Part shown: one piece after another, positions 1 to 60,836 of the stretch | How the letters are laid out: every line of letters begins with the position of its first letter | How positions within the stretch are numbered: position 1 is the first letter of the stretch | Source of the DNA: Catajapyx aquilonaris | Taxonomy: Eukaryota | Direction: 5' to 3' | Assembly (NCBI GenBank): GCA_000934665.2 | Contig: JYFJ02002224.1 | Span: forward strand, 1-60,836 | Length of the DNA stretch: 60,836 nt | Notes under the pieces: generated by a model | Databases searched by the model: none | The model's input: the letters and a program-made list of their open reading frames with translations, nothing else | What the model was told of the DNA's origin: nothing | Position numbers and translations under genes: made by a program

Positions 1-521
1 TACAGCGACACTCCCACAAAACAAACTAGAAATTTCATGAAATCATGAAAAACACGTATTCGCACGAAACATCACAGCTACAGCAATGGTATGTATTGCT
101 AACGAGAATAACTCGCACTCAGTATAAGCTTTGAAAGACGTAAATGATAAAGCAAAGCAAGGAAGAAGCGCAGCAAAATATTTTCTGCCAACAGTTACAT
201 ACGATTTAACTAATTGTGCAATGGGAGTAGCAATCAAAAAACTCAATATCAAAAAACCTGATTATGCCATTTTATGCAATCGTTTGTATGAAATAAGTAG
301 ATGCTACCAAAAAAAAATATCTTATTATGATTCAGTCGGGTAAAAGACAAATTAAAGAATCTGCTTGAAATTATGGAAAAAAATTAGCACAGCATCTGTC
401 ATGTTCCCGCCTCACATTTTCCCTTGTCAACTCAAATTCAATTGTAACTCGTTAAAAAAAACACACGATTTGTTCCAAATATACCTGAGGTACTGCTTAT
501 CACATTTTGTTGTATGAAGTA

Positions 522-624
522 CAGGGTGACACACTCGCAGGAAAACATACATCACATGAATAAGGTAAAAGTAAACTGGAAATTATTGCAAAATTCGTGT
601 CAAGGAAGGCAACGAATCACCCTG
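522..624. mobile_element. Possible tiny Tc1/mariner-type MITE
   Basis: TA|CAGGGTGA...TCACCCTG|TA: 8-bp terminal inverted repeat flanked by TA on both sides; lies 3' of the caspase stop. Confidence 0.35.
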
Positions 625-695
625 TACTATACTGTGAGACAAGCAATACCTGGTCCGTCAGTTAAGCAGTTCGGGAAGCCCACTCTCTTCAACCG

Positions 696-2402
696 CTACT
701 TGGGTGTGAAGAAGATGTTTCGAGTCAACATGGTCGTGACGCATGGTATCTGCTTCTTCTGGTGCATTATATGGTCGTTTGGTACGTTCGACTCGAAATG
801 GAAGGCCACCAGCCTGCTGACGTAGGTCAGCATGCTTAGAAGGTCCATGCTGTTTCCGTGTGTATCCAGCACGTGGCACAGGGCTTGGATGAACCAGGAT
901 CCATTCGTGGTGTTGCGCCAGGAGAAATATCCTGCGAATCAATGAAGGTGCATTTACACTTTGCTGCCACCTGACTTAATTAGGTTCTAAATAGGACGCT
1001 GTTGGGAACTGGCATGATCAAAAGTAAGGCAATAAGTGGTGACTGTGACATGTCCCCGCAGCTTACCTGGAATGGTGGAATAGGCAATCAAGAAGTCGGC
1101 ATGGACAGGTATCTTGTACACATCATAGTTGTCGGTGGAAGTCTTCCTCCTCATGGCAATTTCAGCTCCAGGGTCAAGCTGGTCACCTTGGCAGGCCTAA
1201 AATTTTAGCAGAAAATACTGAAACTATCTAACAAATAACCAGGGTCTAGTGTCCAGCAATTTAATGCACATTTTTGACGGAATTATGCACTTCGAGTCAA
1301 AAGCGATTGGCATCCGTGCAGTCATTAGCCCTGATGATCAGGAGTAGAGTGTACTAACTAAAAAAAGTCGTTACCTGAATGAAAAACATTTTCGGCTTTC
1401 CTGCGAGCGTAGGGCAGTTGTTAGCTGTGAAGGGTTCCCACAGCATCTGGGGCTTGTATGGAGCATCTTTCGCATACAACGTACCCATCTCGCCATGAGA
1501 CAGGACAGCAATAAACACACAATCACAGTCTGTGTGATTCGCAAACGCCACTGAAACACCACCAACAATTTCATCAACTCTTTTCATACTAACACCAGAG
1601 AGCATATACTACATAAGAGGCGCAAACTTCTGTCGGCGCCTTTGATGTCCACGTCTCTCTGTTTGGGGCCGTTGCCAAGGCTGGCGGCCATCTTGAAGTG
1701 TGGGGAACGCCAACGAGGTATAAATAGGGTACAGGCAAAAATAGGGTCCGCCATCTTTGATGGTTTTGGCGGCCATGGCAACTACATGGCAAGAACACAC
1801 TCGAATCAAAGATGGCGGACCCTATTTTTGCCTGTACCCTATTTATACCTCGTTGGCGTTCCCCACACTTCAAAATGGCCGCCAGACTTGGCAACAACCC
1901 AGAGACACGGAAATCGAATGTTTGCGCCTCTTATGTAGTATATGCTCCCTGCTAACAATGACTCAAAGGCAAGGTTTATCCTCACGGTTATCAATTTCCT
2001 TTTGAACCTCTACAGCGGTTAGGTCCCGCTTCAGGACCACATCGAAGCCCAGAACCTGTAGCCTCTTCCTCAAGTTGGCCGCATCCACATCCGTCCCATT
2101 CCTTGGCCGCAGATTCAACTTGGGACTGAACTCCTTGTGATTCAAAATGAGCGCGTGACCCCTGCGCGGATGGTTCATCTTATAGTTGGGCTCGTCTGAC
2201 TGCACATCAACGAACGGGATTCCGCCTGGGCCTAACCCACGCGCATCGCTGCAAATTACGCCCATTAGTGATGAGGCTACCTTCGGAAATATTTGCAAAC
2301 GAACCTTCCTCGTCCCCGTGAGTCTGGCGAGTCGCCACCGCCAAGCGGGTCAACACCGTTCTTCGCAATCTTCATCGCATCGGTCTGCATATCGACGTCC
2401 AT
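696..2402 (-). CDS. Effector caspase (caspase-3/7, Drice/Dcp-1-like), 5 coding exons
   Basis: Exons 2402-2305, 2248-1986, 1550-1375, 1196-1067, 931-696 join in frame at GT-AG introns. Motifs: YKMNHPRRGHALILNH, RNGTDVD, LSHG (catalytic His), KPKMFFIQ|ACQG (catalytic Cys), [26 protein letters not shown], KKQIP. Short prodomain with DSPD. A probable non-coding first exon has its donor at about 2705. Confidence 0.92.
1596..1951. mobile_element. Fold-back MITE in caspase intron (P/hAT-like termini)
   Basis: Outer TIR CAG(A/G)GAGCATATACTACATAAGAGGCGCAAAC at both ends; inner about 90-bp inverted repeat (about 1671-1760 vs 1806-1895); flanks CTAACAC / CTAACAA resemble a 7-bp TSD with one mismatch. 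Confidence 0.8.
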
Positions 2403-2897
2403 CGTAAAGCCAACTTATCTGTAAAACACAAGTCGTACAACATGCGGTTAACCCTCTGTGGTGCAACATGCCGGTTTAATTGTAATTTAAAATCTGCCTA
2501 AAAATTTGGCAAAGAATAGAACAATAGAATGCGGTCAATGTTGCAAGTACAAGTACTGCTTTATGACCCTCTCTTTGTCGCTCAATACCTGTACCTGCTG
2601 GAGTACGGACTGGTCCCAGATACGACCCACCAGTAACGCACCTGCTGACCCTCCAGAGGTCAGCTTTTTTGGCCACAAAAAGAGACAAAGGACTTTATGA
2701 CTCACCCTGACACTCAGAGGGGGAAAAAAAATTGCCAGTTCACGTTTCCCCCGCCAGATGTCAGCAGCCTCGTTGTAATATAATCGGCCGGTAGATGGCA
2801 GGAGAATCCGGAAATGGCGGCACAACATGAACAAAACTTGGCAACCGCGGAAGGGTTGGGAACACTGCTTCCGTTGGCGTCCCTTGTCTTCAGAGCG

Positions 2898-3085
2898 ACA
2901 TGGCAACGTTGCGGAATCACATGGCATCGTTGCCATGGCAACGTTGCGACATCACATGGCAACGTCGCGACATCTCATGGCATCGTTGCCAAGGCAACAT
3001 TTTGCGACATCACATGGCAGCGTTGCCATGGAAACATCTGCGACATCCCATGGCAACATTTGCGACATGGCAACATCCAACATGG
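2898..3085. repeat. CATGGCAAC minisatellite containing RFX X-box-like palindromes, between divergent caspase and ZNF genes
   Basis: About 10 CATGGCA(A/T/G)C-like units; GTTGCCATGGCAAC at 2929-2942, GTTGCCAAGGCAAC at 2985-2998, GTTGCCATGGAAAC at 3022-3035. Confidence 0.75.
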
Positions 3086-3156
3086 CGCCGTCCAGTGCGA
3101 GTGGGAGCATGTCGGCTGCGTAGGGATTGAGCTGCGGGTGAGGCACCTGTTGCGCG

Positions 3157-4123
3157 ATGGAGGCCTCCAGCAGCGGGTGGCGGCAGATGGTTGCGCAGGT
3201 ACGCACAGCAAAGGGTAGTACACACACAATGTCTTGTGGATGTACTTACCATGGCTGTTCTTTTCTCAGGTCCCCGTGATGACAGCAGGCGGTGGAACCC
3301 AATTAGTTGCGCAGCCCTGCCTGTTAGCCCACGTGTTTCCCAAGATTAGTTGGACCTCGGGTGTCGTTGACATGTTTGATCAGTTCTTGGACGTGGAGAT
3401 TGCGAAGGAGCGTCGACAAGCGCAACCGGCGGCATTGTCAGCAGGAACATCAATTTACATAGTAAAGCGGTTTTTTGACTTGTTTTGCTCGTTATAACGT
3501 TGTGTGGGCCATATTTGGGATGTTACTTATTGCTCCCCTGCACATTTCAGAAGCAAGAAGTGATGGACGCTGGTTACAACGATGAGACACCAACTCTGAA
3601 GGATGCTGCGGTTACCTACAAGTGGAAGAAGAAAAATTATTATAAGAGCGAAACATGCAGCCAGAGCAAAATCAAGCATGAAGCATCATCTGCAACCGAC
3701 AACGGGATGCCGCAGCTTTCCGAGCAGGCTGATATAAAACCATCATTTCCGACTAATGGGTGTGTTTCGGAGGACCATGCTATTGTTAATTTCAAGGGAC
3801 GTAGTTGCAAGCGAGAAAGTTTCACGCTAAATGTACCTGAGAGGAGTTGTAGGAAAGGAAACGCAAAGTCTGACACAAAACCAAAAAGTTGCACCGAGCC
3901 AGAGTCTAAAAAGCCAAAGATGGGCCGTACTGCTGCAAATAGTACTAAGCTACCTCCATATCGCTGTGATACATGTGACAAAGCTTTTTATTGCGAACAT
4001 AACCTGATTGCTCACAAAAAGGAGGCAAGTCTTCCCCTGGCATGTCGCAAATGCTGCAAAGTATTTAGCTGGAAACGTAATCTTGCCAATCACAAGTGCA
4101 AAGGACAGGCCAAAGTGACGTAA
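3157..4123 (+). CDS. Small zinc-finger protein (about 268 aa; two C-terminal C2H2-like fingers)
   Basis: Exons 3157-3198, 3270-3461, 3551-4123 join in phase 0 (junction creates IYI|KQE). Fingers CDTCDKAFYCEHNLIAH and CRKCCKVFSWKRNLANHKC. The 5' exons are less certain than the last exon. Confidence 0.6.
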
Positions 4124-4419
4124 TCCTCCCGAAGAATCGAACTTGGCCTGTTCACGTTGAATAAGGCTGTGATATTTGTTTCAATGCATTTATTGTTATT
4201 AATGGCAAATTTATGATCTCAGGAAAATACTGCAAGCAATTTTTAGCAATGCACCAAGTCATTCTCGACACGAAGGACCACCATGAGAAAAATGGTGAAA
4301 AGTTCAATTTTCGTTTCGTTTATTTTTCTTTTATGTTCAACAGTTGTCATATCGACAAAATGGAAGCCTTACGGTACATGGAAAAGGCTCAATTTCGCAA
4401 AAGACTGAAGCAGTTCTGC

Positions 4420-4678
4420 CAAGGGGCAAATCACTCGTCAAGTCCGTTGTACGGTTGGCGCCAAGTCCGGGCTCAAGTCCTACAAGTCCGGGCCCAAGTC
4501 CTCCAAGTCCGAGCCCAAGTCTCATAAGTCCAGGCCCAAGTCCAATAAGTCCGGGCCCAAGTCCGATAAGTCCGGGCCCAAGTCCGATAAGACCGGGCCC
4601 AAGTCCGACAAGTCTGAGCCCAAGTCCGGCTCTTTACAAGTCCGTTGTACGCTCAACTGCCGAGTGATTTACCCCATG
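4420..4678. mobile_element. P-element-like MITE with internal 21-bp tandem array
   Basis: TIR CA(A/T)GGGG(C/T)AAATCACTCG at both ends; perfect 8-bp TSD AGTTCTGC (4412-4419 and 4679-4686); interior is about 8 copies of AAGTCCGGGCCCAAGTCCGAT-like units. Confidence 0.85.
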
Positions 4679-5740
4679 AGTTCTGCTTGTAGCAGATTAG
4701 TAATAATCATTGCCATCATAATTATTATGAAACATGGTTTGTAAGGCTTTGCAGGTCATGCAATAATTATGACATTTAATATGTTGGTTTGCAAGTGCCT
4801 TTGTGTGAGTCATGTACCGCACTCGCCTATATAGTCCACAGCCGGTCGACAGTATTGTTTTTTTTACATGTTGATGCGTCGGTATTTTACACTAATTGCT
4901 ATTTTTAGCTGTACAAATTTTGTGCCATGAAAATATTGTTCCTTACGACACCAATGACCTGCTGAAGCCCATCATCAGGTGTTACCATGTGGTAACAATT
5001 TAATTATTATTTATTCAGACATAGCAAATAAAGTTTTTATCATGTTTTATGTGGATATAAAGCAAATGAAGGTTTTATGCGAACAAAATAAGTTTTGATA
5101 ATGTTTATACGGACAGAGAAAATGAAGTTTTGATAATGAATCAACAAAATAAGAGAAAATGAAGTTTTGATCATGTTTAATGTGAATAAAGTTATGATCT
5201 TCCAACCTGCTTTTTTTTAAATTATAATATTTTGATAAGCTGTCACTGATATTGCATTTTTGTGTTGTTGCATTGTTAATATTTTACCATTGATTGGTAA
5301 TTTAGGACCAGATTCCAGAGAGTCAAGTCATCATACTGTCCTTCTTTGTGCACCGCAGGCCAACAAACATTATTGCGGCTTGGCCAATCGCTGGAATGTG
5401 CTTGGCAAAGCCACAGTAACATTAATTTTTAATAGATGTGCTCCTATAGCATCCTTCAGTGCTCTTGTAATGGTTTGCGGAGCTTTGCGGTTTACAGTGT
5501 AAGCTCCACTTACTGCATCGCACTTGTACGATCGACACTTCATTCCTAAGGACACGTTAGCAAACACGTAGGGACCTCGAAAGGTTCATGTTGTTTCCCA
5601 AGCTGATGGCCATCATGAGTTTCCGGGAACCATTCTCGTACCATTATTATATCAATAATTAAATGCTGGCGGCTAAGTGCACTTCGCTCTAAGTGCGCAC
5701 AATGCACATTAATCGGGACTGCTACACTTAGACTTCATGA

Positions 5741-6753
5741 TTTATTCCGGTTGGACATTCCAGCAAGTATCTGCCCATCTTCCCCTTCCGAATTACCAAT
5801 TCCACAGATCCGCCTTCTTATGCCAACTATCCCTGGCTGACTAGCCAGGATCAGATGACCGACTTTTCTACTGTTCCGCCTCAGCTGCTGTCCAGACTTT
5901 GGCCTGGCTTGTCCTGCACTTTTCATCTGATGATGCCCACACGTGTAGGAACACTCGCACGAATGATCATGCACGCAGCTTCTCTTATGAAGATGGACCC
6001 AGGAGAAGACAAGTTCCTCATTCACTTTAACCAGACTGAAGAAATTGATAAAGTCGTGTCCGACTCTCCACCTGCAACAATGTCCCTTAGACTTAATGTG
6101 ATGACCACATATCAATCGGGACAGCTCAAGATGGACACTGTCTGCTTCTTCTGCGCTGACGGTGGTCATCCAGAGATGCTTCATTTAGGTGTGTTTGATC
6201 CATCAAAATGTATGTCGCTCTTTAAAGACAACGACATTAAAAGGACAAACAGTAAAATTCTACCCGGCTCATGAAACGGGTTCAACTTGGCGATAGTTTG
6301 CAGCAGTGTTTGGACACGACACGGGATGAGGATGTTGTGTGCTATGGTTCAAGCCTGCTTTTGAGTCGTGAAGTCTATCGGCACAGAAGCAGCGACGGGA
6401 CATGTCATCTTCAGTACCTGACAGACCGATGGTTGCCTGGGTACGTCTTCGCTGCCGTGTCCAAAGGAAACACGCAGCTGTTTCACATGCTGAAGAAAAT
6501 TCTTAGACTTTTTTCAGAGAGTAATTTAATGGACACGATCGTCGAGCAAGAGCAGTACATGGACTTCATTCGAAGCCTGAAGGACATTAGAGCAAAGGAA
6601 GAATCAAGTGATTACGTTCAGGAAGAAGTAATTACAAGAGCAAAATTTGGTGCAGTGATTAATATTTGGTTGGCGGGACTGCTGGGAAGTTTCGTGGTCC
6701 TGTTGGTAGAAATTGCGACCTTTTGCTGCAATAACAATGTAAATATGGTGTAG
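5741..6753 (+). pseudogene. Internally deleted divergent ionotropic receptor (IR) pseudogene
   Basis: 5855-6274 encodes an IR N-terminal region (GEDKFLI...CFFCADGGHP...GVFDP, matching GRDKFVV...CHFCKGGHP...GWFDP of the IR at 50775-52796). 6271-6753, in another frame, encodes the S2 lobe and last TM helix (FGAVINIWLAGLLGSFVVLLVEI). S1, M1, pore and M2 are absent; in-frame TGA at 5738. Confidence 0.7.
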
Positions 6754-6793
6754 ACCTGATCTTGGGGGATAGAGTGAACCCGGTTATTAAGCA

Positions 6794-6861
6794 GCGATGC
6801 GGTCACGACATGTGTACTAGAACATAATATGTTCTAGTACACATGTTGTGACACGCATCGC
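6794..6861. repeat. Near-perfect 68-bp palindrome
   Basis: GCGATGCG-GTCACGACATGTGTACTAGAACATA a TATGTTCTAGTACACATGTTGTGACACGCATCGC. Confidence 0.85.
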
Positions 6862-6887
6862 CGCACTTTTCCTTGCAAGCCTAACAA

Positions 6888-8593
6888 TCATGTGGCTTTT
6901 CTTGGATGCGAGCAATCATGTCTTTTTAAAGCCATCGAGCGACTAAATGTTTTCCCACAAATATCACAACAGTAGGGTGTCTCTACCATGTGAATTCTGA
7001 CATGTGCGGAGAGAGCAGATGAACCACTGAATGATGCCTTGCAAAACTGGCAGGAAATCTTGTGCTTCTTGCGCATGTGTGATTCCAAATTTGATTTATC
7101 CGCATACGCTGCTTTCATGCAAATATGGCACTCATGTAGCTTTTCTCGGGTGTGAGGAATCATATGGTGTTCAAAATCAGTTGAGCCGCTAAACTCTTTC
7201 TCACAAATATCAGAACCATCAGGTTCCTCTTTCGTGTAAATTCTGACATGTGCAGACAGAGCAGATGAAGTTTTGAAGATTCCCTTGCAAACAGGACATC
7301 GAAATTGTCTCTCTTTAAGGTGGGTTTTCATATGGATATTCAAAGCATTTTGTTGAACAAATGATGCCTTACAAATCTGACAGCTAAATGGTCTCTCACC
7401 TGTGTGCAACCGCATGTGTATTTTCATATTATAATGTGATGCAAACTTTTTCTCACAAACATGACAATTACGCGACTTTTTTTTCACATGTCTCTTAAAA
7501 TGTCTTTCAAAATCAGTTGCGAGACTAAACTCTTCCCCACATATATCACAAGCGTAAGGTATCACTCCCGAGTGAATTCTGAGATGTGCGGTCAGAAGAG
7601 AAGCATCATCAAATGTTACCTTACAAATACCACAATCAAATGGTCTCTCACCAGTGTGGATTTTCATATGTGTTTTCAAATAAGATAAATAACTAAATGA
7701 TGCCTCACAAACTTCACAGCTACACTGTTTCCCCCCTGTGTGCTTGAGCATGTGTGTTTTAAGATCAAATAGATCATTGTACTTCTTATTGCAGACATGG
7801 CAATCATATGTCTTCCCTCCTGTGTGAGACGCAAATTGTCTTTTTAACTCCTTCCTCTTCTTCAAGTTTTCTTCATGCTGTTGTTCCTGCAATAAGCAAA
7901 AATAGACTGTTGGTACACTTTGCCATCATTACAGGTCAAGCAGTATTTTCTTTCTTCTTCCTTTCCTGGCCCTGTGCAGAGTAGGGAGTGCAATTCTGCC
8001 CCGGGATGTCGGGTGAAAAGCGGAAAAAGACTCGGCCAAGCAGAGGTGACAGGGACGGGATTTGAACCCCGGCCTCCCGATTGGCTGGCCAGTGGCGTAA
8101 CCACCAGACCACCATGCCTCCCTCCAAAATGTTATAACTTACGGGGTTTGCGCAATGGCGATAATGTAACATTAAATTCTAAATCCATCGTCAAAAAAAA
8201 GGATATGTCCACCTGGCATTCTTTTGTACTTTACGTAATTGATTTTTGAGGGATGCATGTATCATAAGCAACATGGACAATCATGCCTACCCTTGAAAGT
8301 ACCTCATGCATCACGTCAGAATGTATCTGATGCAGCGTGTGACGTACCTTACGAAAGACGCCATGTGAAATGTCTAACGGATCATGTTCAAAACGAGTGA
8401 CATTTGCCACAGCAACCAGTTCCTCTTCCTCCACTGGCTCCACTTTGACATCCTCTTCTCTGACGGCGGGAAGGCCCTCGTAGAAGGATGCAGAGGGCTC
8501 CTCCTTCAGCCGCAACTTCCAGTCCTCCTCCGTGGTGATGCTCCCTTCATCATCATCTTCTACAACCAATTCCTTTTTGATTTCCAATGACAT
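6888..8593 (-). CDS. C2H2 zinc-finger protein, family A copy 1 (acidic N-exon + 11 finger units, 2 degenerate)
   Basis: Exon 8593-8348 (MSLEIKKE...FEHDPLDISH) spliced in phase 0 to exon 7886-6888 with tandem CxxC..HxxxH fingers and TGERP linkers. Confidence 0.9.
7944..8122 (-). mobile_element. tRNA-derived SINE in ZNF intron
   Basis: Minus strand GGGAGGCATGGTGGTCTGGTGG (A box) ... GGTTCAAATCCC (B box), non-tRNA body, GAA-rich tail; absent from paralogous introns. Confidence 0.75.
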
Positions 8594-8810
8594 GCCCCTG
8601 GAATATAAACACAGTATGACTATGACATCTAGGAACACATGTATATTGTTTGTGTACCACTAGTGAACACTTGATATGTTAACACTGGTGGCCTCCTTCT
8701 TCCAACCCACCTGCTCATCCTTCCCACTGTTGCTTTGTGCCCGATCCTTCCCCAAATTGACGGAAAAGCGAAGGAAACTCAAAGAGAAGCAGCTGAAGAT
8801 GTCTTCTAAA

Positions 8811-8890
8811 GAGACGCCATCTTGGATCATGTGGGGGTGCATTCCCACCACCGCGCCAAACAACGGACAGGAAATGGCTTTAAACGCTAT
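8811..8890 (-). promoter_or_regulatory. Family-A promoter module (GGTGGGAATGCA ... CCAAGATGGCG, YY1/Pho-like)
   Basis: The same block recurs upstream of family-A first coding exons at about 15353, 21104, 24250, 27024 and 30088; AAGATGGCG matches the YY1/Pleiohomeotic consensus. Confidence 0.6.
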
Positions 8891-9248
8891 TTGAAGGAAC
8901 ACCGATAACAAGTCACTGCTACTATCACAGTATGACTGTTTACGTTGCCAATGAGTCTCACGCAGTACTTATTGTCATTTGCGCATGTCGTTTATTCTGC
9001 ATATTGTACAGAGCATTACATGGATATGAAGCAATTACAAAATTATTAACTTAACAAGGGTTTACAATGACTAATTGAAGCGGGTCTGGGGATTCAGAAT
9101 AAGACCACTCGTCGACGAGTGCTAGACCATGGGAGCTCAAATGACAGGAGATGAAATCATGGCAGCCTAATGCTTCTCTCCTCTGGGCTTGGGCATGTCA
9201 CTACTCAAACTTGATGGAAGGACACACTTTTCCTTGCAAGCCTAACAA

Positions 9249-10818
9249 TCATGTGGCTATTCCTGGATGCGAGCAATCATGTCTTTTTAAAGCCATCGAG
9301 CGACTAAATGTTTTCCCACAAACATCACAACAGTAAGGTTTCTCTACCATGTGAATTCTGACATGTGCGGAGAGAGCAGATGAACCACAGAATGCCGCCT
9401 TGCAAAACTGGCAAGAAAAGTGTGTGTGCTCGCGCATGTGTTTTTCCAAACCTGTCCTAGCCATAAACGTTTTCATGCAAATATGACACTCATATGGCAT
9501 TACTCGGGTGTGAGCAATCATATCAGTTGAGCCACTAAACTCTTTCCCACAAATATCAGAACCATCAGGGTTCTTTTTCGTGTAAATTCTGATATGTGCA
9601 GACAGAGCAGAGGAATCACTGAAGATTGCCTTGCAAACCGGACATCGAAATGGCCTCTCTTTAGGGTGGCTTCTCATGTGGGTTTTCAAAACTCCTTGAT
9701 AACCAAATGATGCCCTACAAATCTGACAGCTAAATGGTCTCTCACCTGTGTGCGACCGCATGTGTCTTTTCAAAGCAGAAGGTGATGCACACTTTCTCTC
9801 ACAAACATGACAATTACGTGACTTTCGTACGAGAGCTTTCACATGTCTTTTAAAATGTCTTTCAAAATTAGTTGAGCGACTCAACTCTTTCCCACAAACA
9901 TCACAAGAATAAGGTTTCACTCCCGAGTGAATTCTGAGGTGTGTGGTCAGATAAGAAGCATCGTCATATGTTACCTTACATATACCACAACCAAATGGTC
10001 TCTCACCAGTACGGATTTTCATGTGTGTTTCCAAATAAGATAAATAACTAAATGATGCCTCACAAACTTCACAGCTACACTGATTCCCCCCTGCGTGCTT
10101 GAGCACGTGTGTTTTAAGATCAGATGGATCAATATACTTCTTATTGCAGACATAGCAATCATATGTCTTTCCTCCTGTGTGAGACGCAAAATGTCTCTTT
10201 AACTCCTTCCTCTTCTTCAAATTTTCTTCATCAGTCTGTTGTTGTTCCTGCAATAAGCAAAAATAGACTGTTGGTACACTTTGCCATCACTACAGGTCAA
10301 GCAGTTAATAAACTACTGTGCATACTGGATGCTGCTTTGAATAGTTTAATCAAAATAATGTAACTTACATTAGATTTTCAATCTGTCGTCTTAAAAAAAA
10401 AGCATGTTTTCTATGTTCACCTGACATTCTTTCGTACTCTAATTCCTCATTAATTTTTTTTTGAGTGATACATGCATCATATGTGACATTGATAACCGTG
10501 AGGACAGTGTACTTTTAGCTTTTATGCCTACCCATGAAAGTAACTCAAGCATCATGTCAGAATTGAACAGTGACGTACCATATGGAAGACGCCATGGGAA
10601 ATGTCTAGCGGATCCTGTTCAAAATGAGTGACATCTGCCACAGCAACCAGTTCCTCTTCCTCCACTGGCTCCACTTTGACATCCTCTTCTTTGACGGTGG
10701 TAAGGCCCTCGTAGAATGACGCAGAGGGCTCCTCCTTCAGCCGCAACTTCCACTCCTCCTCTGTGGTGATGCTACTTCCATCATCATCTTCCTCTTCTTT
10801 TTTGATTGCCAACGACAT
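9249..10818 (-). CDS. C2H2 zinc-finger protein, family A copy 2
   Basis: Exons 10818-10579 and 10247-9249, phase 0, open frame, 11 finger units; upstream promoter block is truncated at about 11030. Confidence 0.85.
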
Positions 10819-11134
10819 GCCCCTGGAAAATAAACACAGAATGGCATCTAGGAACATGACATTAAGAATATTGTTTGTGTACTACTAGTGAACACTTGAT
10901 ATGTTAACACTGTGCTGCTTCTTGGCCTCCTCCTTCCGACCCACCTGCTCATCCTTCCCACTGTTGCTGTTGTGCCCAATCCTTCCCCAAATTGACGGAA
11001 AAGCGAAGGAAACTCAAAGAGGAACTGATGTTTAGAATTTTGTTGGTGATTACCATAGAAACAGGTGGTGTGAAGAACGGGTTCCACTGCTAGGGTTAGT
11101 AATAATAAATGACTTCCTTTTTTGGGGGGGAAAA

Positions 11135-11625
11135 TTTGATGCATGAAAATAATACTGTTACATGCGTGGACTTCACAAAGTGCAAAAAAAACAACAACTT
11201 TGGATTTGCAGTCTCTGGTACTGTACGTGGATCTGGCTGCTCTTCACATATAAGTGCAATTGATCAAAACAGGGTCCAATATCTTATTGCTAATTTGTAT
11301 GCAAATTGGCACACGTTTGTCTCTGAGCCTACTGACGATGAGGATGATCCCATTAGCCGTAACTCATAAAAGCCACGATATTAAGGTACATCAATGACAT
11401 GCACTGATATAAAGCGTCAAATTGTTCCATTACTTCTGTCCATTTTTCTAGAGATTAACCCGAAGTTGCAGAAGGATCAAAACAGAAGCTTTTCAGAGAA
11501 GGAAAAGGCGTCGCTTTCACCTAGGTGTCTTGCAATGGGCTGTTATCGACAGACATGCGGTGAACACTTGAGGCGGAGAGTGATTGGTAAAATACTTCCA
11601 TTACATGTAGTTTACTGCTTTGCCC
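11135..11625 (+). pseudogene. Degenerate partial copy of the Tc1-fusion gene (end of exon 1, intron 1, exon 2)
   Basis: GAGGATGATCCCATTAGCCGTAACTCATAAA...AAGGTACATCAA...ATGGGCTGTTATCGACAGACATGCGGTGAACACTTGAGGCGGAGAGTGATTGGTAAA matches 43419-43690; the 5' part matches about 42610-42750; frameshifted and truncated. Confidence 0.75.
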
Positions 11626-12003
11626 TAGAGCCTGTCGTGCTGTTAAGATGGGCCTGCCATCTACTATCAGTGCTCCAAGTTTCAGCACTCTCAGTAATCT
11701 AGGGCTACACAACTAGAACATATAATTAGAGAAACAATGCCGTTTAATCTGCATATTACACAGAGTGATACAGATATCCAGATATGACGCGATTACAAAA
11801 TTATTGCCATTACAAGGGTTTACAATGACTAATTGAAGCGGGTCTGGGGATTCAGAGTTAGACCACTCGTCATAATACACCACAGAGTGCTAGACCATGG
11901 GAGCTCAAATGACAGGAGATGAAATCATGGGAGCCTAATGCTTCTCTCATCTGGGCTTGGGCACGTCTCTACACAAACTGGATGGAACTTTACACTTTTC
12001 CTT

Positions 12004-12342
12004 TCAAGCCTGGCAATCATGTGGCTTTTCTCGGATGCGAGCAATCATGTCAAATGTTACCTTACAAATACCACAATCAAATGGTCTTTCACCAGTGTGG
12101 ATTTTCATGTGCGTTTTCAAATAAGATAAATAAGTAAATGATGCCTCACAAACTTCACAGCTACATTGTTTCCCCCCAGTGTGCTTGAGCATGTGTGTTT
12201 TAAGATCAGACGGATCATTATACTTCTTATTGCAGACATGGCGATCATATGTCTTTCCTCGTGTGTGAGACGCAAAATGTCTTTTTAACTCCTTCCTCTT
12301 CTTCAAATTTTCTTCGTCAGTCTGTTGTTGTTCCTGGCCTTC
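12004..12342 (-). pseudogene. Family-A ZNF pseudogene (copy 3)
   Basis: Finger exon with an internal deletion joining finger 3 to the end of finger 11 at about 12050; first exon missing, intron cut at 12398 by the THAP element. Confidence 0.8.
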
Positions 12343-12398
12343 CTGCAATAATCAAAAATATACTGTTGGTACACTTTGCCATCATTACAGGTCAAGCA

Positions 12399-13753
12399 AG
12401 TCTGTAATAGCAATACTCAGGCCTAAATGGACTTCTTGCAATGAACATTGGTACCGGTAGCTCACCTACGTGCTTTGTTGCGTTTCGCAGTTGATGTCAA
12501 TGGCCCCTCTGTATCCGGAATGCCTGCACACTTTTGCACCTCTTTAGAGATGCAAAGAGGAGGACATTCTGTTTGACTGCTCTTGTTAACTGTCTCCTTT
12601 ATGTCAGTTAAGCACTGTGTGAGTGCATTTTTCGTGGGCCTGATGTATAAATTGCATTGCACAGAAGCACATCTGAACCTCTTTTCATCTCTTCTCATGT
12701 CCTGCAAGGTGAAGGAAATAATAATGCCAAAGAATGGGGGTGACAACATGGGTTCCTAGTCAGCAAAGGGTGAGCATGGGTTCCCTAGTCACCTCTAGTG
12801 ATAGCCAATGTCATGCATCAAATTGGATATATGATGTGACAGGGATAGGTGTTATTGTTGTTGCAAGTACCCCCATTCGCCTCGTACCTTCTTCTACTGT
12901 ACATTGACTGGCAATAATGGAAATACACTAAGACACCTACCGGTGTACAGGTTGACAGATCGTCACCTGAACCTGTTGCAGATGGTGTGAAAGATGTGCT
13001 CTGTGGAGAAAAAATGGTGCACTTAGATAATGACATGTTCCAAATGTGAACTTGCCTGGTCGTGAAAGCACCTACCGGTGTGCAGGTTGACAGATCGTCA
13101 CCTGAAGCTGTTGTGGATGGTGTGAAAGATGTGCTCTGTGGAGAACAAATGGTGCACTTAGATAATGACATGTTCCAAGTGTGAACTTGCCTGGTCGTGA
13201 AAGCACCTACCGGCAGCATGGGGACAGCGTTGGCCTTTAGATACCGATTCTTCTGCCCTGGTCTACGAGGATGTATTGCCTGCTTGTCAAAGTGTTCCAT
13301 ACACACCCTATGTCTTAGCTGGGGTGCATGAGTTGCCGGTAAATTCAGCGATGCTAGCCATGCTTGCATCAAATCCGGATTGCCTCTGGGAAACTTGAAG
13401 AAACTGATGCAGTCGCCTGTTCTCCGTCGGCGACGACATACAACGCAAAAATCACTCCTGCAATGTCCACTACCAGGTGCTTCTTGCTCCGCCATGTCAG
13501 CTGCTGCAAGATCAGGCTTGACATGGAATTCGCCTCCTGGATTCTCGGCATGACCCCCCTATTTTCAATTCCTGCCGTTAGTGTATGTCGTGAACAGTAG
13601 CATACGGTTGCAACCGTATCCCCAAAATACGCTTAATGAGCTGGTTCCGCTGGGGTCATCGTTCATCGGAAAAATTCATTATTGGTGTCGTTGGAATCGT
13701 ATCGTTTTGCCCGATTTTTGGGGGCCAACTTGTATTTTGAGTGGAGTGTCCCT
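12399..13753 (-). mobile_element. Truncated Kolobok-like DNA transposon carrying a spliced THAP-domain gene
   Basis: Minus-strand terminus TTAA|AGGGACACTCCAC at 13757-13741 (TTAA target plus purine-purine end, typical of Kolobok); THAP ORF from 13495; other end not found. Confidence 0.6.
12462..13495 (-). CDS. THAP (C2CH) domain protein, element-encoded, 3' truncated
   Basis: CVVC...FFKFP...AW...RVCMEHF...LKANAVP is a complete THAP signature; followed by a 135-bp tandem duplication (probable intron + 60-nt exon) and a further exon from about 12701 (DMRRDEKRFRCASVQC...SSQTE). Confidence 0.7.
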
Positions 13754-13802
13754 TTAACCCCTTAGCTACCTGCTATATCACCATTGCCATCGCCATCACC
13801 AG

Positions 13803-14119
13803 GTATTACCGGCCAACTCTTAAGCTGATTTAATTATAAAATTATGCTACAGTATATGCGGAATATCTATACCTTGAGAAACGTACGTGCCAGACGAACT
13901 GATTTGCTGAAATCGTCGCATTTCGCGAAAATTAAGTACGGTTGGGAGTTTTCAGATGTGACGGAGGCAAGCCGCAGATAAGTATTGATTGCATTCTTGC
14001 AAAGTACCACGATTTCAGCAAATTCGTCTGGTACAGTTCTCAATGTATATATTCCGTATATTTTAGCGTATAGGCTATTTCATAATAATTAAATCAGACT
14101 AACCGTTGGCTGGTAGCAC
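13803..14119. mobile_element. Degenerate MITE with about 115-bp imperfect TIRs
   Basis: TACCGGCCAAC..CTGATTTAATTAT..GGAATAT..CCAGACGAA..TTTGCTGAAATCGT mirrored by ACGATTTCAGCAAATTCGTCTGG..ATATTCC..ATAATTAAATCAG..GTTGGCTGGTA. Confidence 0.65.
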
Positions 14120-14263
14120 TCGACTTTCGTTTTTTTTACGACTATCTATGGAGGTCTTACTACCCTCTTTTTTCACTGGAGGGAATTTTTTGCTCTTATT
14201 ACCATTACAATGGTTTAAAATTACTTTTGAAGGGGGTCTGGGGATTCAGAAATAGACCACTCG

Positions 14264-15123
14264 TCATAATACACCACAGAGTGCTAGACCATGGGTGTGA
14301 GCAATCATATTGTGTTTAACATCAGTTGAGCCACTAAACTCTTTCCCATAAATATCAGAACCTTCAGGTTTCTCTTTCGTGAAAAATCTGACGTGTGCAG
14401 ACAGAGTAGACGAAGTTCTGAAGATTGCCTGGCAAACCGGACATCTAAATGGGTTAGGGTGGCTTCTCATATGGATTTTCAAATATTGTTGATAAACAAA
14501 ACAATGATTCCTTACAAATCTGACAACTAAATGGTCTCTCACCTGTGTGCGACCGCATGTGTGTTTTCAAAAGAGAAGGATATGCAAACTTTCTCTCACA
14601 AACATGACAATTATATGACTTTAGGGTGAGAGCTTTCACATGTCTCTTTAACTCCTTCCTCTTCTTCAAATTTTCTTCATCAGTCTGTTGTTGTTCCTGC
14701 AATAAGCAAAAATATACTGTTGGTACACGTTGCCATCATTACAGGCCGCTGGACAAACATACGAACAAATATTCCAATTTATTGATGTAAGATATTGGCT
14801 CTCATTGATTATAACACATGTGGAAGGGAGTCTATTTGAATGCCACTGATTGAAAGTAACTCAGGCATCAGAATTTAACAGTGACGTACCTTATGGGAGG
14901 CTTTGTGAGAAACGTCCAAAGGATCCTGTTCAAAATGAGTGGCATTTGCCACAGCAACCAGTTCCTCCACTGGCTCCACTTTGACATCCTCTTCTTCGTC
15001 GAGGCTGTTGAGGCCCTCGTAGAACTGTGCAGAGGGCTCCTCCTTCAGCCGCAACTTCCACTCCTCCTCTGTGGTGATGCTCCCTTCATCTCCCTCCTCT
15101 TCCTTTTTGATTGCCAACGACAT
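14264..15123 (-). pseudogene. Family-A ZNF pseudogene (copy 4)
   Basis: Exon 1 intact (15123-14890); finger exon from 14696 has a 4-nt insertion near 14500 relative to paralog 5 (frameshift) and lacks the last three fingers. Confidence 0.8.
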
Positions 15124-15748
15124 GCTCCTGGAAAATAAATTCCCATTCAGGTCACAACAGTACGGAATCGACCAGGTGCACAAATGGATGCTGCATTGTC
15201 ACCTGGGGAAATCTGATCCGAATAATTCTCTCTCTCATACTAGTACCACCTTCCAACCCACCTGTCCCCACTGCTCATCCTTCCTAGGTGCCTTTCCCTT
15301 CCTCAGAACGAGGCAAAAGAAAAGGAAACAAGACGAAATGTCTCTTCATCAAGAGACGCCATCTTGGATTATGAAAAAAAAAAAGGAAAAGAAAAAAGGG
15401 TGCATTCCCACCCCCGAAAAGGAAAAGGGTGCATTCCCACCGCCGAAAAGTAAAAAGGTGCATTCTCACCGCCGAATGGACAGCGACGGGATTAAACGCT
15501 ATTGAGAAAAAGAACAGCGAAAATAAGTCTCTCATAATTTTTGTTGATAAAAAAAACTGCTTGCATTTTCATGTTCGCACTGCGTTAGTGTTTATATGCC
15601 AAAAAATTGTTATCACTTACTCGAAATCACGGCTCTCGAAATCGTCTACACATCAACAGCGTGCGATTACCTGTTAAATTATAAAATATTTCCACAAATC
15701 ACTTGCCAATATTACAATAGCGGTTACTTCAAATTAGCGTTTTTACCA

Positions 15749-15834
15749 CAATCACGTCGCGTAGACAAGGGAACGAACCAGCGTGGGTGTGAACGCACCT
15801 CACAAACTTTTTTTAAAAAAACAAGATGGCGGCC
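15749..15834 (+). promoter_or_regulatory. Family-B promoter module (CAATCACGTC, GGGAACGAACCA, GTGTGAACGCA, AAGATGGC)
   Basis: Same ordered motifs at 21684-21766, 37540-37630 and 39665-39741; the last two motifs also occur at 42909-42933 upstream of the Tc1-fusion gene. Confidence 0.6.
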
Positions 15835-16136
15835 AGATTTATTTATCGTTTCTTGACCTGTCAAAGTATTTTTTTTTTCATGCTCATTATTTGCAGGGAT
15901 TTTACTCCTGGTTGTGGGAAGGGAAGTAAAAAAAAAGGGAGAGTACAACTGTAGGTAATGTGGGTACTAGTTTGGTGATGTAGGGAGATATGGATTCAAT
16001 AAGAAACTCAAACTGAAGAAAATTGAGTTAGATTTCTTTGAAAATTAAAAAATTGCATTTCACATTAGGTTCTTGCTTTAATTAGTGCAGTGCAGCAATT
16101 AGGATGGGTGTAGTAATTGATGTGTTTTTCAGGATT

Positions 16137-16313
16137 ATGTCGTTGGCAATCAATAGTTTGGACGTAGAAGATGACAGCATCGTAATGACAGATCAATCGA
16201 CTCTCATTCAAGATGCCCTGAATGAAATTAAGGCTGAAGAAAAGGAAGACGAGATGATGGTTACTGTGCCAGATGTTGTGGACAATGCGGAAGATCCCTT
16301 AGCCATCAGTAAG
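16137..16313 (+). pseudogene. Family-B ZNF first exon only (internally deleted; finger exon lost)
   Basis: MSLAINSLDVEDDSIV...DNAEDPLAISK|gtacac is homologous to 40052-40294; downstream sequence skips the finger exon. Confidence 0.75.
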
Positions 16314-16710
16314 GTACACATGTACCTTACTAGTCACAAACAGCCATGAATTATAGCTTAAAAATAAATGCAGATAATTTGCTTGATATTGACATAATGA
16401 GGATTCACAAATGTCGCAAGATGTCACGCAGTGTTTGACATACGCAAAAGAATAAAAATGAATTTTGCAACCGATTCCGTGAGTTATTGATCCATATCAA
16501 TATTGAAAATTAATTTTGTCATCAGGCCATATGTCCGCATTGTCTAAGTAAAAAAAATCGCAATTGTTTCTTTCTCTTGCACAACCGTTACAACCCTGCC
16601 ACCCTGGCACTCCACACCTGAGTTGGTTAGGTTTCCATGACTTCACCTTGTTGACAAGTCTGTTGCCATTCCATGCTTCCTTGCTTGTCCTGCCGTAACT
16701 CTTTAGGACC

Positions 16711-17352
16711 ATGGAGGTGAAAATACAGGAAGAAGTGATCGCAACAGGGAAGGAAGATGACAGCGTTACTGTAGAGGAGCCCTGGAGTTTGGTAATGAAG
16801 GAAGAAATCGCATCATGTTACGTTGATGAGTCCGCCACTGATGATGTGGCTGTTAATAAGTCAGAAGAGGATGAACAGATGGTCATTGCTTCAAATATCC
16901 CCGATGATGTGGACGACCCGCTGGCATGTACTAACGAAGGAAGCAACCAGGTATATCTAAAATACATAAAATTTAATACGTGGGCATAATCACTTTTGAT
17001 GATTAGCATGCTATGCACTTAATGCATTTTAATGTTTCAGGGAGAACATGAGAAGACGGATGATAATGCGAAGAGAAAGTGTTTGGATCAATCAGATGGT
17101 CTGACATACCGTGCTGCACACACCGCCGGGGAAAGGCCGTTTGGCTGCCAAATTTGCAACATGAGGTTCACCAGGGCCTTTTCTCTGAAAACACATATGA
17201 TGATACATACAGGGGAGAAGCCTTACACGTGCCAAGTTTGCCAAAAAAAGTTCCGCCGTAAATCACACCTGGAAAGACACTCGAACGTACACGGTTATGC
17301 CACTTGGTTGCTAGATGTGAAGCAAAGACATTTAGAGCCGCCGCATAAATGA
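16711..17352 (+). CDS. Two-finger C2H2 protein, family C copy 1 (183 aa)
   Basis: Exons 16711-16950 (MEVKIQEE...DDPLACT) and 17041-17352, phase 0; two canonical fingers with TGEKP linker; close paralog at 41628-42265. Confidence 0.85.
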
Positions 17353-17589
17353 GCAACATACAACCGCACACATGCAAATAAGCTTAGGAAAATGATTATT
17401 TAATTACTTTTATAATTAACATGAGCTGTTTTCACGCATGCGCTGAGAATGTCATGTGCTGATATAGTGATAGTATGTTGATCACATTTGTTATGCAGTT
17501 ACCAGTCTCTTGCCATCCGGATTTTTGAAGCAGAAGCCATGAAAAATGTGATTGACGATGTGTAGTAATGTTAGTAATAAAATTTGTAA

Positions 17590-18070
17590 AATTTGATGCA
17601 TGAAAATAATAACATGCATGGACTTCACAAAGTGCGGAAAAAAATACTTTGGATTCGCAGCCTCTGGTACTGTACGTGGATCTGGCTGCTCTTCACATAT
17701 AAGTACAATTTATCAAAACAGGGTCCAATATCTTGTTAATTTGTATGCAAATTGGCACATGTTTGTCTCTGAGCCTACCGACGATGAGGATGATCCCATT
17801 AGCCGTAACTCATAAAAGTCCATATAAGGTACATAAATGACATGCACTGATAAAGCATCAAATTGTTCCATTACATCTGTCCATTTTTCTACAGATTAAC
17901 CGGAAGTTGCGAAGGATCAAAACAGAAGCTTTTCAAAGCAGGAAAAGGCGTCGCTTTCACCTAGGTGTCTTACAATGGGCTGTTATCGACAGACATGAGG
18001 TGAACACTTGAGGCGGAGAGTGATTGGTAAAATACTTCCATTACATGTAGTTTACTGCTTTGCCCTAGAG
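17590..18070 (+). pseudogene. Second degenerate partial copy of the Tc1-fusion gene
   Basis: Near-duplicate of 11135-11625 with the same deletion junction; follows a family-C gene, as the intact gene does at 43 kb. Confidence 0.75.
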
Positions 18071-18455
18071 CCTGTCGTGCTGTTAACATGGGCCTGCCAT
18101 CTACTATCAGTGCTCCAAGTTTCAGCACTCTCAGTAATCTAGGGCTACATAACTTGAACATATAATTACAGAAACAATGTCGTTTATTCTACATATTACA
18201 CAGAGCGATACAGATATCTAGATATGAAGCAATTACAAAAGTATTGCCATTACAAGCGTTTACAATGACTTTTGATGGGGATTTGGTGATTCAGAGTTAG
18301 ACCACTCGTCATAATGCACCACCGAGTGCTAGACCATGGGAGCTCAAATGACAGGAGATGAAATCATGGTAGCCCAATGCTTCTCTCCTCTGGCCTTGGG
18401 CATGTCTCTAACCAACCTCCATGGAACTATACACTTTTCCTTGCAATCCTAACAA

Positions 18456-20871
18456 TCATGTGGCTTTTCTCGGATGCGAGCAATCATGTCTTTTTAAAGC
18501 CATCGAGCGACTAAACTTTTTCCCACAAATATCGCAACTGTAAGGTTTCTCTACCATGTGAATTCTGACATGTGCAGCGAGACCAGATGGACCACCGAAT
18601 GATGCCTTGCAAAACTGGCAGGAAATCTTGTGGTTCCTGCGCACGTGTTGTTCGAAACCTGTTCTAGATAACGTTTTCATGCAAATACGGCACTCATACA
18701 GCTTTTCTCGGGTGTGAGGAATCATATTGTGTCTAACATCAGTTGAGCCACTCAACTCTTTCCCACAAATATCAGAACCTACAGGTTCCTCTTTCGTGAA
18801 AAATCTGACATGTGCAGACAGAGTAGACGATTTTATGAAGATTGCCTGGCAAACCGGACATCTCAATGGTTCGGCTTTAGGGTGGCTTCTCATATGGGCT
18901 TTCCAATATTGTTGATAAACAAATGATTCCTTACAAATCACACAGCTAAATGGTCTCTCACCTGTGTGCTTGCGCATGTGTACTTTCAAAGAAGAAGAAT
19001 ATGCAAACTTTCTCTCACAAACATGACAAATATATGGCTTTACAGTGAGAGCTTCCACATGTCTTTTTAACTCTTTCCTCTTCTTCAAATTTTCATCATC
19101 AGTCTGTTGTTGTTCCTGTAATATGCAAAAATATACTGTTGGTATAGTACACGTTGCCATCATTACGGTCAAGCAGTTGATTTTTTTCAGAGACAGAGTC
19201 TTCCGATGTGTGCAGGAATGAAATATGGTTGTCTAATTCTCCTCAATCCAATTTGGCCAAACTAGGAAGGTCCATTGTTTACAATTATTATGCCTATTAT
19301 TTTAGTCTTTGTTCTGATAGTGGCCAAACAGTTACAGTCATCAAAAATTGACAATGTACTTTATGATGGGAAATATAATTATCTTCAAGTTCCCTTCCAA
19401 ACCGTTTTTCGTGAAATGAAAGGTTAAAAGTATTTTTGCCGCCATATTTGAAAGAATGCCACCGTAAGATGTGAGTGAGAAAATGGCTACAAATTGATTT
19501 GTTAAACCTTCTGATCATGCTTAACAACTTCCCACAAACAGATCAAAATGAACATGAAATATGAGGCAAACTTATTTTTTGAACAAATCTTCCCGAACTA
19601 TTAAACCCGAGATAATAATTTATCGAGGATTGACATTTTCTTGCTGACAAGATGGTGGCGGAATGCATGTTCGCATGTATGGTTGAGCTATTTGTGTACA
19701 AATTTCCCAAACCATAAGGCTAGGACACCATTATTGGCAGAGGGAGGGAAACCATACATTAGCCCTATGGCAAAAATTGTATTCAGGAATAATAAATCAC
19801 AATGTTAGTGTCCAATGTCCATGCAGCATGACAGTGAAATACCTCACGGAAGACTTCATGGGATATGCCAAAGGTATCCGGCGCAAACCGAAGAAGCCCT
19901 TCCACGCTGTCCGTGTCGTCCTCCACTGGCTCTTGCTCATGTAAGTCTCTGACAGCCTTCTAAGGAATACATGCATCACAAAAATCACGAAATTGATTGC
20001 ACAGATCTATCAGGAATACTGATTTAGGGCCGGTTGCATCGGTCGCGGTATATGGAACGGTATATGGAAGAACCCTGCATCGCGGGTACACGGTATATGC
20101 CATGAAAAACCACGGGTTTATTCCATAGCGTTGCACCGGTCCAGATAAACGGGGGGTTATCGGTAGAATGCTGGCCCATGAGAGACGTAAGCGGGCAAAA
20201 ATTTTGGAGAGCCCTGATTGGATCGCAGCACCCGTGACGCAAGCCGTGACGTCATGGAAGTATGGCTAGTCGTCTAGTACCTACGGCAACCACGTGGCAG
20301 GGTTTCCACCTGGTGTCACACAGTACACAAAATCCCAAGCACCAGTCCGCAACCACGACAACACCATAAACCCGCGGTACAAGCAACTTGTGCTGCAGGA
20401 TCGGCGGGTAGATGGATCCGGCAGTAAATGGGAGGGAGAACGGGCCATTTTAGAACAACCGTAGGTGGCGCAACACTTCTCACGGTATACCGGAGTCAAA
20501 ACCCGCCGTTTTCCATATACCGTGACTGGTGCAACCGGCCCTTACTGGAAATGATTACTACTTCTTGCTTATGCCTAGCCTAGTAATTTTTGTATCATGG
20601 CAGAATTTCCTAGACGCAAACAGTGACGTACCTCGTGGACGGCTTCGTGGGAAATGTCTAAGGGATCCTGTTCAAAATGAATCACATCTGCCACAGCGAC
20701 CAGATCCTCTTCCTCCACTAGCTCCACTTTGACATCCTCTTCTTTGACAGTGGTAAGGCCCTCGTAGAACTGCGTAGAGGGCTCCTCCTTCAGCCGCAAC
20801 TTCCACTCCTCCTCCGTGGTGATGCTACTTCCATCATCATCTTCCTCTTCTTCTTTGATTTCCAATGACAT
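18456..20871 (-). CDS. C2H2 zinc-finger protein, family A copy 5 (7 finger units)
   Basis: Exons 20871-20632, probable cassette exon 19959-19843, and 19115-18456; all phase 0; first four fingers absent. Confidence 0.85.
20027..20541. mobile_element. PIF/Harbinger (Tourist-like) MITE, 515 bp
   Basis: TIR GGGCCGGTTGCA(T/C)C(G/A)GTC(G/A)CGGTATATGGAA; TTA duplicated on both sides; empty site GATTTACTGG with a single TTA in the paralog at 26463-26465. Confidence 0.92.
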
Positions 20872-22071
20872 GATCCTGGAAAATAAGTCGGGTTACACAG
20901 TGTGACTATAGAAGCGAAGCACGGCCTGTCTCCATGGTTTGATTGCCATGGACACACAGACCATCCAGTTGCCCCACACCCTTTGGCCTCCTCCTCCTTC
21001 CAACCCACCTGTTCCCACTGCTCATCCTTCCTAGGTGCCTTTTCCTTCCTCAGAACGAGGCGAAAGAGAAGGAAAAATCAGACGAGATGCTCATCATCGT
21101 CAAGAGACGCCATCTTGGATTAGGGAAAAAAAAGAAAAAAAAGAAAAAGGGTGCATTCCCACCGCCGAACTATGGACGGGGATGGTATTAAACGCTACTG
21201 AGAAAAGAACAGCGAGAAGAAGTAACTGCTACTATCATAGCATGACTAGTAATGTGTAATGTTGGGAATGAGTGAGTCTCAGTGAAAACATTGAAAAGCC
21301 TTTAAAAATCGCATCCTGCCTCATTGAGATTTTCAAAGGCGACTTTTCTTTTCAGTTTCACTTAAAAATGGGACGAAGTGGTGCCAGAATCAAGTGTCCA
21401 AGATCCAAAAAAAAAAAAAAAAAANNNNNCAAAAAAAAAAAAAAAAAAAAAAACGGAAAAAAGTCATAATTGTCATTTGTGCGAAAATCTGTCTCCATAT
21501 TTTTAAAATCAAAACTGCTTGCTTTTTCATGTTCACACGTTTAGTGTTTATTAATTATCAGTTACAAGTACTTGAAATCGCCTGGTGAAAACACCAAAAG
21601 TGTGCAAATACCTCAATAATAAATACTGCACAAAATCACTTGCTAATATTACAATAACGGTTACTTCAAAATAGCGTTTCGAGCCAATCACGTCGCGTAG
21701 ACAAGGGAACGAACCAGCGTGGGTGTGAACGCACCCTCAAGTGTTTTTTTTTTTCCAAGATGGCGCCCGGATTATTCTCGTTGGCTTTGATCTGTCAAGT
21801 CTATTTTCCTCTTCAATTATTAATTATTTGCAGTGATTGACTCTTGGATTGGAGGGAATTAATATTTCAAAGGGGTGAGTACAGCTGGAGAGCTAATGTG
21901 GGTACATGTTTTGGTGGTGTAACGAGGGCAAGAGAGCGTGAAGAAACTGAAAGTGGAGAAAATTGAGGAAGGTTTCTTTGAAAAATAAAAGTTGCAGTTT
22001 ACACGAGGCTCTTGCTAGGAAAATTAGTGCAGTAATTAGCATGTGCATGTAATGATGTGTTTTTCAGGATC

Positions 22072-22314
22072 ATGTCGTTGGCGATCAAGAGTGAGTTGGA
22101 CGTAGAAGACGAGAGCATCGTGACGGAAGAGACTTGGAAGCTGGCACTGAAGGAAGAGACTCCGTCATGCTTTGATCCCGATTCGACTCTCATTCAGGAC
22201 ACCCTGAATGAAATTAAGGCCAAAGTGACAGAAGAGGAGATGATGGTTACTGTGCCATATGTTGCGGACAACGCGGAAGATCCGTAAGTCATTTATCATG
22301 AAGGAATCAGTAAG
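22072..22314 (+). pseudogene. Family-B ZNF first exon with premature stop; finger exon deleted
   Basis: MSLAIKSELDVEDE...DNAEDP* (TAA at 22285-22287 where paralogs have TTA); intron homology to copy B4 ends at 22500, where the mariner 3' end abuts. Confidence 0.8.
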
Positions 22315-22500
22315 GTACACTAGTCACAAACACCATGAAATGTATAGCGTAAAAATACGCACAGAATTTGCTTGGTATTGACATAACGAGGCTTCATAAA
22401 TATGTAATGCGGTCTCATATGTTTTCATCTATATGACTGAAATGAATGGTTTGCAATCAGACATGTTGGCATAACAGCATTAATTAATAATTATGTGTAC

Positions 22501-23735
22501 ATCTTTCAACTCAAACATAGTCCCCGTGGGCGTTGAGGCACTTGTCCCATTGTGACACAAGTCGCTGGATGCCGCGCTGGAAGAACTCCTGAGGCTGCTG
22601 GCTGAAGAACTCCCGGACAGCGGTTGTCACTTCCTCGTCCGAGTGGAAGTGGTGCCCCCGGAGTGCCTCTTTCAATGGGTCGAAGATGTGGAAGTCACAG
22701 GGTGAGAGGTCAGGACTGTAAGGAGGGTGTTCGAGGACTTCCCAGCCCATGTTGTGCAGGTGTGACTTTGTGACATTTGCAGTATCGGGCCGCGCATTGT
22801 CGTGGAGCAGAATGATTCCCCTGGACAGGCTGCCGGGGCGTTTGTTCTTGATGGCTCTGCGTAGGCGCACCAGTGTCTCATGGTACCGCTCCTTGTTTAC
22901 CGCCTGGCCTTGTGGCGAGAACTCAATGAGGAGGGGTCCTTGGTCGTCAAAGAAGAACGTCAGCATGACCTTGCCAGCAGACGGCTGCGTGCGGAACTTC
23001 TTGGTTGCCGGCGAAGACTGGTGCTTCCAAGTCATGGATGCCCGCGTGGACTCCGGCTTGTAGTGGTGGCACCATGATTCATCTCCCGCAACAACACGCA
23101 TGAGGAAGGAGTTGCCCTCTTGCTCGTACCGCTGCAGGTGTTGCAATGACAGGCTCATTCGCAACGTGCGTTGATCTGCGGTGAGGTTGCGTGGGACCCA
23201 CTGGTTACACACCTTGTGATACTCAAGGACGTTATTAACGATCTTGTACGCCGTGCCGTGACTGATGCATGCCTGCTCAGCAATCCTGTCGATGGACAAG
23301 CGCCGATCACTTTGAACCAACCCCTCGACGCACACTAGGCTTGCATCATTGGAGGCGGTAACAGGTCGGCCTGACCGTGCCATGTCCGACGTGCCTTGTC
23401 GACCACTGCGGAAATCGCGTACCCAGGCCTTCACTGTCGAGTACGCTACGCAAGTGTCTCCATACACAGCCCTCATGCGTGTATGAATCTCCTTTGGTCC
23501 CGCTCCCTCTGCACACAGGAACTGAATTACTGCCCGTTCGTCCGCCTTGGACGCACCTGATATGGTGAACGACATATTTGGACTGTGTACCGCAGCTATT
23601 ACGCAGCACACCGAGTCCACTCTTGGCCAGGTTGGCGACTGCGAATGTACCTCACAGCCAACCACAGCAGCACCTGTCTCCGTGTCACCTGCCGGCCTCC
23701 CGCGGCCAGGACGGGAACTTATTGACCTAACCTAA
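22501..23735 (-). mobile_element. mariner element with intact 354-aa DD34D transposase (ATG 23575, stop 22511); 3' TIR deleted
   Basis: WVPRNL, AGDESW, HDNARP, YSPDLSPCD (34-residue D-D spacing), N-terminal HTH and RSGRP; 5' end TA|TTAGGTTAGGTCAATAAGTTCCCG; no matching inverted repeat downstream of the stop. Confidence 0.93.
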
Positions 23736-24031
23736 TACAACGCAAGCATTTTAATATTTAATAGAAGCAGCATGACAGTAATGTATACCTTATGGGAGGC
23801 TTCGTGGGAACTGCCTAAAGGATCCTGTGCAAAATGAGTGGCACTTGCCACAGCGACCAGTTCCTCTTCCTCCACCGGCTCCACTTTGACATCCTCTTCT
23901 TCGTCGAGGCTGGTGAGGCCCTCGTAGAACTCTGTGGACGAGTGCTCCTCCTTCACTCTCAGCTTCCACTCCTCCTCCGTGGTGATGCTCCCTTCATCTT
24001 CCTCCTCTTCCTTTTTGATTTCCAACGACAT
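22511..24031 (-). CDS. Predicted chimeric gene: family-A acidic N-exon spliced to full mariner transposase (487 aa)
   Basis: Exon 24031-23789 (81 codons, phase 0), 57-nt intron gtatac...ttgtattag (23788-23732), then an open frame from 23731 through TIR/5'UTR (VRSISSRPGRGRPAGDTETGAAVVGC...) into the transposase; intact family-A promoter upstream. Confidence 0.6.
23738..23765 (-). mobile_element. Helitron 5'-end remnant
   Basis: TCTATTAAATATTAAAATGCTTGCGTTG matches the 5' terminus TCTATAATATTAAAATGCTTGCGTTG of the Helitron ending at 57483. Confidence 0.65.
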
Positions 24032-24614
24032 GCCCCTGGAATATAAACACAGTATGACTATGACATCTAGGAACACATCAATATTGTTTGTGTACTACTA
24101 GTGAACACTTGATATGTTAACACTGGTGGCCTCCTCCTTCCGACCCACCTGCTCATCCTTCCCGCTGTTTCTGTTGTGCCCGATCCTTCCCCAAATCGAC
24201 GGAAAAGCGATAAGGAAACTCAAAGAGGAGCTGAAGATGTCTTCTAAAGAGACGCCATCTTGGATTATGTGGGGGTGCATTCCCACCGCCGCGCCAAACA
24301 ACGGACAGGAAACGGCTTTAAACGCTACTTGAGGGAACACCGATAACAAGTCACTGCTACTATCACAGTATGACTGTTTACGTTGCCAATGAGTCTCACG
24401 CAGTACTTATTGTCATTTGCGCATGTCGTTTATTCTGCATATTATACAGAGCATTACATGGATATGAAGCAATTACAAAATTATTAACTTAACAAGGGTT
24501 TACAATGACTTTTGAAGGGGGTCTGGGGATTCAGAGTTAGACCACTCGTCATAATACGGCATGTCTCTACGCAAACTTGATGGAAGGACACACTTTTCCT
24601 TTTAAGCCTAACAA

Positions 24615-26789
24615 TCATGTGGCTTTTCTGGGATGCGAGCAATCATGTCTTTTTAAAGCCATAGAGCGACTAAACGTTTTCCCACAAATATCACAACAGT
24701 AAGGTTTCTCTACCATGTGAATTCTGACATGTGCGGAGAGAGCAGATGAACCACTGAATGATGCCTTGCAAAACTGGCAGGCCAACTGTGTGTGCTTGAG
24801 CATGTGTTTTTCCACACCTGATTCAGCATGAAACTTTTTACTGCAAACCTGGCACCCATATGGCTTTTCTGGTGTGTGAGCAATCATATGGTGTTCAAAA
24901 TCAGTTGAGCCACTGAACTCTTTCCCACAAATATCAGAACCATCAGCAGGTTTCTCTTTCGTGTAAATTCTGATATGTGCAGACAGAGCAGATGAACTTC
25001 TGAAGATTGCCTTGCAAACCGGACATTGAAATGGCCTCTCTTTAGGGTGGGTTTTCATATGGATTTTCCAAGCTTTTTGATAAACAAATGATTCCTTACA
25101 AATCTGACAGCTAAATGGTCTCTCACCTGTGTGCGACCGCATGTGTAATTTCAAAGGAGAAGGATACGCAAACTTTTTCTCACAAACATGACAATTATAT
25201 GACTTTCGGGTGAGAGCTTTCACATGTATTTTAAAATGTCTTTTAAAATCAGTTGAGAGACTAAACTCTTTCCCACAAACATCACATGAATAAGGTGTCA
25301 CTCCCAAGTGAATTCTGAGATGTGTGGTCAGATAAGAAGCATCATCAAATGTGACCTTACAAATACCACAACCAAATGGTCTCTCACCAGTGTGGATTTT
25401 CATGTGTGTTTTAAGATCAAATAGATCATTACACTTCTTATTGCAGATATGGCAATCATATGTCTTCCCTCCTGTGTTCAACACAAATTGTCTCTTTAAC
25501 TCCTTCCTCTTCTTCAAATCTTCTTCGTCAGTCTGTTGTTGTTCCTGCAATAAGCAAAAATATACTGTTGGTACACTTTGCCATCATTACAGGTCAAGCA
25601 GTTGATTTTTTTTCCAGAGACAGGTTCTTCCGATGTGTGCAGGAATGAAATATGGTGTCGAATTTTCCTCAATCCAAGGTGGCCAAACTAGGAAGGTGCA
25701 TTGTTTACAATTATTATGCATATTCAGTCTTTGATCTGATAGTGGCCAAACAGTTACAGTTATCAAAAATTGATAATGTACTTTATGATGGGAAATATAA
25801 TTATCTTCAAGTTCCCTTCCAAACCGTTTTTCATGAAATGAAAGGTTAAAAGTATTTTTGCCGCCATATTTGAAAGAATACCACCGTAAGATGTGTGAGA
25901 GAGAAAATGGCTACAAATTGATTTGTTAAATTTTCTGATCATGCTTAACAACTTCCCACAAACAGATCAAAATGAACATGAAATATGAGGCAAACTTATT
26001 TTTTGAACAAATCTTCCCAAGCTATTAAACCCGAGATAATAATTATTGATCGAGGATTGACATTTTCCTGCTGACAAGATGGTGGTGGAATGCATGTTCG
26101 CATGTATGGTTGAGCTATTTGTGTACAAATTTCCCAAACGGCTAGGACACCATTATTGGCAGAGGGAGGGAAACCATACAATAGCCCTATAGCTAAAATT
26201 GTATTCAGGAATAATAAATCACAATGTTAGTGTCCAATGTCCATGCAGCATGCACCATGCAATATGACAGTGAAATACCTCACGGAAGACTTCATGGGAA
26301 ATGCCAAAGGTATCCGGTGCAAACCGAAGAAGCCCTTCCACGCTGTCCGTGTCATCCTCCACTGGCTCTTGCTCATGTAAGTCTCTGACAGTCATCTTCT
26401 AAGGAATACATGCATCACAAAAATCACGAAATTGATTGCATAGATCTATAAGGAATACTGATTTACTGGAAATTCTTGCTTATGCCTAGCCTTGAGAGTA
26501 ATGTTTGTATCATGGCAGAATTTCCTAGATGCAGCCAGTGACGTACCTCATGGACGGCTTCATGGGAAATGTCTAAAGGATCCTGTTCAAAATAAGACAC
26601 ATCTGCCACAGCGACCAGATCCTCTTCCTCCACTGGCTCCACTTTGACATCCTCTTCTTTGACGGTGGTAAGGCCCTCGTAGAAGGACGCAGAGGGCTCC
26701 TCCTCCTTCACTCTCAGCCTCCACTCCTCTTCCGTGGTGATGCTACTTCCATCATCATCTTCCTCTTCTTCTTTGATTTCCAATGACAT
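24615..26789 (-). CDS. C2H2 zinc-finger protein, family A copy 7 (10 finger units)
   Basis: Exons 26789-26547, probable cassette exon 26398-26279, and 25544-24615; open frame. Confidence 0.88.
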
Positions 26790-27930
26790 GATCCTCCTAA
26801 ATAAATCCCAGTCAGGTTACACAGTGTGACTATAGAAGCGAAGCACGGCCTGTCTCCATGGTTTGATTGCCATGGACACACAGACTATCCAGTTGCCCCA
26901 CACCCTTTGGCCTCCTCCTCCTTCCAACCCACCTGTCCCCACTGCTCATCCTTCCTGTGCCCTTTTCCCTTCCTCAGAACAAGGCGAAAGAGAAGGAAAC
27001 AAGACGAGATGTCTCTTCATCAAGAGACGCCATCTTGGATTAGGAAAAAAAAAGAAAAAAAAGAAAAAGGGTGCATTCCCACCGCCGAACTATGGACGGG
27101 GACGGGATTAAACGCTATTGAGGAAAGAAAACCAAAATTCACAAATCACTTGCCAATAGCGGTTAATTCAAAATGTCAGAAAATGTGATTGTATTCATTT
27201 CATTAACAATGAATTATGTGAACATTGAACGCACACAGCGTAATGATATTGTCAAGGAATGTAATGCATTACTTGGCATTTGAAAAATAATAAAAATGAA
27301 ATGGTTTTGCAACTGATTTCATGAGTTATTGATCCACATCAATGTTGGAAATTAATTGTGTCATCAGGCCATAATTATGTCCGCATTGTCTATATAAAAA
27401 AATCGTAATTGTTTTCTTCTCTTACACAACATTACAACCATGTACAATAAAGTTATCGAAACAGGGTTCAATTTATTCTCAGACATCAGACCTTTCGGAC
27501 CATGTAGAGTAGCAGTTGGAGCCAACATGTCGCATTTAGCTTAGAAAAACCTGTGGCCATCCACGCCCTTAGGTCAAAGGTCACAAGTTTTGACCTCCCG
27601 AAATGGACCCTTTTTTCTCATCATGTGTACTAGAACATATAATTATCGAAAAAAATGTCGTTTAATCTGCATAATTATACAGAGAGATACAGATAAGAAG
27701 CAACTACAAAATTATTACCATTACAAGGGTTTACAATTACTTTTGAAGGGGGTCTGGGGGATTCAGAGTTAGACCACTCGTCATAATGCACCACAGAGTG
27801 CTAGACCATGGGAGCTCAAATGACAGGAGATGAAATCATGGGAGCCTACTGCTTCTCTCCTCTGGGCTTGGGCATGTCTCTACTCAAACTTGATGGAACA
27901 ATACACTTTTCCTTTCAAGCCTAGCAATAA

Positions 27931-29848
27931 TCATGTGGCTTTTCTCGGATGCGAGCAATCATGTCTTTTTAAAGCCATCGAGCGACTAAATGTTTTCCCA
28001 CAAATATCACAACAGTAGGGTGTCTCTACCATGTGAATTCTGACATGTGCGGAGAGAGCAGATGAACCACAGAATGCCGCCTTGCAAAACTGGCAGGAAA
28101 TCTTGTGCTTCCAGCGCATGTGTCTTTCCAAACCTGAATTACAAGTAAACATTTTCATGCAAATATGGCACTCATCCAGCTTTTCTCGGGTGTGAGCAAT
28201 CATATTGTGTTCAATATCAGTTGAGCCACTAAACTCTTTCCCATGAATATCAGAACCATCAGGTTTCTCTTTCGTGTAAATTTTGACATGTTTAGACAGG
28301 CGAGATGCAGTTCTGAAGATTGCCTTGCAAACTGGACATTTAAATGGTCTCTCTTTAAGGTGGGTTTTCATATGGACTTTCAAAGCTTTTTGATAAACAA
28401 ATGATTCCTTACAAACCTGACAGCTAAATGGTCTCTCACCTGTGTGCAACCGCATGTGTGTTTTCATATTATAAGGTGATGAAAACTTTCTCTCACAAAC
28501 ATGACATTTATATGGCTTTTTTTCCGCATGTATTTTACAATGTCTTTCAAAATCAGTTGAGAGACTAAACTCTTTCCCACAAATATCACAAGAATAAGGT
28601 GTCACTCTCGAGTGAATTCTGAGATGTGCGGTCAGAAGAGAAGCATCATCAAATGTTACGTTACAAATACCACAACCGAATGGTCTCTCACCAGTGTGGA
28701 TTTTCATGTGTGTTTTAAGATCAGATGGATCATTACACTTCTTATTGCAGACATGGCAATCATATGTCTTCCCGCCTGTGTGAGACGCAAATTGTCTTTT
28801 TAACTCCTTCTTCTTCTTCAAATCATCTTCAGTCAGGTCTTCATCAGTCTGCTGTTGTTCCTGTAATACGCAAAAATATACTGTTGGTACACTTTCCTAT
28901 AATTACAAGTCAAGCAGTATATATTTTTTCAGGGACAGATTCTTCCGATGTGTGCAGTAAAGAAATATGGTTCTCTAATTTTCCTCATACAAGGTGGCCA
29001 AACTAGGCAGGTCCATTGCTTACAAATATTATGCACAGTTAGTCTTTGATCTGATAGTCACTAAACAGTTACAGTTATCAAAATATTAATAATGTAATTT
29101 TTGATGGCAAATTTATAAGTTCCATTCAAAACAGTTTTAGTAATGGCTCCTGCTCAAATGAGGCCCCCTTCCAAGGAACGAATGCATCAGGCATATTATT
29201 GACTAACCGGACTGATTACACTGTACTCCAGATTATCCATGCTAATTGAAGCACAAGCGTGCCTGGAAAACCAGAAAAAAATTAAATGAAAATGGCCCTA
29301 GACACCATAAAAAAAGGGCTATTCAGAGATTATTAATGAACTACTGTGCATACTGGACGCTGCTTTAAAAAGTTTAATCAAAATAATATATAACTTAAAT
29401 TAGATTTTAAATATGGTGTCTAAAAAAAGCATGTTTATAGGTTCACCTAACATTCTTTCATACTTTATTTTTTGGAGTGATGCATGTATCATAATTATGC
29501 AACATGGATAATCGTGAGTACAGTGTACTTCTTTCTTACTTATGCCTACCCATGAAAGTAACTCACGCATCATGTCAGAATGGAACAGTGTCGTACCTCA
29601 TGCAAGACGCCATGGGAAATGTCTAACGGATCCTGTTCAAAATGAGTGGCACTTTCCACAGCAACCAGTTCCTCTTCCTCCACTGGCTCCACTTTGACGA
29701 CATCCTCTTCTTCGTTGACGCCGGTAAGGCCTTCGTCATAGAACTGCGTAGACAAGGGCTCCACCGCCACCTTCCACTCCTCCTCCGTGGTGATGCTCCT
29801 TTCATCATCTTCTGCCTCCTCTACTTCTTTTTTGATTGCCAATGACAT
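27931..29848 (-). CDS. C2H2 zinc-finger protein, family A copy 8 (10 finger units)
   Basis: Exons 29848-29597 and 28860-27931, phase 0, open frame. Confidence 0.88.
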
Positions 29849-30337
29849 GCTCCTGGAAAATAATTCCCAAAGTGGTCACACAATATGGTATCTAGGAACG
29901 CATTAAATTTGTTGTGTACTATGTGTAGTACTAGTGAACACTTGACATGTTAACACTGGTGGCCTCCTCCTCCTTCTGCCCCTCCTTCCGACCCACCTGC
30001 TCATCCTTCCCACTGTTGTTGTGGCTGCTGATTCTTCCTCAAATTGACGGAAAAGGGAAGGAAACTCAAGAGTTGATGTCTTCTAAAGAGACGCCATCTT
30101 GGATCACGTCCCTTGGGGTGCATTCCCACCACCGCTCCGAACAATGGACAAGAAAGTGCTTAAACGCTATTTAAGGGAACACCGATAACAAGTAACCGCT
30201 ACTTTCACAGCATAATTATTATTTTATTAATGTATTTAGATCTGACATGGCAGGATACATCTCCAATGAAAATGGTGCAGGCAATGGTGGTGAGTATTGC
30301 AGGCTGACGATGTGCAAAGAGTCATTACTGGTCCTTT

Positions 30338-32444
30338 TTATCTGGGTCTGATCTTCATGGCTGCTCTTCTCAGAGAGTAACTCCATCCCTTCCAATGGTC
30401 CCAGTAGACACCTTGTTGAAATGGTGCGTCATGCTCTCCCTTGAGATAAAGTCCGTTCAGATTGGAATAGTGGCATCCAAAGTACCACCAGCCACCCTTG
30501 AACTCCTCTGCGCAGTTCAATCCAGTCGAAAGATCGCTGTCCCGGTCTTTTGTGGAGAAGGCCCGTCCATTGTGTTCGGCAAGAGAGTCCCCCGGGTCTC
30601 CTCCCGGTCCCTTCTCGTATCCCTCCACAGTGAGGTTGTACTTCTTCTCTTCATCTTGGACTCTAAAAGTGTGGTACAAGGCAACCCTCTCCTCCCCCTC
30701 CCAATCCTCCAGTTCCACCCGCAGCAGCATCGGAGTTGAAGGGTCACTGGTCAGTCCGTGGATGTTGTCCAGACCTATATAGGGTGAAAGTTTATACTAT
30801 TAGAAGATTTTGACAATAAAAAAAGTTAACCCAAACTTAAAAATTCTATGTTGATCCTTTTAAACCATTAAGGGCAGATATGGATATCTGGTGAATAACC
30901 TCACATCACCACTTTGAGTTCTGGTTCGTTGGGCCTGCCAATACATTCGTCTCCTGTGATGGTGACAATAAGTGATAAGAGTGCAACTCACCCAGCCAGA
31001 ACTCCCCTTCCAGATCACCAAACCCTCTCTTGTAGTCTGACCATCCACGGTTGAAGTCCACGTGAGGCTCGATGTCGTCTCTTCTTTGAATGACCGTCCA
31101 CCCTCCTCCATCCGACACCATATCACAGTACACCTGAGGACATGACGACGTTAGTTAGGCCTACGTAAATTCTAATAATTCCACTCAACGTATATAGCAC
31201 TCAATCATTCAGAGTAGTGACAGCGACATTATTTTTCCAGCGAGTCTCACCTCGACTTGTTTTCCAGATATGTTCACGGAATAAACTCCAGATGTACTGT
31301 GCCCTCGTTGCAGAAGGTCATGGCAACTATCTGCAGTAATTTCAGGGGGTGTAGGGTCTGAAAGAGAGTCTGAATCAGTCCTCAATCAATCGTCACAAAA
31401 CCGGAAATATTTCTGTTTATCAAACGTCTGCTGGAGCACCTCCATTAACATCTTTTCCCACTCTTTTAAAAGCATCCCTTACAAGCATTTTGCTCGGTTA
31501 TTGGCCACAGTTCCATTATCGCCGTGCCTATTTTCTGTATTTCTGTAGCTGCTGTATTGGTAAAAGACACAATTTCCCAACAGCTTTCCTTGCAAGGGTG
31601 TGAGTGTAACTACTATACTTTATAATAGCAAAAAATGTAAGTACAAAAATCCTATTAATATTTTCAACCAACGCACACAATACGTCGCATAAGCAATGAT
31701 CTATTTTCTTACCAGATGCGGTGGGGCTGACATCAGTTGCGTTGTTCACAATATCCGTCACCGATGAGGTTGTTGTGTCCACTGCATGGCTGGAATCAAT
31801 TGCAAGTATTTTGACATGTACTTAGGGGTCAACATTCAATTAAGCCACTGTTTTCCCGAACACACACAGCTTCATAATGTAACATGTTGGGAAAGGATGA
31901 TGGACTGTGATAGCAGCACAATATAATTATAATTTATACTATTCTACACTGTCTTAACTATTGGTCGCAATAAAAGCAGTTGGGTTGACACGGGGTTGAT
32001 GCCTTACCTCAATTTCACTTCTAATGATATTCTTTCTTTTAAGAATGCCAGCACTTCTTCTTTTAATGATTGCATTTCCTGTTTTGACGATTTCATTCCC
32101 TCTTCTAATGCTTCTTTTAGGGATGCCACTTCCCCCTTGATGTCTCCCACTTCTCGTGCTGCGGAATTTAAAAAGTAAGCGCATATTTAACGAACTTTAA
32201 CGAGACTTGATAAATATCCATCGGTCCCTTATTTATTACCTGATCGACCAAATCCATCCTCCATTACTCTGATCATTGTTTCCATGGCCAGTTCCAGTCG
32301 ATCTATCTGACATGTTTCCTTTGGATGGGTAGCACCGGTAGTATTTTCTGCTGCATCATTAGTCAGGGCCAGGGAATGATTGGCCCCTGACAGGAACAGA
32401 AGGGTGGTCACCAAATAGAGACCAAAACTGCTGGTGTGGGCCAT
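30338..32444 (-). CDS. Fibrinogen-related protein (FREP; tachylectin-5/ficolin-like) copy 1, 6 exons
   Basis: Exons 32444-32240 (signal peptide), 32158-32008 (coiled coil), 31789-31713, 31357-31251, 31133-30992, 30774-30338; motifs [42 protein letters not shown]. Confidence 0.9.
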
Positions 32445-34128
32445 CGTCTCTGAGGATGCTGCACTCGACTGAATCAGGACGACTCCTTTCTCCTTCAATC
32501 CCTTGGGGCGCACTGAATTAGTAGTGACATTAATTTTTGTGACCGAAGATAAAATATTTATGGTCAGAGGGCGATGCCTCATTATCAGCAGAGATGTCAG
32601 TGGGTTTATCGATATTATATCCCACTCCTTTTATCCTCAAATGGAACGTAAATCACATGTGTTATGGTTAGGAAATATCATGATCTGTGAACTTCCCTTG
32701 CCCACATTATGAGCATTGGTGTTGGTTGTCTGGAAGGGTCATGGGTCGCATGAGGGGGCCATTCCACTTTATATCTAGATAAGCCGTGGATGTTTACTTG
32801 ATGACCTTCACCAAAGTCGGGAGTTGTAAGCGGCAGTGATTCCTCTTTGATTTGATAAGGAGGGAAGTGGTAATGGCTTGGTGTAACTTTAATTCTTGGC
32901 GATTATGGCACAGTTCATCATTCATTATATCCGTCCAGTTTATTGGCATTTACCAGATATTTGCATTGAATAAAAACACTGGAAAAGGCAGCGAAATGCC
33001 AGATACTCGGAATGACAACTGGCAAATAACCCAACAGACTCTTTGGGAATAGGTTGATATAATTATTACACGCAAGGAGCATAATTATATTCAAGGTATA
33101 AATACCAGAAAATTCATGTGTGGGATAATGGCCAACAAAAGTGCAATTTTCCAGGAGAGCTAATATTGATGTTTGCACTCTCTTCAAAATCAAAGGGAAA
33201 GCTGGTTTTGCTCTAGTCCGTGTTGCCGTCTCGAGCATGATACCTGAACTTGGAGTACGTATATGCAAATAATTAAGCATATTCCTTGAAACAAAATGGA
33301 CCCTTTTTTCATCATGTGTACTATAGAACATATAGGTCACACGCTCATCAGATGATGCCATCTGAGCGAGAACATGATTCGCGAAAAAATGCGAATCATT
33401 CGACCTGTAACACTCCAATTTAGGCTCTATAATATGATCTATGTATGGAATGAAAATGTGATGCAGTTGAAAATATAGTGATTTTTATTGAAACCAGCAA
33501 AAAAATAATAGTACGGTTATGCAGGCATAATAATTATTATATGAAGACTTCCCATTTTGCTGTCACTGAAACTGTATCATTCCATTTCTGGAATTGCCAA
33601 CACTGGTTAGGTCTAGGGCGACAACTGGGGCGAAGGTGTGACAGGTATTTGCGTCAGTGAAAAGTCTGGTTTTTGTGCCTGCAGTACCGGAACAGAAGAC
33701 AAATCTAAGAATATTACATAGTGATAACATAACTGTACAGTGCGGGATAATTAGAGTTATCAGGATACCAGAGGACAGTAATACAGTATATGAGATTCTA
33801 CAATGCCTAATCAATGATTACCAACCAACAGACACGAAATTGGCCCGTGACGTAGCTCCAGTGACATAGGATTCAAGTTCAACCCTTTAAAAAACAGAGA
33901 AACACAATCACAATAGTAGGCCTAGTGTTAGATGATGATGCCCCAATTTGAGAGTAATGTGGTAAGTTTGTGTGATCAGTCACATTGGCATTGAATTGAA
34001 TTAATTAGATTGGCATTACTTAAAAAGAAACTACGATATACCCCACTAATATGCATACCTTATAATTATGGAAAAGGTGCAGGGAAGGGTGGTGAGTGTG
34101 ACAAGTGCAAAGAGTCATTACTAGTCGT

Positions 34129-36839
34129 TTAACTGGACCTGATCTTCATGGCTGCTCTTCTCAGAGAGTACTTTCCGCCCTTCCAGTGTTCCCAGTAGAC
34201 ACCTTGTTCGGATTGGCCGTGCTCTCCCTTGAGATAAACTCCGTTCAGATTGGAATAGAGGCAATATGTGTACTCCGATCCACTCCTGTACCACCAGCCA
34301 CCCTCGAAATGCTCTGCGCAGTTCTCTGCAGTGTTACCATCGTTGTCCCTGTCTTTTGTGGAGAAGGCCATGCCATTGTGATAGGCAAGAGAGTCCCCCG
34401 GGTCTCCTCCTCCCGGTCCCTTCTCGTACCCTCCCACACTGAGCTTGTACTTGTCCCCTTCTCCTCCGACCAGAAAAGTGCTGTACAAGGCGACCCTCTC
34501 CTCCCCCTCCCAATCCTCCAGGTCCACCCGGAGTCTCATTGGAGTGGAAGTGGTCAGTCTGTGGATGCTGTCGAGACCTATATAGAGTGAAAGTTTATCA
34601 ATATTATCATATTAGAATATTTTTAAAATTAAAAAGGGTTAACCCAAATTTAAAAATTCTATCTGTTATAGCAGCTCAGACCTTTTCCTTGACACAAAAA
34701 AAATGTAGGTAGTAATTTTCAATTTAAGAAAGAAAAGATATTATACTTGAAGGCGCCAAATACGTATACGTATCATATCGATCCTGTTGGAAGCAAAATT
34801 GGAAACAAGTTCAAACCGAGCCTTTTAAAACTAATTCGACCCCGCTCGTATATGTGAAATGGCAAAATGGAACTCATATGTCTTTAGACAAAATCAGTTG
34901 CAGCACGAAATGGTTTAATACTGATAAGTATGTCGTGTAGGCCTAATATAAAAGATGAGAAATTAATAATAACGGTCATCAGCCCTGAACTACTCCTTGA
35001 AGAGGAGCAACGATCACCAGTCAGCGATGTCAGTATATAGTGTTTTTGCGAAGGTACGTTTCCTCCGTAAAGTGTCAGTGAGGCAGATAACAGTCCAGTG
35101 GTGTGTAACCTTTGACCCTATGCCCCACCAGGTTCAACAGGAACTATAGGCACTACACCATCATGCTGTGTAATCGTGGCGGAATAATTTGTTTCAAAGG
35201 TTTGCATGTTGACCCTTTCAGACCATTATAGTGCAGATATCTGGTGAATAACCGCACGTCACCACTTTGAGTTGTGGTTCGTTAGGCCTGCCAATCCATT
35301 CGTCTGCTGCGACGGTGACAATAAGTGATAAGAGTGCAACTCACCCAGCCAGAACTCCCCTTCCAGATCACCAAACCCTCTCTTGTAATCTGCCCAATCT
35401 CGTTCGAAGTCCACGTGAGGCTCGATGTCGTCTCTTCTTTGAATAACCGTCCACTCTCCTCCATCCGACTCCATATCACAGTACACCTGAGGACATGACA
35501 GCATTAGTTAGGCCTACGTAAATTCTAATAATTCCACTCAACGTATATAGCATTCAATCATTCAGAGTAGTGACAGCGACATTATTTTTCCAGCGAGTCT
35601 CACCTCGACTTGTTTTCCAGAGATGTTCACGGAATAAACTCCAGATGTACTGTGGCCTCGTTGCAGAAGGTCATGGCAACTATCTCCAGTAATTTCAGGG
35701 GGTGTCGGGTCTGAAACAGAGTCTGAATCAGTCCTCAATCAATCGAGACGAAACCGGAAATCTTTCTGTTTTTTAAAAGTCTGCTATAGCACCTCCATTA
35801 ACATCTTTTCCCACTCTTTTAAAAGCATACCTTTCAACCAATTTGCTCGGTTATAGGCCACAGTTCCATTATCGCTCTGCCTATTTTCTGTATGTCTGTA
35901 ACTGCTGTATTGGTAAAAGACACAATTTCCTAACAGCTTTCCTTGCAAGGGTGTGAGTGTATAACTACTATACTTTATAATAGCAAATATAAGTACAAAA
36001 ATCCTATTAATAATTACAGCCAACGCACAGAATACGTCGCATAAGCAATGATCTATTTTCTTACCAGATTCAGTCGGGCAGACAGTTGCGTTGTTCATAA
36101 TGTCCGTAACCGATGAGGTGATTGTGTCCACTGCATGGCTGGAATGAATTGCAAGTATTTTGAAGAAATAATTAATTAGACACGTACTTAGGGGTCAACA
36201 TTCAATTAAGCCACTGTTTTCCCGAACACACACAGCTTCATAATCTAACATGTTGGGAAAGGATGATCGACTGTGATAGCAGCACAATATATTTTATTCT
36301 TCTACACTAGCTGTCTTAACTATACTGGTGGCAATAAAAGCAGTTGGGTTGACAAGGGGTTGCTCACAGGTTGCTCACTTATTAGGCCTACCTCAATTTC
36401 TCTTCTAATGATTGCATTCCCTCTTCTTTTAAGAATGCCAGCACTTCTTCTTTCAATGATTGCATTTCCTGTTTTGACGATTTCATTCCCTCTTCTAAGG
36501 CTTCTTTTAGGGATGCCACTTCCCCCTTGATGTCTCCCACTTCTCGTGCTGCGGAATTTAAAAAGTAAGCGCATATTTAACGAACTTTAACGAGACTTGA
36601 TAAATATCCATCGGTCCCTTATTATTACCTGATCGAGCAAATCCATCCTCCACAGCTCTCATCACAGATTGGATGGCCACTTCCAGTCTGTCTATCTGAC
36701 TGGGTTCCTTTGTGTGGACAGCACGGGGAATGTTTTCGGCGGCATCATTAGCCAGGGCCAGGGAATGATTGGCCCCTGACAGGAACAACAGAAGGGTGGC
36801 CAACAAATAGAGACCGAAACTGCTGATGTTGGCCATCAT
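34129..36839 (-). CDS. FREP copy 2, 6 exons
   Basis: Tandem paralog of copy 1 with the same exon layout; FBG motifs in the exon near 35345-35486 and in 34577-34129. Confidence 0.88.
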
Positions 36840-37942
36840 CTCGGAGGATGCTGCACTCGACTGGATCAGACGACTCCTTTCTCCTCAATCCCTTATTATT
36901 GGGGCGTACTGAATAAATAGTGACATTTGTGACCGAAGATAAAATATTTGTGGGGCAAAGGGCCCCATTATCAGCAGAGATGTCAGTGGGTTTATCCCAC
37001 TCCTTCCCCCCNNNNNNCCCGCTTCTTCCCCCCCCCCCCCTCAAACGGAACGTTGATCACGTGTGTTATGGTTAGGAAATATCATGATCTGTGAACTTCC
37101 CTTGCTTATGCGCATTGGCTGGCGTGGTTGTCTGGATGGGTCATGGTCATGGGTCCATATGATGGGGCCATTCACTATATATACAGGGTGTATCAGAGTC
37201 ACGGGTCAAGCGCGCGCGAGGGGCGCAATGTGATGCCGGATGATACTGATTTGCTTCAAATTGTATCAACTTATAGCAGATAAAAACTTGCAGACAAAAA
37301 GTGGAGCAGAATGGGAATTAACTTGGTAATATTAGACCACTTCACTCCAGCAACCAAAAAGAGCAGCAACAATCAAAGCAAGATCTTCCAACATACTGGT
37401 GGCAGATAGAGGGTTCACTTTTTCCTCATTTGGGACTGCCAGGGATGTGCACTGATCAAAAAAAAAATAAGAAATAATTGCCGAAAATCCCTGGCCATTA
37501 TTTTTAAGTAGCTGTTATTGCAGAGAATAGCTCTTTAATCCAATCACGTCATGTAGACGAGGGAACGAACCAGAGTGGGCCGTGAACTAAAGTGCGAACG
37601 CACCCCCAAATGCTTTCCAAGATGGCTGCCATATTCCCTCGTTATTATTTTCTGACCTGTCAAAGTCTTTTTTCCTGCTCATTATTATTTCCAGGGAATT
37701 ATTTTTGAGTTTTGAGCTGGAAGAAATAAAGTACAAAGGGTGAGTACAGCTGGAGGTAATGTGGGTACTGGTTTTGGTGGTGTAACGAGGGGAGAGAGTG
37801 TGAAGAAACGTGTGGAAATTGAGGAAAATTGGTTTCTTTGAAAATTAAAAAAAAAAGTGCAATTTTGCACGTGGCTCTTGCGAGAAAAATTAGTGCAGCA
37901 ATTAGCATGTGCATTATACTAATTGATGTGTTCGTCAGGATC

Positions 37943-38830
37943 ATGTCGTTGGCGATCAAGAGTGAGTTGGACGTAGAAGATGAGAGCATCGTGACGGAAG
38001 AGACTTGGAAGCTGGCACTGAAGGAAGAGACTCCTTCATGCTTTGATCCCGATTCGACTCTCATTCAAGATGCTCTGAATGAAATTAAGGCTGAAGAAAA
38101 GGAAGACGAGATGATGGTTACCGTGCCAGATGTTGCGGACAATGCGGAAGATCCCTTAGCCATTAATCATGAAGGAATCAGTAACGGCGCAGTAACGGGA
38201 GATACGAAGGGGAAGAGGAAATTTAACTGCCAATTTTGCAATAGGGAATTTGACAATTTGCGTAATATGAAACAACATGTAAGGATTCATACTGGAGAGA
38301 CGCCGTTTAAGTGTCCGGTTTGTGATAGAAAGTTTCGGTATAGAACTACTTTGTCGCGACACAAACTGACACACCCTGGAGAAACTACTTCTGAAATTTG
38401 TCAGGATAGGTTGATTGACTGTTGCGGTTTATCAGAATGCAAGGAGCTGGCTATAATGTGTGAGGAATTAAAATGCGAGGTTTGCAAGAGGAGGTTTCGT
38501 TGTCTTTCCCAACTGAAATCTCACAAGAGAAAACATGCTGGGGCGAAATCATTCAATTGCTCTGTATGCAATAATAAATATTCCCGCTCATATGGGCTGG
38601 CCCTACACTTACGGACTCACACTGGCGAAAAGCCATATAGTTGCCAACTTTGCAACAAAAAATTCACCAACTTATCTAATATGAAGAAACACATACAGAC
38701 ACATACAGGTGAGAAGCCATATTCATGCCAGATTTGCCTGAAACGGTTTGCCTCAAAGACGGATCTACAGAGGCACCTCCGAATGCACCGGAGTCAGAAG
38801 AGTTCTAGTCACCAACAGGACGCAATTTAG
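37943..38830 (+). CDS. C2H2 zinc-finger protein, family B copy 3 (295 aa, 6 canonical fingers, no internal coding intron)
   Basis: Single open frame from MSLAIKSE... through DPLAINHEGIS directly into fingers with TGEKP linkers. Confidence 0.9.
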   Translation: MSLAIKSELDVEDESIVTEETWKLALKEETPSCFDPDSTLIQDALNEIKAEEKEDEMMVTVPDVADNAEDPLAINHEGISNGAVTGDTKGKRKFNCQFCNREFDNLRNMKQHVRIHTGETPFKCPVCDRKFRYRTTLSRHKLTHPGETTSEICQDRLIDCCGLSECKELAIMCEELKCEVCKRRFRCLSQLKSHKRKHAGAKSFNCSVCNNKYSRSYGLALHLRTHTGEKPYSCQLCNKKFTNLSNMKKHIQTHTGEKPYSCQICLKRFASKTDLQRHLRMHRSQKSSSHQQDAI

Positions 38831-40051
38831 CTCCAAACGACACACAACACACGGAAGAAAAACCATTTAAACTGCATGCAAATCCTGCACATGAAAATGA
38901 TGGTGTTGGGTTTGAAAATGTGACCTAATATTTCTTAGATGAAAAGATTCTGGTAGGGGTTTCCCTAAAAATTAATGTAAGTTTTGCCCTGCTTTATACC
39001 CCATTTGTACCCATTTTGTTACAATTTGTGCGTTTAGAGCATCAATAATTTTTGTTAACCCGAGCAACTTGTGATTGGAAAGAGTAATCTTGATTGGTCC
39101 GGAAGACGGTTGTTGTCCAACGGGCCAGAAGTGCTGCACCCAAATCTGCTTCAATGGGATCAGATGCCTGGGCACCGTGCTGGCTGCCGACCTGTTGACC
39201 AAATAAAAAATCTGCTCTCGAAACTGACAGGCCAACGCAAATTAGTGTAATGAAATGCTATACGTGAGATAATTTATTGAAATGTGTGCTTTGATGTATT
39301 CTTTTTGCTCTGATCATTATGGAATTGAAATATGTATATTTGTGTGAGAGATAATCATTAAACAAAGAGTTCACTCTTGTGTATGGACACAGCCTATGAC
39401 ACTTCCATCACCATTTTGGTTGCGACTTGCATTAAAATTAAAATTGAGTATAACTGTGGAACAGGTATGCTTATTTTTTTCATGTTAGTGTTGTAGGTAC
39501 TGTACCAAAAATTGTAATCTGTACTCGAAAGCATATGAACAGGACATAAAAAGTAGGAAAATTATTACCTATTTGAAAAACATATTTCAAAAATTTAATT
39601 GCTATTTTTGAAAAAAAATGTAACAGGTCTTGCAGTAGCGGTTACTTCAGAATAGCGCTTTAACCCAACACATGTAGACAATGGGGAACGAACCAAGCGC
39701 GGTGTGAACGCGCCCAGATTGTTTTTTCCAAGATGGCCGCCAGATTTATTCGTTATTTTTTTTTTTGATCTGTTGAGTCTTATTTCCTGCTCATTATTTG
39801 TAGGGTAATTACTTTTTGGGTTGCAGGAAGGAAGTTACAAAGGGTGAGTACAGCTGGAGATAATGTGGCTACATATTTTGGTGGTGTAAGGAGGGAGAGA
39901 AACTCAAGGAAAATTGATAAGAAAAAGGTTTCTTTGAAAATAAAAAATTGAATATTTGCACGAGTGTCTTGCTTAAAAAGAATTAAGTGAGGTACTAGCA
40001 ATTAGCATGTAACATGACCTGTGTGTAGTAACTGGTGCACTTTTCAGGATC

Positions 40052-41197
40052 ATGTCGTTGGCAATCAAGAGTGAGATGGACTCGGGAGATGAGGGCATCG
40101 AGACAGAAGAGACATGGAAGCTGGCACTGAAGGAAGAGACTCCGTCATGCTTTGATCCCGATTCGACTCTCATTGAAGACGCCCTGAATGAAATTAAAGC
40201 CGAAGCGACAGAAGACGAGATGATGGTTACCATGTCAGATGTTGCGGACAATGCGGATGATCCCTTAGCCGCTACTCATGAAGGAATCAGTAAGGTACAC
40301 TAGTCACAAACACCATAAAATATAGCTGAAAAATACGGAGAGAATTTTCTTGGTATTAACATAACGAGGCTTCATAAATGTGTAATGATGTCTCGTATGT
40401 TTTCATCTGTAGCACTGAAATGAATGGTTTGCAATCATGTTCGCGTAGCGGAATTAAATAATAATTATGTGTACGCCTTTCAGACAGAAGAGGAGAAGCA
40501 GGCAGAAGGAAATGCGGCGGGGAAATGCACCAAGAGACACTTCCGAGGGAGGCCCTGCGGATGCCACCTTTGCATGGGAGATAGCGCAGAGAAGAAATTC
40601 AGTTGCCAATTTTGCAATAGGGAATTTAACAAATCTGCTAATATGAAACAACATCAAAGGATTCATACTGGAGAGAAACCATTTACGTGCCAGATTTGCG
40701 ATGCAAAGTTTTGTTTTGCCTCTAATTTGTCGCGACACAAACTTACACACTCTGGAGAAACAATTAGTTCTGAAATTTGTCAGGATAGGTTGACTGACTG
40801 TTGCGGTTTAGGAGAGTGCAAGAAGCTGCCTATAGGGAGTGAGGAATTAAAATGTGAGGTTTGCAAGAAGAGGTTTCGTTGTCTTTCCCAATTGAAATCT
40901 CACAAGAGAAAACATGCTGGGGTGAAATCATTTAATTGCTCCATATGCAATAAAAAATTTGCCCGTGCCTATGGGCTTACCAAACACTTACGAACTCACA
41001 CCGGCGAAAAGCCATATAGTTGCCAATTTTGTCACAAACAATTCTCCCAGTGGTCTAGTAGAACGAGGCACTTGCGGACACATACAGGGGAGAAGCCATA
41101 TTCATGCGAGGTTTGCCTAAAAAGGTATGCTGGGAAATCGGATCTAACTAGGCACCTCCAAACACGCCATGGCGAGAAGCGTTTTGTTTTCCACTAG
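40052..41197 (+). CDS. C2H2 zinc-finger protein, family B copy 4
   Basis: Exons 40052-40294 and 40484-41197, phase 0; 6 canonical fingers. Confidence 0.9.
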
Positions 41198-41627
41198 GCA
41201 ATTTAGAGAGGCCGATGATTAGCATGTTATATATAGTTAGCGATATGTGCATCTAAAATGAATTAAATGTTATGCTCCAATTCCAAGAGTCATTGATGCA
41301 TTTAAATGTTGGAAATAAAATAATATTGTCATCAGGCATAATTATGACCACATGATTATGTACTATTTGCAAGCATTTTATCCTTGGTTGGAGGAAGGAA
41401 AGTACAAAGAGTCATCAGGCCATATTTCCACACTGTCTACGTAAAAAAAATCACAATTGTTTGCTTCTCTTGCACAACATGACACTGACGTGACAACCAT
41501 GGCACTTCCGAGTTGAAGTGTTAGGTTTCCATGACTTCAGCGGCTCGTTGACATTGTTGTCTCCTGCCTAATAAGTCTGGCCCTGCCTCACCTTTCCCAG
41601 CTTGTCCTGCCCTAACTTATTAGGACC

Positions 41628-42265
41628 ATGGAGGTGAAGATAAAGGAAGAAGTGATCGAAGGGAAGGAAGATGACAGCGTTACTGTAGAGGAGCCCTGGA
41701 ATTTGGTAATGAAGGAAGAAATCGCATCATGTTACGTTGATGAGTCCGCCACTGATGATGTGGCTGTTAATAAGTCAGAAGAGGGTGAACAGATGGTCAT
41801 TGCTTCAAATATCCCCGATGATGTGGACGACCCGCTGGCATGTACTAACGAAGGAAGCAACCAGGTAAGTTATATGCAACAATGGGCACAACAATCACTT
41901 TTGATGATTAACAAGCTATGCACTTAAACTAAAATGGATTTTTAATGTTTCAGGGAGAACATGAGAAGACGGCTGATAATGCGAAGAGAAAGTGTTTGGA
42001 GCAATCAGATGGTCTGACATACCGTGCTGCACACACCGCCGGGGAAAGGCCGTCCGTCTGCCAAATTTGCAACATGACGTTCACCAGGTCGTTCACTCTG
42101 AAAACGCATATGATGATACATACCGGGGAGAAGCCTTACACGTGCCAAGTTTGCCAAAAAAGGTTCCGCCGTAAATCACACTTGGAAAGACACTCGAAAG
42201 TGCACAGTTACGCTGCTTGGTTGCTAGATATGAAGCAAAGGCATTTAGAGCAGCAGCGTAATTGA
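41628..42265 (+). CDS. Two-finger C2H2 protein, family C copy 2
   Basis: Exons 41628-41864 and 41954-42265, phase 0. Confidence 0.85.
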
Positions 42266-43262
42266 GCGACGTACAAACCGCACACATGCAAATAATAAGC
42301 TACGGAAAATAATTTCTTTTTTTATTTAATTACTTTTATAATTAACCTGAGCTGTTTTCACGCACGCGCTGAGAATATGTTGATAGTGATAGTTGATCTC
42401 ATTTGTCACAGTTTTGAGGTAGTTCGCCTCATTTTTGAAGCAGGAGACGCATTGAAATGTGATTGGTGATTTTTGTAGTATAATATTTTAGTACAGCAAT
42501 TAAAAACATACCGGTACTTTTGGGAAATTTGATGCATAAAATACATGTAAAATTGAAATGTGATTAGTGCAATGTTAGCACGGTAATAAAATACTTAATT
42601 TTTTGTTTGTAAAATTTGATGCGTTAATTACTTGTTTACATGTGTGTGGACTTCAAAAGTGCAACACTTTTGTTGGATTCGCATAGGTCTCGTATTGTAC
42701 TCTTCACATACTAGTTCAATTAGTAATCAATTGTTAATTGGTAAATTGCAAATTAAGAAGTTAACACAATATTATTAACAACCAATTATTAAAATAATTG
42801 AACGTTATTTTGTAGCAGTTACTTTGCTAAGTAGCAGTGATTGTCATTTAGCAGCGATTGTGTTATTAAGCGGCGATGCGATATTTCGCCAAAAGGCCCG
42901 TTGGTCTGAGTGTGAACGCACCCACAAGATGGCTTCCTTATCAAGGCCACTCCAGCTTCTCTCTCCTTCTGTTTGAGGCTCATTTTCCGGCCTTTCCTCA
43001 TCAGTGGCGGTCAGTCTGGGCCGTGCGATGGAAGCAGCAGATGTTGAAGAGTAAGTTGAGCTCGGTTGGAGTCGAAGGGAGCCCAAAATGAGGGCAGGAT
43101 CTGTGGTCATATGTAGTGTGGCAGCATAAAAATAATGCGGAAGTCACTAGTTCAAATTCACTGTAAATATTGGCAGAAATGTTGGCGATTAATTGCAAAT
43201 GGTAATTAGTAGCATGGCATCATCATAGACCACATGTTGAATTTTTCAGGACCGAATCGGTG

Positions 43263-44931
43263 ATGATCAAGCTGGAGATGATGGACGGAATGGAGGGAAA
43301 TACTGCGGACGACATTGAGGATATGACGGAAGAGGCTCATGTTTGCTGTAATGATGAGTCGGCCGTTGACGTAAAGGACATTAAGATGGAAGCAATCGAG
43401 GAGCAGGCGTTCCTCGCTGAGCCTACCGGCAAAGAGGATGATCCGTTAGCCGTAACTCATAAAACTCCCGATAAGGTACATCAACAACATGCGGGGATAA
43501 AGCATGCAGTACTTACATTATCTTCTGTCTTTAGATTAACCTGAGGTCACAGAAGGATCAAACCACAGTGTGCAAAGTTTCAAAGCAGAATCAACAGAGG
43601 AGTCGTGCTATGGGCCGTTATCGAAAGACATGCGGGGAAGACCTGAGGCGGAAAGTGATTGGTAAATATTCCCATTGCATGTAATTTACTGCCGTTTTTC
43701 TAACGAATGGTTATGAACGTATAGAGCTAAGAAGAACGGGGCTGTCAGTCCGAGAGGTTGCGGCACGACTGCTTGTTAGCAAATCGACTGTCAGTACTAT
43801 TTATTTGCGGTTTGCCAACAGTTGCGCTGAGAACGAGGAGGAAGCTTTTAAGGAAGCTCTTACACCTAGGTTCAAAGGAAGGTAAATTGCAGTCAATGTG
43901 CACATTTCATGTCTACAAGCGTTACATGCCACAGGTGCGGACGTCCTCGCATGACCACTACTTTCGAGGATGAACAAATTGCGAAGATTAGCCAGCTCGG
44001 TATCCCCACATGTGTGTCTGCACCTGTGATATGGAAGGACATGGACTTGCAAGGCATTGTGTCCGTGGAGACGATCCGCAACAGGCTTCAGGAAGCCAGG
44101 CTGCGTTTACGCAAAGTCGATCCGAAGCCCACGTTGACATACTTAAGTCGACAGGAACGGCTGTACTTTTGTGGTAATTATTGGTAATATTTATCGACCG
44201 AGTGTGTTGCATGCAGCAAGTAATTCGTATGGCAATTTTTTCTAGAACAATACCAATCATGGACTACTTCCGATTGGGAATCAGTGGTGTTTATGGATGA
44301 AGCCATGGTAGAAGTCGGCTGGCGGGGGAAGCGGCAAGGGTGGGAGCTTCCGAAGCACAGAAATGACCCCCGGAATCTCAGGCTGGTCCAGAGAAGTGGA
44401 AGACTTTCTGTGGGTCTCCTCTCGTGGATGTCCGTCACCTCCGTAGGGCCTGTAATACCTGTCGGAGGACAGATGAATGCTGCGGACTACGTGACCATAC
44501 TTGACGAGGACGTGCTGCCTTGGCTGGACGAGGAGAATCCCGATGGATGCTACTACATGGTTCATATCCACTCACCGATCCAGACAGCAGATGTCGTTAC
44601 CGAATGGGTAATATTCTAGTGCACAATCGCAGTTTCTGGTACTTATCCTGGCATACGCTTGCAGATGGAGCTAAACCCTAGCCTGATGTTCATCGAGTGG
44701 CCTTCCCAGGCTAGCGACCTCAATCCGATGGCGTTCTTCTGGAAGATGCTTAAAGAGAGGCTGCTGGGAGAGAGATTTTACAACAAGGCCGCCCTCTGGA
44801 TGGCGATTCAGAGAGAGTGGACGAACCTCCAACACGATTTCTGCGCGCGCAAAAACCTGGTGGCCAGCATGCCCCGACGGATCAAAGAAATTCTGAGGAA
44901 AAAAGGAGGCTGGAGCCACACACACTGTTAA
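43263..44931 (+). CDS. Domesticated Tc1-like transposase fused to a ZNF-type acidic N-exon (454 aa, 6 coding exons)
   Basis: Exons 43263-43475, 43535-43661, 43725-43881, 43935-44173, 44246-44607, 44665-44931; introns 59, 63, 53, 72, 57 nt, all GT-AG; total 1365 nt with no internal stop. HTH GLSVREVAARLLVSKSTV, GRPR, SVETIRNRL, W..VVFMDE, WPSQASDLNPM, LVASMPRR..KKGGW. Confidence 0.85.
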
Positions 44932-45524
44932 ATTATTTTCACTGCCTTTTCTTTCGCTTTGAAAAAAACCTTTTGGTGAGTTTAAGAAATATACAGGAGG
45001 AGATGAAAGAATAATTTATTGGTGCCTCTTTATTTCAGTTTTCATGGAGAAGTGTACATTACATGATTGTTTAATGACTGTTATTAGTTGAGCCCATTCC
45101 TACAAAGCCATGTAATTTATAACTAATTAACGTGGTACAGTACAATGCATTCTGTGGGTAAATCTAATTACCTAAATGACTAGAGAGCGGGGATAAAGCG
45201 ACAACCCTACATTGTACTTCATGTTCCAGTTGGTCGTGACCACTTTTCGCCCCCATCAAATCAAATAACACTGCTTATACATCTCCCGACTTTGATGCAG
45301 GTCATAATGTAAACATCCCTGACTTATCTGGGAATAAAAATATACATGATTGATGTTCCCTTTTAGGGGAAAGGCACTGACATCTCGGCTGATAATGGGG
45401 CCTCGCCCTCTGGGTTTAAATATTTTATCTGGGGTCACCAATGTCACTATTTATTCAGTACTCCCCACATGATTGAGGAGAAAGGAGTCGTCTGATTCAG
45501 TCGAGTGCAGCATCCCCCGAGACG

Positions 45525-45732
45525 ATGGCCAACATCACCAGCAGTTTTGGTCTCTCTTTGTTGGCCACCCTTCTGTTCCTGTCAGGGGTCACTCATTCCC
45601 TGGCCATGGCAAGTAATGGAACCGAAAATATTCCTCATGCTTCCCATCCAAAGGAACCCAGTCAGATAGACCGACTGGAACTGGCCATACAAACAATGAT
45701 GAGAGGAATGGAGGATGGATTAGCTCGAACAG
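45525..45732 (+). pseudogene. Orphan FREP promoter + exon 1 duplicate
   Basis: About 45130-45790 closely matches the FREP copy 5 promoter/exon 1 without the Helitron; homology stops at about 45795. Confidence 0.7.
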
Positions 45733-45795
45733 GTAATGCGGGAGCGATGCTGGATATGAATATGAATGTGTAGGTCTGTCTCGCTGAAGTCCCAT

Positions 45796-46560
45796 TCATT
45801 TGATTGATTGATTTATTGATTTATTCATTAATTTATTTATTCATTTTTCTCCCATAGATATACACGACCTTGTCAGTCCACACCTGACATCTTCCATTTG
45901 CCGTGCCGCCCTGAAGATGAGGGCCAGCGAATATTGGGCCTATGAACTACATCCGAAGGACTGGTTCCTCACAGTGGAAAAAACAAAAAAACCAAATTCG
46001 CCAAGGTTCCTAGCTTATATCCATGTAAAACAATATGAAAACAATGATTTGAAGGCAGAAGGTGTGGGTGGCATTGAAATAAATTATTACAAAATGTTAC
46101 CTGCTCTTCTAAAAGCTTTGGAGAGCACCTATTCCCACATGCGTTCCGCAGGTGTTGATTTCAATGAAGAACAGCACTACTGTTTAAAAAAATATTGTGT
46201 CTTCCATAAAATTATTTTTCCTGGAGACCCATTTATTATTATCTGCAATATTCATCTCTTCCAAAATCTGAAGAACCATTCGTTGGAACCCTTCTTTTGG
46301 AATAATGAATATTCTGTGGATTTTTGAATCCTATACGGAGCAGGCGGTGGGGCATGATACCACGCCTGAAACAATGGTGGTGTAACAAATACTTCTGATC
46401 ATTTATTGCTTCCATCACATACCTGGAGTACTCTCCCAAGCCCTGACCAGGTACTGCGGAGCCTCCATCCTGGCCGGAGGTAGACGGTGGTAGACAAGAG
46501 ACAAGCATCCTCCTCGCAACATTTCTTAGGGTATATGCAATGAGAAAATGACCTCTTTTC
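45796..46560 (-). mobile_element. Unassigned insertion, possibly a decayed retroelement 3' end
   Basis: Interrupts FREP-homologous sequence on both sides and ends in an (AATAA/AATC)n-like tail on the minus strand; no recognisable protein motif. Confidence 0.3.
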
Positions 46561-46833
46561 GCCACCATCAAATCAAATAACACTGCTTGATATCTCCCCA
46601 CTTTGATGAAGGTCATAATGTAAACATCCCCGACTTATCTGGGAATAAAAATATACATGATTGATGTTCCCTTTTAGGGGAAAGGCACTGACAACTCGGC
46701 TGATAATAGGGGCTCGCCCTCTGCCCACAAATGTTTTATCTGTGGTCACCAATGTCACTATTTAAGCAGCACGCCCCACAGGATTGAGGAGAAAGGAGTC
46801 GTCTTGATTCAGTCGAGTGCAGCATCCTCCGAG

Positions 46834-48748
<1,915 letters not shown>

Positions 48749-49038
48749 GCGACAAGTACTTACTTTTTGCACATGTCAAACTTCAATATTCACCACCTGC
48801 ACCATTTTATAACTGCTCGCCTTGTTTGTGCGGTACGGTACCCTTATGCTCTGTAATAAGTTATAACAACAACTAATAATTATTTATAGTTATTATAGTT
48901 ATTAGCTCTTGGTCATGTATATGGCTGTTTGTTTCTCTTTTCTCTTTTTGACCAGAAAACATCCCGATATTCTAATAGATGTCATGCTCTTTGCAATAGT
49001 TGGAATTGGGCATTTTCAATGGCCAATATAATATTTAT

Positions 49039-49535
49039 CCCACCAAAAACCTTTCAGTAAAAAAAAGGCCAAGTTCTCCTGACTGCCCGGCCGTAAAAAG
49101 TGGTGAGATCTGAAATACGGCCAAGTTCAACGTCGTTGTCAATTACTGGCATTCTGAACTTCTTCAACCTTAACCACTAACTTTATTTTTCCAGGTCGAC
49201 CTTAAGTTTAATCATCGAAAGATTTTAATGAAATTTCTCTTGCTGTAACTTGGCCATTGCTCATGTCCGAGGTATTGTTGAATTCTACAACTGTTTCAAT
49301 GTTTTAAGAGCAGCACAATGGCCAAGTTACAGCAAGAGAAATTCCATTAAAATCTTTCGATGATTAAACTTAAGGTCGACCTGGAAAAACAAAGTTAGTG
49401 GTTTATGTTGAAGAAGTTGAGAATTCCAGTAATTGACAACGACGTTGAACTTGGCCGTATTTCAGATCTCACCACTTTTTACGGCCAAGCAGTCAGGAGA
49501 ACTTGGCCTTTTTTTACAGAAAGGTTTTTGGTGGG
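49039..49535. repeat. Long inverted repeat (about 220-bp arms, 56-bp spacer)
   Basis: 49039-49259 is the reverse complement of 49316-49535 with few mismatches. Confidence 0.9.
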
Positions 49536-49589
49536 TATTCCTTTACAGTTGCTTCTAGATTCCATATTGTTACGGTGGATGTATGCCTG

Positions 49590-49960
49590 TCACTTGAGGA
49601 TACACGCTTACTCTCCCCAATTACGCAGGACGAATTAGCAACTCACATAATGAAACTTAAACGCTCGAAAGCTGCAGGCCCCGACAACATTTCGAATAAT
49701 TTTTTAAAAATTGCTTCAAAAGACTTGTTCGACTACTTACTCTGCCTCCAAAACTATTGTCTGAAATGGGCTACAGTACCCACCAGCTCGCCAAAGGCAC
49801 TAAGTAGTCCCAATCTTTAAAAAATTACGAATCATCTCAAAAATCTCAAAGTGAACTCACAGAAAACAAAAGTTGTTTTCTCAAAATCGGGCAGACCCTC
49901 CAAACACGTATTACGAATGAACGATGTACAGATTGAACAGGTGGACCAATATACATAGAA
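49590..49960 (+). mobile_element. Decayed non-LTR retrotransposon (LINE) RT fragments
   Basis: PITQDEL...LKRSKAAGPDNISNNFLK (RT domain 0) and NLKVNSQKTKVV...IEQVDQYT (RT C-terminal) with an internal deletion. Confidence 0.8.
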
Positions 49961-50105
49961 ATATGGGTGCAACCAGCCAATCAGCTTCAGGCGACACAGT
50001 GAACATGTCAGTAGTGTACCTGTATCCTAGATAATAATAACAATTAAAAAAAACAAGGGTAGGATCAGCTAAAGACAGTTTAACAAGACAGATAATATTT
50101 ATTGC

Positions 50106-50444
50106 GGGGAGGTGTGGTGGCCGTGATGGTAACGTCTCGGCTTGCTGAGTGAAAGATCCCAGGTTCGATCCTCGCCTGGGGAACTTTCCTTTCACCTGCG
50201 TCAGGGGGGTCTCTGACCTGCACCTTGGAGGTGTCTGGCAACCTAACCTCCTGGGGAACAGCACATGACCCCTTTACAGACACTGCACTTGCACCTATGT
50301 TCCCTCCCCAAAAATCCCTATATCCTTGCCTCATGTCCTTTCATCCTTGCACCGGAGTTAGAAGAAAAAAAAATCAGAAAATTGAAGGAAAATGGTGGTA
50401 TTTCTATAAGGGCCTATCACAGGGTATAACGTAAAAATATATAT
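50106..50444 (+). mobile_element. tRNA-derived SINE with 14-bp TSD
   Basis: A box TGGCCGTGATGG, B box GGTTCGATCC; ATAATATTTATTGC duplicated at 50092-50105 and 50445-50458. Confidence 0.85.
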
Positions 50445-50774
50445 ATAATATTTATTGCAAAATCAAAACCAACACATATCCATAGTCTTTTTTGTTGGCG
50501 TACGATGACAGAAAATAGTTTATTATAATTATGGCTAGCTAATAGTTCGTATAGAGACATCTGATAATGTGGGTTGTAGGCCTACTGTACTTGTGTAAAC
50601 GAAATTTTCATTTCTCATTTTATGATCTATCGCTAGCAGACAGAAATATAGATGTGGTTCTGACTCGTGTAGAGATGAAGTAGCCTGAACACGGTAGAAA
50701 TTATTACTGATGCAGTCCACTGCGATTATTATGAGCATAACATTATTGTGGCAATGCGATGTTTATAACCTAAG

Positions 50775-52796
50775 TCAATGGTGCATGGAACGTGACGTGC
50801 TGCAAATTTCGGCAAAGAATGCTAGTAAACCCAGCCCGCAAGAGAATATTAATAGGAAATAGAAGGCACTGCTCATCTGGGTGAAATTGAGGGCCATCAG
50901 TCTCTTGAGGAGGAAGTCCTTCTTCCGGGCATCACCTATTCCCATGGCCAGAGAGGAATACTCGAAATTCACACGGAACTTCTCGTGCAAGCCTGACTCT
51001 CTGACGTACTTGCTCATCCTGGATATGATCGGAGAGATTAGGCTGTGCTTCTCGGTCAGGAGAGTACCGTAAACTACCACGTTGTTCTCTTTCGCAAATT
51101 TTGTCTGCAGGTTGCCGGTCTTGTCGGCAAACTGGTAGCTTCCTGCTACGAGAAATTCCTTTGGGCTGATGCAGCAGTGATCGGAGTTGATGGCCTCGAG
51201 CACACACGTGTTGAGGTCCACGTGATCTGTCAGGTTACTCGCCACTGAAGAGAAGTACTCCAGTCCCAGCAGAGCACTGATGATGTATGGTTTAAAGAAT
51301 CCAATCGTCCCCCAACTCCACTTGGGCCATTCCCGGTGCTCCCTGTAGGTCTTCGGGAGGTCCTCCATCAAGGGAGAGGCCAGAAAGCCGAAGTAGAGGG
51401 CCTCGTACCCACAGATGATGACCAGGGAGAAGGCCCACCAGAAGGAGATGAATATCCGGGGTGGTTGGGTGGAGGGGACCAGGTTCGGGTTCTCTTCCAT
51501 CAGGGTGGAGGAGAGGTACCTCAGGGAGTACAGGAGGAGGCGGGGGAAGGACCAGGGGCGGCCAGGGAAGGGGGGGAGGGGACTCCACTTCAAGAGGAGG
51601 GCGAGGACTGCGCTGCCAAAGACTACGGAGACCATCACCATCGCCCACATGTCCGGAGTGTACGGTCGGAGCATCGCGTTCCAGGTGTATCTCACTCGAG
51701 GGGCCCTGGTTATGAATGTCACTGTGCCAAACGCATGGGGAAAACTCATGTCGACCACCAGGGACAGGCGATCTTTAACCATTGTTAATCCAAACACTGC
51801 TTTTCTGCGGAGGATGACTCCTGTTGCTCCGGTGTAGTTTCCGTCTGGAAGTGGCATATCCAGTGGCACCCCGTCTTCCCCTCCGAGGGATTCCATGACC
51901 CAGTCGTAATTCATGGCCTGGCTGATGGGCAGGAGGTCCATTATCTCTGAGAACATGGGCAAGCTGTTTTCAAAGAAATACTGAAGCTCGTTTTTACTCA
52001 GGTCCAACACGAATGATCCGTTGAGCAATCGATTGTGCAAATTCCGGGAATAATCCGGGAAGAGATCCAGACCTGCAGGGATGACTTGTCCTCTTCCGGG
52101 GTCGAACCATCCCCTCGTGACCACCCCTGGATGACCCCCCTTGCAAAAGTGGCAGTTGGAGAGCAGCCTGGCCATCCCTGGATGACCTGCCTGGACCCCT
52201 GAGGAGGTGTCCACCCCCGCCAGGAAGAGGAACCTCTCCGTGACCCCGTGCAGCATGACCTCCTCCAGCCTCCAGCCTCCCCCCTCGCTGACCCACACCA
52301 CGAACTTGTCCCTTCCCGTCTGGATGGAGACCAGTCTAGCCACCTGCTCCACCAGTGACCTCAGGTCATGGTGGTGGTCGGATGATGATGGTGACCCGAA
52401 GATCAAGAGCAGGTACACCGCGCACTTGTGCTCCACCGCACCAGGTCTGTGCAACCAAGAGAACCAGTACTCGAACTGACCTGAGTTGACCTGGTGTGAC
52501 CCCCTCTTCTGCCGGGTCACGGTGGTGGTGGTGACGGGCAGCACTGGGGTCACCCCCACCCGGTGTATCCTCCTGATGAACCCGGATAATTCAGGCCCGT
52601 TGAACCTTCTTCCTTGGTCCGTGGCAGGCACCAAAAGGCAAGAAGGGTACATCCGGCTGACCAAATGGACACACTCAGTCACCCGAAACAACTCGCTGTC
52701 CTCCTCCTCTCGAAGGTCAAGGGTCACCTTCCCGTCCACAGCCACCACCAGAAGAAGGAGAGAGACGAGCACTGATGACAACGAGTGAAGCCCCAT
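50775..52796 (-). CDS. Divergent ionotropic receptor (variant iGluR chemoreceptor), intronless, 673 aa
   Basis: Signal peptide; S1-like GNYTGATG..VDMSFP; M1 after LRPYTPDMW; RIFISFWWAFSLVIICGYEALYFGFL (M2/M3 motif); S2 ESGL; final TM FYFLLIFSCGLGLLAFFAEI. Confidence 0.9.
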   Translation of the reverse strand: MGLHSLSSVLVSLLLLVVAVDGKVTLDLREEEDSELFRVTECVHLVSRMYPSCLLVPATDQGRRFNGPELSGFIRRIHRVGVTPVLPVTTTTVTRQKRGSHQVNSGQFEYWFSWLHRPGAVEHKCAVYLLLIFGSPSSSDHHHDLRSLVEQVARLVSIQTGRDKFVVWVSEGGGWRLEEVMLHGVTERFLFLAGVDTSSGVQAGHPGMARLLSNCHFCKGGHPGVVTRGWFDPGRGQVIPAGLDLFPDYSRNLHNRLLNGSFVLDLSKNELQYFFENSLPMFSEIMDLLPISQAMNYDWVMESLGGEDGVPLDMPLPDGNYTGATGVILRRKAVFGLTMVKDRLSLVVDMSFPHAFGTVTFITRAPRVRYTWNAMLRPYTPDMWAMVMVSVVFGSAVLALLLKWSPLPPFPGRPWSFPRLLLYSLRYLSSTLMEENPNLVPSTQPPRIFISFWWAFSLVIICGYEALYFGFLASPLMEDLPKTYREHREWPKWSWGTIGFFKPYIISALLGLEYFSSVASNLTDHVDLNTCVLEAINSDHCCISPKEFLVAGSYQFADKTGNLQTKFAKENNVVVYGTLLTEKHSLISPIISRMSKYVRESGLHEKFRVNFEYSSLAMGIGDARKKDFLLKRLMALNFTQMSSAFYFLLIFSCGLGLLAFFAEICSTSRSMHH

Positions 52797-54999
52797 GGCG
52801 AACTAGTCCTGTCTTGGTTTCAACCAGACCTTTTTATGTCCTCTGTCAAACATACTGGCAGTCAAAAATTAATTCCGGTCTAATTAGCTTCCAGTCGTAA
52901 CCACGGGTGAGATAAAGCCATTACTGCGTTCCTAATGAACGCATCTTTGATCCGAGGTGTGACAAATCTCTTCCCAATAACGCTGAAGGATTTTCGCAAA
53001 CTTATTTTCTCTCAAAATGGAGAAAATTGCTCTTTCCTCTCTCCCCGTATAATATCATGTCGTATGTTAATAATAAAAAGAGCAATGATTGCTCCAAACC
53101 ATCGCAACATTTCGGTGCAAGTAAACCAATTCTGAGCGATTTGCAGCACGTATGAAGTGGCTAATTTGTGTATACAGGAAGGGTTGCTCAAAGTTATTGA
53201 CATCAAGCTGTCATTTCGCCATGTGATTTTCCTTTTGAGAATATGGACATCAATGTGAACCCCACTAATTTAGATCAACGAATCCATAACTATATACAGT
53301 GGACTAATGCAGTAGGATACTGACCCCGCTTGCCTCATCCAGAGATTTGTGCGTTTATTAATAATTACATATTATATTTTAAGCAAGGAGTCACACGTGG
53401 ACTTGGAGGGCCACGTGCTCTTCGCCGGTGTTGTGATTCACCCGACATGTGAAATATTGATCAGACCGATATTGATCTGACAGGCATGCAAAGCGTGGGA
53501 TGGCTTGAATCTGCCCTCAGAAGTGAAGAAATATGAGCACGTGCGCAAGACTTCAAAATGCTAATTAAAATGCTACGATGATGGATCTGGATCAGTCTTC
53601 TTTTAAAACCTGCGTGGAAATTATGCATAAGTCACAGTTTTTACCTCCCCCCTCCCCTTTGCGGACAGAAACGTACAATATCTTACCTCCCCACCCCCCC
53701 TAAAAATTGCGGGGACATGGCCTTCTTGACCCCCCCNCCACACTGAAGTGTTATTTCCAATATATTTGTGTTTTTATTTTTTGATATCGACACACAAATT
53801 CCTTTTTTCAGAGGCATTATGGTATATTTGATGGGTCTGATTAAAAAAAGTTGAGGTTTATTGTCCGCGCGTACAACAGACTTCTACCGCCCCACCCCCC
53901 TGTACGGACAAAAGCGGACAAAGTGCTCATCATTAATTTGGGGGTTGTGTGTTCGCAGCATGACTGCCCGCCTTGTGGCGGCGTAGATGTGGGTGTTGCG
54001 TGATGTGGGTGTGGCAAAGCCACAATAACGTTCGTTGGCCTGCGGCGCCACAAGAACGACCGCAAATGTTGCGGATTCAAAACTCATAATAAGCGCCTAG
54101 CTCCGCATTAACTCAAATTATCAAGCACTGGCGACGTTCCGTGCCTGGCAGGGCCACAAGACGGTCAGTACTGGTGCGGTCACTCCAACGCCTCACAGAT
54201 AACACCAACACAATCATTCATCATCCCTCATGGCACGTTTCCACGGAGAATCACCTCACGCAACAGTGGGAGTGAACAGTCTCAACAAAGGAACATTGTT
54301 CGTTTTCATTTTATTAATTGTTATTACTTAATAGAAACACACAAAAAATAGCAATAAACCTTAGTGTGTGACTGTCGAGTCACAAGTTTTCACTCGAAAG
54401 AGATTAAAACGTGACCACTGTCCTAATATGCTAAAATTGCGACAAGGTCCATTATGTAAAGAAAAAAATCATAAAACTAATTGCTATTTTCAGCGTTTCC
54501 TTCATCAGGGAGAGTGAATCAAACGGGATCTTGTCCATCCCCAAAGGATGCTGCGGTGACATGCGAAGGATTATTTTCAGACATTTTCCCCTCCCTATAG
54601 CCAATTTGATATTTGCCACATGTATAACGTGGTACAGTACAATGCATTCTGTGGGTCAATCTAATAACCTAAATGACTAGAGAGCGGGGATGAAGGGACA
54701 ATAACCCTACACTAGGAAAACCCTCGCTCCGCTCGTCTTTTCCTAGGGCGCAGGCCTAGAAAACCACTTGCTTCGCTCGCTCTTTTCTAGGCCTGCGGCC
54801 TGCGGTGTAGTCCATGTTCTTAATGATGCTCATCCAACAATTATCCGCGTCATACTCCCCTCCCCCCTCCCTCCCTCTCCTTATATTAATCGGGTTAGTG
54901 CACCGCCCTAATTGGGCATCTGGCACGGTACCTTTATTTGCTTAAGGTGTACAAGCTTTTACACGTGGTCATTTTCCGTAACGCCCGGGTACCGCGAGC

Positions 55000-55232
55000 G
55001 AAGGGGGAATGAATAGGAGGGGATGTGCGAAGTGCATGTGCATTGTCGTTAATGTGTCATTTTGTGAACTCCCCCGGGTGGCTTAGTCTGTCGGAAACTG
55101 CCACCCGAAACGAAGCCAGAGATGGCCCAACTCTGCACGAAAGAAGGTGGGAACCCCGGGTGGGGATTGAACCCGGGACCTTAACTTCCGTGGGCGCGCG
55201 CGTTACCGCGGCGCCACTCCGTCTCCCTTCCC
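55000..55232 (-). mobile_element. tRNA-derived SINE inside Helitron
   Basis: A box GTGGCGCCGCGG, B box GGTTCAATCCC, followed by a non-tRNA body; 3' boundary approximate. Confidence 0.65.
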
Positions 55233-56189
55233 TCTCCTTATATTACCCCTTTGACGGCGAAGTACATCATAATTATTATGATGTCCTGAGGGTTTTTGAA
55301 TTTGGTGCGCGAGGATGTGCATAGAGAAGGCGACCTTTGCGGTGCCAAACCCGGTTCAATATGCTCCTGCCATCTCTTGGATGGTGACTCAACTACCTTA
55401 GCAACCCCAGATCCCCCCCTGTTCCCGCCAAGTTGAGTCGTATATGCCAAGGCCACGCTGCTCCCACGTGATCGTTTATGTAAACCTGTTCCCTCAGTAC
55501 TACAGGGTGCCCGTAAAGTCTGGACCCTTGGCCTTGGGAGTTTATCATAGTACAGTGTTGGACATATATCGAGGCATAATGCTAGCGACATTTTCGGAAC
55601 AGGCAGAAGAAGTAATCTTGCTCGCCTGGCTTGCAGAATGCTTATATTCGGTTCCTGCCTCGAATGCCTCGATTAATGTCCAACACTGTACAGTGCTGTG
55701 GTAATATTATGTAACCGTAAGAACAATGCATAGTGACTGACTGACTGAGGAAACTTGTTAGGCCTATCGACTTTCTGAGAGCAGGACGATTCTAAAAAGT
55801 TTACTTCCGAAACACCCTATAAATTAATTTTTTCCCGGCATTTTACAACGAAAAGGACCAGCACGAATTTAATTTTGGCGCGAATTTGTTATTCATTAAT
55901 ATATCACTCCTACGTCGCATTTTGGACAAAAAGAAGAGAAAGAAGCGGCCCAAAAACCTGCCGAAAACTCGTCAAAGGGTTAAGGGTGTGCAGTTTGAAA
56001 ATACTACGGCTCCTATCTGTGGTTCCAATGATGCATGTGATTCAAGGTGGCGAACCGAGCCAACCCAATGTTTGTACAACAATACAGCAGTGTACACTTT
56101 TCCGTCCAGGGGTTACCCCCTTGGTCTGTACACATAGGTACACTGAATTCATTGATATTAGGGAGGTTGGCCCAGCATTGCCTTTCAAC

Positions 56190-56370
56190 CTCCAAGGATA
56201 GGGAAGGAAGGAAGCGGCTGTGGCCTATTATACGGAAGCGACCCCGGAATTATCCTAGGAAGACCGTGGAAAACCACAGAAAACCACGGTCAGGGGTTGC
56301 CGGCCCCGGGATTCGAACCCAGGACCTCCCGATTAGGAGTCGGACGCCTTATCCATCATGCCCACCTGCT
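56190..56370 (-). mobile_element. tRNA-derived SINE inside Helitron
   Basis: GATGGATAAGGCGTCCGAC...GGTTCGAATCCC then GGTTTTCTGTGGTTTTCC...TAGGCCACAGCCGCTTCCTTCC, a body reminiscent of polyneopteran Lm1/Talua SINEs (from recall, unverified); 3' boundary approximate. Confidence 0.7.
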
Positions 56371-57828
56371 TCGGTACATAGGTACTGTACACTGTACTCC
56401 CGATTATTATCCGGGCTAATGACTGCACGGGTGTTGCCAGATAATAGGGAAACACGGACAATCGGAAAATGGTCCTGGAAAGGGAGCTATTCACAGGTTG
56501 TTGATGTACTACGCTGTACAAAGAGCATGCTGCGTGGTTAATCAAAAAAATAGAACTTACCTTAGAATTTTACTTTCCCTTCTAGAAAAAGTATGGTATA
56601 TTTTTTCGTTGGCGAGACATATTGATATTGATATTGGGTGGAATTTTCGTACCACTGCTAACTTTGCAGTACCAGTGTTGGCACTGGTGCTGCTAAGTTA
56701 GCAGTAGGCCTATACACTATCTAGCAGTGGGATAAATATCAGACACATTTTTTCGGACTTAAATGTTTATATTATGGCGATGCACGGATAATCGTGAGTA
56801 CAGTGTAATTGGATTTTTATTGTTGGTGGTTGCCAATTGTGCCAACTCAATAACCTTCACTAACTGTATAAACAAACCTGCCAGTTGGCACCACTGGATG
56901 ACCAAGAATATATGCATTCCTGGCTATATGTTGGAACGTGGGTAGATTTGCAACCCGATTACTTACGTTCGATTCTACGTCCGAAAGAAGTGCCTCGAAG
57001 ACAGTGTATATACTGTAGGCCGCCTACTTCCCATCTGTGAAAGCACCGCGCATGGGTAGGCCTATGCGCGAGCAGTCCGATCAGTAGGCCTAATGCTAAT
57101 AAGGTTAGAATTTCGAACTTACATTTCTTCGCCAGTGCATACGGCCATTTTTCAATAACCAGCTATACCCGCGGCGAAGGGGGGACAGGTCCGGCAGGGG
57201 TGACGATGACCGAGGCGGAAGAGACGGAAAAAAGCGACCTTCTCCCAAGGAGGTCAGTAGGCAACTGGACGTGTTCCACCCCCACTGCGCATGCTCGGAA
57301 CGGGGGCCAATCGGAGGCGTAATGGTAACAATGCGTCATGGATACGACGCAGCAACAATGGACGGGGGCCAATAGGAAGAGGTGGCGGCAACAATACGGG
57401 GGCGGACCAATCAGAGGGCTTATACACACAATACACCAATCAGAGGGCTTATACATGCAACGCAAGCATTTTAATATTATAGATTGTACTTCATGTTCCA
57501 GTTGGTAATCAGTGAGAAAATGACAACTTTTCACCCCCCCNCCCCCCCCCCCCCCCATCAAATCAAATAACACTGCTTATACATATCCCGACTTTGATGA
57601 AGGTCATAATGTAAACATCCCTGACTTATCTGGAAATAAAAACATACATGATTGATGCTCCCTTTTAGGGGAAAGGGACTGACATCTCTGCTGATAATAA
57701 TGGGGCCATGCCCTCTGGCCTTAAATATTTTATCTGGGGTCACCAATGTCACTATTTAAGCAGTATACGCCCAGAGGATTGAGGAGAAAGGAGTCGTCTT
57801 GATCCAGTCGAGTGCAGCATCCCCCGAG

Positions 57829-59802
57829 ATGATGGCCAACTTCAGCAGTTTTGGACTCTCTTTGTTGGCCACCCTTCTGTTGTTCCTGTCAGGGGTCAAT
57901 CATTCCCTGGCCATGGCAAGTAATGGAACCGAAAATATTACCCGTGCTGCCCATCCAGAGGAAACCAGTCAGATAGACCGACTGGAACTGGCCATGCAAA
58001 CAATGATGAGAGTCATGGAGGATGGATTCGCTCGAACAGGTAATGCGGGAGCGATGCTGGATATGAATATGAATGTGTAGGTCTGTCTCGCTGAAGTCCA
58101 TTGAATGTGCTAATGATTATTTTTTATTCTGCAGCACAAGAAGGGAGAGAAGTCAAGGAGAAAATGAAATCATTAGAAGAGAAATTGAGGTAATTGAGCA
58201 ACCACATGTCAACCCAACTGCTTTTATTGCCACCAATAGTTATAAGAGCGGAATAATATTGAAGGATGTTACGTCACAGTGATCCTTTTGTCAACATTGA
58301 AGCTCCTAAATGTTTGTTCTGGAAATCATTGAGGAATGATTAAGAGAGTAGTTTAGCTGAATGATGACCCAAGGAAGTTATGCCTAGTGCAAATATTATT
58401 CCAGTGTCTCATCAAGTTGTGTGGAAGGTCATACCCCTTCGACCCCTGGAGAGCTTGACCCGTCCACGAGTTCGTCTGAAGTGAGTTTCGCAGCGGAAAA
58501 AAGATTCAAGGCAGAGATTGGTCAGGCAGTGGACACTTTCACCTCGTCGATGGCGACTCTTATTGGACAGAAAATGGACAATTCAACTGTCTTTCCGACT
58601 GAATCTGGTTAGTGTACACATAGTACAGTATTATTGCGGTTACTCATCTTGTGTTTATTTGGATAAAAATAATAGTAACTTCCACTCACACCATAGCAAA
58701 TTGCTGACTATGAGGTATACAAAACTATAGGAAGGGCGGTAGTAGAACTATTCTCTAGAAAGTCATGTTTTAAAACAGTGGGATAAGATGTTAATGAAAG
58801 TGCAGAGTTTTGCAAAGCAGATTAATTACTGGTTTTGTGACAACAAAGACTGATTCAGACAATAATATTTCTTTCAGTCCTGACATCTCCTGCAATGCCT
58901 CCTACAGATATTCCTCCCACTGAAATGATTCCTCCATCAAATACTAATTGCTATGACCTTCTGCAACGAGGACACACCACATCCGGGGTGTATTCCTTGA
59001 CCATCAATGGAAAAGAAGTCCGGGTGAGGCTCTCGCAAAAATGGTTGCATTCACTTTGAACGACTGTGAGCTTCGTGAGTGAAATTAATAGAATTTACGT
59101 CATTAACATAATTATGTTGTCGTGTCCACAGGTGTATTGTGATATGGAGTCAGATGGAGGAGGGTGGACTGTCATACAAAGAAGAGACGACATCCAGCCT
59201 CACGTGGACTTCAACCGGAGATGGGCAGATTACAAGAGAGGGTTTGGTGATCTGGAAGGGGAGTTCTGGCTGGGTGAGTTGCACTCTTAGTTGTTATTTT
59301 TGGTTGTAATTAATTTTTGGTTGTAATTAATTGAACTCAACCCGTATTGTCCCGCCCTGTAGGTCTGGACAACATCCAAGGACTTGCTAGGTACCCTTCC
59401 CCTCCGATGATGCTCCGGGTGGAACTGGAGGATTGGGAGGGGGAGAAGAGGGTCGCCTTGTACCACGCTTTTAGAGTCGGAGGAGAAGAGGAGAGGTACA
59501 AGATCAGTGTGGGATGGTACGAGAAGGGACCGGGAGGAGGAGACCCGGGGGACTCTCTTACCTACCACAATGGCTGGCCCTTCTCAACAATGGACTGGGA
59601 CAACGATGGTTGGGATGGAAGGAACTGCGCAGGGAAGTTCGAGGGTGGTTGGTGGTACCAAAATTGCCTCGATGCCAATCTGAACGGAGTTTATCGTCGC
59701 AAGGGAAAGACCGGCGAATTGAATCAAGGTGTCATCTGGTACCACTGGAAGGGATCAGAGTACTCTCTGAGAAGAGCAGCCATGAAGATCAGACCTAGAT
59801 AG
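57829..59802 (+). CDS. FREP copy 5, 6 exons
   Basis: Paralog of copy 4 with the same exon layout; FBG motifs [46 protein letters not shown]. Confidence 0.88.
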
Positions 59803-60836
59803 ACGTCCACTGCCACATAATTGCACATGTCAAACTATTCACCACCTGCACCATTGTTTATAACTGCTCGCCTTGTTGGTGCGTACGTACCATTATGCAC
59901 CGTAATAAGTCATATGTATGGCTGTTTGTTTCTCTTTTCTCCTTTTGACTAGAAAAGATCCCGATATTCTAATAGATGTCATGCTCATCGCAATAGTTGG
60001 CATGGGGCACATTTTCAATGGCCATTACCATAACTTAATTCAATGCCAATGCGAGTGACCATCAAGCATCTTCTGGAAATCGTTTCTCTTGATGACTAAA
60101 ACAAAAAAAAATGTACTGACATTCAGCTAGAGCAGTAGTACACCCTAGTTTTGTCATGTAGTGTAATTATACTGATTGATGAGAGACCAAGTAGATGTCA
60201 AGCAAATCTTGCAGTAATTTTTTTGAGGATGCGATAAAAACTTGTACATATAAAAGTTATGTTATCATTAGACAAAAGCTGATTAATTTGCTTTCTGACC
60301 CACAATTTCTTACACACGCATATCAAGTACAGTACAGTGAGAAGTAATGGTTCAGTCACTAGACCCCCATAGACAGTAACAGAAACAATAAGGAGAAGAT
60401 TGCAACGGGCTGCTTCTTTACTCCCTCACTTGAACTAGACCCTCTGCAAAAATTTATTACCTTTACAATAATGATATGCTAACCCTTTCCATTGTAGTTG
60501 ATGTAATCCACAACATCACCATCTAATAAGAATAAAGTATGTCCAAATTATGTGCAGAACTTGCAGGATTTATTTTACCCTTAGTACAGTATCATGGATC
60601 TGAGCAACGTATAACTGGTATCATGGGGTTTTTTGTGACCCCATTTAATTATATTTTACCTTCATGTGATTTGAATGCCATTAAAAATAAGTTCTAGTGT
60701 AAATAATAAAACAGACCTATAAAAAACGTGATTGAGTATTTAAGGTGGAAATGAAGCTAGAGTCACTCAATGAGAATTTTATGAAAAAAACATATGTTAC
60801 GCAGTTTTGTGTCCTCTTATCAATGGTGCAAAGAAA

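Follow-up and report, generated by a model that had tools for sequence, protein, structure and literature searches.

Putative modular acidic exon shared by C2H2 zinc-finger genes and a Tc1-like transposase fusion

The ZAD module of insect zinc-finger genes has four cysteines and folds into a domain that binds zinc and dimerises. SETMAR, which combines a SET domain with the Hsmar1 mariner transposase, is a fixed, transcribed fusion with an altered third catalytic residue. KRAB-transposase fusions are described as arising via splicing into a transposon-borne acceptor and acting as repressors (Cosby et al., 10.1101/2020.05.07.082677); in the sections of that report drawn on here, the capture that gave rise to KRABINER consists of a ZNF exon spliced into an acceptor on a transposon, with the transposase immobilised. 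FiNZ is encoded by an E-rich single exon 5′ of the finger exon, and transposons are derepressed when it is knocked down, according to the portion of Wells et al. 2023 (PMC10547256) used here.

We analyzed a window of 60,836 nucleotides (the whole stretch of DNA under study) in which an earlier note had likened a set of acidic first exons to the KRAB and ZAD architectures. The analogy in architecture is upheld, for a head without a Pfam family: a single homologous exon family heads modular DNA-binding parts, both finger arrays of varying length and a Tc1-type transposase. Judging by sequence, this is very probably one coding effector exon that finger arrays and a domesticated Tc1 have in common, and it resembles a home-grown equivalent of the vertebrate KRAB repressor module.

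Acidic exons and their finger exons

The earlier note had counted 14 acidic ATG-exons, and all 14 were located. An exon profile compared with all 1576 six-frame ORFs of at least 25 aa in the window recovers exactly these as full head copies, plus two partial copies, both within introns.

8348-8593, minus strand: A1 acidic ATG-exon, 82 codons
10579-10818, minus: A2 acidic exon
14890-15123, minus: A3 acidic exon
20632-20871, minus: A4 acidic exon
23789-24031, minus: A5 acidic exon, donor AAG/GTATAC, without a downstream finger exon
26547-26789, minus: A6 acidic exon
29597-29848, minus: A7 acidic exon
16137-16313, plus: B1 acidic exon remnant with an internal deletion, without a finger exon
22072-22314, plus: B2 acidic exon, with an in-frame TAA
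37943-38185, plus: B3 acidic region, continuous with fingers
40052-40294, plus: B4 acidic exon
16711-16950, plus: C1 acidic exon
41628-41864, plus: C2 acidic exon
43263-43475, plus: exon 1 of the T gene, the acidic exon, 71 codons

Splice junctions are throughout those inferred from sequence. The acceptor that had been reported just 5′ of the ATG is present: AG lies 4-5 nt upstream in 13 of the 14 exons and 14 nt upstream in T. A GT donor is likewise found in 13 of 14, in agreement with the claim of a phase-0 donor in all but B3, where the head ORF continues directly into six fingers. In 12 exons the donor, (A/C/G)AG/GTA in phase 0, stands 12 codons past D-P; in B1 the distance is 7 codons. 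Because both edges of the head exon are in phase 0, the head could be spliced onto any DNA-binding exon. The finger exons have phase-0 acceptors that match the head donors, and the arrays joined to heads contain 2, 6 or 8-10 fingers.

6888-7886, minus: A1 zinc-finger exon, phase-0 acceptor ttgcAG/GAACAA, 8 canonical fingers, 10 Pfam stretches
9249-10247, minus: A2 zinc-finger exon, 8 canonical fingers
12004-12342, minus: truncated A-type finger exon without its own acidic exon
14264-14696, minus: A3 finger exon, frameshifted, pseudogene
18456-19115, minus: A4 finger exon, 4 canonical fingers and degenerate ones
19843-19959, minus: candidate cassette exon of A4, 117 nt, phase 0-0
24615-25544, minus: A6 finger exon, 8 canonical fingers
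26279-26398, minus: candidate cassette exon of A6, 120 nt, phase 0-0
27931-28860, minus: A7 finger exon, 8 canonical fingers
37943-38830, plus: B3 single ORF of acidic region and six fingers, head-finger intron lost, upstream acceptor kept
40484-41197, plus: B4 finger exon, 6 fingers
17041-17352, plus: C1 finger exon, 2 fingers
41954-42265, plus: C2 finger exon, 2 fingers

In A4 the candidate cassette exon duplicates, in diverged form, the 3′ third of the acidic exon. Five of the 14 heads (A3, A5, B1 and B2 among them) belong to broken or truncated genes, T-like remnants being counted as extra; part of the cluster is therefore decaying. DNA-contact codons of the A fingers show dN of 0.10-0.57, against 0.05-0.11 at the remaining finger positions, with dS of 0.08-0.19. 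Counted by position, the excess of variable contact sites is weak (14/32 vs 38/136, Fisher p = 0.09).

Homology, motifs and role of the head

The mutual homology of the heads beyond composition, which had been set as a check, is borne out for A, B and C by profile scores of 23-55 bits, never reached in 1000 shuffles (A-B 54.6/48.9, A-C 25.8/23.3, B-C 42.2/42.3 bits, 0/1000 each), all head statistics being drawn from paralogues with shared ancestry inside the 60-kb window. T scores 14.5 bits (1/1000 shuffles) and 14.3 bits (0/1000) with A, 14.7 and 19.8 bits with C (0/1000), 6.3 and 6.8 bits with B (14 and 10 of 1000), and 19.8 bits with the combined A+B+C profile (0/5000). These profile scores identify the Tc1-linked exon as a distant member of the head family. 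None of the libraries searched yielded a relative of the head, and the Pfam search gave no family, with no KRAB match at E up to 1 and no zf-AD match. The heads comprise 59-84 codons, with 25-36% D+E, a net charge of -13 to -23 and at most 0-2 cysteines each. The predicted structure (pLDDT 59.9, pTM 0.11) contains a single 4-residue helix as its sole secondary structure, and the head is predicted to be intrinsically disordered. Values of dN/dS are 0.25-0.50 in 17 of the 21 pairs of A heads, 0.66-0.90 in the four pairs of A7 with A1, A2, A4 and A6, and 0.18-0.48 in the three B pairs, which places the head under moderate purifying selection.

Several psi-K-x-E motifs had been claimed per head, and psi-K-x-(E/D) indeed occurs 37 times versus 5.8 expected (0/2000 shuffles). 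The motif is short. Since the head copies are related, the informative point is that three aligned psi-K-x-E positions are retained across head families; C and T preserve just one or two of the three. At the first site, I-K-x-E leads into an acidic run. The head ends in D-P-L-x3-(H/N)-x4, stopping exactly at the phase-0 donor. Of the terminal DPL proposed earlier, D-P is invariant, but in B2 a TAA replaces L. The best-conserved columns of the head are the K-containing motifs and D-P-L, not the aromatics. PLDIS was correctly reported for most family-A copies (5/7; A3 reads PLDVS and A5 PLGSS), and the associated idea of CtBP binding fits this family but not B, C and T, which read PLA(I/A/C/V). 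Being confined to family A, PLDIS cannot provide a common mechanism through CtBP.

An acidic composition with W, F, Y and L residues typifies acidic activators in textbook accounts. The head could be an activation domain and not a repressor, its exposed hydrophobic and aromatic residues recruiting co-activators and psi-K-x-E being a SUMO brake ('synergy control') or incidental. The D+E content and charge, the predicted disorder and the 4-5 W/F/Y residues of the A heads agree with such a role; most B, C and T copies, however, have 0-2 aromatics, conservation peaks elsewhere, and the analogues of like gene architecture (KRAB, FiNZ, KRAB-transposase) repress in the accounts drawn on here. We consider an activating head unlikely. 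The head might also be no transcriptional effector, but a DNA-mimicking acidic auto-inhibitor of the fingers, or serve condensate formation or nuclear sorting: its extreme negative charge lies beside basic DNA-binding domains, and it is disordered, without a recognisable co-factor-binding domain. Yet charge alone needs neither the positionally conserved K-x-E and D-P-L-x3-H nor a dN/dS of 0.25-0.5, and the head is also retained on an unrelated DNA-binding domain, that of the transposase, which leaves this explanation improbable. A head acting as transcriptional effector is the likely reading.

The Tc1-like fusion gene and the mariner beside A5

Downstream of its acidic exon, the T gene continues with five further exons.

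43535-43661, plus: exon 2, 25-codon linker and beginning of the Tc1-like transposase
43725-43881, plus: exon 3, first helix-turn-helix
43935-44173, plus: exon 4, HTH_Tnp_Tc3_2 (E 7.8e-7, 29.7 bits; Pfam cut-off 31.5)
44246-44607, plus: exon 5, catalytic core with the first D intact and I in place of the second D
44665-44931, plus: exon 6, end of the catalytic core with A in place of E, stop codon at 44929-44931

The case for this fusion is firmer than had been claimed: six exons form a 454-codon ORF with a catalytically dead full-length transposase. Four in-frame stops and one frameshift all fall inside five GT-AG segments of 59, 63, 53, 72 and 57 nt, and removal of these introns leaves the acidic exon, the 25-residue linker and the transposase in frame. 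The same intron-rescue procedure restored none of 500 shuffles and gave full length in 5 of 348 random windows from the same 60 kb, which include real long ORFs. Aligned to 5CR4, the catalytic domain of Sleeping Beauty, exons 5 and 6 are colinear (E 0.0077 and 1e-10) and retain one of the three catalytic residues. None of the transposase parts matched Pfam above curated cut-offs, the helix-turn-helix exons had no significant match in the PDB, and no inverted repeats were found flanking T or its decayed copies. The loss of two of the three catalytic residues, together with the absence of such repeats, identifies T on sequence grounds as a domesticated host-transposase fusion gene. Its first junction recurs in two decayed copies:

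11314-11618, plus: end of T exon 1, intron 1 and exon 2, at 74% identity and with a 1-nt insertion within the D-P-L codons
17766-18058, plus: second decayed copy of this segment, positioned with respect to C1 as T is with respect to C2

The presence of the junction in both copies indicates that the fusion is older than these duplications. Positions 17396-17567, flanking the 17.8-kb copy, match 42322-42480; with the parallel position relative to C1 and C2, this homology suggests segmental duplication rather than transposition.

A second transposase had been proposed as a captured module beside A5:

22511-23735, minus: mariner element, 5′ inverted repeat from 23735, after TA, 54 nt into the A5 intron

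The B2 intron extends to 22508, where the element starts. The transposase ORF matches Mos1 (E 1e-48) and the SETMAR transposase domain 3K9J (E 3.5e-40), and the 3′ repeat lacks its outer ~10 nt. TTAG/GT of the mariner repeat is a possible acceptor: splicing from the A5 donor at 23789 to 23731 would remove a 57-nt intron and join the element in frame with A5.

Both transposase links could be accidental, Tc1 and mariner having landed in ZNF introns without any fusion protein, and 'capture' being a proximity artefact. For mariner, this is favored by the 5′ repeat after a TA target within the intron, by the intact ORF and DDD triad, as in an active element, by the loss of the A5 and B2 finger exons in the adjoining deletion, and by the in-frame position being merely a 1-in-3 chance given the open 5′ leader. 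The claim of a captured mariner module is thus not sustained, and a nascent in-frame fusion, as opposed to a bystander, appears doubtful. T speaks against accident: its stops and frameshift are confined to introns whose removal restores a colinear transposase, inverted repeats are absent, the ORF stays open despite the loss of catalytic residues, and the junction also stands in two older copies. Accident in both cases is therefore quite unlikely, and the 'repeated capture' proposed earlier rests on one solid case, with in-frame splicing to mariner only possible. The T unit could otherwise be a (formerly) mobile, intron-bearing Tc1-like element that acquired a host acidic exon, its three copies being transposon copies. 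Some elements of the Tc1 family carry introns, and the junction that runs from the end of the acidic exon through intron 1 into the transposase is common to all three copies; but no copy is flanked by inverted repeats, the transposase has substitutions at two of its three catalytic residues, and the 17.8-kb copy points to segmental duplication, so that this origin is very improbable.

Proposed model and comparison with known systems

We propose a C2H2 zinc-finger gene family that would expand by tandem duplication, each member headed by one homologous exon. The head, of ~80 residues, would carry short linear motifs in an acidic disordered chain without a fold and act as effector, with the fingers, or in T the DNA-binding domain of the transposase, serving as the address. 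Its most likely action may be to recruit repressive chromatin factors, in a SUMO-dependent way, to targets derived from transposons, on the pattern of KRAB-ZNF, FiNZ-ZNF and KRAB-transposase genes; repression via SUMO is suggested by analogy and is put forward tentatively, at somewhat below even odds. The whole account (duplicating ZNF family, modular acidic head and Tc1 fusion), up to the term 'transcriptional effector', has in our estimate a probability of about 0.6.

As in KRAB-ZNF genes and KRABINER, a single effector exon serves both finger arrays and DNA-binding domains captured from transposases, and the A5/mariner layout resembles steps (i)-(ii) of the KRABINER origin as far as these are described (10.1101/2020.05.07.082677). 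Unlike KRAB, the head has no KRAB sequence (no Pfam match, E up to 1) and is predicted to be disordered. T keeps the whole transposase over five introns, whereas most tetrapod fusions described in that source keep mainly the DNA-binding domain (10.1101/2020.05.07.082677). SETMAR, a host exon spliced to a mariner-family transposase, is a possible parallel to A5/mariner; in contrast to it, the mariner of the window keeps its DDD and 5′ repeat and is known from sequence alone. The ZAD-ZNF genes of insects likewise have a lineage-specific N-terminal module and form clusters of rapidly evolving C2H2 genes, but the heads have 0-2 cysteines, no Pfam zf-AD match and no predicted fold. Repeated psi-K-x-E amid D/E runs recalls SUMO-dependent repression modules (psi-K-x-E with a downstream acidic patch), for which SUMO-SetDB1 links are described in fly transposon silencing, in the material drawn on here. 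Elsewhere SUMO motifs are usually single regulatory sites in larger proteins, whereas here they appear to form the backbone of a family-defining exon.

The genomic setting, with introns of 53-72 nt, an iGluR-like gene that lacks introns and clusters of fibrinogen-related genes, is unlike that of FiNZ. The FiNZ-ZNF genes of cyprinid fish share with the present family a short E-rich N-terminus without similarity to known domains, large, fast-evolving and tandemly expanding gene families, and a proposed transposon-repressing role, as set out in the portion of the source considered (PMC10547256). Compared by description, FiNZ has 28 residues and is reported there as unique to cyprinids, whereas the head has 71-84 residues and a terminal D-P-L.

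The acidic exon and its zinc-finger cluster

All 14 acidic ATG-exons claimed in the earlier note (hereafter heads) are located in the window, each in its place: seven of family A (A1-A7), four of B (B1-B4), two of C (C1, C2) and one, T, that opens a gene with a Tc1-like transposase. The heads span 59-84 codons, with a D+E content of 25-36% and a net charge of -13 to -23. Their edges largely agree with the earlier description. An AG acceptor precedes every ATG, by 14 nt in T and by 4-5 nt in the other 13, and a phase-0 (A/C/G)AG|GTA donor is present in 13/14, the expected exception being B3, which lacks a donor and reads on into six fingers. In 12 exons the donor follows the terminal D-P by 12 codons; in B1, a head with an internal deletion, it follows by 7. 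The D-P pair is invariant, while the terminal DPL attributed to all copies holds for 13 heads and fails in B2, where TAA replaces the L. Scored against all 1576 six-frame ORFs of at least 25 aa, the head profile recovers these 14 exons and two partial copies within introns, and nothing else.

Family profiles were scored against members of the other families, with 1000 composition-matched shuffles per comparison.

Profile scores between head families and shuffles reaching them
A-B: 54.6 and 48.9 bits; 0/1000
A-C: 25.8 and 23.3 bits; 0/1000
B-C: 42.2 and 42.3 bits; 0/1000
T-A: 14.5 and 14.3 bits; 1/1000 and 0/1000
T-C: 14.7 and 19.8 bits; 0/1000
T-B: 6.3 and 6.8 bits; 14/1000 and 10/1000

Similarity among the heads exceeds composition. 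The earlier note would have abandoned the family if A, B, C and T had no such mutual similarity; since the scores beat the shuffles, this test fails to refute it. Against the combined A+B+C profile the T head scores 19.8 bits, reached by 0/5000 shuffles (maximum 12.6). Though weak against single families, it is a distant member, and it shares both exon edges.

Each finger ORF has a phase-0 acceptor compatible with the phase-0 donors of the heads: ttgcAG|GAACAA in A, tttcAG|GGAGAA in C and tttcAG|ACAGAA in B4.

Zinc-finger gene models
A1, A2, A6, A7: intact two-exon genes, 8 canonical fingers each; A1 with 10 Pfam stretches
A4: intact two-exon gene, 4 canonical fingers plus degenerate ones
B4: intact two-exon gene, 6 fingers
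C1, C2: intact two-exon genes, 2 fingers each
B3, 37943-38830 (+): one-ORF version, 6 fingers
A3: broken gene, frameshift
12342-12004: headless A fragment, broken
B1: broken gene, head with deletion, fingers absent
B2: broken gene, stop in head, fingers deleted
A5: broken gene, fingers absent

With intact genes standing alongside broken ones, the cluster is both expanding and decaying. The view of the head as attached to interchangeable modules holds for finger arrays (2 to 8 canonical fingers) and for the Tc1-like transposase; its joining to a mariner is possible. In the base-contact codons (four positions per finger) of A1, A2, A4, A6 and A7, dN is 0.10-0.57, and at the remaining finger positions dN is 0.05-0.11 and dS 0.08-0.19. 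This resembles the pattern of arms-race ZNF families, and the plain count of variable columns (14/32 contact vs 38/136 others, p = 0.09) is only suggestive.

Several copies carry traces of how they changed. In B3 the intron between head and fingers is lost and the acceptor 5' of the ATG retained, and the donor position is precisely where homology with B2 ends. An exact intron loss or an in-frame deletion is thereby favoured over a full retrocopy. Within their long introns, A4 and A6 each have a segment, of 117 and 120 nt respectively (19843-19959(-) and 26279-26398(-)), phase 0-0, bounded by ccttag| as acceptor and GAG|gtattt as donor; the 3-nt length difference leaves the frame unchanged. They encode a diverged copy of the final third of the head (...EPVEDDTDSVEGLLRFAPDTFGISHEVFRE) and are possibly a cassette exon, with which the terminal motif would occur twice. 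A block of ~135 nt with 84-90% identity lies 3' of several A-type genes (24423-24555, 18177-18315, 27655-27787 and 11737-11878), and the duplication unit thus reaches past the coding exons.

The surrounding content is animal-like: spliced short-intron genes occur and, besides the C2H2 cluster, there are a caspase, genes related to fibrinogen and an iGluR-like ORF that has no introns. An Rfam scan of the window returned one borderline tRNA only.

Other features of the window
658-2349 (-): caspase gene exons, Peptidase_C14 E 2.6e-11, short introns
3479-4123 (+): separate ORF, two C2H2-like fingers, serine/lysine-rich N-terminus, no acidic head
12818-13558 (-): THAP-domain ORF, Pfam E 5e-12, GC-rich, with an internal ~35-residue tandem duplication
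30300-36900 (-), 45477-48748 (+), 57760-59802 (+): three or four fibrinogen-related genes of several exons each; Fibrinogen_C E 3e-41 in one exon; signal peptide and coiled-coil exons
50778-52796 (-): intronless 673-codon ORF, signal peptide, weak Lig_chan match (26.4 bits, below cut-off)
56298-56369 (-): tRNA-like, 30.2 vs 29 bits Rfam threshold, possibly a tRNA-derived repeat

The fibrinogen-related genes are a tandem family too, the second one here, and are interspersed with the zinc-finger genes. The THAP ORF lies between the remains of A3 and the headless A fragment, with its own ATG and without an acidic head. The 673-codon ORF resembles a variant ionotropic glutamate receptor. The headless finger ORF at 3479-4123 shows that the module is not used by every finger gene here.

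Constraint, predicted disorder and motifs of the head

The head is coding and constrained. Its dN/dS is 0.25-0.50 in 17/21 A pairs, 0.66-0.90 in the four pairs of A7 with A1, A2, A4 and A6, and 0.18-0.48 among B2, B3 and B4; C1 and C2 are too similar for an estimate. The Pfam search for a named domain, suggested earlier, was run with the A1, C1 and T heads and B3, and no family matches the head at E up to 1, including KRAB (PF01352) and zf-AD/ZAD (PF07776); the four cysteines of the latter are absent and no fold is predicted. AlphaFold2, given a 13-sequence alignment of heads, returns a model with pLDDT 59.9 and pTM 0.11, in which one 4-residue helix is the sole secondary structure. The head is accordingly modelled as an intrinsically disordered region with short motifs.

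The SUMOylation-type motifs described in the earlier note are borne out by a count of 37 psi-K-x-[ED] sites against 5.8 expected (0/2000 shuffles), a figure that overstates independence, as it comes from related copies. Each head has 1-4 such sites, which occupy 37/72 lysines, and on sequence alone the heads thus carry the SUMO consensus. The real signal is three aligned positions retained across families: I-K-x-E at residue 5, (L/V/M)-K-E-E at ~27 and (V/I)-K-x-E at ~48, with 1-2 of the three kept in C and 2 in T. PLDIS, a candidate CtBP-type motif reported for most family-A copies, is found in 5/7 of them and in 0/7 of the B, C and T heads. The published CtBP consensus PxDLS wants L or M where the A heads have I. 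The B, C and T heads read PLA(I/A/C/V) in this place, B2 having a stop codon for L, and CtBP binding was rejected as a common mechanism because the motif is confined to family A. SUMO binding was likewise dropped as a shared feature, the SIM-like hydrophobic cores (LVAV) occurring in family A only.

Relatives of the head were sought in several libraries. None was found in a word-indexed search with B3 residues 1-81 or among longer proteins with the A2 head. A 13-head profile run against 1.84 billion representatives gave one low-complexity match (E 7.6e-4, six stretches), the best ESM Atlas score was 0.82, under the useful range, and among metagenome contigs the A2 head gave 590 pattern matches, 0 confirmed. 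The same protein libraries gave no match at 1e-10 to the 673-aa iGluR-like protein either, so these blanks say little on the novelty of the head; the libraries probably do not cover this lineage. A non-exhaustive literature search, in which sequence is not searchable, found no description of the acidic exon.

Transposases joined, or possibly joined, to the head

Genes and elements compared
43263..44931 (+): T, acidic exon 1 joined to a Tc1-like transposase, six exons
23789..24031 (-): acidic exon of A5
22511..23735 (-): mariner element in the A5 intron, ORF 22511-23731

Read naively, the Tc1-like region of T has four in-frame stops and one frameshift, all of them inside five GT-AG segments whose splice consensus is good. 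These measure 59, 63, 53, 72 and 57 nt, and the predicted junctions are 43475/43535, 43661/43725, 43881/43935, 44173/44246 and 44607/44665. Without these segments the claimed Tc1 fusion becomes a stop-free ORF of 454 codons in six exons, which begins with a 71-residue acidic head, continues with a linker of 25 residues and ends with the entire Tc1-like transposase. As a control, shuffles of the region were searched for an open reading path with at most five GT-AG introns, each 50-75 nt long: 0/500 had one, the longest path covering 1278 of 1666 nt. Of random windows from the same 60 kb, a set that includes real long ORFs, 5/348 had such a path. Single exons are colinear with the Sleeping Beauty catalytic domain (SB100X, 5CR4), exon 5 reaching SB residue 147 and the next exon continuing from residue 154. 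HTH_Tnp_Tc3_2 and DDE_3 match below the Pfam cut-offs, and the helix-turn-helix exons match PDB entries at chance level only.

Relative to 5CR4 the first D is retained, but I replaces the second D and A replaces the E, giving D-I-A in place of the D-D-E, or DD(34)E/D, triad of an active Tc1/mariner transposase; a search for terminal inverted repeats flanking T found none. T thus combines in-frame splice joining, on the gene model, with an immobilised transposase, as expected of a host-transposase fusion. Decayed copies with 74% identity at 11314-11618 and 17766-18058 hold the head end, intron 1 and exon 2, so the fusion predates those duplications. The 17.8-kb copy follows C1 as T follows C2, which indicates segmental duplication. 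We conclude from the reconstructed gene that T is a putative domesticated host-transposase fusion, the strongest new result of this analysis.

The alignment of the mariner ORF with Mos1 runs from end to end (E 1e-48); all three aspartates, the triad of an active transposase, are retained. Inverted-repeat searches around it gave no terminal pairs; the 5' repeat, found by eye and unique within the window, starts at 23735 after TA, 54 nt beyond the A5 donor. The 3' repeat lacks its outer ~10 nt, and there the B2 intron, ending at 22508, meets the element directly. This points to an adjacent deletion that would have removed the finger exons of the convergent genes A5 and B2. TTAG|GT in the 5' repeat is a candidate acceptor. 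Its use would join 23789 to 23731 across a 57-nt intron that keeps the frame of A5, making in-frame splicing possible, and that matches the T introns in size. The 52-codon leader is open in the transposase frame only. Such an in-frame layout is expected by chance about one time in three, and the element bears no mark of domestication or immobilisation, with its 5' repeat present and DDD intact; a live A5/mariner fusion is therefore doubtful. Of the repeated transposase capture proposed earlier, T stands, and the mariner, catalytically intact and with its 5' repeat kept, offers a possible in-frame joining.

Mechanism and known systems

A constrained exon, acidic, predicted to be disordered and with phase-0 edges, is common to finger arrays and a dead transposase. 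Everything past this gene structure we infer: the head would be the effector and the DNA-binding module its address. SUMOylation of the conserved lysines would then recruit repressive chromatin factors, a reading to which we assign a probability of roughly 40%. The main rival makes the same head an acidic activation domain, which we hold to be rather improbable. Returning to the repressive reading, its widest form is also an unlikely one: this lineage may have built its own KRAB-like system from scratch, the SUMO-motif acidic exon being a universal silencing handle and transposases being captured at two stages. The old, intron-rich, catalytically dead Tc1 fusion gene would represent the first, and a nascent mariner fusion, its acceptor supplied by TTAG|GT of its own inverted repeat, the second. 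If true, joining an effector exon to a transposase would be a general way, reached by convergence, of controlling transposons outside vertebrates, with SUMO rather than a TRIM28-type adaptor as the chromatin link. The three lysines and one D-P-L motif are mutation targets that would make a non-KRAB zinc-finger link to chromatin directly testable.

Known effector modules of fast-evolving zinc-finger families are KRAB in tetrapods, ZAD in insects and FiNZ in cyprinids. The heads described here have no match to the KRAB A/B box, and have neither the zinc-binding cysteines nor the fold of ZAD. They agree in layout with FiNZ-ZNF genes, sharing an E-rich N-terminal sequence encoded by one exon that immediately precedes a single finger-array exon; as far as the available portion of the FiNZ account goes, the likeness is one of architecture, by definition and composition. 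In that portion, FiNZ is a 28-aa glutamate-rich single exon before the finger exon, and transposons are derepressed when it is knocked down; the text leaves the mechanism of FiNZ open and makes no mention of SUMO (Wells et al. 2023, PMC10547256). Part of a 2024 paper proposes TRIM33 as the FiNZ partner, and the best 10 papers listed for FiNZ and SUMO include none on FiNZ zinc-finger genes. Host-transposase fusions are catalogued mainly in tetrapods, where the excerpted text of one survey counts at least 94, about a third with KRAB (Cosby et al., 10.1101/2020.05.07.082677). The A5/mariner layout mirrors the first steps in the origin of KRABINER, as its partial account describes them. The locus presents a compact, sequence-defined case of the same logic on an unrelated, motif-based exon of predicted disorder, including what appears to be a well-preserved domesticated Tc1 fusion.

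Follow-up and report, generated by a model that had tools for sequence, protein, structure and literature searches.

Fusions of host exons to transposase genes are a documented route to new transcription factors. SETMAR and KRABINER are examples, and for the tetrapods as a whole at least 94 such captures have been inferred (10.1101/2020.05.07.082677). The locus described here raises the question of whether such a fusion may be seen at the time of its birth. It lies in a window of 60,836 nucleotides, the whole stretch of Catajapyx aquilonaris DNA that was analysed (contig JYFJ02002224.1), in which a mariner transposase gene stands in sense orientation beside the acidic exon of a zinc-finger gene (family A), and the two form a single open reading frame across a candidate splice junction in a conceptual coding sequence. 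To our knowledge, the known host-transposase fusions are all tens of millions of years old.

The initial annotation of this DNA took the locus for a SETMAR-like chimera built from three nested events. The structural history in that proposal is upheld by sequence comparison, but the chimeric gene itself emerges from the present work only as possible. We consider that the locus is probably a recent structural wreck in a fast-evolving cluster of C2H2 zinc-finger genes, which is neutral and whose competence to form a fusion is incidental. The main alternative is a nascent host-transposase fusion, in which the family-A promoter would drive an acidic exon spliced to an acceptor in the terminal inverted repeat (TIR) of the mariner and a 487-aa protein would be made that anchors an acidic, lineage-specific effector domain at the TIRs of mariners by means of the helix-turn-helix (HTH) domains of the transposase. 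This alternative we regard as unlikely.

The Family-A Acidic Exon and Its Upstream Region

The host part of the locus is made up of the following features.

24240 to 24290, minus strand: conserved family-A promoter or 5' non-coding exon block, predicted from an alignment of seven family-A copies and including the motif CCAAGATGGCGTC.
24036 to 24148, minus strand: inferred 5'UTR intron of 113 nt, CAG/GTGGGT ... TTCCAG/G (slashes mark splice or junction points throughout), whose donor string is found in 7/7 copies and which has conserved columns.
23789 to 24035, minus strand: acidic coding exon of a family-A zinc-finger gene, with its coding sequence at 24031 to 23789 (81 codons, phase 0), recognised from open reading frames and paralogue comparison.

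The family-A exon is present in seven minus-strand copies in the window (65–81% protein identity by tblastn), in all of which its reading frame is intact. The identity of the exon studied here to its closest paralogue is 85% by alignment and 81% by tblastn, and the segment 23786 to 24550 is 89.8% identical to 8345 to 9113. Three of its residue changes are unique when compared with the six paralogues, the range among the copies being 0–8. One of the three is a change of D to G in the motif DPLGSS, which reads DPLDIS in 5/6 paralogues and DPLDVS in 1/6, in agreement with the change from DPLDIS that had been pointed out earlier. No decay was seen in the promoter, the non-coding exon or the exon-1 reading frame in the comparison of the seven copies, and the conservation of the promoter and the upstream intron is a point in favour of a nascent fusion.

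In the intact family-A neighbours this exon is predicted to be spliced to a C2H2 finger exon, giving reading frames of 321–345 aa, as for example across a 461-nt intron at 8347 to 7887. At the present locus, no finger reading frame was found between the acidic exon and the remnant of the convergent family-B gene described below, so that the combination of acidic exon and fingers which characterises family A is missing. The initial annotation had stated that the gene keeps its promoter and its 81-codon first exon but has lost its finger exon. The promoter block, the 81 codons and the loss of the fingers all stand, but the exon is the first coding exon and not the first exon, since a non-coding exon and the 113-nt intron precede it.

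Searches with the acidic exon gave no Pfam match and no relatives among longer proteins, where an annotated fusion carrying it would have been seen, and a profile constructed from 11 copies in the window had 0 matches among 1.84 billion representatives. As to other sequences in the window, a tRNA-derived SINE considered for the intron of the copy at 8348 is ruled out, as ARAGORN finds no tRNA in the window, and a 673-aa channel-like open reading frame had no match at 1e-10.

The Mariner Transposase

The transposase gene that lies downstream of the acidic exon is a single feature.

22511 to 23572, minus strand: full-length mariner transposase reading frame, 353 aa plus TGA, of the DD34D type, established by Pfam, by alignment with Mos1 and by a 10-sequence alignment.

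The transposase starts at M54 (position 23572) of a 406-codon frame, residues 54–406 of which constitute the complete protein. It is recognised by the Pfam models Transposase_1 (1.6e-15; 57.2 bits with a cut-off of 24) and HTH_48 (6.2e-07), and its residues 13–352 of 353 match residues 12–343 of 345 of Mos1 (3hos_A) with an E value of 1.1e-48. The presence of paired HTH domains together with a mariner catalytic domain places it among the mariners, and when it is aligned with nine relatives from the database, both the native methionine and the C-terminus prove to be conserved. The catalytic residues D217, D311 and D346 (in the numbering of the 406-aa frame) occupy invariant columns of the 10-sequence alignment, align with the GDE, HDNA and SD positions of Mos1, and include the spacing of 34 residues between D311 and D346. 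The earlier statement that the catalytic triad is intact is thereby confirmed. Intact DNA-binding and catalytic domains, as judged from the sequence, likewise favour a nascent fusion.

However, the copy departs from its relatives at seven columns that are invariant in the nine others, viz. K188R, I213V, K229T, Q234T, V306I, H316D, and G351D, where the same count for the other aligned sequences ranges from 1 to 14. Four of these changes (H316D, G351D, K229T, and Q234T) are non-conservative. The first of them corresponds to the reading HDNARPD in place of HDNARPH which the initial annotation had noticed, the histidine being present in 9/9 aligned relatives. The changes H316D and G351D, located at otherwise invariant columns, count against a functional fusion. 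The departures as a whole fit an unconstrained copy, but they could also be lineage-specific.

The element (G+C 0.57, CpG observed/expected 0.81) is richer in both G+C and CpG than the window (0.435 and 0.66, respectively). Its closest relative in the database is 60% identical, this being the best of 1532 matches at E ≤ 0.001. No other copy of this mariner was detected in the window by tblastn and a TIR scan, and in a scan of metagenome loci 115 stretches matched, of which 0 were confirmed.

The Borders of the Mariner and a Proposed Order of Events

The borders of the element are described by four features.

23706 to 23735, minus strand: mariner 5' TIR region, which starts with TTAGGTTAGG and carries an AG at 23733–23732 and another at 23728–23727; its end is placed where homology to a repeat breaks at TA/TTAGG.
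23736 to 23765, minus strand: 5' end of a repeat (Helitron-like, in that it starts with TC), which ends in the TA target of the mariner and is recognised by a 21-nt exact match to 57478–57458 and its extension.
22508 to 22509, no strand: deletion junction at which the mariner is joined to the last bases of a family-B intron 1, the alignment to 40276–40482 ending at TTTCA.
21649 to 22508, plus strand: fragment of a convergent family-B gene, with promoter, exon 1 (22072–22314, containing an in-frame stop) and intron 1, from which the finger exon is missing, as determined by paralogue comparison.

Homology to intron 1 of family A extends about 3–33 nt past the donor of the acidic exon. The sequence from 23765 to 23736 matches the start of a repeat at about 57484–57456, with a 21-nt exact core and a single 2-nt indel upstream of it. 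The similarity to this repeat stops at a TA, after which the sequence continues here with TTAGG, and this break in homology allows the 5' end of the mariner to be placed within a base or two, directly behind the TA and 163 nt from the transposase ATG. The break agrees with an insertion of the mariner at this TA, as had been proposed at the outset, where the 3' half of the candidate intron was taken for a Helitron 5' end. The TC start is the one Helitron feature seen in the repeat. It is preceded by an A in the copy that begins at about 57484 and by a T at 23766 in the present copy, and the former context would fit a Helitron 5' end.

At the other side, the element is cut 2 nt past the stop codon of the transposase. 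An inverted copy of the mariner 5' end is absent from 21800–24600, and no copy of its terminal 30 nt with up to 9 mismatches is found anywhere in the window. The pair of TIRs flanked by a TA duplication which is expected of a mariner is thus not seen, the 3' TIR being absent, in accordance with the original view that it had been deleted. As the 3'UTR and the 3' TIR are both missing, mobilisation of the copy as a unit is precluded, and this immobilisation is a further point in favour of a nascent fusion. In its 353-aa DD34D transposase that aligns end to end with Mos1, and in having its 5' end behind a TA, the element resembles autonomous mariners of the Mos1 type, but it differs from them in lacking the 3'UTR and 3' TIR and in that its closest relative is only 60% identical.

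The family-B stump (21649–22508) is 77.9% identical to 39630–40482, and the two cease to match after TTTCA, at the very point where a G followed by exon 2 comes next in the paralogue. A single deletion accounts at once for the loss of the mariner 3'UTR and TIR, of the rest of the repeat, and of the finger exons of both genes. The family-B gene, with a stop in exon 1 and its fingers gone, is dead, so that the deletion did damage on each of its two sides. The two breakpoints fall within 1–2 nt of the family-B acceptor and of the transposase stop codon, respectively. That a deletion should spare the whole reading frame by 2 nt is unlikely for a random breakpoint, unless ascertainment is responsible.

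The order of structural events to which these comparisons point would be as follows. The first event would have been the insertion of a repeat near the start of intron 1 in a family-A gene, and the mariner would then have inserted in sense orientation at a TA 30 nt into this repeat. A single later deletion, with one end 2 nt past the transposase stop and the other at the acceptor of intron 1 in the convergent family-B gene, would have taken the 3'UTR and 3' TIR of the mariner, the remainder of the repeat, and the finger exon of each gene. Left behind would be a family-A promoter, a non-coding exon and an acidic exon followed, 57 nt on, by an immobile transposase gene with an intact reading frame.

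A mis-join in the assembly, at 22508/22509 or at 23735/23736, of sequences which exist in many copies (the mariner and the family-B intron) could give rise to the same picture. Repeated families are indeed present on both sides of the 22508 junction, and a breakpoint within 1–2 nt of both the family-B acceptor and the transposase stop is odd. However, the four runs of N in the window lie elsewhere, the nearest (21425–21429) at a distance of over 1 kb from both junctions. The 5' junction consists of a TA followed by a TIR, as it should, and the sequences that meet at the 3' junction have no repeat in common by which an assembler would be misled. We consider an artefact of this kind to be very improbable.

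The geometry of the locus, with a gene remnant that retains its promoter on either side of the element and the two directed towards one another, also permits the suggestion of a transposon trap, where convergent transcription from the family-A (minus strand) and family-B (plus strand) promoters would yield double-stranded or small RNA directed against the mariner family. Geometry is all that speaks for this idea, which is otherwise conjecture, and the family-B stump is about 22% diverged from its paralogues and carries a stop; we give it hardly any credence.

The Reading Frame across the Candidate Junction

Between the acidic exon and the transposase lie the two features on which a fusion would depend.

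23732 to 23788, minus strand: candidate intron of 57 nt, GTATAC ... TATTAG, predicted from the sequence, the conceptual join and a position weight matrix (PWM).
23573 to 23731, minus strand: 53 codons of TIR and 5'UTR that are open in the transposase frame and would serve as a linker, identified by an open reading frame scan and assessed with shuffled sequences.

The 81 codons in phase 0 run on the minus strand from the ATG at 24031 to an AAG at 23789, and are followed by a donor GT at 23788 in the context AAG/GTATAC. The first AG more than 40 nt past this donor, at 23733–23732, sits in the sequence ...GTA/TTAGGTTAGGTC and is the AG in the TTAG of the mariner 5' end; the sequence around this candidate acceptor, 57 nt past the donor, reads ...GCGTTGTA/TTAGGTTAGGTCAATAAG... 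on the minus strand. The frame that begins at 23731 continues through 406 open codons until it meets the TGA at 22513–22511. When the two parts were joined conceptually, by a script working from the coordinates, a sequence of 1464 nt resulted which encodes 487 aa with 0 internal stops, removes a 57-nt candidate intron and has the predicted junction CATAAG/GTTAGG (23789/23731). Both of the corresponding claims of the initial annotation, that the TIR supplies an AG 57 nt past the donor and that the frame from 23731 is open into the whole DD34D transposase with a total of 487 aa, proved correct. The conceptual protein would consist of an 81-aa acidic domain, a 53-aa linker and the 353-aa transposase with its HTH domains.

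The absence of internal stops favours a nascent fusion. However, a second AG, 5 nt past the first (23728–23727, minus strand), is out of frame and counts against it. In the genome the acidic exon and the transposase already share a frame, and the single TAG between them is the acceptor's own TAG, at which unspliced read-through from the acidic exon would end after 99 aa.

The amount of luck that an open frame of this kind would need was estimated from the 163 nt that precede the transposase ATG, in which the transposase frame is the only one of the three that is open from the TIR AG. The linker frame was also open in 504 of 5000 dinucleotide shuffles. When combined with a one-in-three chance of a phase match, this indicates that, when an element of this sort inserts in sense orientation behind an exon, roughly 3% of the insertions would be competent for fusion, and hence the in-frame property requires little luck. 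A value of about 3% is small for one locus specified in advance, but it is unremarkable across the insertions of a genome, and the present case was chosen after the fact.

Splice and Polyadenylation Signals

The splice signals were scored with a crude local PWM derived from 11 introns inferred in the window, which are few and unverified. On this scale, the donor has a score of 4.9, which corresponds to the 93.6th percentile of 6994 GT sites, and falls within the leave-one-out range of the 11 introns (4.26–10.01). The TIR acceptor, with a score of 0.93 (78.5th percentile of 7073 AG sites), is also within the corresponding range (−1.03 to 9.79), the score being lower in 2/11 local introns. The 1300 nt that follow contain 87 AGs, among which the TIR AG takes 15th place. 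The highest-scoring acceptor of these, with an exon start at 23508 and a score of 5.88, is 280 nt downstream and out of frame, and this stronger competitor counts against a nascent fusion.

The donor reads GTATAC here and GTACG[T/A] in 6/6 paralogues, and this weakening also counts against a fusion. The proposal that the donor is dead through the loss of the +5G can nonetheless be ruled out, since the +5G is also absent from the family-B donor GTACAC and from all five short-intron donors of the Tc1-derived gene described below. With these five donors lacking a +5G, and two acceptors scoring lower, the candidate is not an outlier. The splice signals thus appear permissive but weak, at the low end of the local range, and their position inside that range is in favour of a nascent fusion. 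A canonical polyadenylation signal is not nearby, which is a further point against it: the 610 nt that follow the transposase stop contain neither AATAAA nor ATTAAA, and the first is at 959 nt.

As regards the length of the candidate intron, 57 nt had been said to match the 53–72 nt introns seen elsewhere in this DNA. This holds for the five introns (59, 63, 53, 72, and 57 nt) in our model of the Tc1-derived gene, and favours a nascent fusion to that extent, but the zinc-finger families' own introns are longer, at 89, 113, 189, and 461 nt. Overall, it seems improbable that the locus expresses the 487-aa protein as its main product.

A Predicted Tc1-Derived Gene in the Same Window

A second combination of an acidic exon with a transposase is found in the same window, and its architecture is a point in favour of a fusion at the present locus. 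The gene model at 43263–44931 (plus strand), which is itself a prediction, joins an acidic exon to a Tc1-like transposase in a protein of 454 aa with 0 internal stops. Each of its five GT-AG introns restores the frame, and their donors are GTACAT, GTAAAT, GTAAAT, GTAATT, and GTAATA. The acidic exon ends with DDPLAVTHKTPDK, i.e., with a DPL..H motif, and the acceptor of the 59-nt intron is just upstream of the native transposase methionine. Its Pfam matches are all below threshold (HTH_38, 1.5e-4; HTH_Tnp_Tc3_2, 7.8e-7; DDE_3, 1.8e-3), no inverted repeats were found flanking 43263–44931, and by eye an Asp is missing at the expected second catalytic position. From these features the gene is apparently established and looks old and domesticated.

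The Tc1-derived gene and the present locus are alike in having an acidic exon with a DPL..H end, a short intron (a candidate one at the present locus), and a linker from a former 5'UTR, but they are unlike in that the former has five introns and looks old, whereas the mariner case is without internal introns, has an intact triad and is apparently young. The design of the Tc1-derived gene indicates that an exon of this kind has probably made one successful capture of a transposase in this window before, and the gene keeps the bolder reading of the mariner locus as a fusion alive. In its strongest form this reading holds that the acidic exon has captured Tc1/mariner transposases twice within 20 kb, first in the old Tc1-derived gene and then, just now, in the mariner, and we regard this double capture as distinctly doubtful. 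If true, it would mean that a host-transposase fusion has been caught at birth, outside of tetrapods and with a non-KRAB partner.

Comparison with Known Host-Transposase Fusions

SETMAR, which is present in anthropoid primates, is a fusion of a SET gene with an Hsmar1 transposase that is old and fixed, and in which the third catalytic residue is changed (DDN motif). In work by Cordaux and colleagues from 2006, the mariner transposase is said to have been captured by splicing downstream of host exons, with one end of the element damaged and the copy immobilised. The present locus is like SETMAR in having a mariner transposase downstream of host exons and damage to one element end, the splicing here being predicted, but it differs from this old and fixed gene in that its DD34D triad is intact.

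The nearest published case is KRABINER, in which the KRAB exons of bat ZNF112 are joined to a full-length Mlmar1 mariner transposase (Cosby et al., 10.1101/2020.05.07.082677). According to these authors, KRABINER is transcribed, was functionally tested and has been conserved for about 45 My across vespertilionid bats, its frame resulting from a 1-nt deletion, and the steps of its origin are called "reminiscent" of SETMAR; transposons were often found to bear usable acceptors just upstream of the transposase reading frame, in 8/9 cases (10.1101/2020.05.07.082677). KRABINER and the present locus both have an N-terminal effector exon of a zinc-finger gene upstream of a full-length, sense-oriented mariner transposase in an intron, both have an acceptor (here a candidate one) that comes from the transposon just upstream of the transposase reading frame, and both keep the HTH domains. 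These precedents, KRABINER and SETMAR, are on the side of a nascent fusion. The differences are that the effector exon is KRAB in the one case and an orphan acidic exon in the other, and that the frame needs no correction here. In addition, unlike in KRABINER, the parental finger exon is deleted here, so that no alternative parental isoform is possible.

Interpretation of the Locus

The points that we count for a structural wreck are the dead family-B partner, the change in the donor, the weak signals, the late polyadenylation signal, the cheaply obtained open frame, and the changes in the transposase. Against it we count the Tc1-derived gene, splice signals that are not outlying, the undecayed promoter and exons, a reading frame spared by 2 nt, and the transposon-borne acceptors in the literature. 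In our judgement, the mariner reading frame is intact because the copy would be young and not because a fusion has been selected. If the family-A promoter fires and the weak donor AAG/GTATAC is used, the TTAG of the TIR would provide the first AG downstream and a protein of 487 aa could result, but under the preferred explanation of a neutral wreck any such chimeric transcript would be incidental.

The significance of the locus depends upon its expression. If it is expressed, it would represent the earliest stage in the birth of a fusion, with the triad intact, the linker still recognisable as TIR and 5'UTR, and the parental gene just destroyed, and it would extend the pattern of fusions of the KRABINER or SETMAR type to an effector domain other than KRAB. 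If there is no expression, the locus shows how readily the insertion of a mariner into an intron gives rise, by chance, to a frame that is competent for fusion.

An Apparently Established Fusion Gene in the Window

The initial annotation described the family-A acidic exon and adjoining mariner transposase as a second fusion. The first fusion that this wording implies is probably the following gene, which was observed elsewhere in the window together with two partial copies:

43263-44931, + strand, gene model of six exons in which an acidic exon is fused to a Tc1-like transposase
11314-11618 and 17766-18058, + strand, degenerate copies of the end of the acidic exon, the 59-nt intron and the next exon of this gene

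The gene at 43263-44931 is apparently an established fusion gene. Its first exon is acidic, with a DPL..H motif at its end, and the five introns of the model, all of which are of the GT-AG type (59, 63, 53, 72, and 57 nt), restore a continuous ORF of 454 aa through the Tc1-like transposase. The linker of the model, which precedes the native Met, is derived from what was previously 5'UTR. By eye, the Asp at the expected second catalytic position of the transposase is absent, and a search for inverted repeats flanking the gene found none. The two degenerate copies are about 74% identical to this part of the gene and contain stops, and each is enclosed in one copy of a longer duplication (11131-12051 and 17588-18490, 91.6% identity).

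The Repeat and the Deletion Breakpoint

57150-57484, - strand, repeat whose 5' end occurs in the candidate intron between the family-A acidic exon and the mariner transposase

Beyond its 5' end, this repeat contains several ATTGG (reverse CCAAT) motifs within a G+C-rich stretch, which is adjoined by a poly-G run with one N.

The breakpoint at 22508/22509 (40482/40483 in the paralogue), where the mariner meets a convergent fragment of the zinc-finger family B, is located within 1-2 nt of both the family-B intron-1 acceptor and the transposase stop codon. Another family-B copy (37823-38830, +) is a single ORF of 335 aa, in which the acidic exon and the fingers are joined without interruption, whereas a 189-nt intron is present in its paralogue (40052-41197, +); this difference suggests the loss of an intron or an in-frame deletion.

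Other Genes

Downstream of the family-A copy with the exon 15123-14890, a 246-aa ORF (12818-13558, -) contains a THAP domain (Pfam 5.2e-12). The following genes and ORFs were also identified:

30338-32630 (-), 34129-34611 (-), 48242-48748 (+), and 59335-59802 (+), fibrinogen-related genes (Fibrinogen_C 2.9e-43, one exon)
50778-52796, - strand, single-exon ORF of 673 aa with a sub-threshold Lig_chan match
1963-2349, - strand, fragment of an ORF that includes the beginning of a caspase domain (Peptidase_C14 2.6e-11)

The match of the 673-aa ORF to ligand-gated ion channels is weak (Lig_chan 6.6e-06, 26.4 bits, cut-off 30.8), and no protein relatives of it were found at 1e-10. The several fibrinogen-related genes of the window are contained in duplicated blocks, and their putative introns are 117 and 217 nt in length.

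Follow-up and report, generated by a model that had tools for sequence, protein, structure and literature searches.

A probable fusion of a zinc-finger-type 5′ module with a Tc1-like transposase lacking two of its three catalytic residues in Catajapyx aquilonaris

Tetrapods provide well-documented examples of genes that have captured a transposase. The primate gene SETMAR combines a SET domain, hence an enzyme domain, with the Hsmar1 mariner transposase, which is encoded by a single exon and carries a one-residue catalytic change. In the bat gene KRABINER, the KRAB exons of ZNF112 are fused to the Mlmar1 mariner transposase, and binding of the fusion protein to mariner ends has been shown by experiment (Cosby et al., bioRxiv 10.1101/2020.05.07.082677). 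Among invertebrates, detailed work is available for the F-box A2 family of Caenorhabditis, in which an F-box is combined with a Tc1/mariner helix-turn-helix (PMC12062965); only the first helix-turn-helix is present, it is placed N-terminal to the host domains, and the family is large and expanded (PMC12062965). Among the publications retrieved on domesticated transposases, Tc1, introns, and DDE, none deals with a gene such as that described below, to judge by their titles and the openings of their abstracts.

The locus described here lies on the plus strand of contig JYFJ02002224.1 from Catajapyx aquilonaris (assembly GCA_000934665.2); the analysed stretch comprises its positions 1–60,836 and is referred to as the window. 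As in KRABINER, the predicted transcript joins zinc-finger-gene exon(s) encoding the N-terminus to an acceptor shortly before the open reading frame of a transposase of the Tc1/mariner superfamily, the full length of the transposase is kept, and the gene resides in a zinc-finger gene cluster. In contrast to KRABINER, the host part is not a KRAB domain (none is found by Pfam in exon 1) but an acidic, apparently disordered tail limited to the local zinc-finger families, and the transposase is Tc1-like with a D-35-E spacing rather than of the mariner type. The transposase part is moreover interrupted by four introns and has lost two catalytic residues, and the zinc-finger exon is gone from the locus, so that the gene does not count as an alternative isoform of a zinc-finger gene that still functions. 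With SETMAR it would have in common that host exons, here by a predicted splice, are joined to a transposase of the same superfamily whose DNA-binding part is kept, catalysis being impaired in SETMAR and catalytic residues being lost here; it differs from SETMAR in the number of lost residues (two of three) and in its four internal introns. The capture of a Tc1/mariner DNA-binding part in an invertebrate is shared with the F-box A2 family (PMC12062965), whereas the present gene contains a whole transposase positioned C-terminal to a short host tail. Compared with active Tc1-like transposases (Sleeping Beauty, 5cr4), the paired helix-turn-helix, the GRPR linker, the RNase H-like core, and the C-terminal motif are collinear, but D,I,A replaces D,D,E, inverted repeats are missing, and the gene possesses a host promoter, a host N-terminal exon, and introns.

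Collectively, we regard it as probable (roughly 0.6) that the locus is a host–transposase fusion gene of the KRABINER/SETMAR kind in an animal genome, in which a dead transposase serves as a DNA-binding regulator. Capture of a transposase by host exons is an already known kind of event, and the locus would add a further example. It would extend to an invertebrate genome the same birth route, i.e., zinc-finger 5′ exons spliced just ahead of a transposase reading frame. Its host module is different from the known ones and undescribed, and the gene also provides a handle on a zinc-finger N-terminal tail for which no known family gives a match.

The coding part of the putative fusion gene (43263–44931) consists of six exons and five GT..AG introns that yield a single frame of 454 codons plus a stop codon; the coordinates and the frame put forward in an earlier note on this DNA were both reproduced. 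The features of the locus and of two truncated paralogues are as follows:

42910–42933, + strand: promoter motif pair, GTGTGAACGCA then CAAGATGGC, directly ahead of the position where the transcript contigs begin
42940–43050 (at least), + strand: exon 0, the 5′ exon; 43050 is joined to 43250 in X1 contig record 1
43051–43249, + strand: 5′UTR intron, 199 nt, GT..AG; skipped in an X1 contig
43250–43475, + strand: exon 1, acidic 71-residue N-terminal module with ATG at 43263, ends in phase 0
43476–43534, + strand: intron 1, 59 nt, GT..AG, the predicted fusion-making junction; canonical sites, in-frame join
43535–43661, + strand: exon 2, start of the first helix-turn-helix; the profile alignment begins at residue 104
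43662–43724, + strand: intron 2, 63 nt; spliced out to the base in X1 contig record 2
43725–43881, + strand: exon 3, first helix-turn-helix, acidic insertion, and start of the GRPR linker (Pfam, alignments)
43882–43934, + strand: intron 3, 53 nt; spliced out to the base in X1 contig record 2
43935–44173, + strand: exon 4, GRPR linker and second helix-turn-helix (HTH_Tnp_Tc3_2, profile alignment)
44174–44245, + strand: intron 4, 72 nt, GT..AG; in-frame stop if read through
44246–44607, + strand: exon 5, first half of the catalytic core with D263 and I353 (phmmer, 5cr4, column counts)
44608–44664, + strand: intron 5, 57 nt; spliced out to the base in X1 contig record 3
44665–44975, + strand: exon 6, remaining catalytic core (A389), conserved C-terminal end, stop codon (44929–44931), and start of the 3′UTR
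44976–45038, + strand: probable 3′UTR intron, 63 nt, GT..AG, 44 nt past the stop codon
45039–45350, + strand: last exon (3′UTR); the contig extends to 45271, AATAAA at 45333
11314–11618, + strand: truncated paralogue 1 (3′ end of exon 1, intron 1, exon 2, start of intron 2), 74% identity
17766–18058, + strand: truncated paralogue 2, break points as in paralogue 1, 74% identity

Transcript contigs came from a single public run, X1, which we take to be RNA because its contigs are spliced. They skip 43051–43249, 43662–43724, 43882–43934, and 44608–44664, each with GT..AG borders, so that introns 2, 3, and 5, whose junctions were to be checked in this way, are confirmed to the base. The contigs are 99–100% or 95–99% alike to the locus, and the most upstream base that they reach is 42940. 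Two gaps in their coverage (43380–43579 and 44127–44391) contain introns 1 and 4. Removal of intron 4 restores collinearity with the transposase profile. The join between host and transposase parts, which the first of these gaps spans, is in frame and has canonical sites, and the exons on either side are both transcribed and spliced; a single spliced transcript joining exon 1 to exon 2 is thus predicted from splice sites and frame. Both the GT and the AG of intron 1 are retained in each of the two truncated paralogues. Downstream of the stop codon, the 12-letter loose end of X1 contig record 4 corresponds to 44963–44974, its unique match in the window, and 44976–45038 is on this basis probably a 3′UTR intron. 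Together with the lack of inverted repeats described below, these data support the view that the locus harbours a gene whose transcripts are spliced, rather than a copy of a transposon that still has its ends.

The transposase ancestry of exons 2–6 is shown by the sequence comparisons. Aligned to a profile built from 35 full-length Tc1-like transposases, the spliced product scores 273.7 bits (E 1e-85), and positions 5–334 of the 336 profile positions align to residues 104–450 in collinear fashion over all four junctions within the transposase part; a chance match is excluded, and the homology extends over the whole length. In the comparison with HTH_Tnp_Tc3_2 and DDE_3 that the earlier note had proposed, carried out as a Pfam scan of each exon by itself, all matches stayed below threshold: exon 4 matched HTH_Tnp_Tc3_2 with 28.6 bits (E 1.7e-6; cut-off 31.5) and exon 6 matched DDE_3 with 18.8 bits (E 1.5e-3; cut-off 28.6). 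Exon 3 gave generic helix-turn-helix matches (e.g., HTH_38 at 2.3e-4), and exon 5 alone gave no Pfam match. In searches of the PDB, exon 5 found the Sleeping Beauty catalytic domain 5cr4 (E 0.0077), with WSDE aligned over FMDE and QHDNDP over VHIHSP; the match obtained with exon 4 was at chance level (E 0.49).

Among a library of 1.84 billion representative proteins, phmmer found 252 matches to exon 5 at E ≤ 1e-3, the best at 1.8e-15. The nearest relatives are true Tc1-like transposases, as 11 of the 12 that were scanned pass the cut-off for HTH_Tnp_Tc3_2 or match DDE_3 with an E-value no higher than 1e-6. Identity to the nearest full-length relatives in this library is at most 31%, and the best values for exon 5 among its ten best-scoring matches are 33–37%; the search of this library revealed no close protein relative or orthologue. 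Word-based protein searches with exon 5 and exon 6 against longer proteins yielded zero matches.

The bipartite (paired-like) helix-turn-helix and the GRPR linker, both asserted beforehand, were found in the profile alignment. G168 and R169 of the linker fall into columns in which 25 of the 35 relatives share the residue, and P170 and R171 occupy variable columns (14/35 and 15/35). Column counts over the same 35 relatives also bear out the proposed state of the active site. The first catalytic Asp is kept as D263 in VFMDE (D in 33/35 relatives), but I353 in HIHSP stands at the position of the second Asp (D in 33/35), and A389 in ASDLNPMA, at a spacing of 35 residues from I353, takes the position of the Glu (E in 34/35). 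The catalytic triad accordingly reads D,I,A instead of D,D,E, two of its three residues being lost. Of the strongly conserved columns, 19 out of 30 are kept, and seven of the 11 losses fall within the two active-site motifs.

That exon 1 is built like the first exons of the neighbouring zinc-finger genes, and that promoter motifs of the family-B zinc-finger genes precede it, held up in our analysis. By BLASTP, exon 1 matches its counterpart in the zinc-finger gene at 40052 (E 7e-5, 32% identity over 73 residues), a score that none of 2000 shuffles reached, and hhalign against nine zinc-finger first exons gave an E-value of 8.6e-5 with a probability of 60%, confined to residues 36–69. Ten columns are invariant among exon 1 and these nine first exons and cover two [IV]KxE motifs and DPL; all columns at these motifs that are invariant in the nine are kept in exon 1. 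At least nine intact-looking and two decayed zinc-finger first exons in the window are headed by the acidic tail. An alignment revealed that the layout of exon 0, intron, and exon 1 is common to the fusion gene and the family-B zinc-finger genes and that the 5′UTR intron is located at the same position in both. The promoter motif pair is present at five places on the plus strand of the window, namely at the fusion gene (42910/42925), before both intact family-B zinc-finger genes (37592/37618 and 39702/39729), and before the decayed family-B 5′ modules (15787/15822 and 21723/21756); the exact joined pattern occurs once in the window. At the nucleotide level (blastn, E 1e-3), the 5′ module of the fusion gene shows no link to those of the zinc-finger genes. 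That they are related is hence supported by the layout, the motifs, and the acidic peptide with its 32% identity. Pfam contains no family that matches exon 1 at E ≤ 1, and the nine zinc-finger first exons likewise gave no relevant match. The fold prediction for exon 1 (pLDDT 62, pTM 0.14) is that of a non-globular peptide. Because of this prediction and of the missing Pfam match, the term “regulatory domain” that has been applied to exon 1 is best taken as a guess. A word-based protein search with residues 1–82 of the zinc-finger N-terminus gave zero matches, and its best score in the ESM Atlas (0.82) led to no informative match.

The supposition that the gene lacks terminal inverted repeats proved correct: none bracket 43535–44931 (seeds of 8, minimum 12 nt), and of the 19 short, weak inverted-repeat pairs in 42400–45900, not a single one is located at both ends of the transposase part. 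A CAGTG at about 43568 and its complement directly past the stop codon were considered as end remnants and dropped, as they show no extended complementarity and no such pair is listed.

Apart from the full gene, the window contains the two truncated paralogues only, which are both 26% diverged from the fusion gene and disabled within about 190 coding bases, paralogue 1 by a frameshift and paralogue 2 by stop codons. They are segmental duplicates and not transposed copies, since their break points are common and a larger duplicated block is present: the region upstream of paralogue 2 (16677–17567) matches 41594–42480 at 85.5%. When the 454-codon frame was subjected to random substitution in a simulation, it remained open in 15 of 5000 trials at 10% and in none of 5000 at 13%. 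Neutral drift over half of the paralogue distance would have closed the frame, which suggests, indirectly, that the gene is under constraint. The 26% divergence of the paralogues and the identity of at most 31% to full-length relatives support the contention that the fusion gene is fairly old.

We weighed the fusion gene against the view that two separate units abut at this site, exons 0 and 1 being the 5′ leftover of a zinc-finger gene that has lost its finger exon and the transposase, of about 358 amino acids, being translated independently from 43610. This start codon is indeed still there, the X1 contigs leave 43475 and 43535 unbridged, and zinc-finger 5′ modules that have decayed and lack finger exons do occur in the window (15787–16313, p15; 21723–22310, p21). 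However, p21 contains a stop and p15 a deletion, while in exon 1 every indel relative to the zinc-finger exons has a length divisible by three, and the invariant motif columns are kept. The donor and acceptor of intron 1 are canonical, the donor (AAG|GTACA) being that of the zinc-finger gene at 40052, and the gap between exon 1 and exon 2 is a mere 59 nt and in frame. Exon 0 and exon 1 are transcribed and spliced without any other plus-strand exon following them, and retention of intron 1 would close the frame at 43545 and turn the transposase reading frame into a second cistron. We consider two independent units improbable in view of these features. Less probable still is an ordinary Tc1-like family that bears introns, is multicopy and mobile or recently dead, and is here read through from a zinc-finger promoter. 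Since even the zinc-finger N-terminus finds nothing in the protein libraries, these evidently do not cover this species, and a species-specific family could therefore be invisible in them; moreover, two further pieces of the 5′ part are present in the same window. These pieces, however, are segmental duplicates within a larger duplicated block, inverted repeats are missing, and one residue of the catalytic triad survives out of three, yet the frame is open through four introns. All four X1 contigs placed at ≥90% fit the locus at 95–100% and none at 90–95%, and the transcript opens with the zinc-finger module instead of a transposon end.

A different kind of alternative accepts the fusion gene and assigns another job to its product, either that of an inhibitor of the parent transposon (by end titration or multimer poisoning) or that of an RNase H-like protein scaffold, instead of that of a transcription factor. 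Many captured transposases have been reduced to their DNA-binding part, whereas this one retains the entire catalytic core and its C-terminal end; the N-terminal tail has no predicted fold. Both features would suit such functions. Our data discriminate neither way between these functions, but the zinc-finger-type promoter and tail represent the regulatory setting of the neighbouring transcription factors, and we think these other tasks unlikely.

For a fusion gene with a regulatory product, the following origin can be envisaged. A Tc1-like element would have inserted behind the first coding exon of a local family-B zinc-finger gene, and the donor of exon 1 would now be joined to the acceptor AG at 43533–43534, 75 nt ahead of the codon at which the transposase formerly started. 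As a consequence of this splice, the zinc-finger promoter, the 5′UTR exon, and the acidic N-terminal exon would drive and head a full-length transposase. The 25 codons with which exon 2 opens ahead of ATG 43610 are probably a former transposon leader and this ATG the ancestral transposase start; a leader of 25 codons is open by chance in about 3 out of 10 cases (61/64 to the 25th power). Later, the element ends would have been lost, four short introns would have come to lie within the transposase-derived part, and the active site would have changed from D,D,E to D,I,A, with retention of the paired helix-turn-helix region, the GRPR linker, and the fold-defining core residues. Such a protein would no longer cut DNA and would bind it in a sequence-specific manner. 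From the analogy with KRABINER, we infer that it binds sites derived from the ends of the ancestral Tc1 transposon, to which the two [IV]KxE motifs and the DPLxxxH motif of the tail would be carried. The two [IV]KxE motifs fit the SUMO-acceptor consensus, and the DPLxxxH motif reads PLD[IV]S in sister family A, where it comes near the CtBP-binding consensus.

More tentatively, and with considerable doubt, the tail, disordered and typical of a lineage-restricted zinc-finger family, may with these motifs be a repression module tethered to a dead Tc1 transposase, which would make the gene an invertebrate counterpart of the KRAB–transposase fusions, with its introns gained after the capture. If this were true, the host would silence or rewire everything that still bears the ends of that transposon family, and the four internal introns would be datable intron gains. 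Short spliceosomal introns are found here inside a sequence of known intronless-type origin, and the timing of their gain becomes testable if related active elements exist.

The ATG at 43028 in exon 0 is in frame with the main open reading frame and would permit a 12-residue extension. The product of the fusion gene may therefore comprise 466 instead of 454 amino acids if this upstream ATG serves as the start codon.

The gene on the + strand with the coding region 43263-44931 is well supported as a domesticated, catalytically degenerate Tc1-type transposase headed by an exon of the zinc-finger family; the junction between its exons 1 and 2 is excepted from this grading. We rebuilt the model of this fusion gene by coordinates and read the region 42500-45600 for it.

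Exons of the fusion gene
43263-43475, + strand, exon 1
43535-43661, + strand, exon 2
43725-43881, + strand, exon 3
43935-44173, + strand, exon 4
44246-44607, + strand, exon 5
44665-44931, + strand, exon 6

The five introns measure 59, 63, 53, 72, and 57 nt, all five have GT..AG borders, and the joined frame comprises 454 codons and a stop, as the earlier note had proposed. X1, the sole public sequencing run that covers part of the stretch, is of a kind not on record. Four of its contigs match the locus, two at 99% identity or more and two at 95-99%. They join position 43050 to 43250, leaving out a 5'UTR intron of 199 nt with GT..AG borders, and skip coding introns 2, 3, and 5 exactly; we infer from this skipping of introns that X1 is RNA-derived. 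Splicing was thereby confirmed at three of the five coding junctions, while introns 1 and 4 fall into gaps between the contigs (43380-43579, which includes the fusion junction, and 44127-44391). The exon 1-exon 2 junction, a predicted splice lying in the first of these gaps, is very probably in use. Reading through intron 4 meets a stop codon. The fourth contig spans 45038-45271 and starts with 12 letters that are found in the window only at 44963-44974, which implies a 63-nt GT..AG intron in the 3'UTR (44976-45038), 44 nt after the stop codon; an AATAAA is present downstream at 45333. The first ATG of the covered 5' exon (43028) stays in frame with the coding region across the 5' splice, so that the product may reach 466 amino acids. 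In exon 1, contig and window differ at two bases in the acidic tail (43295 G>T and 43297 G>A), which by frame reading change Glu to Asp and Gly to Glu; the 770 nt of covered transposase-derived exons contain 0 and 2 differences, too few for measuring constraint.

Pfam scans made one exon at a time gave generic helix-turn-helix matches in exon 3 and no match in exons 1, 2, and 5. The two families that the earlier note had named for a check were both matched by single exons, each below its cut-off: HTH_Tnp_Tc3_2 by exon 4 (E 1.7e-6; 28.6 bits, cut-off 31.5) and DDE_3 by exon 6 (E 1.5e-3; 18.8 bits, cut-off 28.6). A phmmer search with exon 5 (120 amino acids) against 1.84 billion representative proteins yielded 252 matches at E <= 1e-3, 11 of them at E <= 1e-10 (best 1.8e-15); the ten best-scoring are 33-37% identical, none of them near 50%, and of 12 scanned from among the best matches, most carry HTH_Tnp_Tc3_2 and DDE_3 above the cut-offs. 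All 35 matches of 320-370 amino acids were combined into a Tc1-like profile, which the spliced product matched with 273.7 bits (E 1e-85), its residues 104-450 corresponding to positions 5-334 of 336. The product is 21-31% identical to these relatives over aligned columns, and one acidic insertion separates its first helix-turn-helix from the GRPR linker. The alignment runs unbroken across all four internal junctions of the transposase part, and this collinearity validates intron 4, which lies in the second contig gap.

Of the 35 relatives, 33 have D at the first catalytic column, 33 have D at the second, and 34 have E at the third; the fusion gene has D263, I353, and A389 there, and the claim that only the first Asp is kept accordingly stood. 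The 35 residues between the latter two positions, likewise as claimed, compare with 34 (24 proteins), 35 (7), 36 (3), and 69 (1) in the relatives. Among solved structures, the closest in sequence is the catalytic domain of Sleeping Beauty (5cr4, E 0.0077), whose first and second Asp motifs align with FMDE and VHIHSP. Nineteen of the 30 columns conserved in at least 80% of the relatives are kept, and seven of the 11 losses (353, 358, 382, 383, 388, 389, and 390) fall within the two active-site motifs; the gene retains residues of the fold type (W, G, Y, L) as well as the C-terminal motif. As judged from the alignment, this is the pattern expected where the fold would still be needed and catalysis would not. 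An inverted-repeat search around the locus found no pair bracketing the transposase part, in agreement with the earlier note. We rejected an active Tc1 element because neither a complete catalytic triad nor inverted repeats were found.

The first exon is acidic (21 D+E and 6 K+R in 71 residues), and its design had been likened to that of the neighboring zinc-finger genes, which belong to two local C2H2 families, A and B.

First exons of C2H2 zinc-finger genes
8360-8593, - strand, first exon
10591-10818, - strand, first exon
14914-15123, - strand, first exon
20641-20871, - strand, first exon
23789-24031, - strand, first exon
26556-26789, - strand, first exon
29609-29848, - strand, first exon
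37943-38185, + strand, first exon
40052-40294, + strand, first exon

This likeness held. With the first exon of gene 40052, BLASTP gave E 7e-5 and 32% identity over 73 residues, nearly the whole exon; a local alignment scored 75, which none of 2000 shuffles reached (32 +/- 6), and the score of 53 with gene 37943 was reached by eight of 2000. A profile of the nine zinc-finger first exons from both families matched residues 36-69 only (hhalign E 8.6e-5, probability 60%). The start Met, [I]K.E, one Glu, K.E, and DPL are invariant in the ten-sequence alignment and a His is nearly so; exon 1 of the fusion gene has not kept the tryptophan and phenylalanine found in the zinc-finger exons. The family-B promoter motifs claimed for the upstream region were also recovered: the pair GTG[TC]GAACGC[AG] and then CAAGATGGC occurs at five + strand sites, namely at two intact family-B genes, at two decayed family-B 5' modules (promoter motifs, 5'UTR exon and intron, first coding exon), and at the fusion gene. 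The exact joined promoter pattern occurs once in the window. MAFFT brought the five regions into register at the motifs, at the donor of the 5'UTR exon, at the acceptor (TTTTCAGGA), around the start, and at the AAG|GTACA donor of exon 1, with exon 1 indels in multiples of three. Blastn detects no similarity between the 5' module of the fusion gene and those of the zinc-finger genes, so this alignment is a guided one and no independent proof of kinship. No Pfam family matches the acidic module, the ESM Atlas offers no look-alike, and the module is predicted to be non-globular; we therefore regard it as a tail with short motifs rather than a domain.

Genes of both C2H2 families share an acidic opening exon, about 80 residues long, with MSL.IK.E, EE.WKL, [IV]K.E, DPL, and H in this order; 20 columns are invariant across the nine exons, and no Pfam family is matched. 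The [IV]KxE motifs appear to conform to the SUMO-acceptor consensus, and we take PLD[IV]S in family A to resemble the CtBP-binding motif. In gene 37943-38830 (+), a single open frame continues from the first exon straight through the finger array, whereas in its 83% identical neighbor 40052-41197 (+) that exon is followed by a GT donor and stop codons. The two are recent duplicates, and the difference points to an intron loss or a deletion in one of them.

Searches of the window with the locus (tblastn and blastn) recovered two further pieces, 11314-11618 and 17766-18058, each 74% identical. Each runs from the 3' end of exon 1 through intron 1 and exon 2 and stops 30 nt into intron 2. The two have both break points in common, still show the GT and AG borders of intron 1, and are disabled by a frameshift or stops. 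They are segmental duplicates of a unit of zinc-finger gene and fusion gene, not transposed copies, because the block ahead of the second piece (16677-17567) matches the spacer upstream of the fusion gene (41594-42480) at 85.5%. On sequence comparison, they show that the exon 1/intron 1/exon 2 arrangement predates a nucleotide divergence of 26%. Random substitution, with indels ignored, left the 454-codon frame open in 313 of 5000 trials at 5%, 15 of 5000 at 10%, and 0 of 5000 at 13%; assuming that a neutral gene shares the divergence equally, this argues indirectly for purifying selection.

Host-transposase fusions arise mostly by splicing, according to Cosby et al. (bioRxiv 10.1101/2020.05.07.082677), who also describe KRABINER, a fusion of ZNF112 exons and a mariner transposase that binds mariner ends and regulates transcription. 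Caenorhabditis F-box genes captured a Tc1/mariner helix-turn-helix, as stated in PMC12062965. Like KRABINER, the fusion gene combines 5' exons of zinc-finger type with an acceptor 75 nt ahead of the old start codon; unlike KRABINER, it has a host part other than KRAB, a Tc1-like transposase with four internal introns and two lost catalytic residues, and no remaining zinc-finger exon at the locus. By analogy, the protein would bring a regulatory tail to DNA sites that stem from transposon ends. We consider it noteworthy that the N-terminal tail of the zinc-finger families is undescribed, that the whole dead core is retained, and that four introns lie within transposase-derived sequence.

Other features in the window
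12818-13558, - strand, THAP-domain open frame (E 5e-12), adjoining the first paralogue fragment
22511-23731, - strand, mariner-type transposase, 406-codon open frame (Transposase_1 1.6e-15, HTH_48 6e-7)
30338-30796, - strand, fibrinogen-C-domain exon
34129-34611, - strand, fibrinogen-C-domain exon
48242-48748, + strand, fibrinogen-C-domain exon
59335-59802, + strand, fibrinogen-C-domain exon
50775-52802, - strand, 675-codon single open frame (weak Lig_chan match, 26.4 bits, below the cut-off of 30.8)

The mariner-type frame lies in a GC-richer stretch (0.52 vs. about 0.42), head-on and just behind a decayed family-B 5' module (21723-22310, +) whose exon 1 contains a stop; it is the second transposase behind a zinc-finger first exon in this cluster. 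THAP is a transposase-derived DNA-binding domain, and within the C-terminal half of the THAP frame a stretch of about 40 residues is directly repeated. The 675-codon frame may represent an intronless, divergent gene of the ionotropic-receptor-like type. Fibrinogen-related genes form a tandem array immediately downstream of the fusion gene (Fibrinogen_C 2.9e-41 for the one of the four exons scanned), with 5' segments repeated at 83-92% identity: 45237-45792 resembles 46549-47052 and 57552-58099 and, on the opposite strand, 32235-32602 and 36624-36988.
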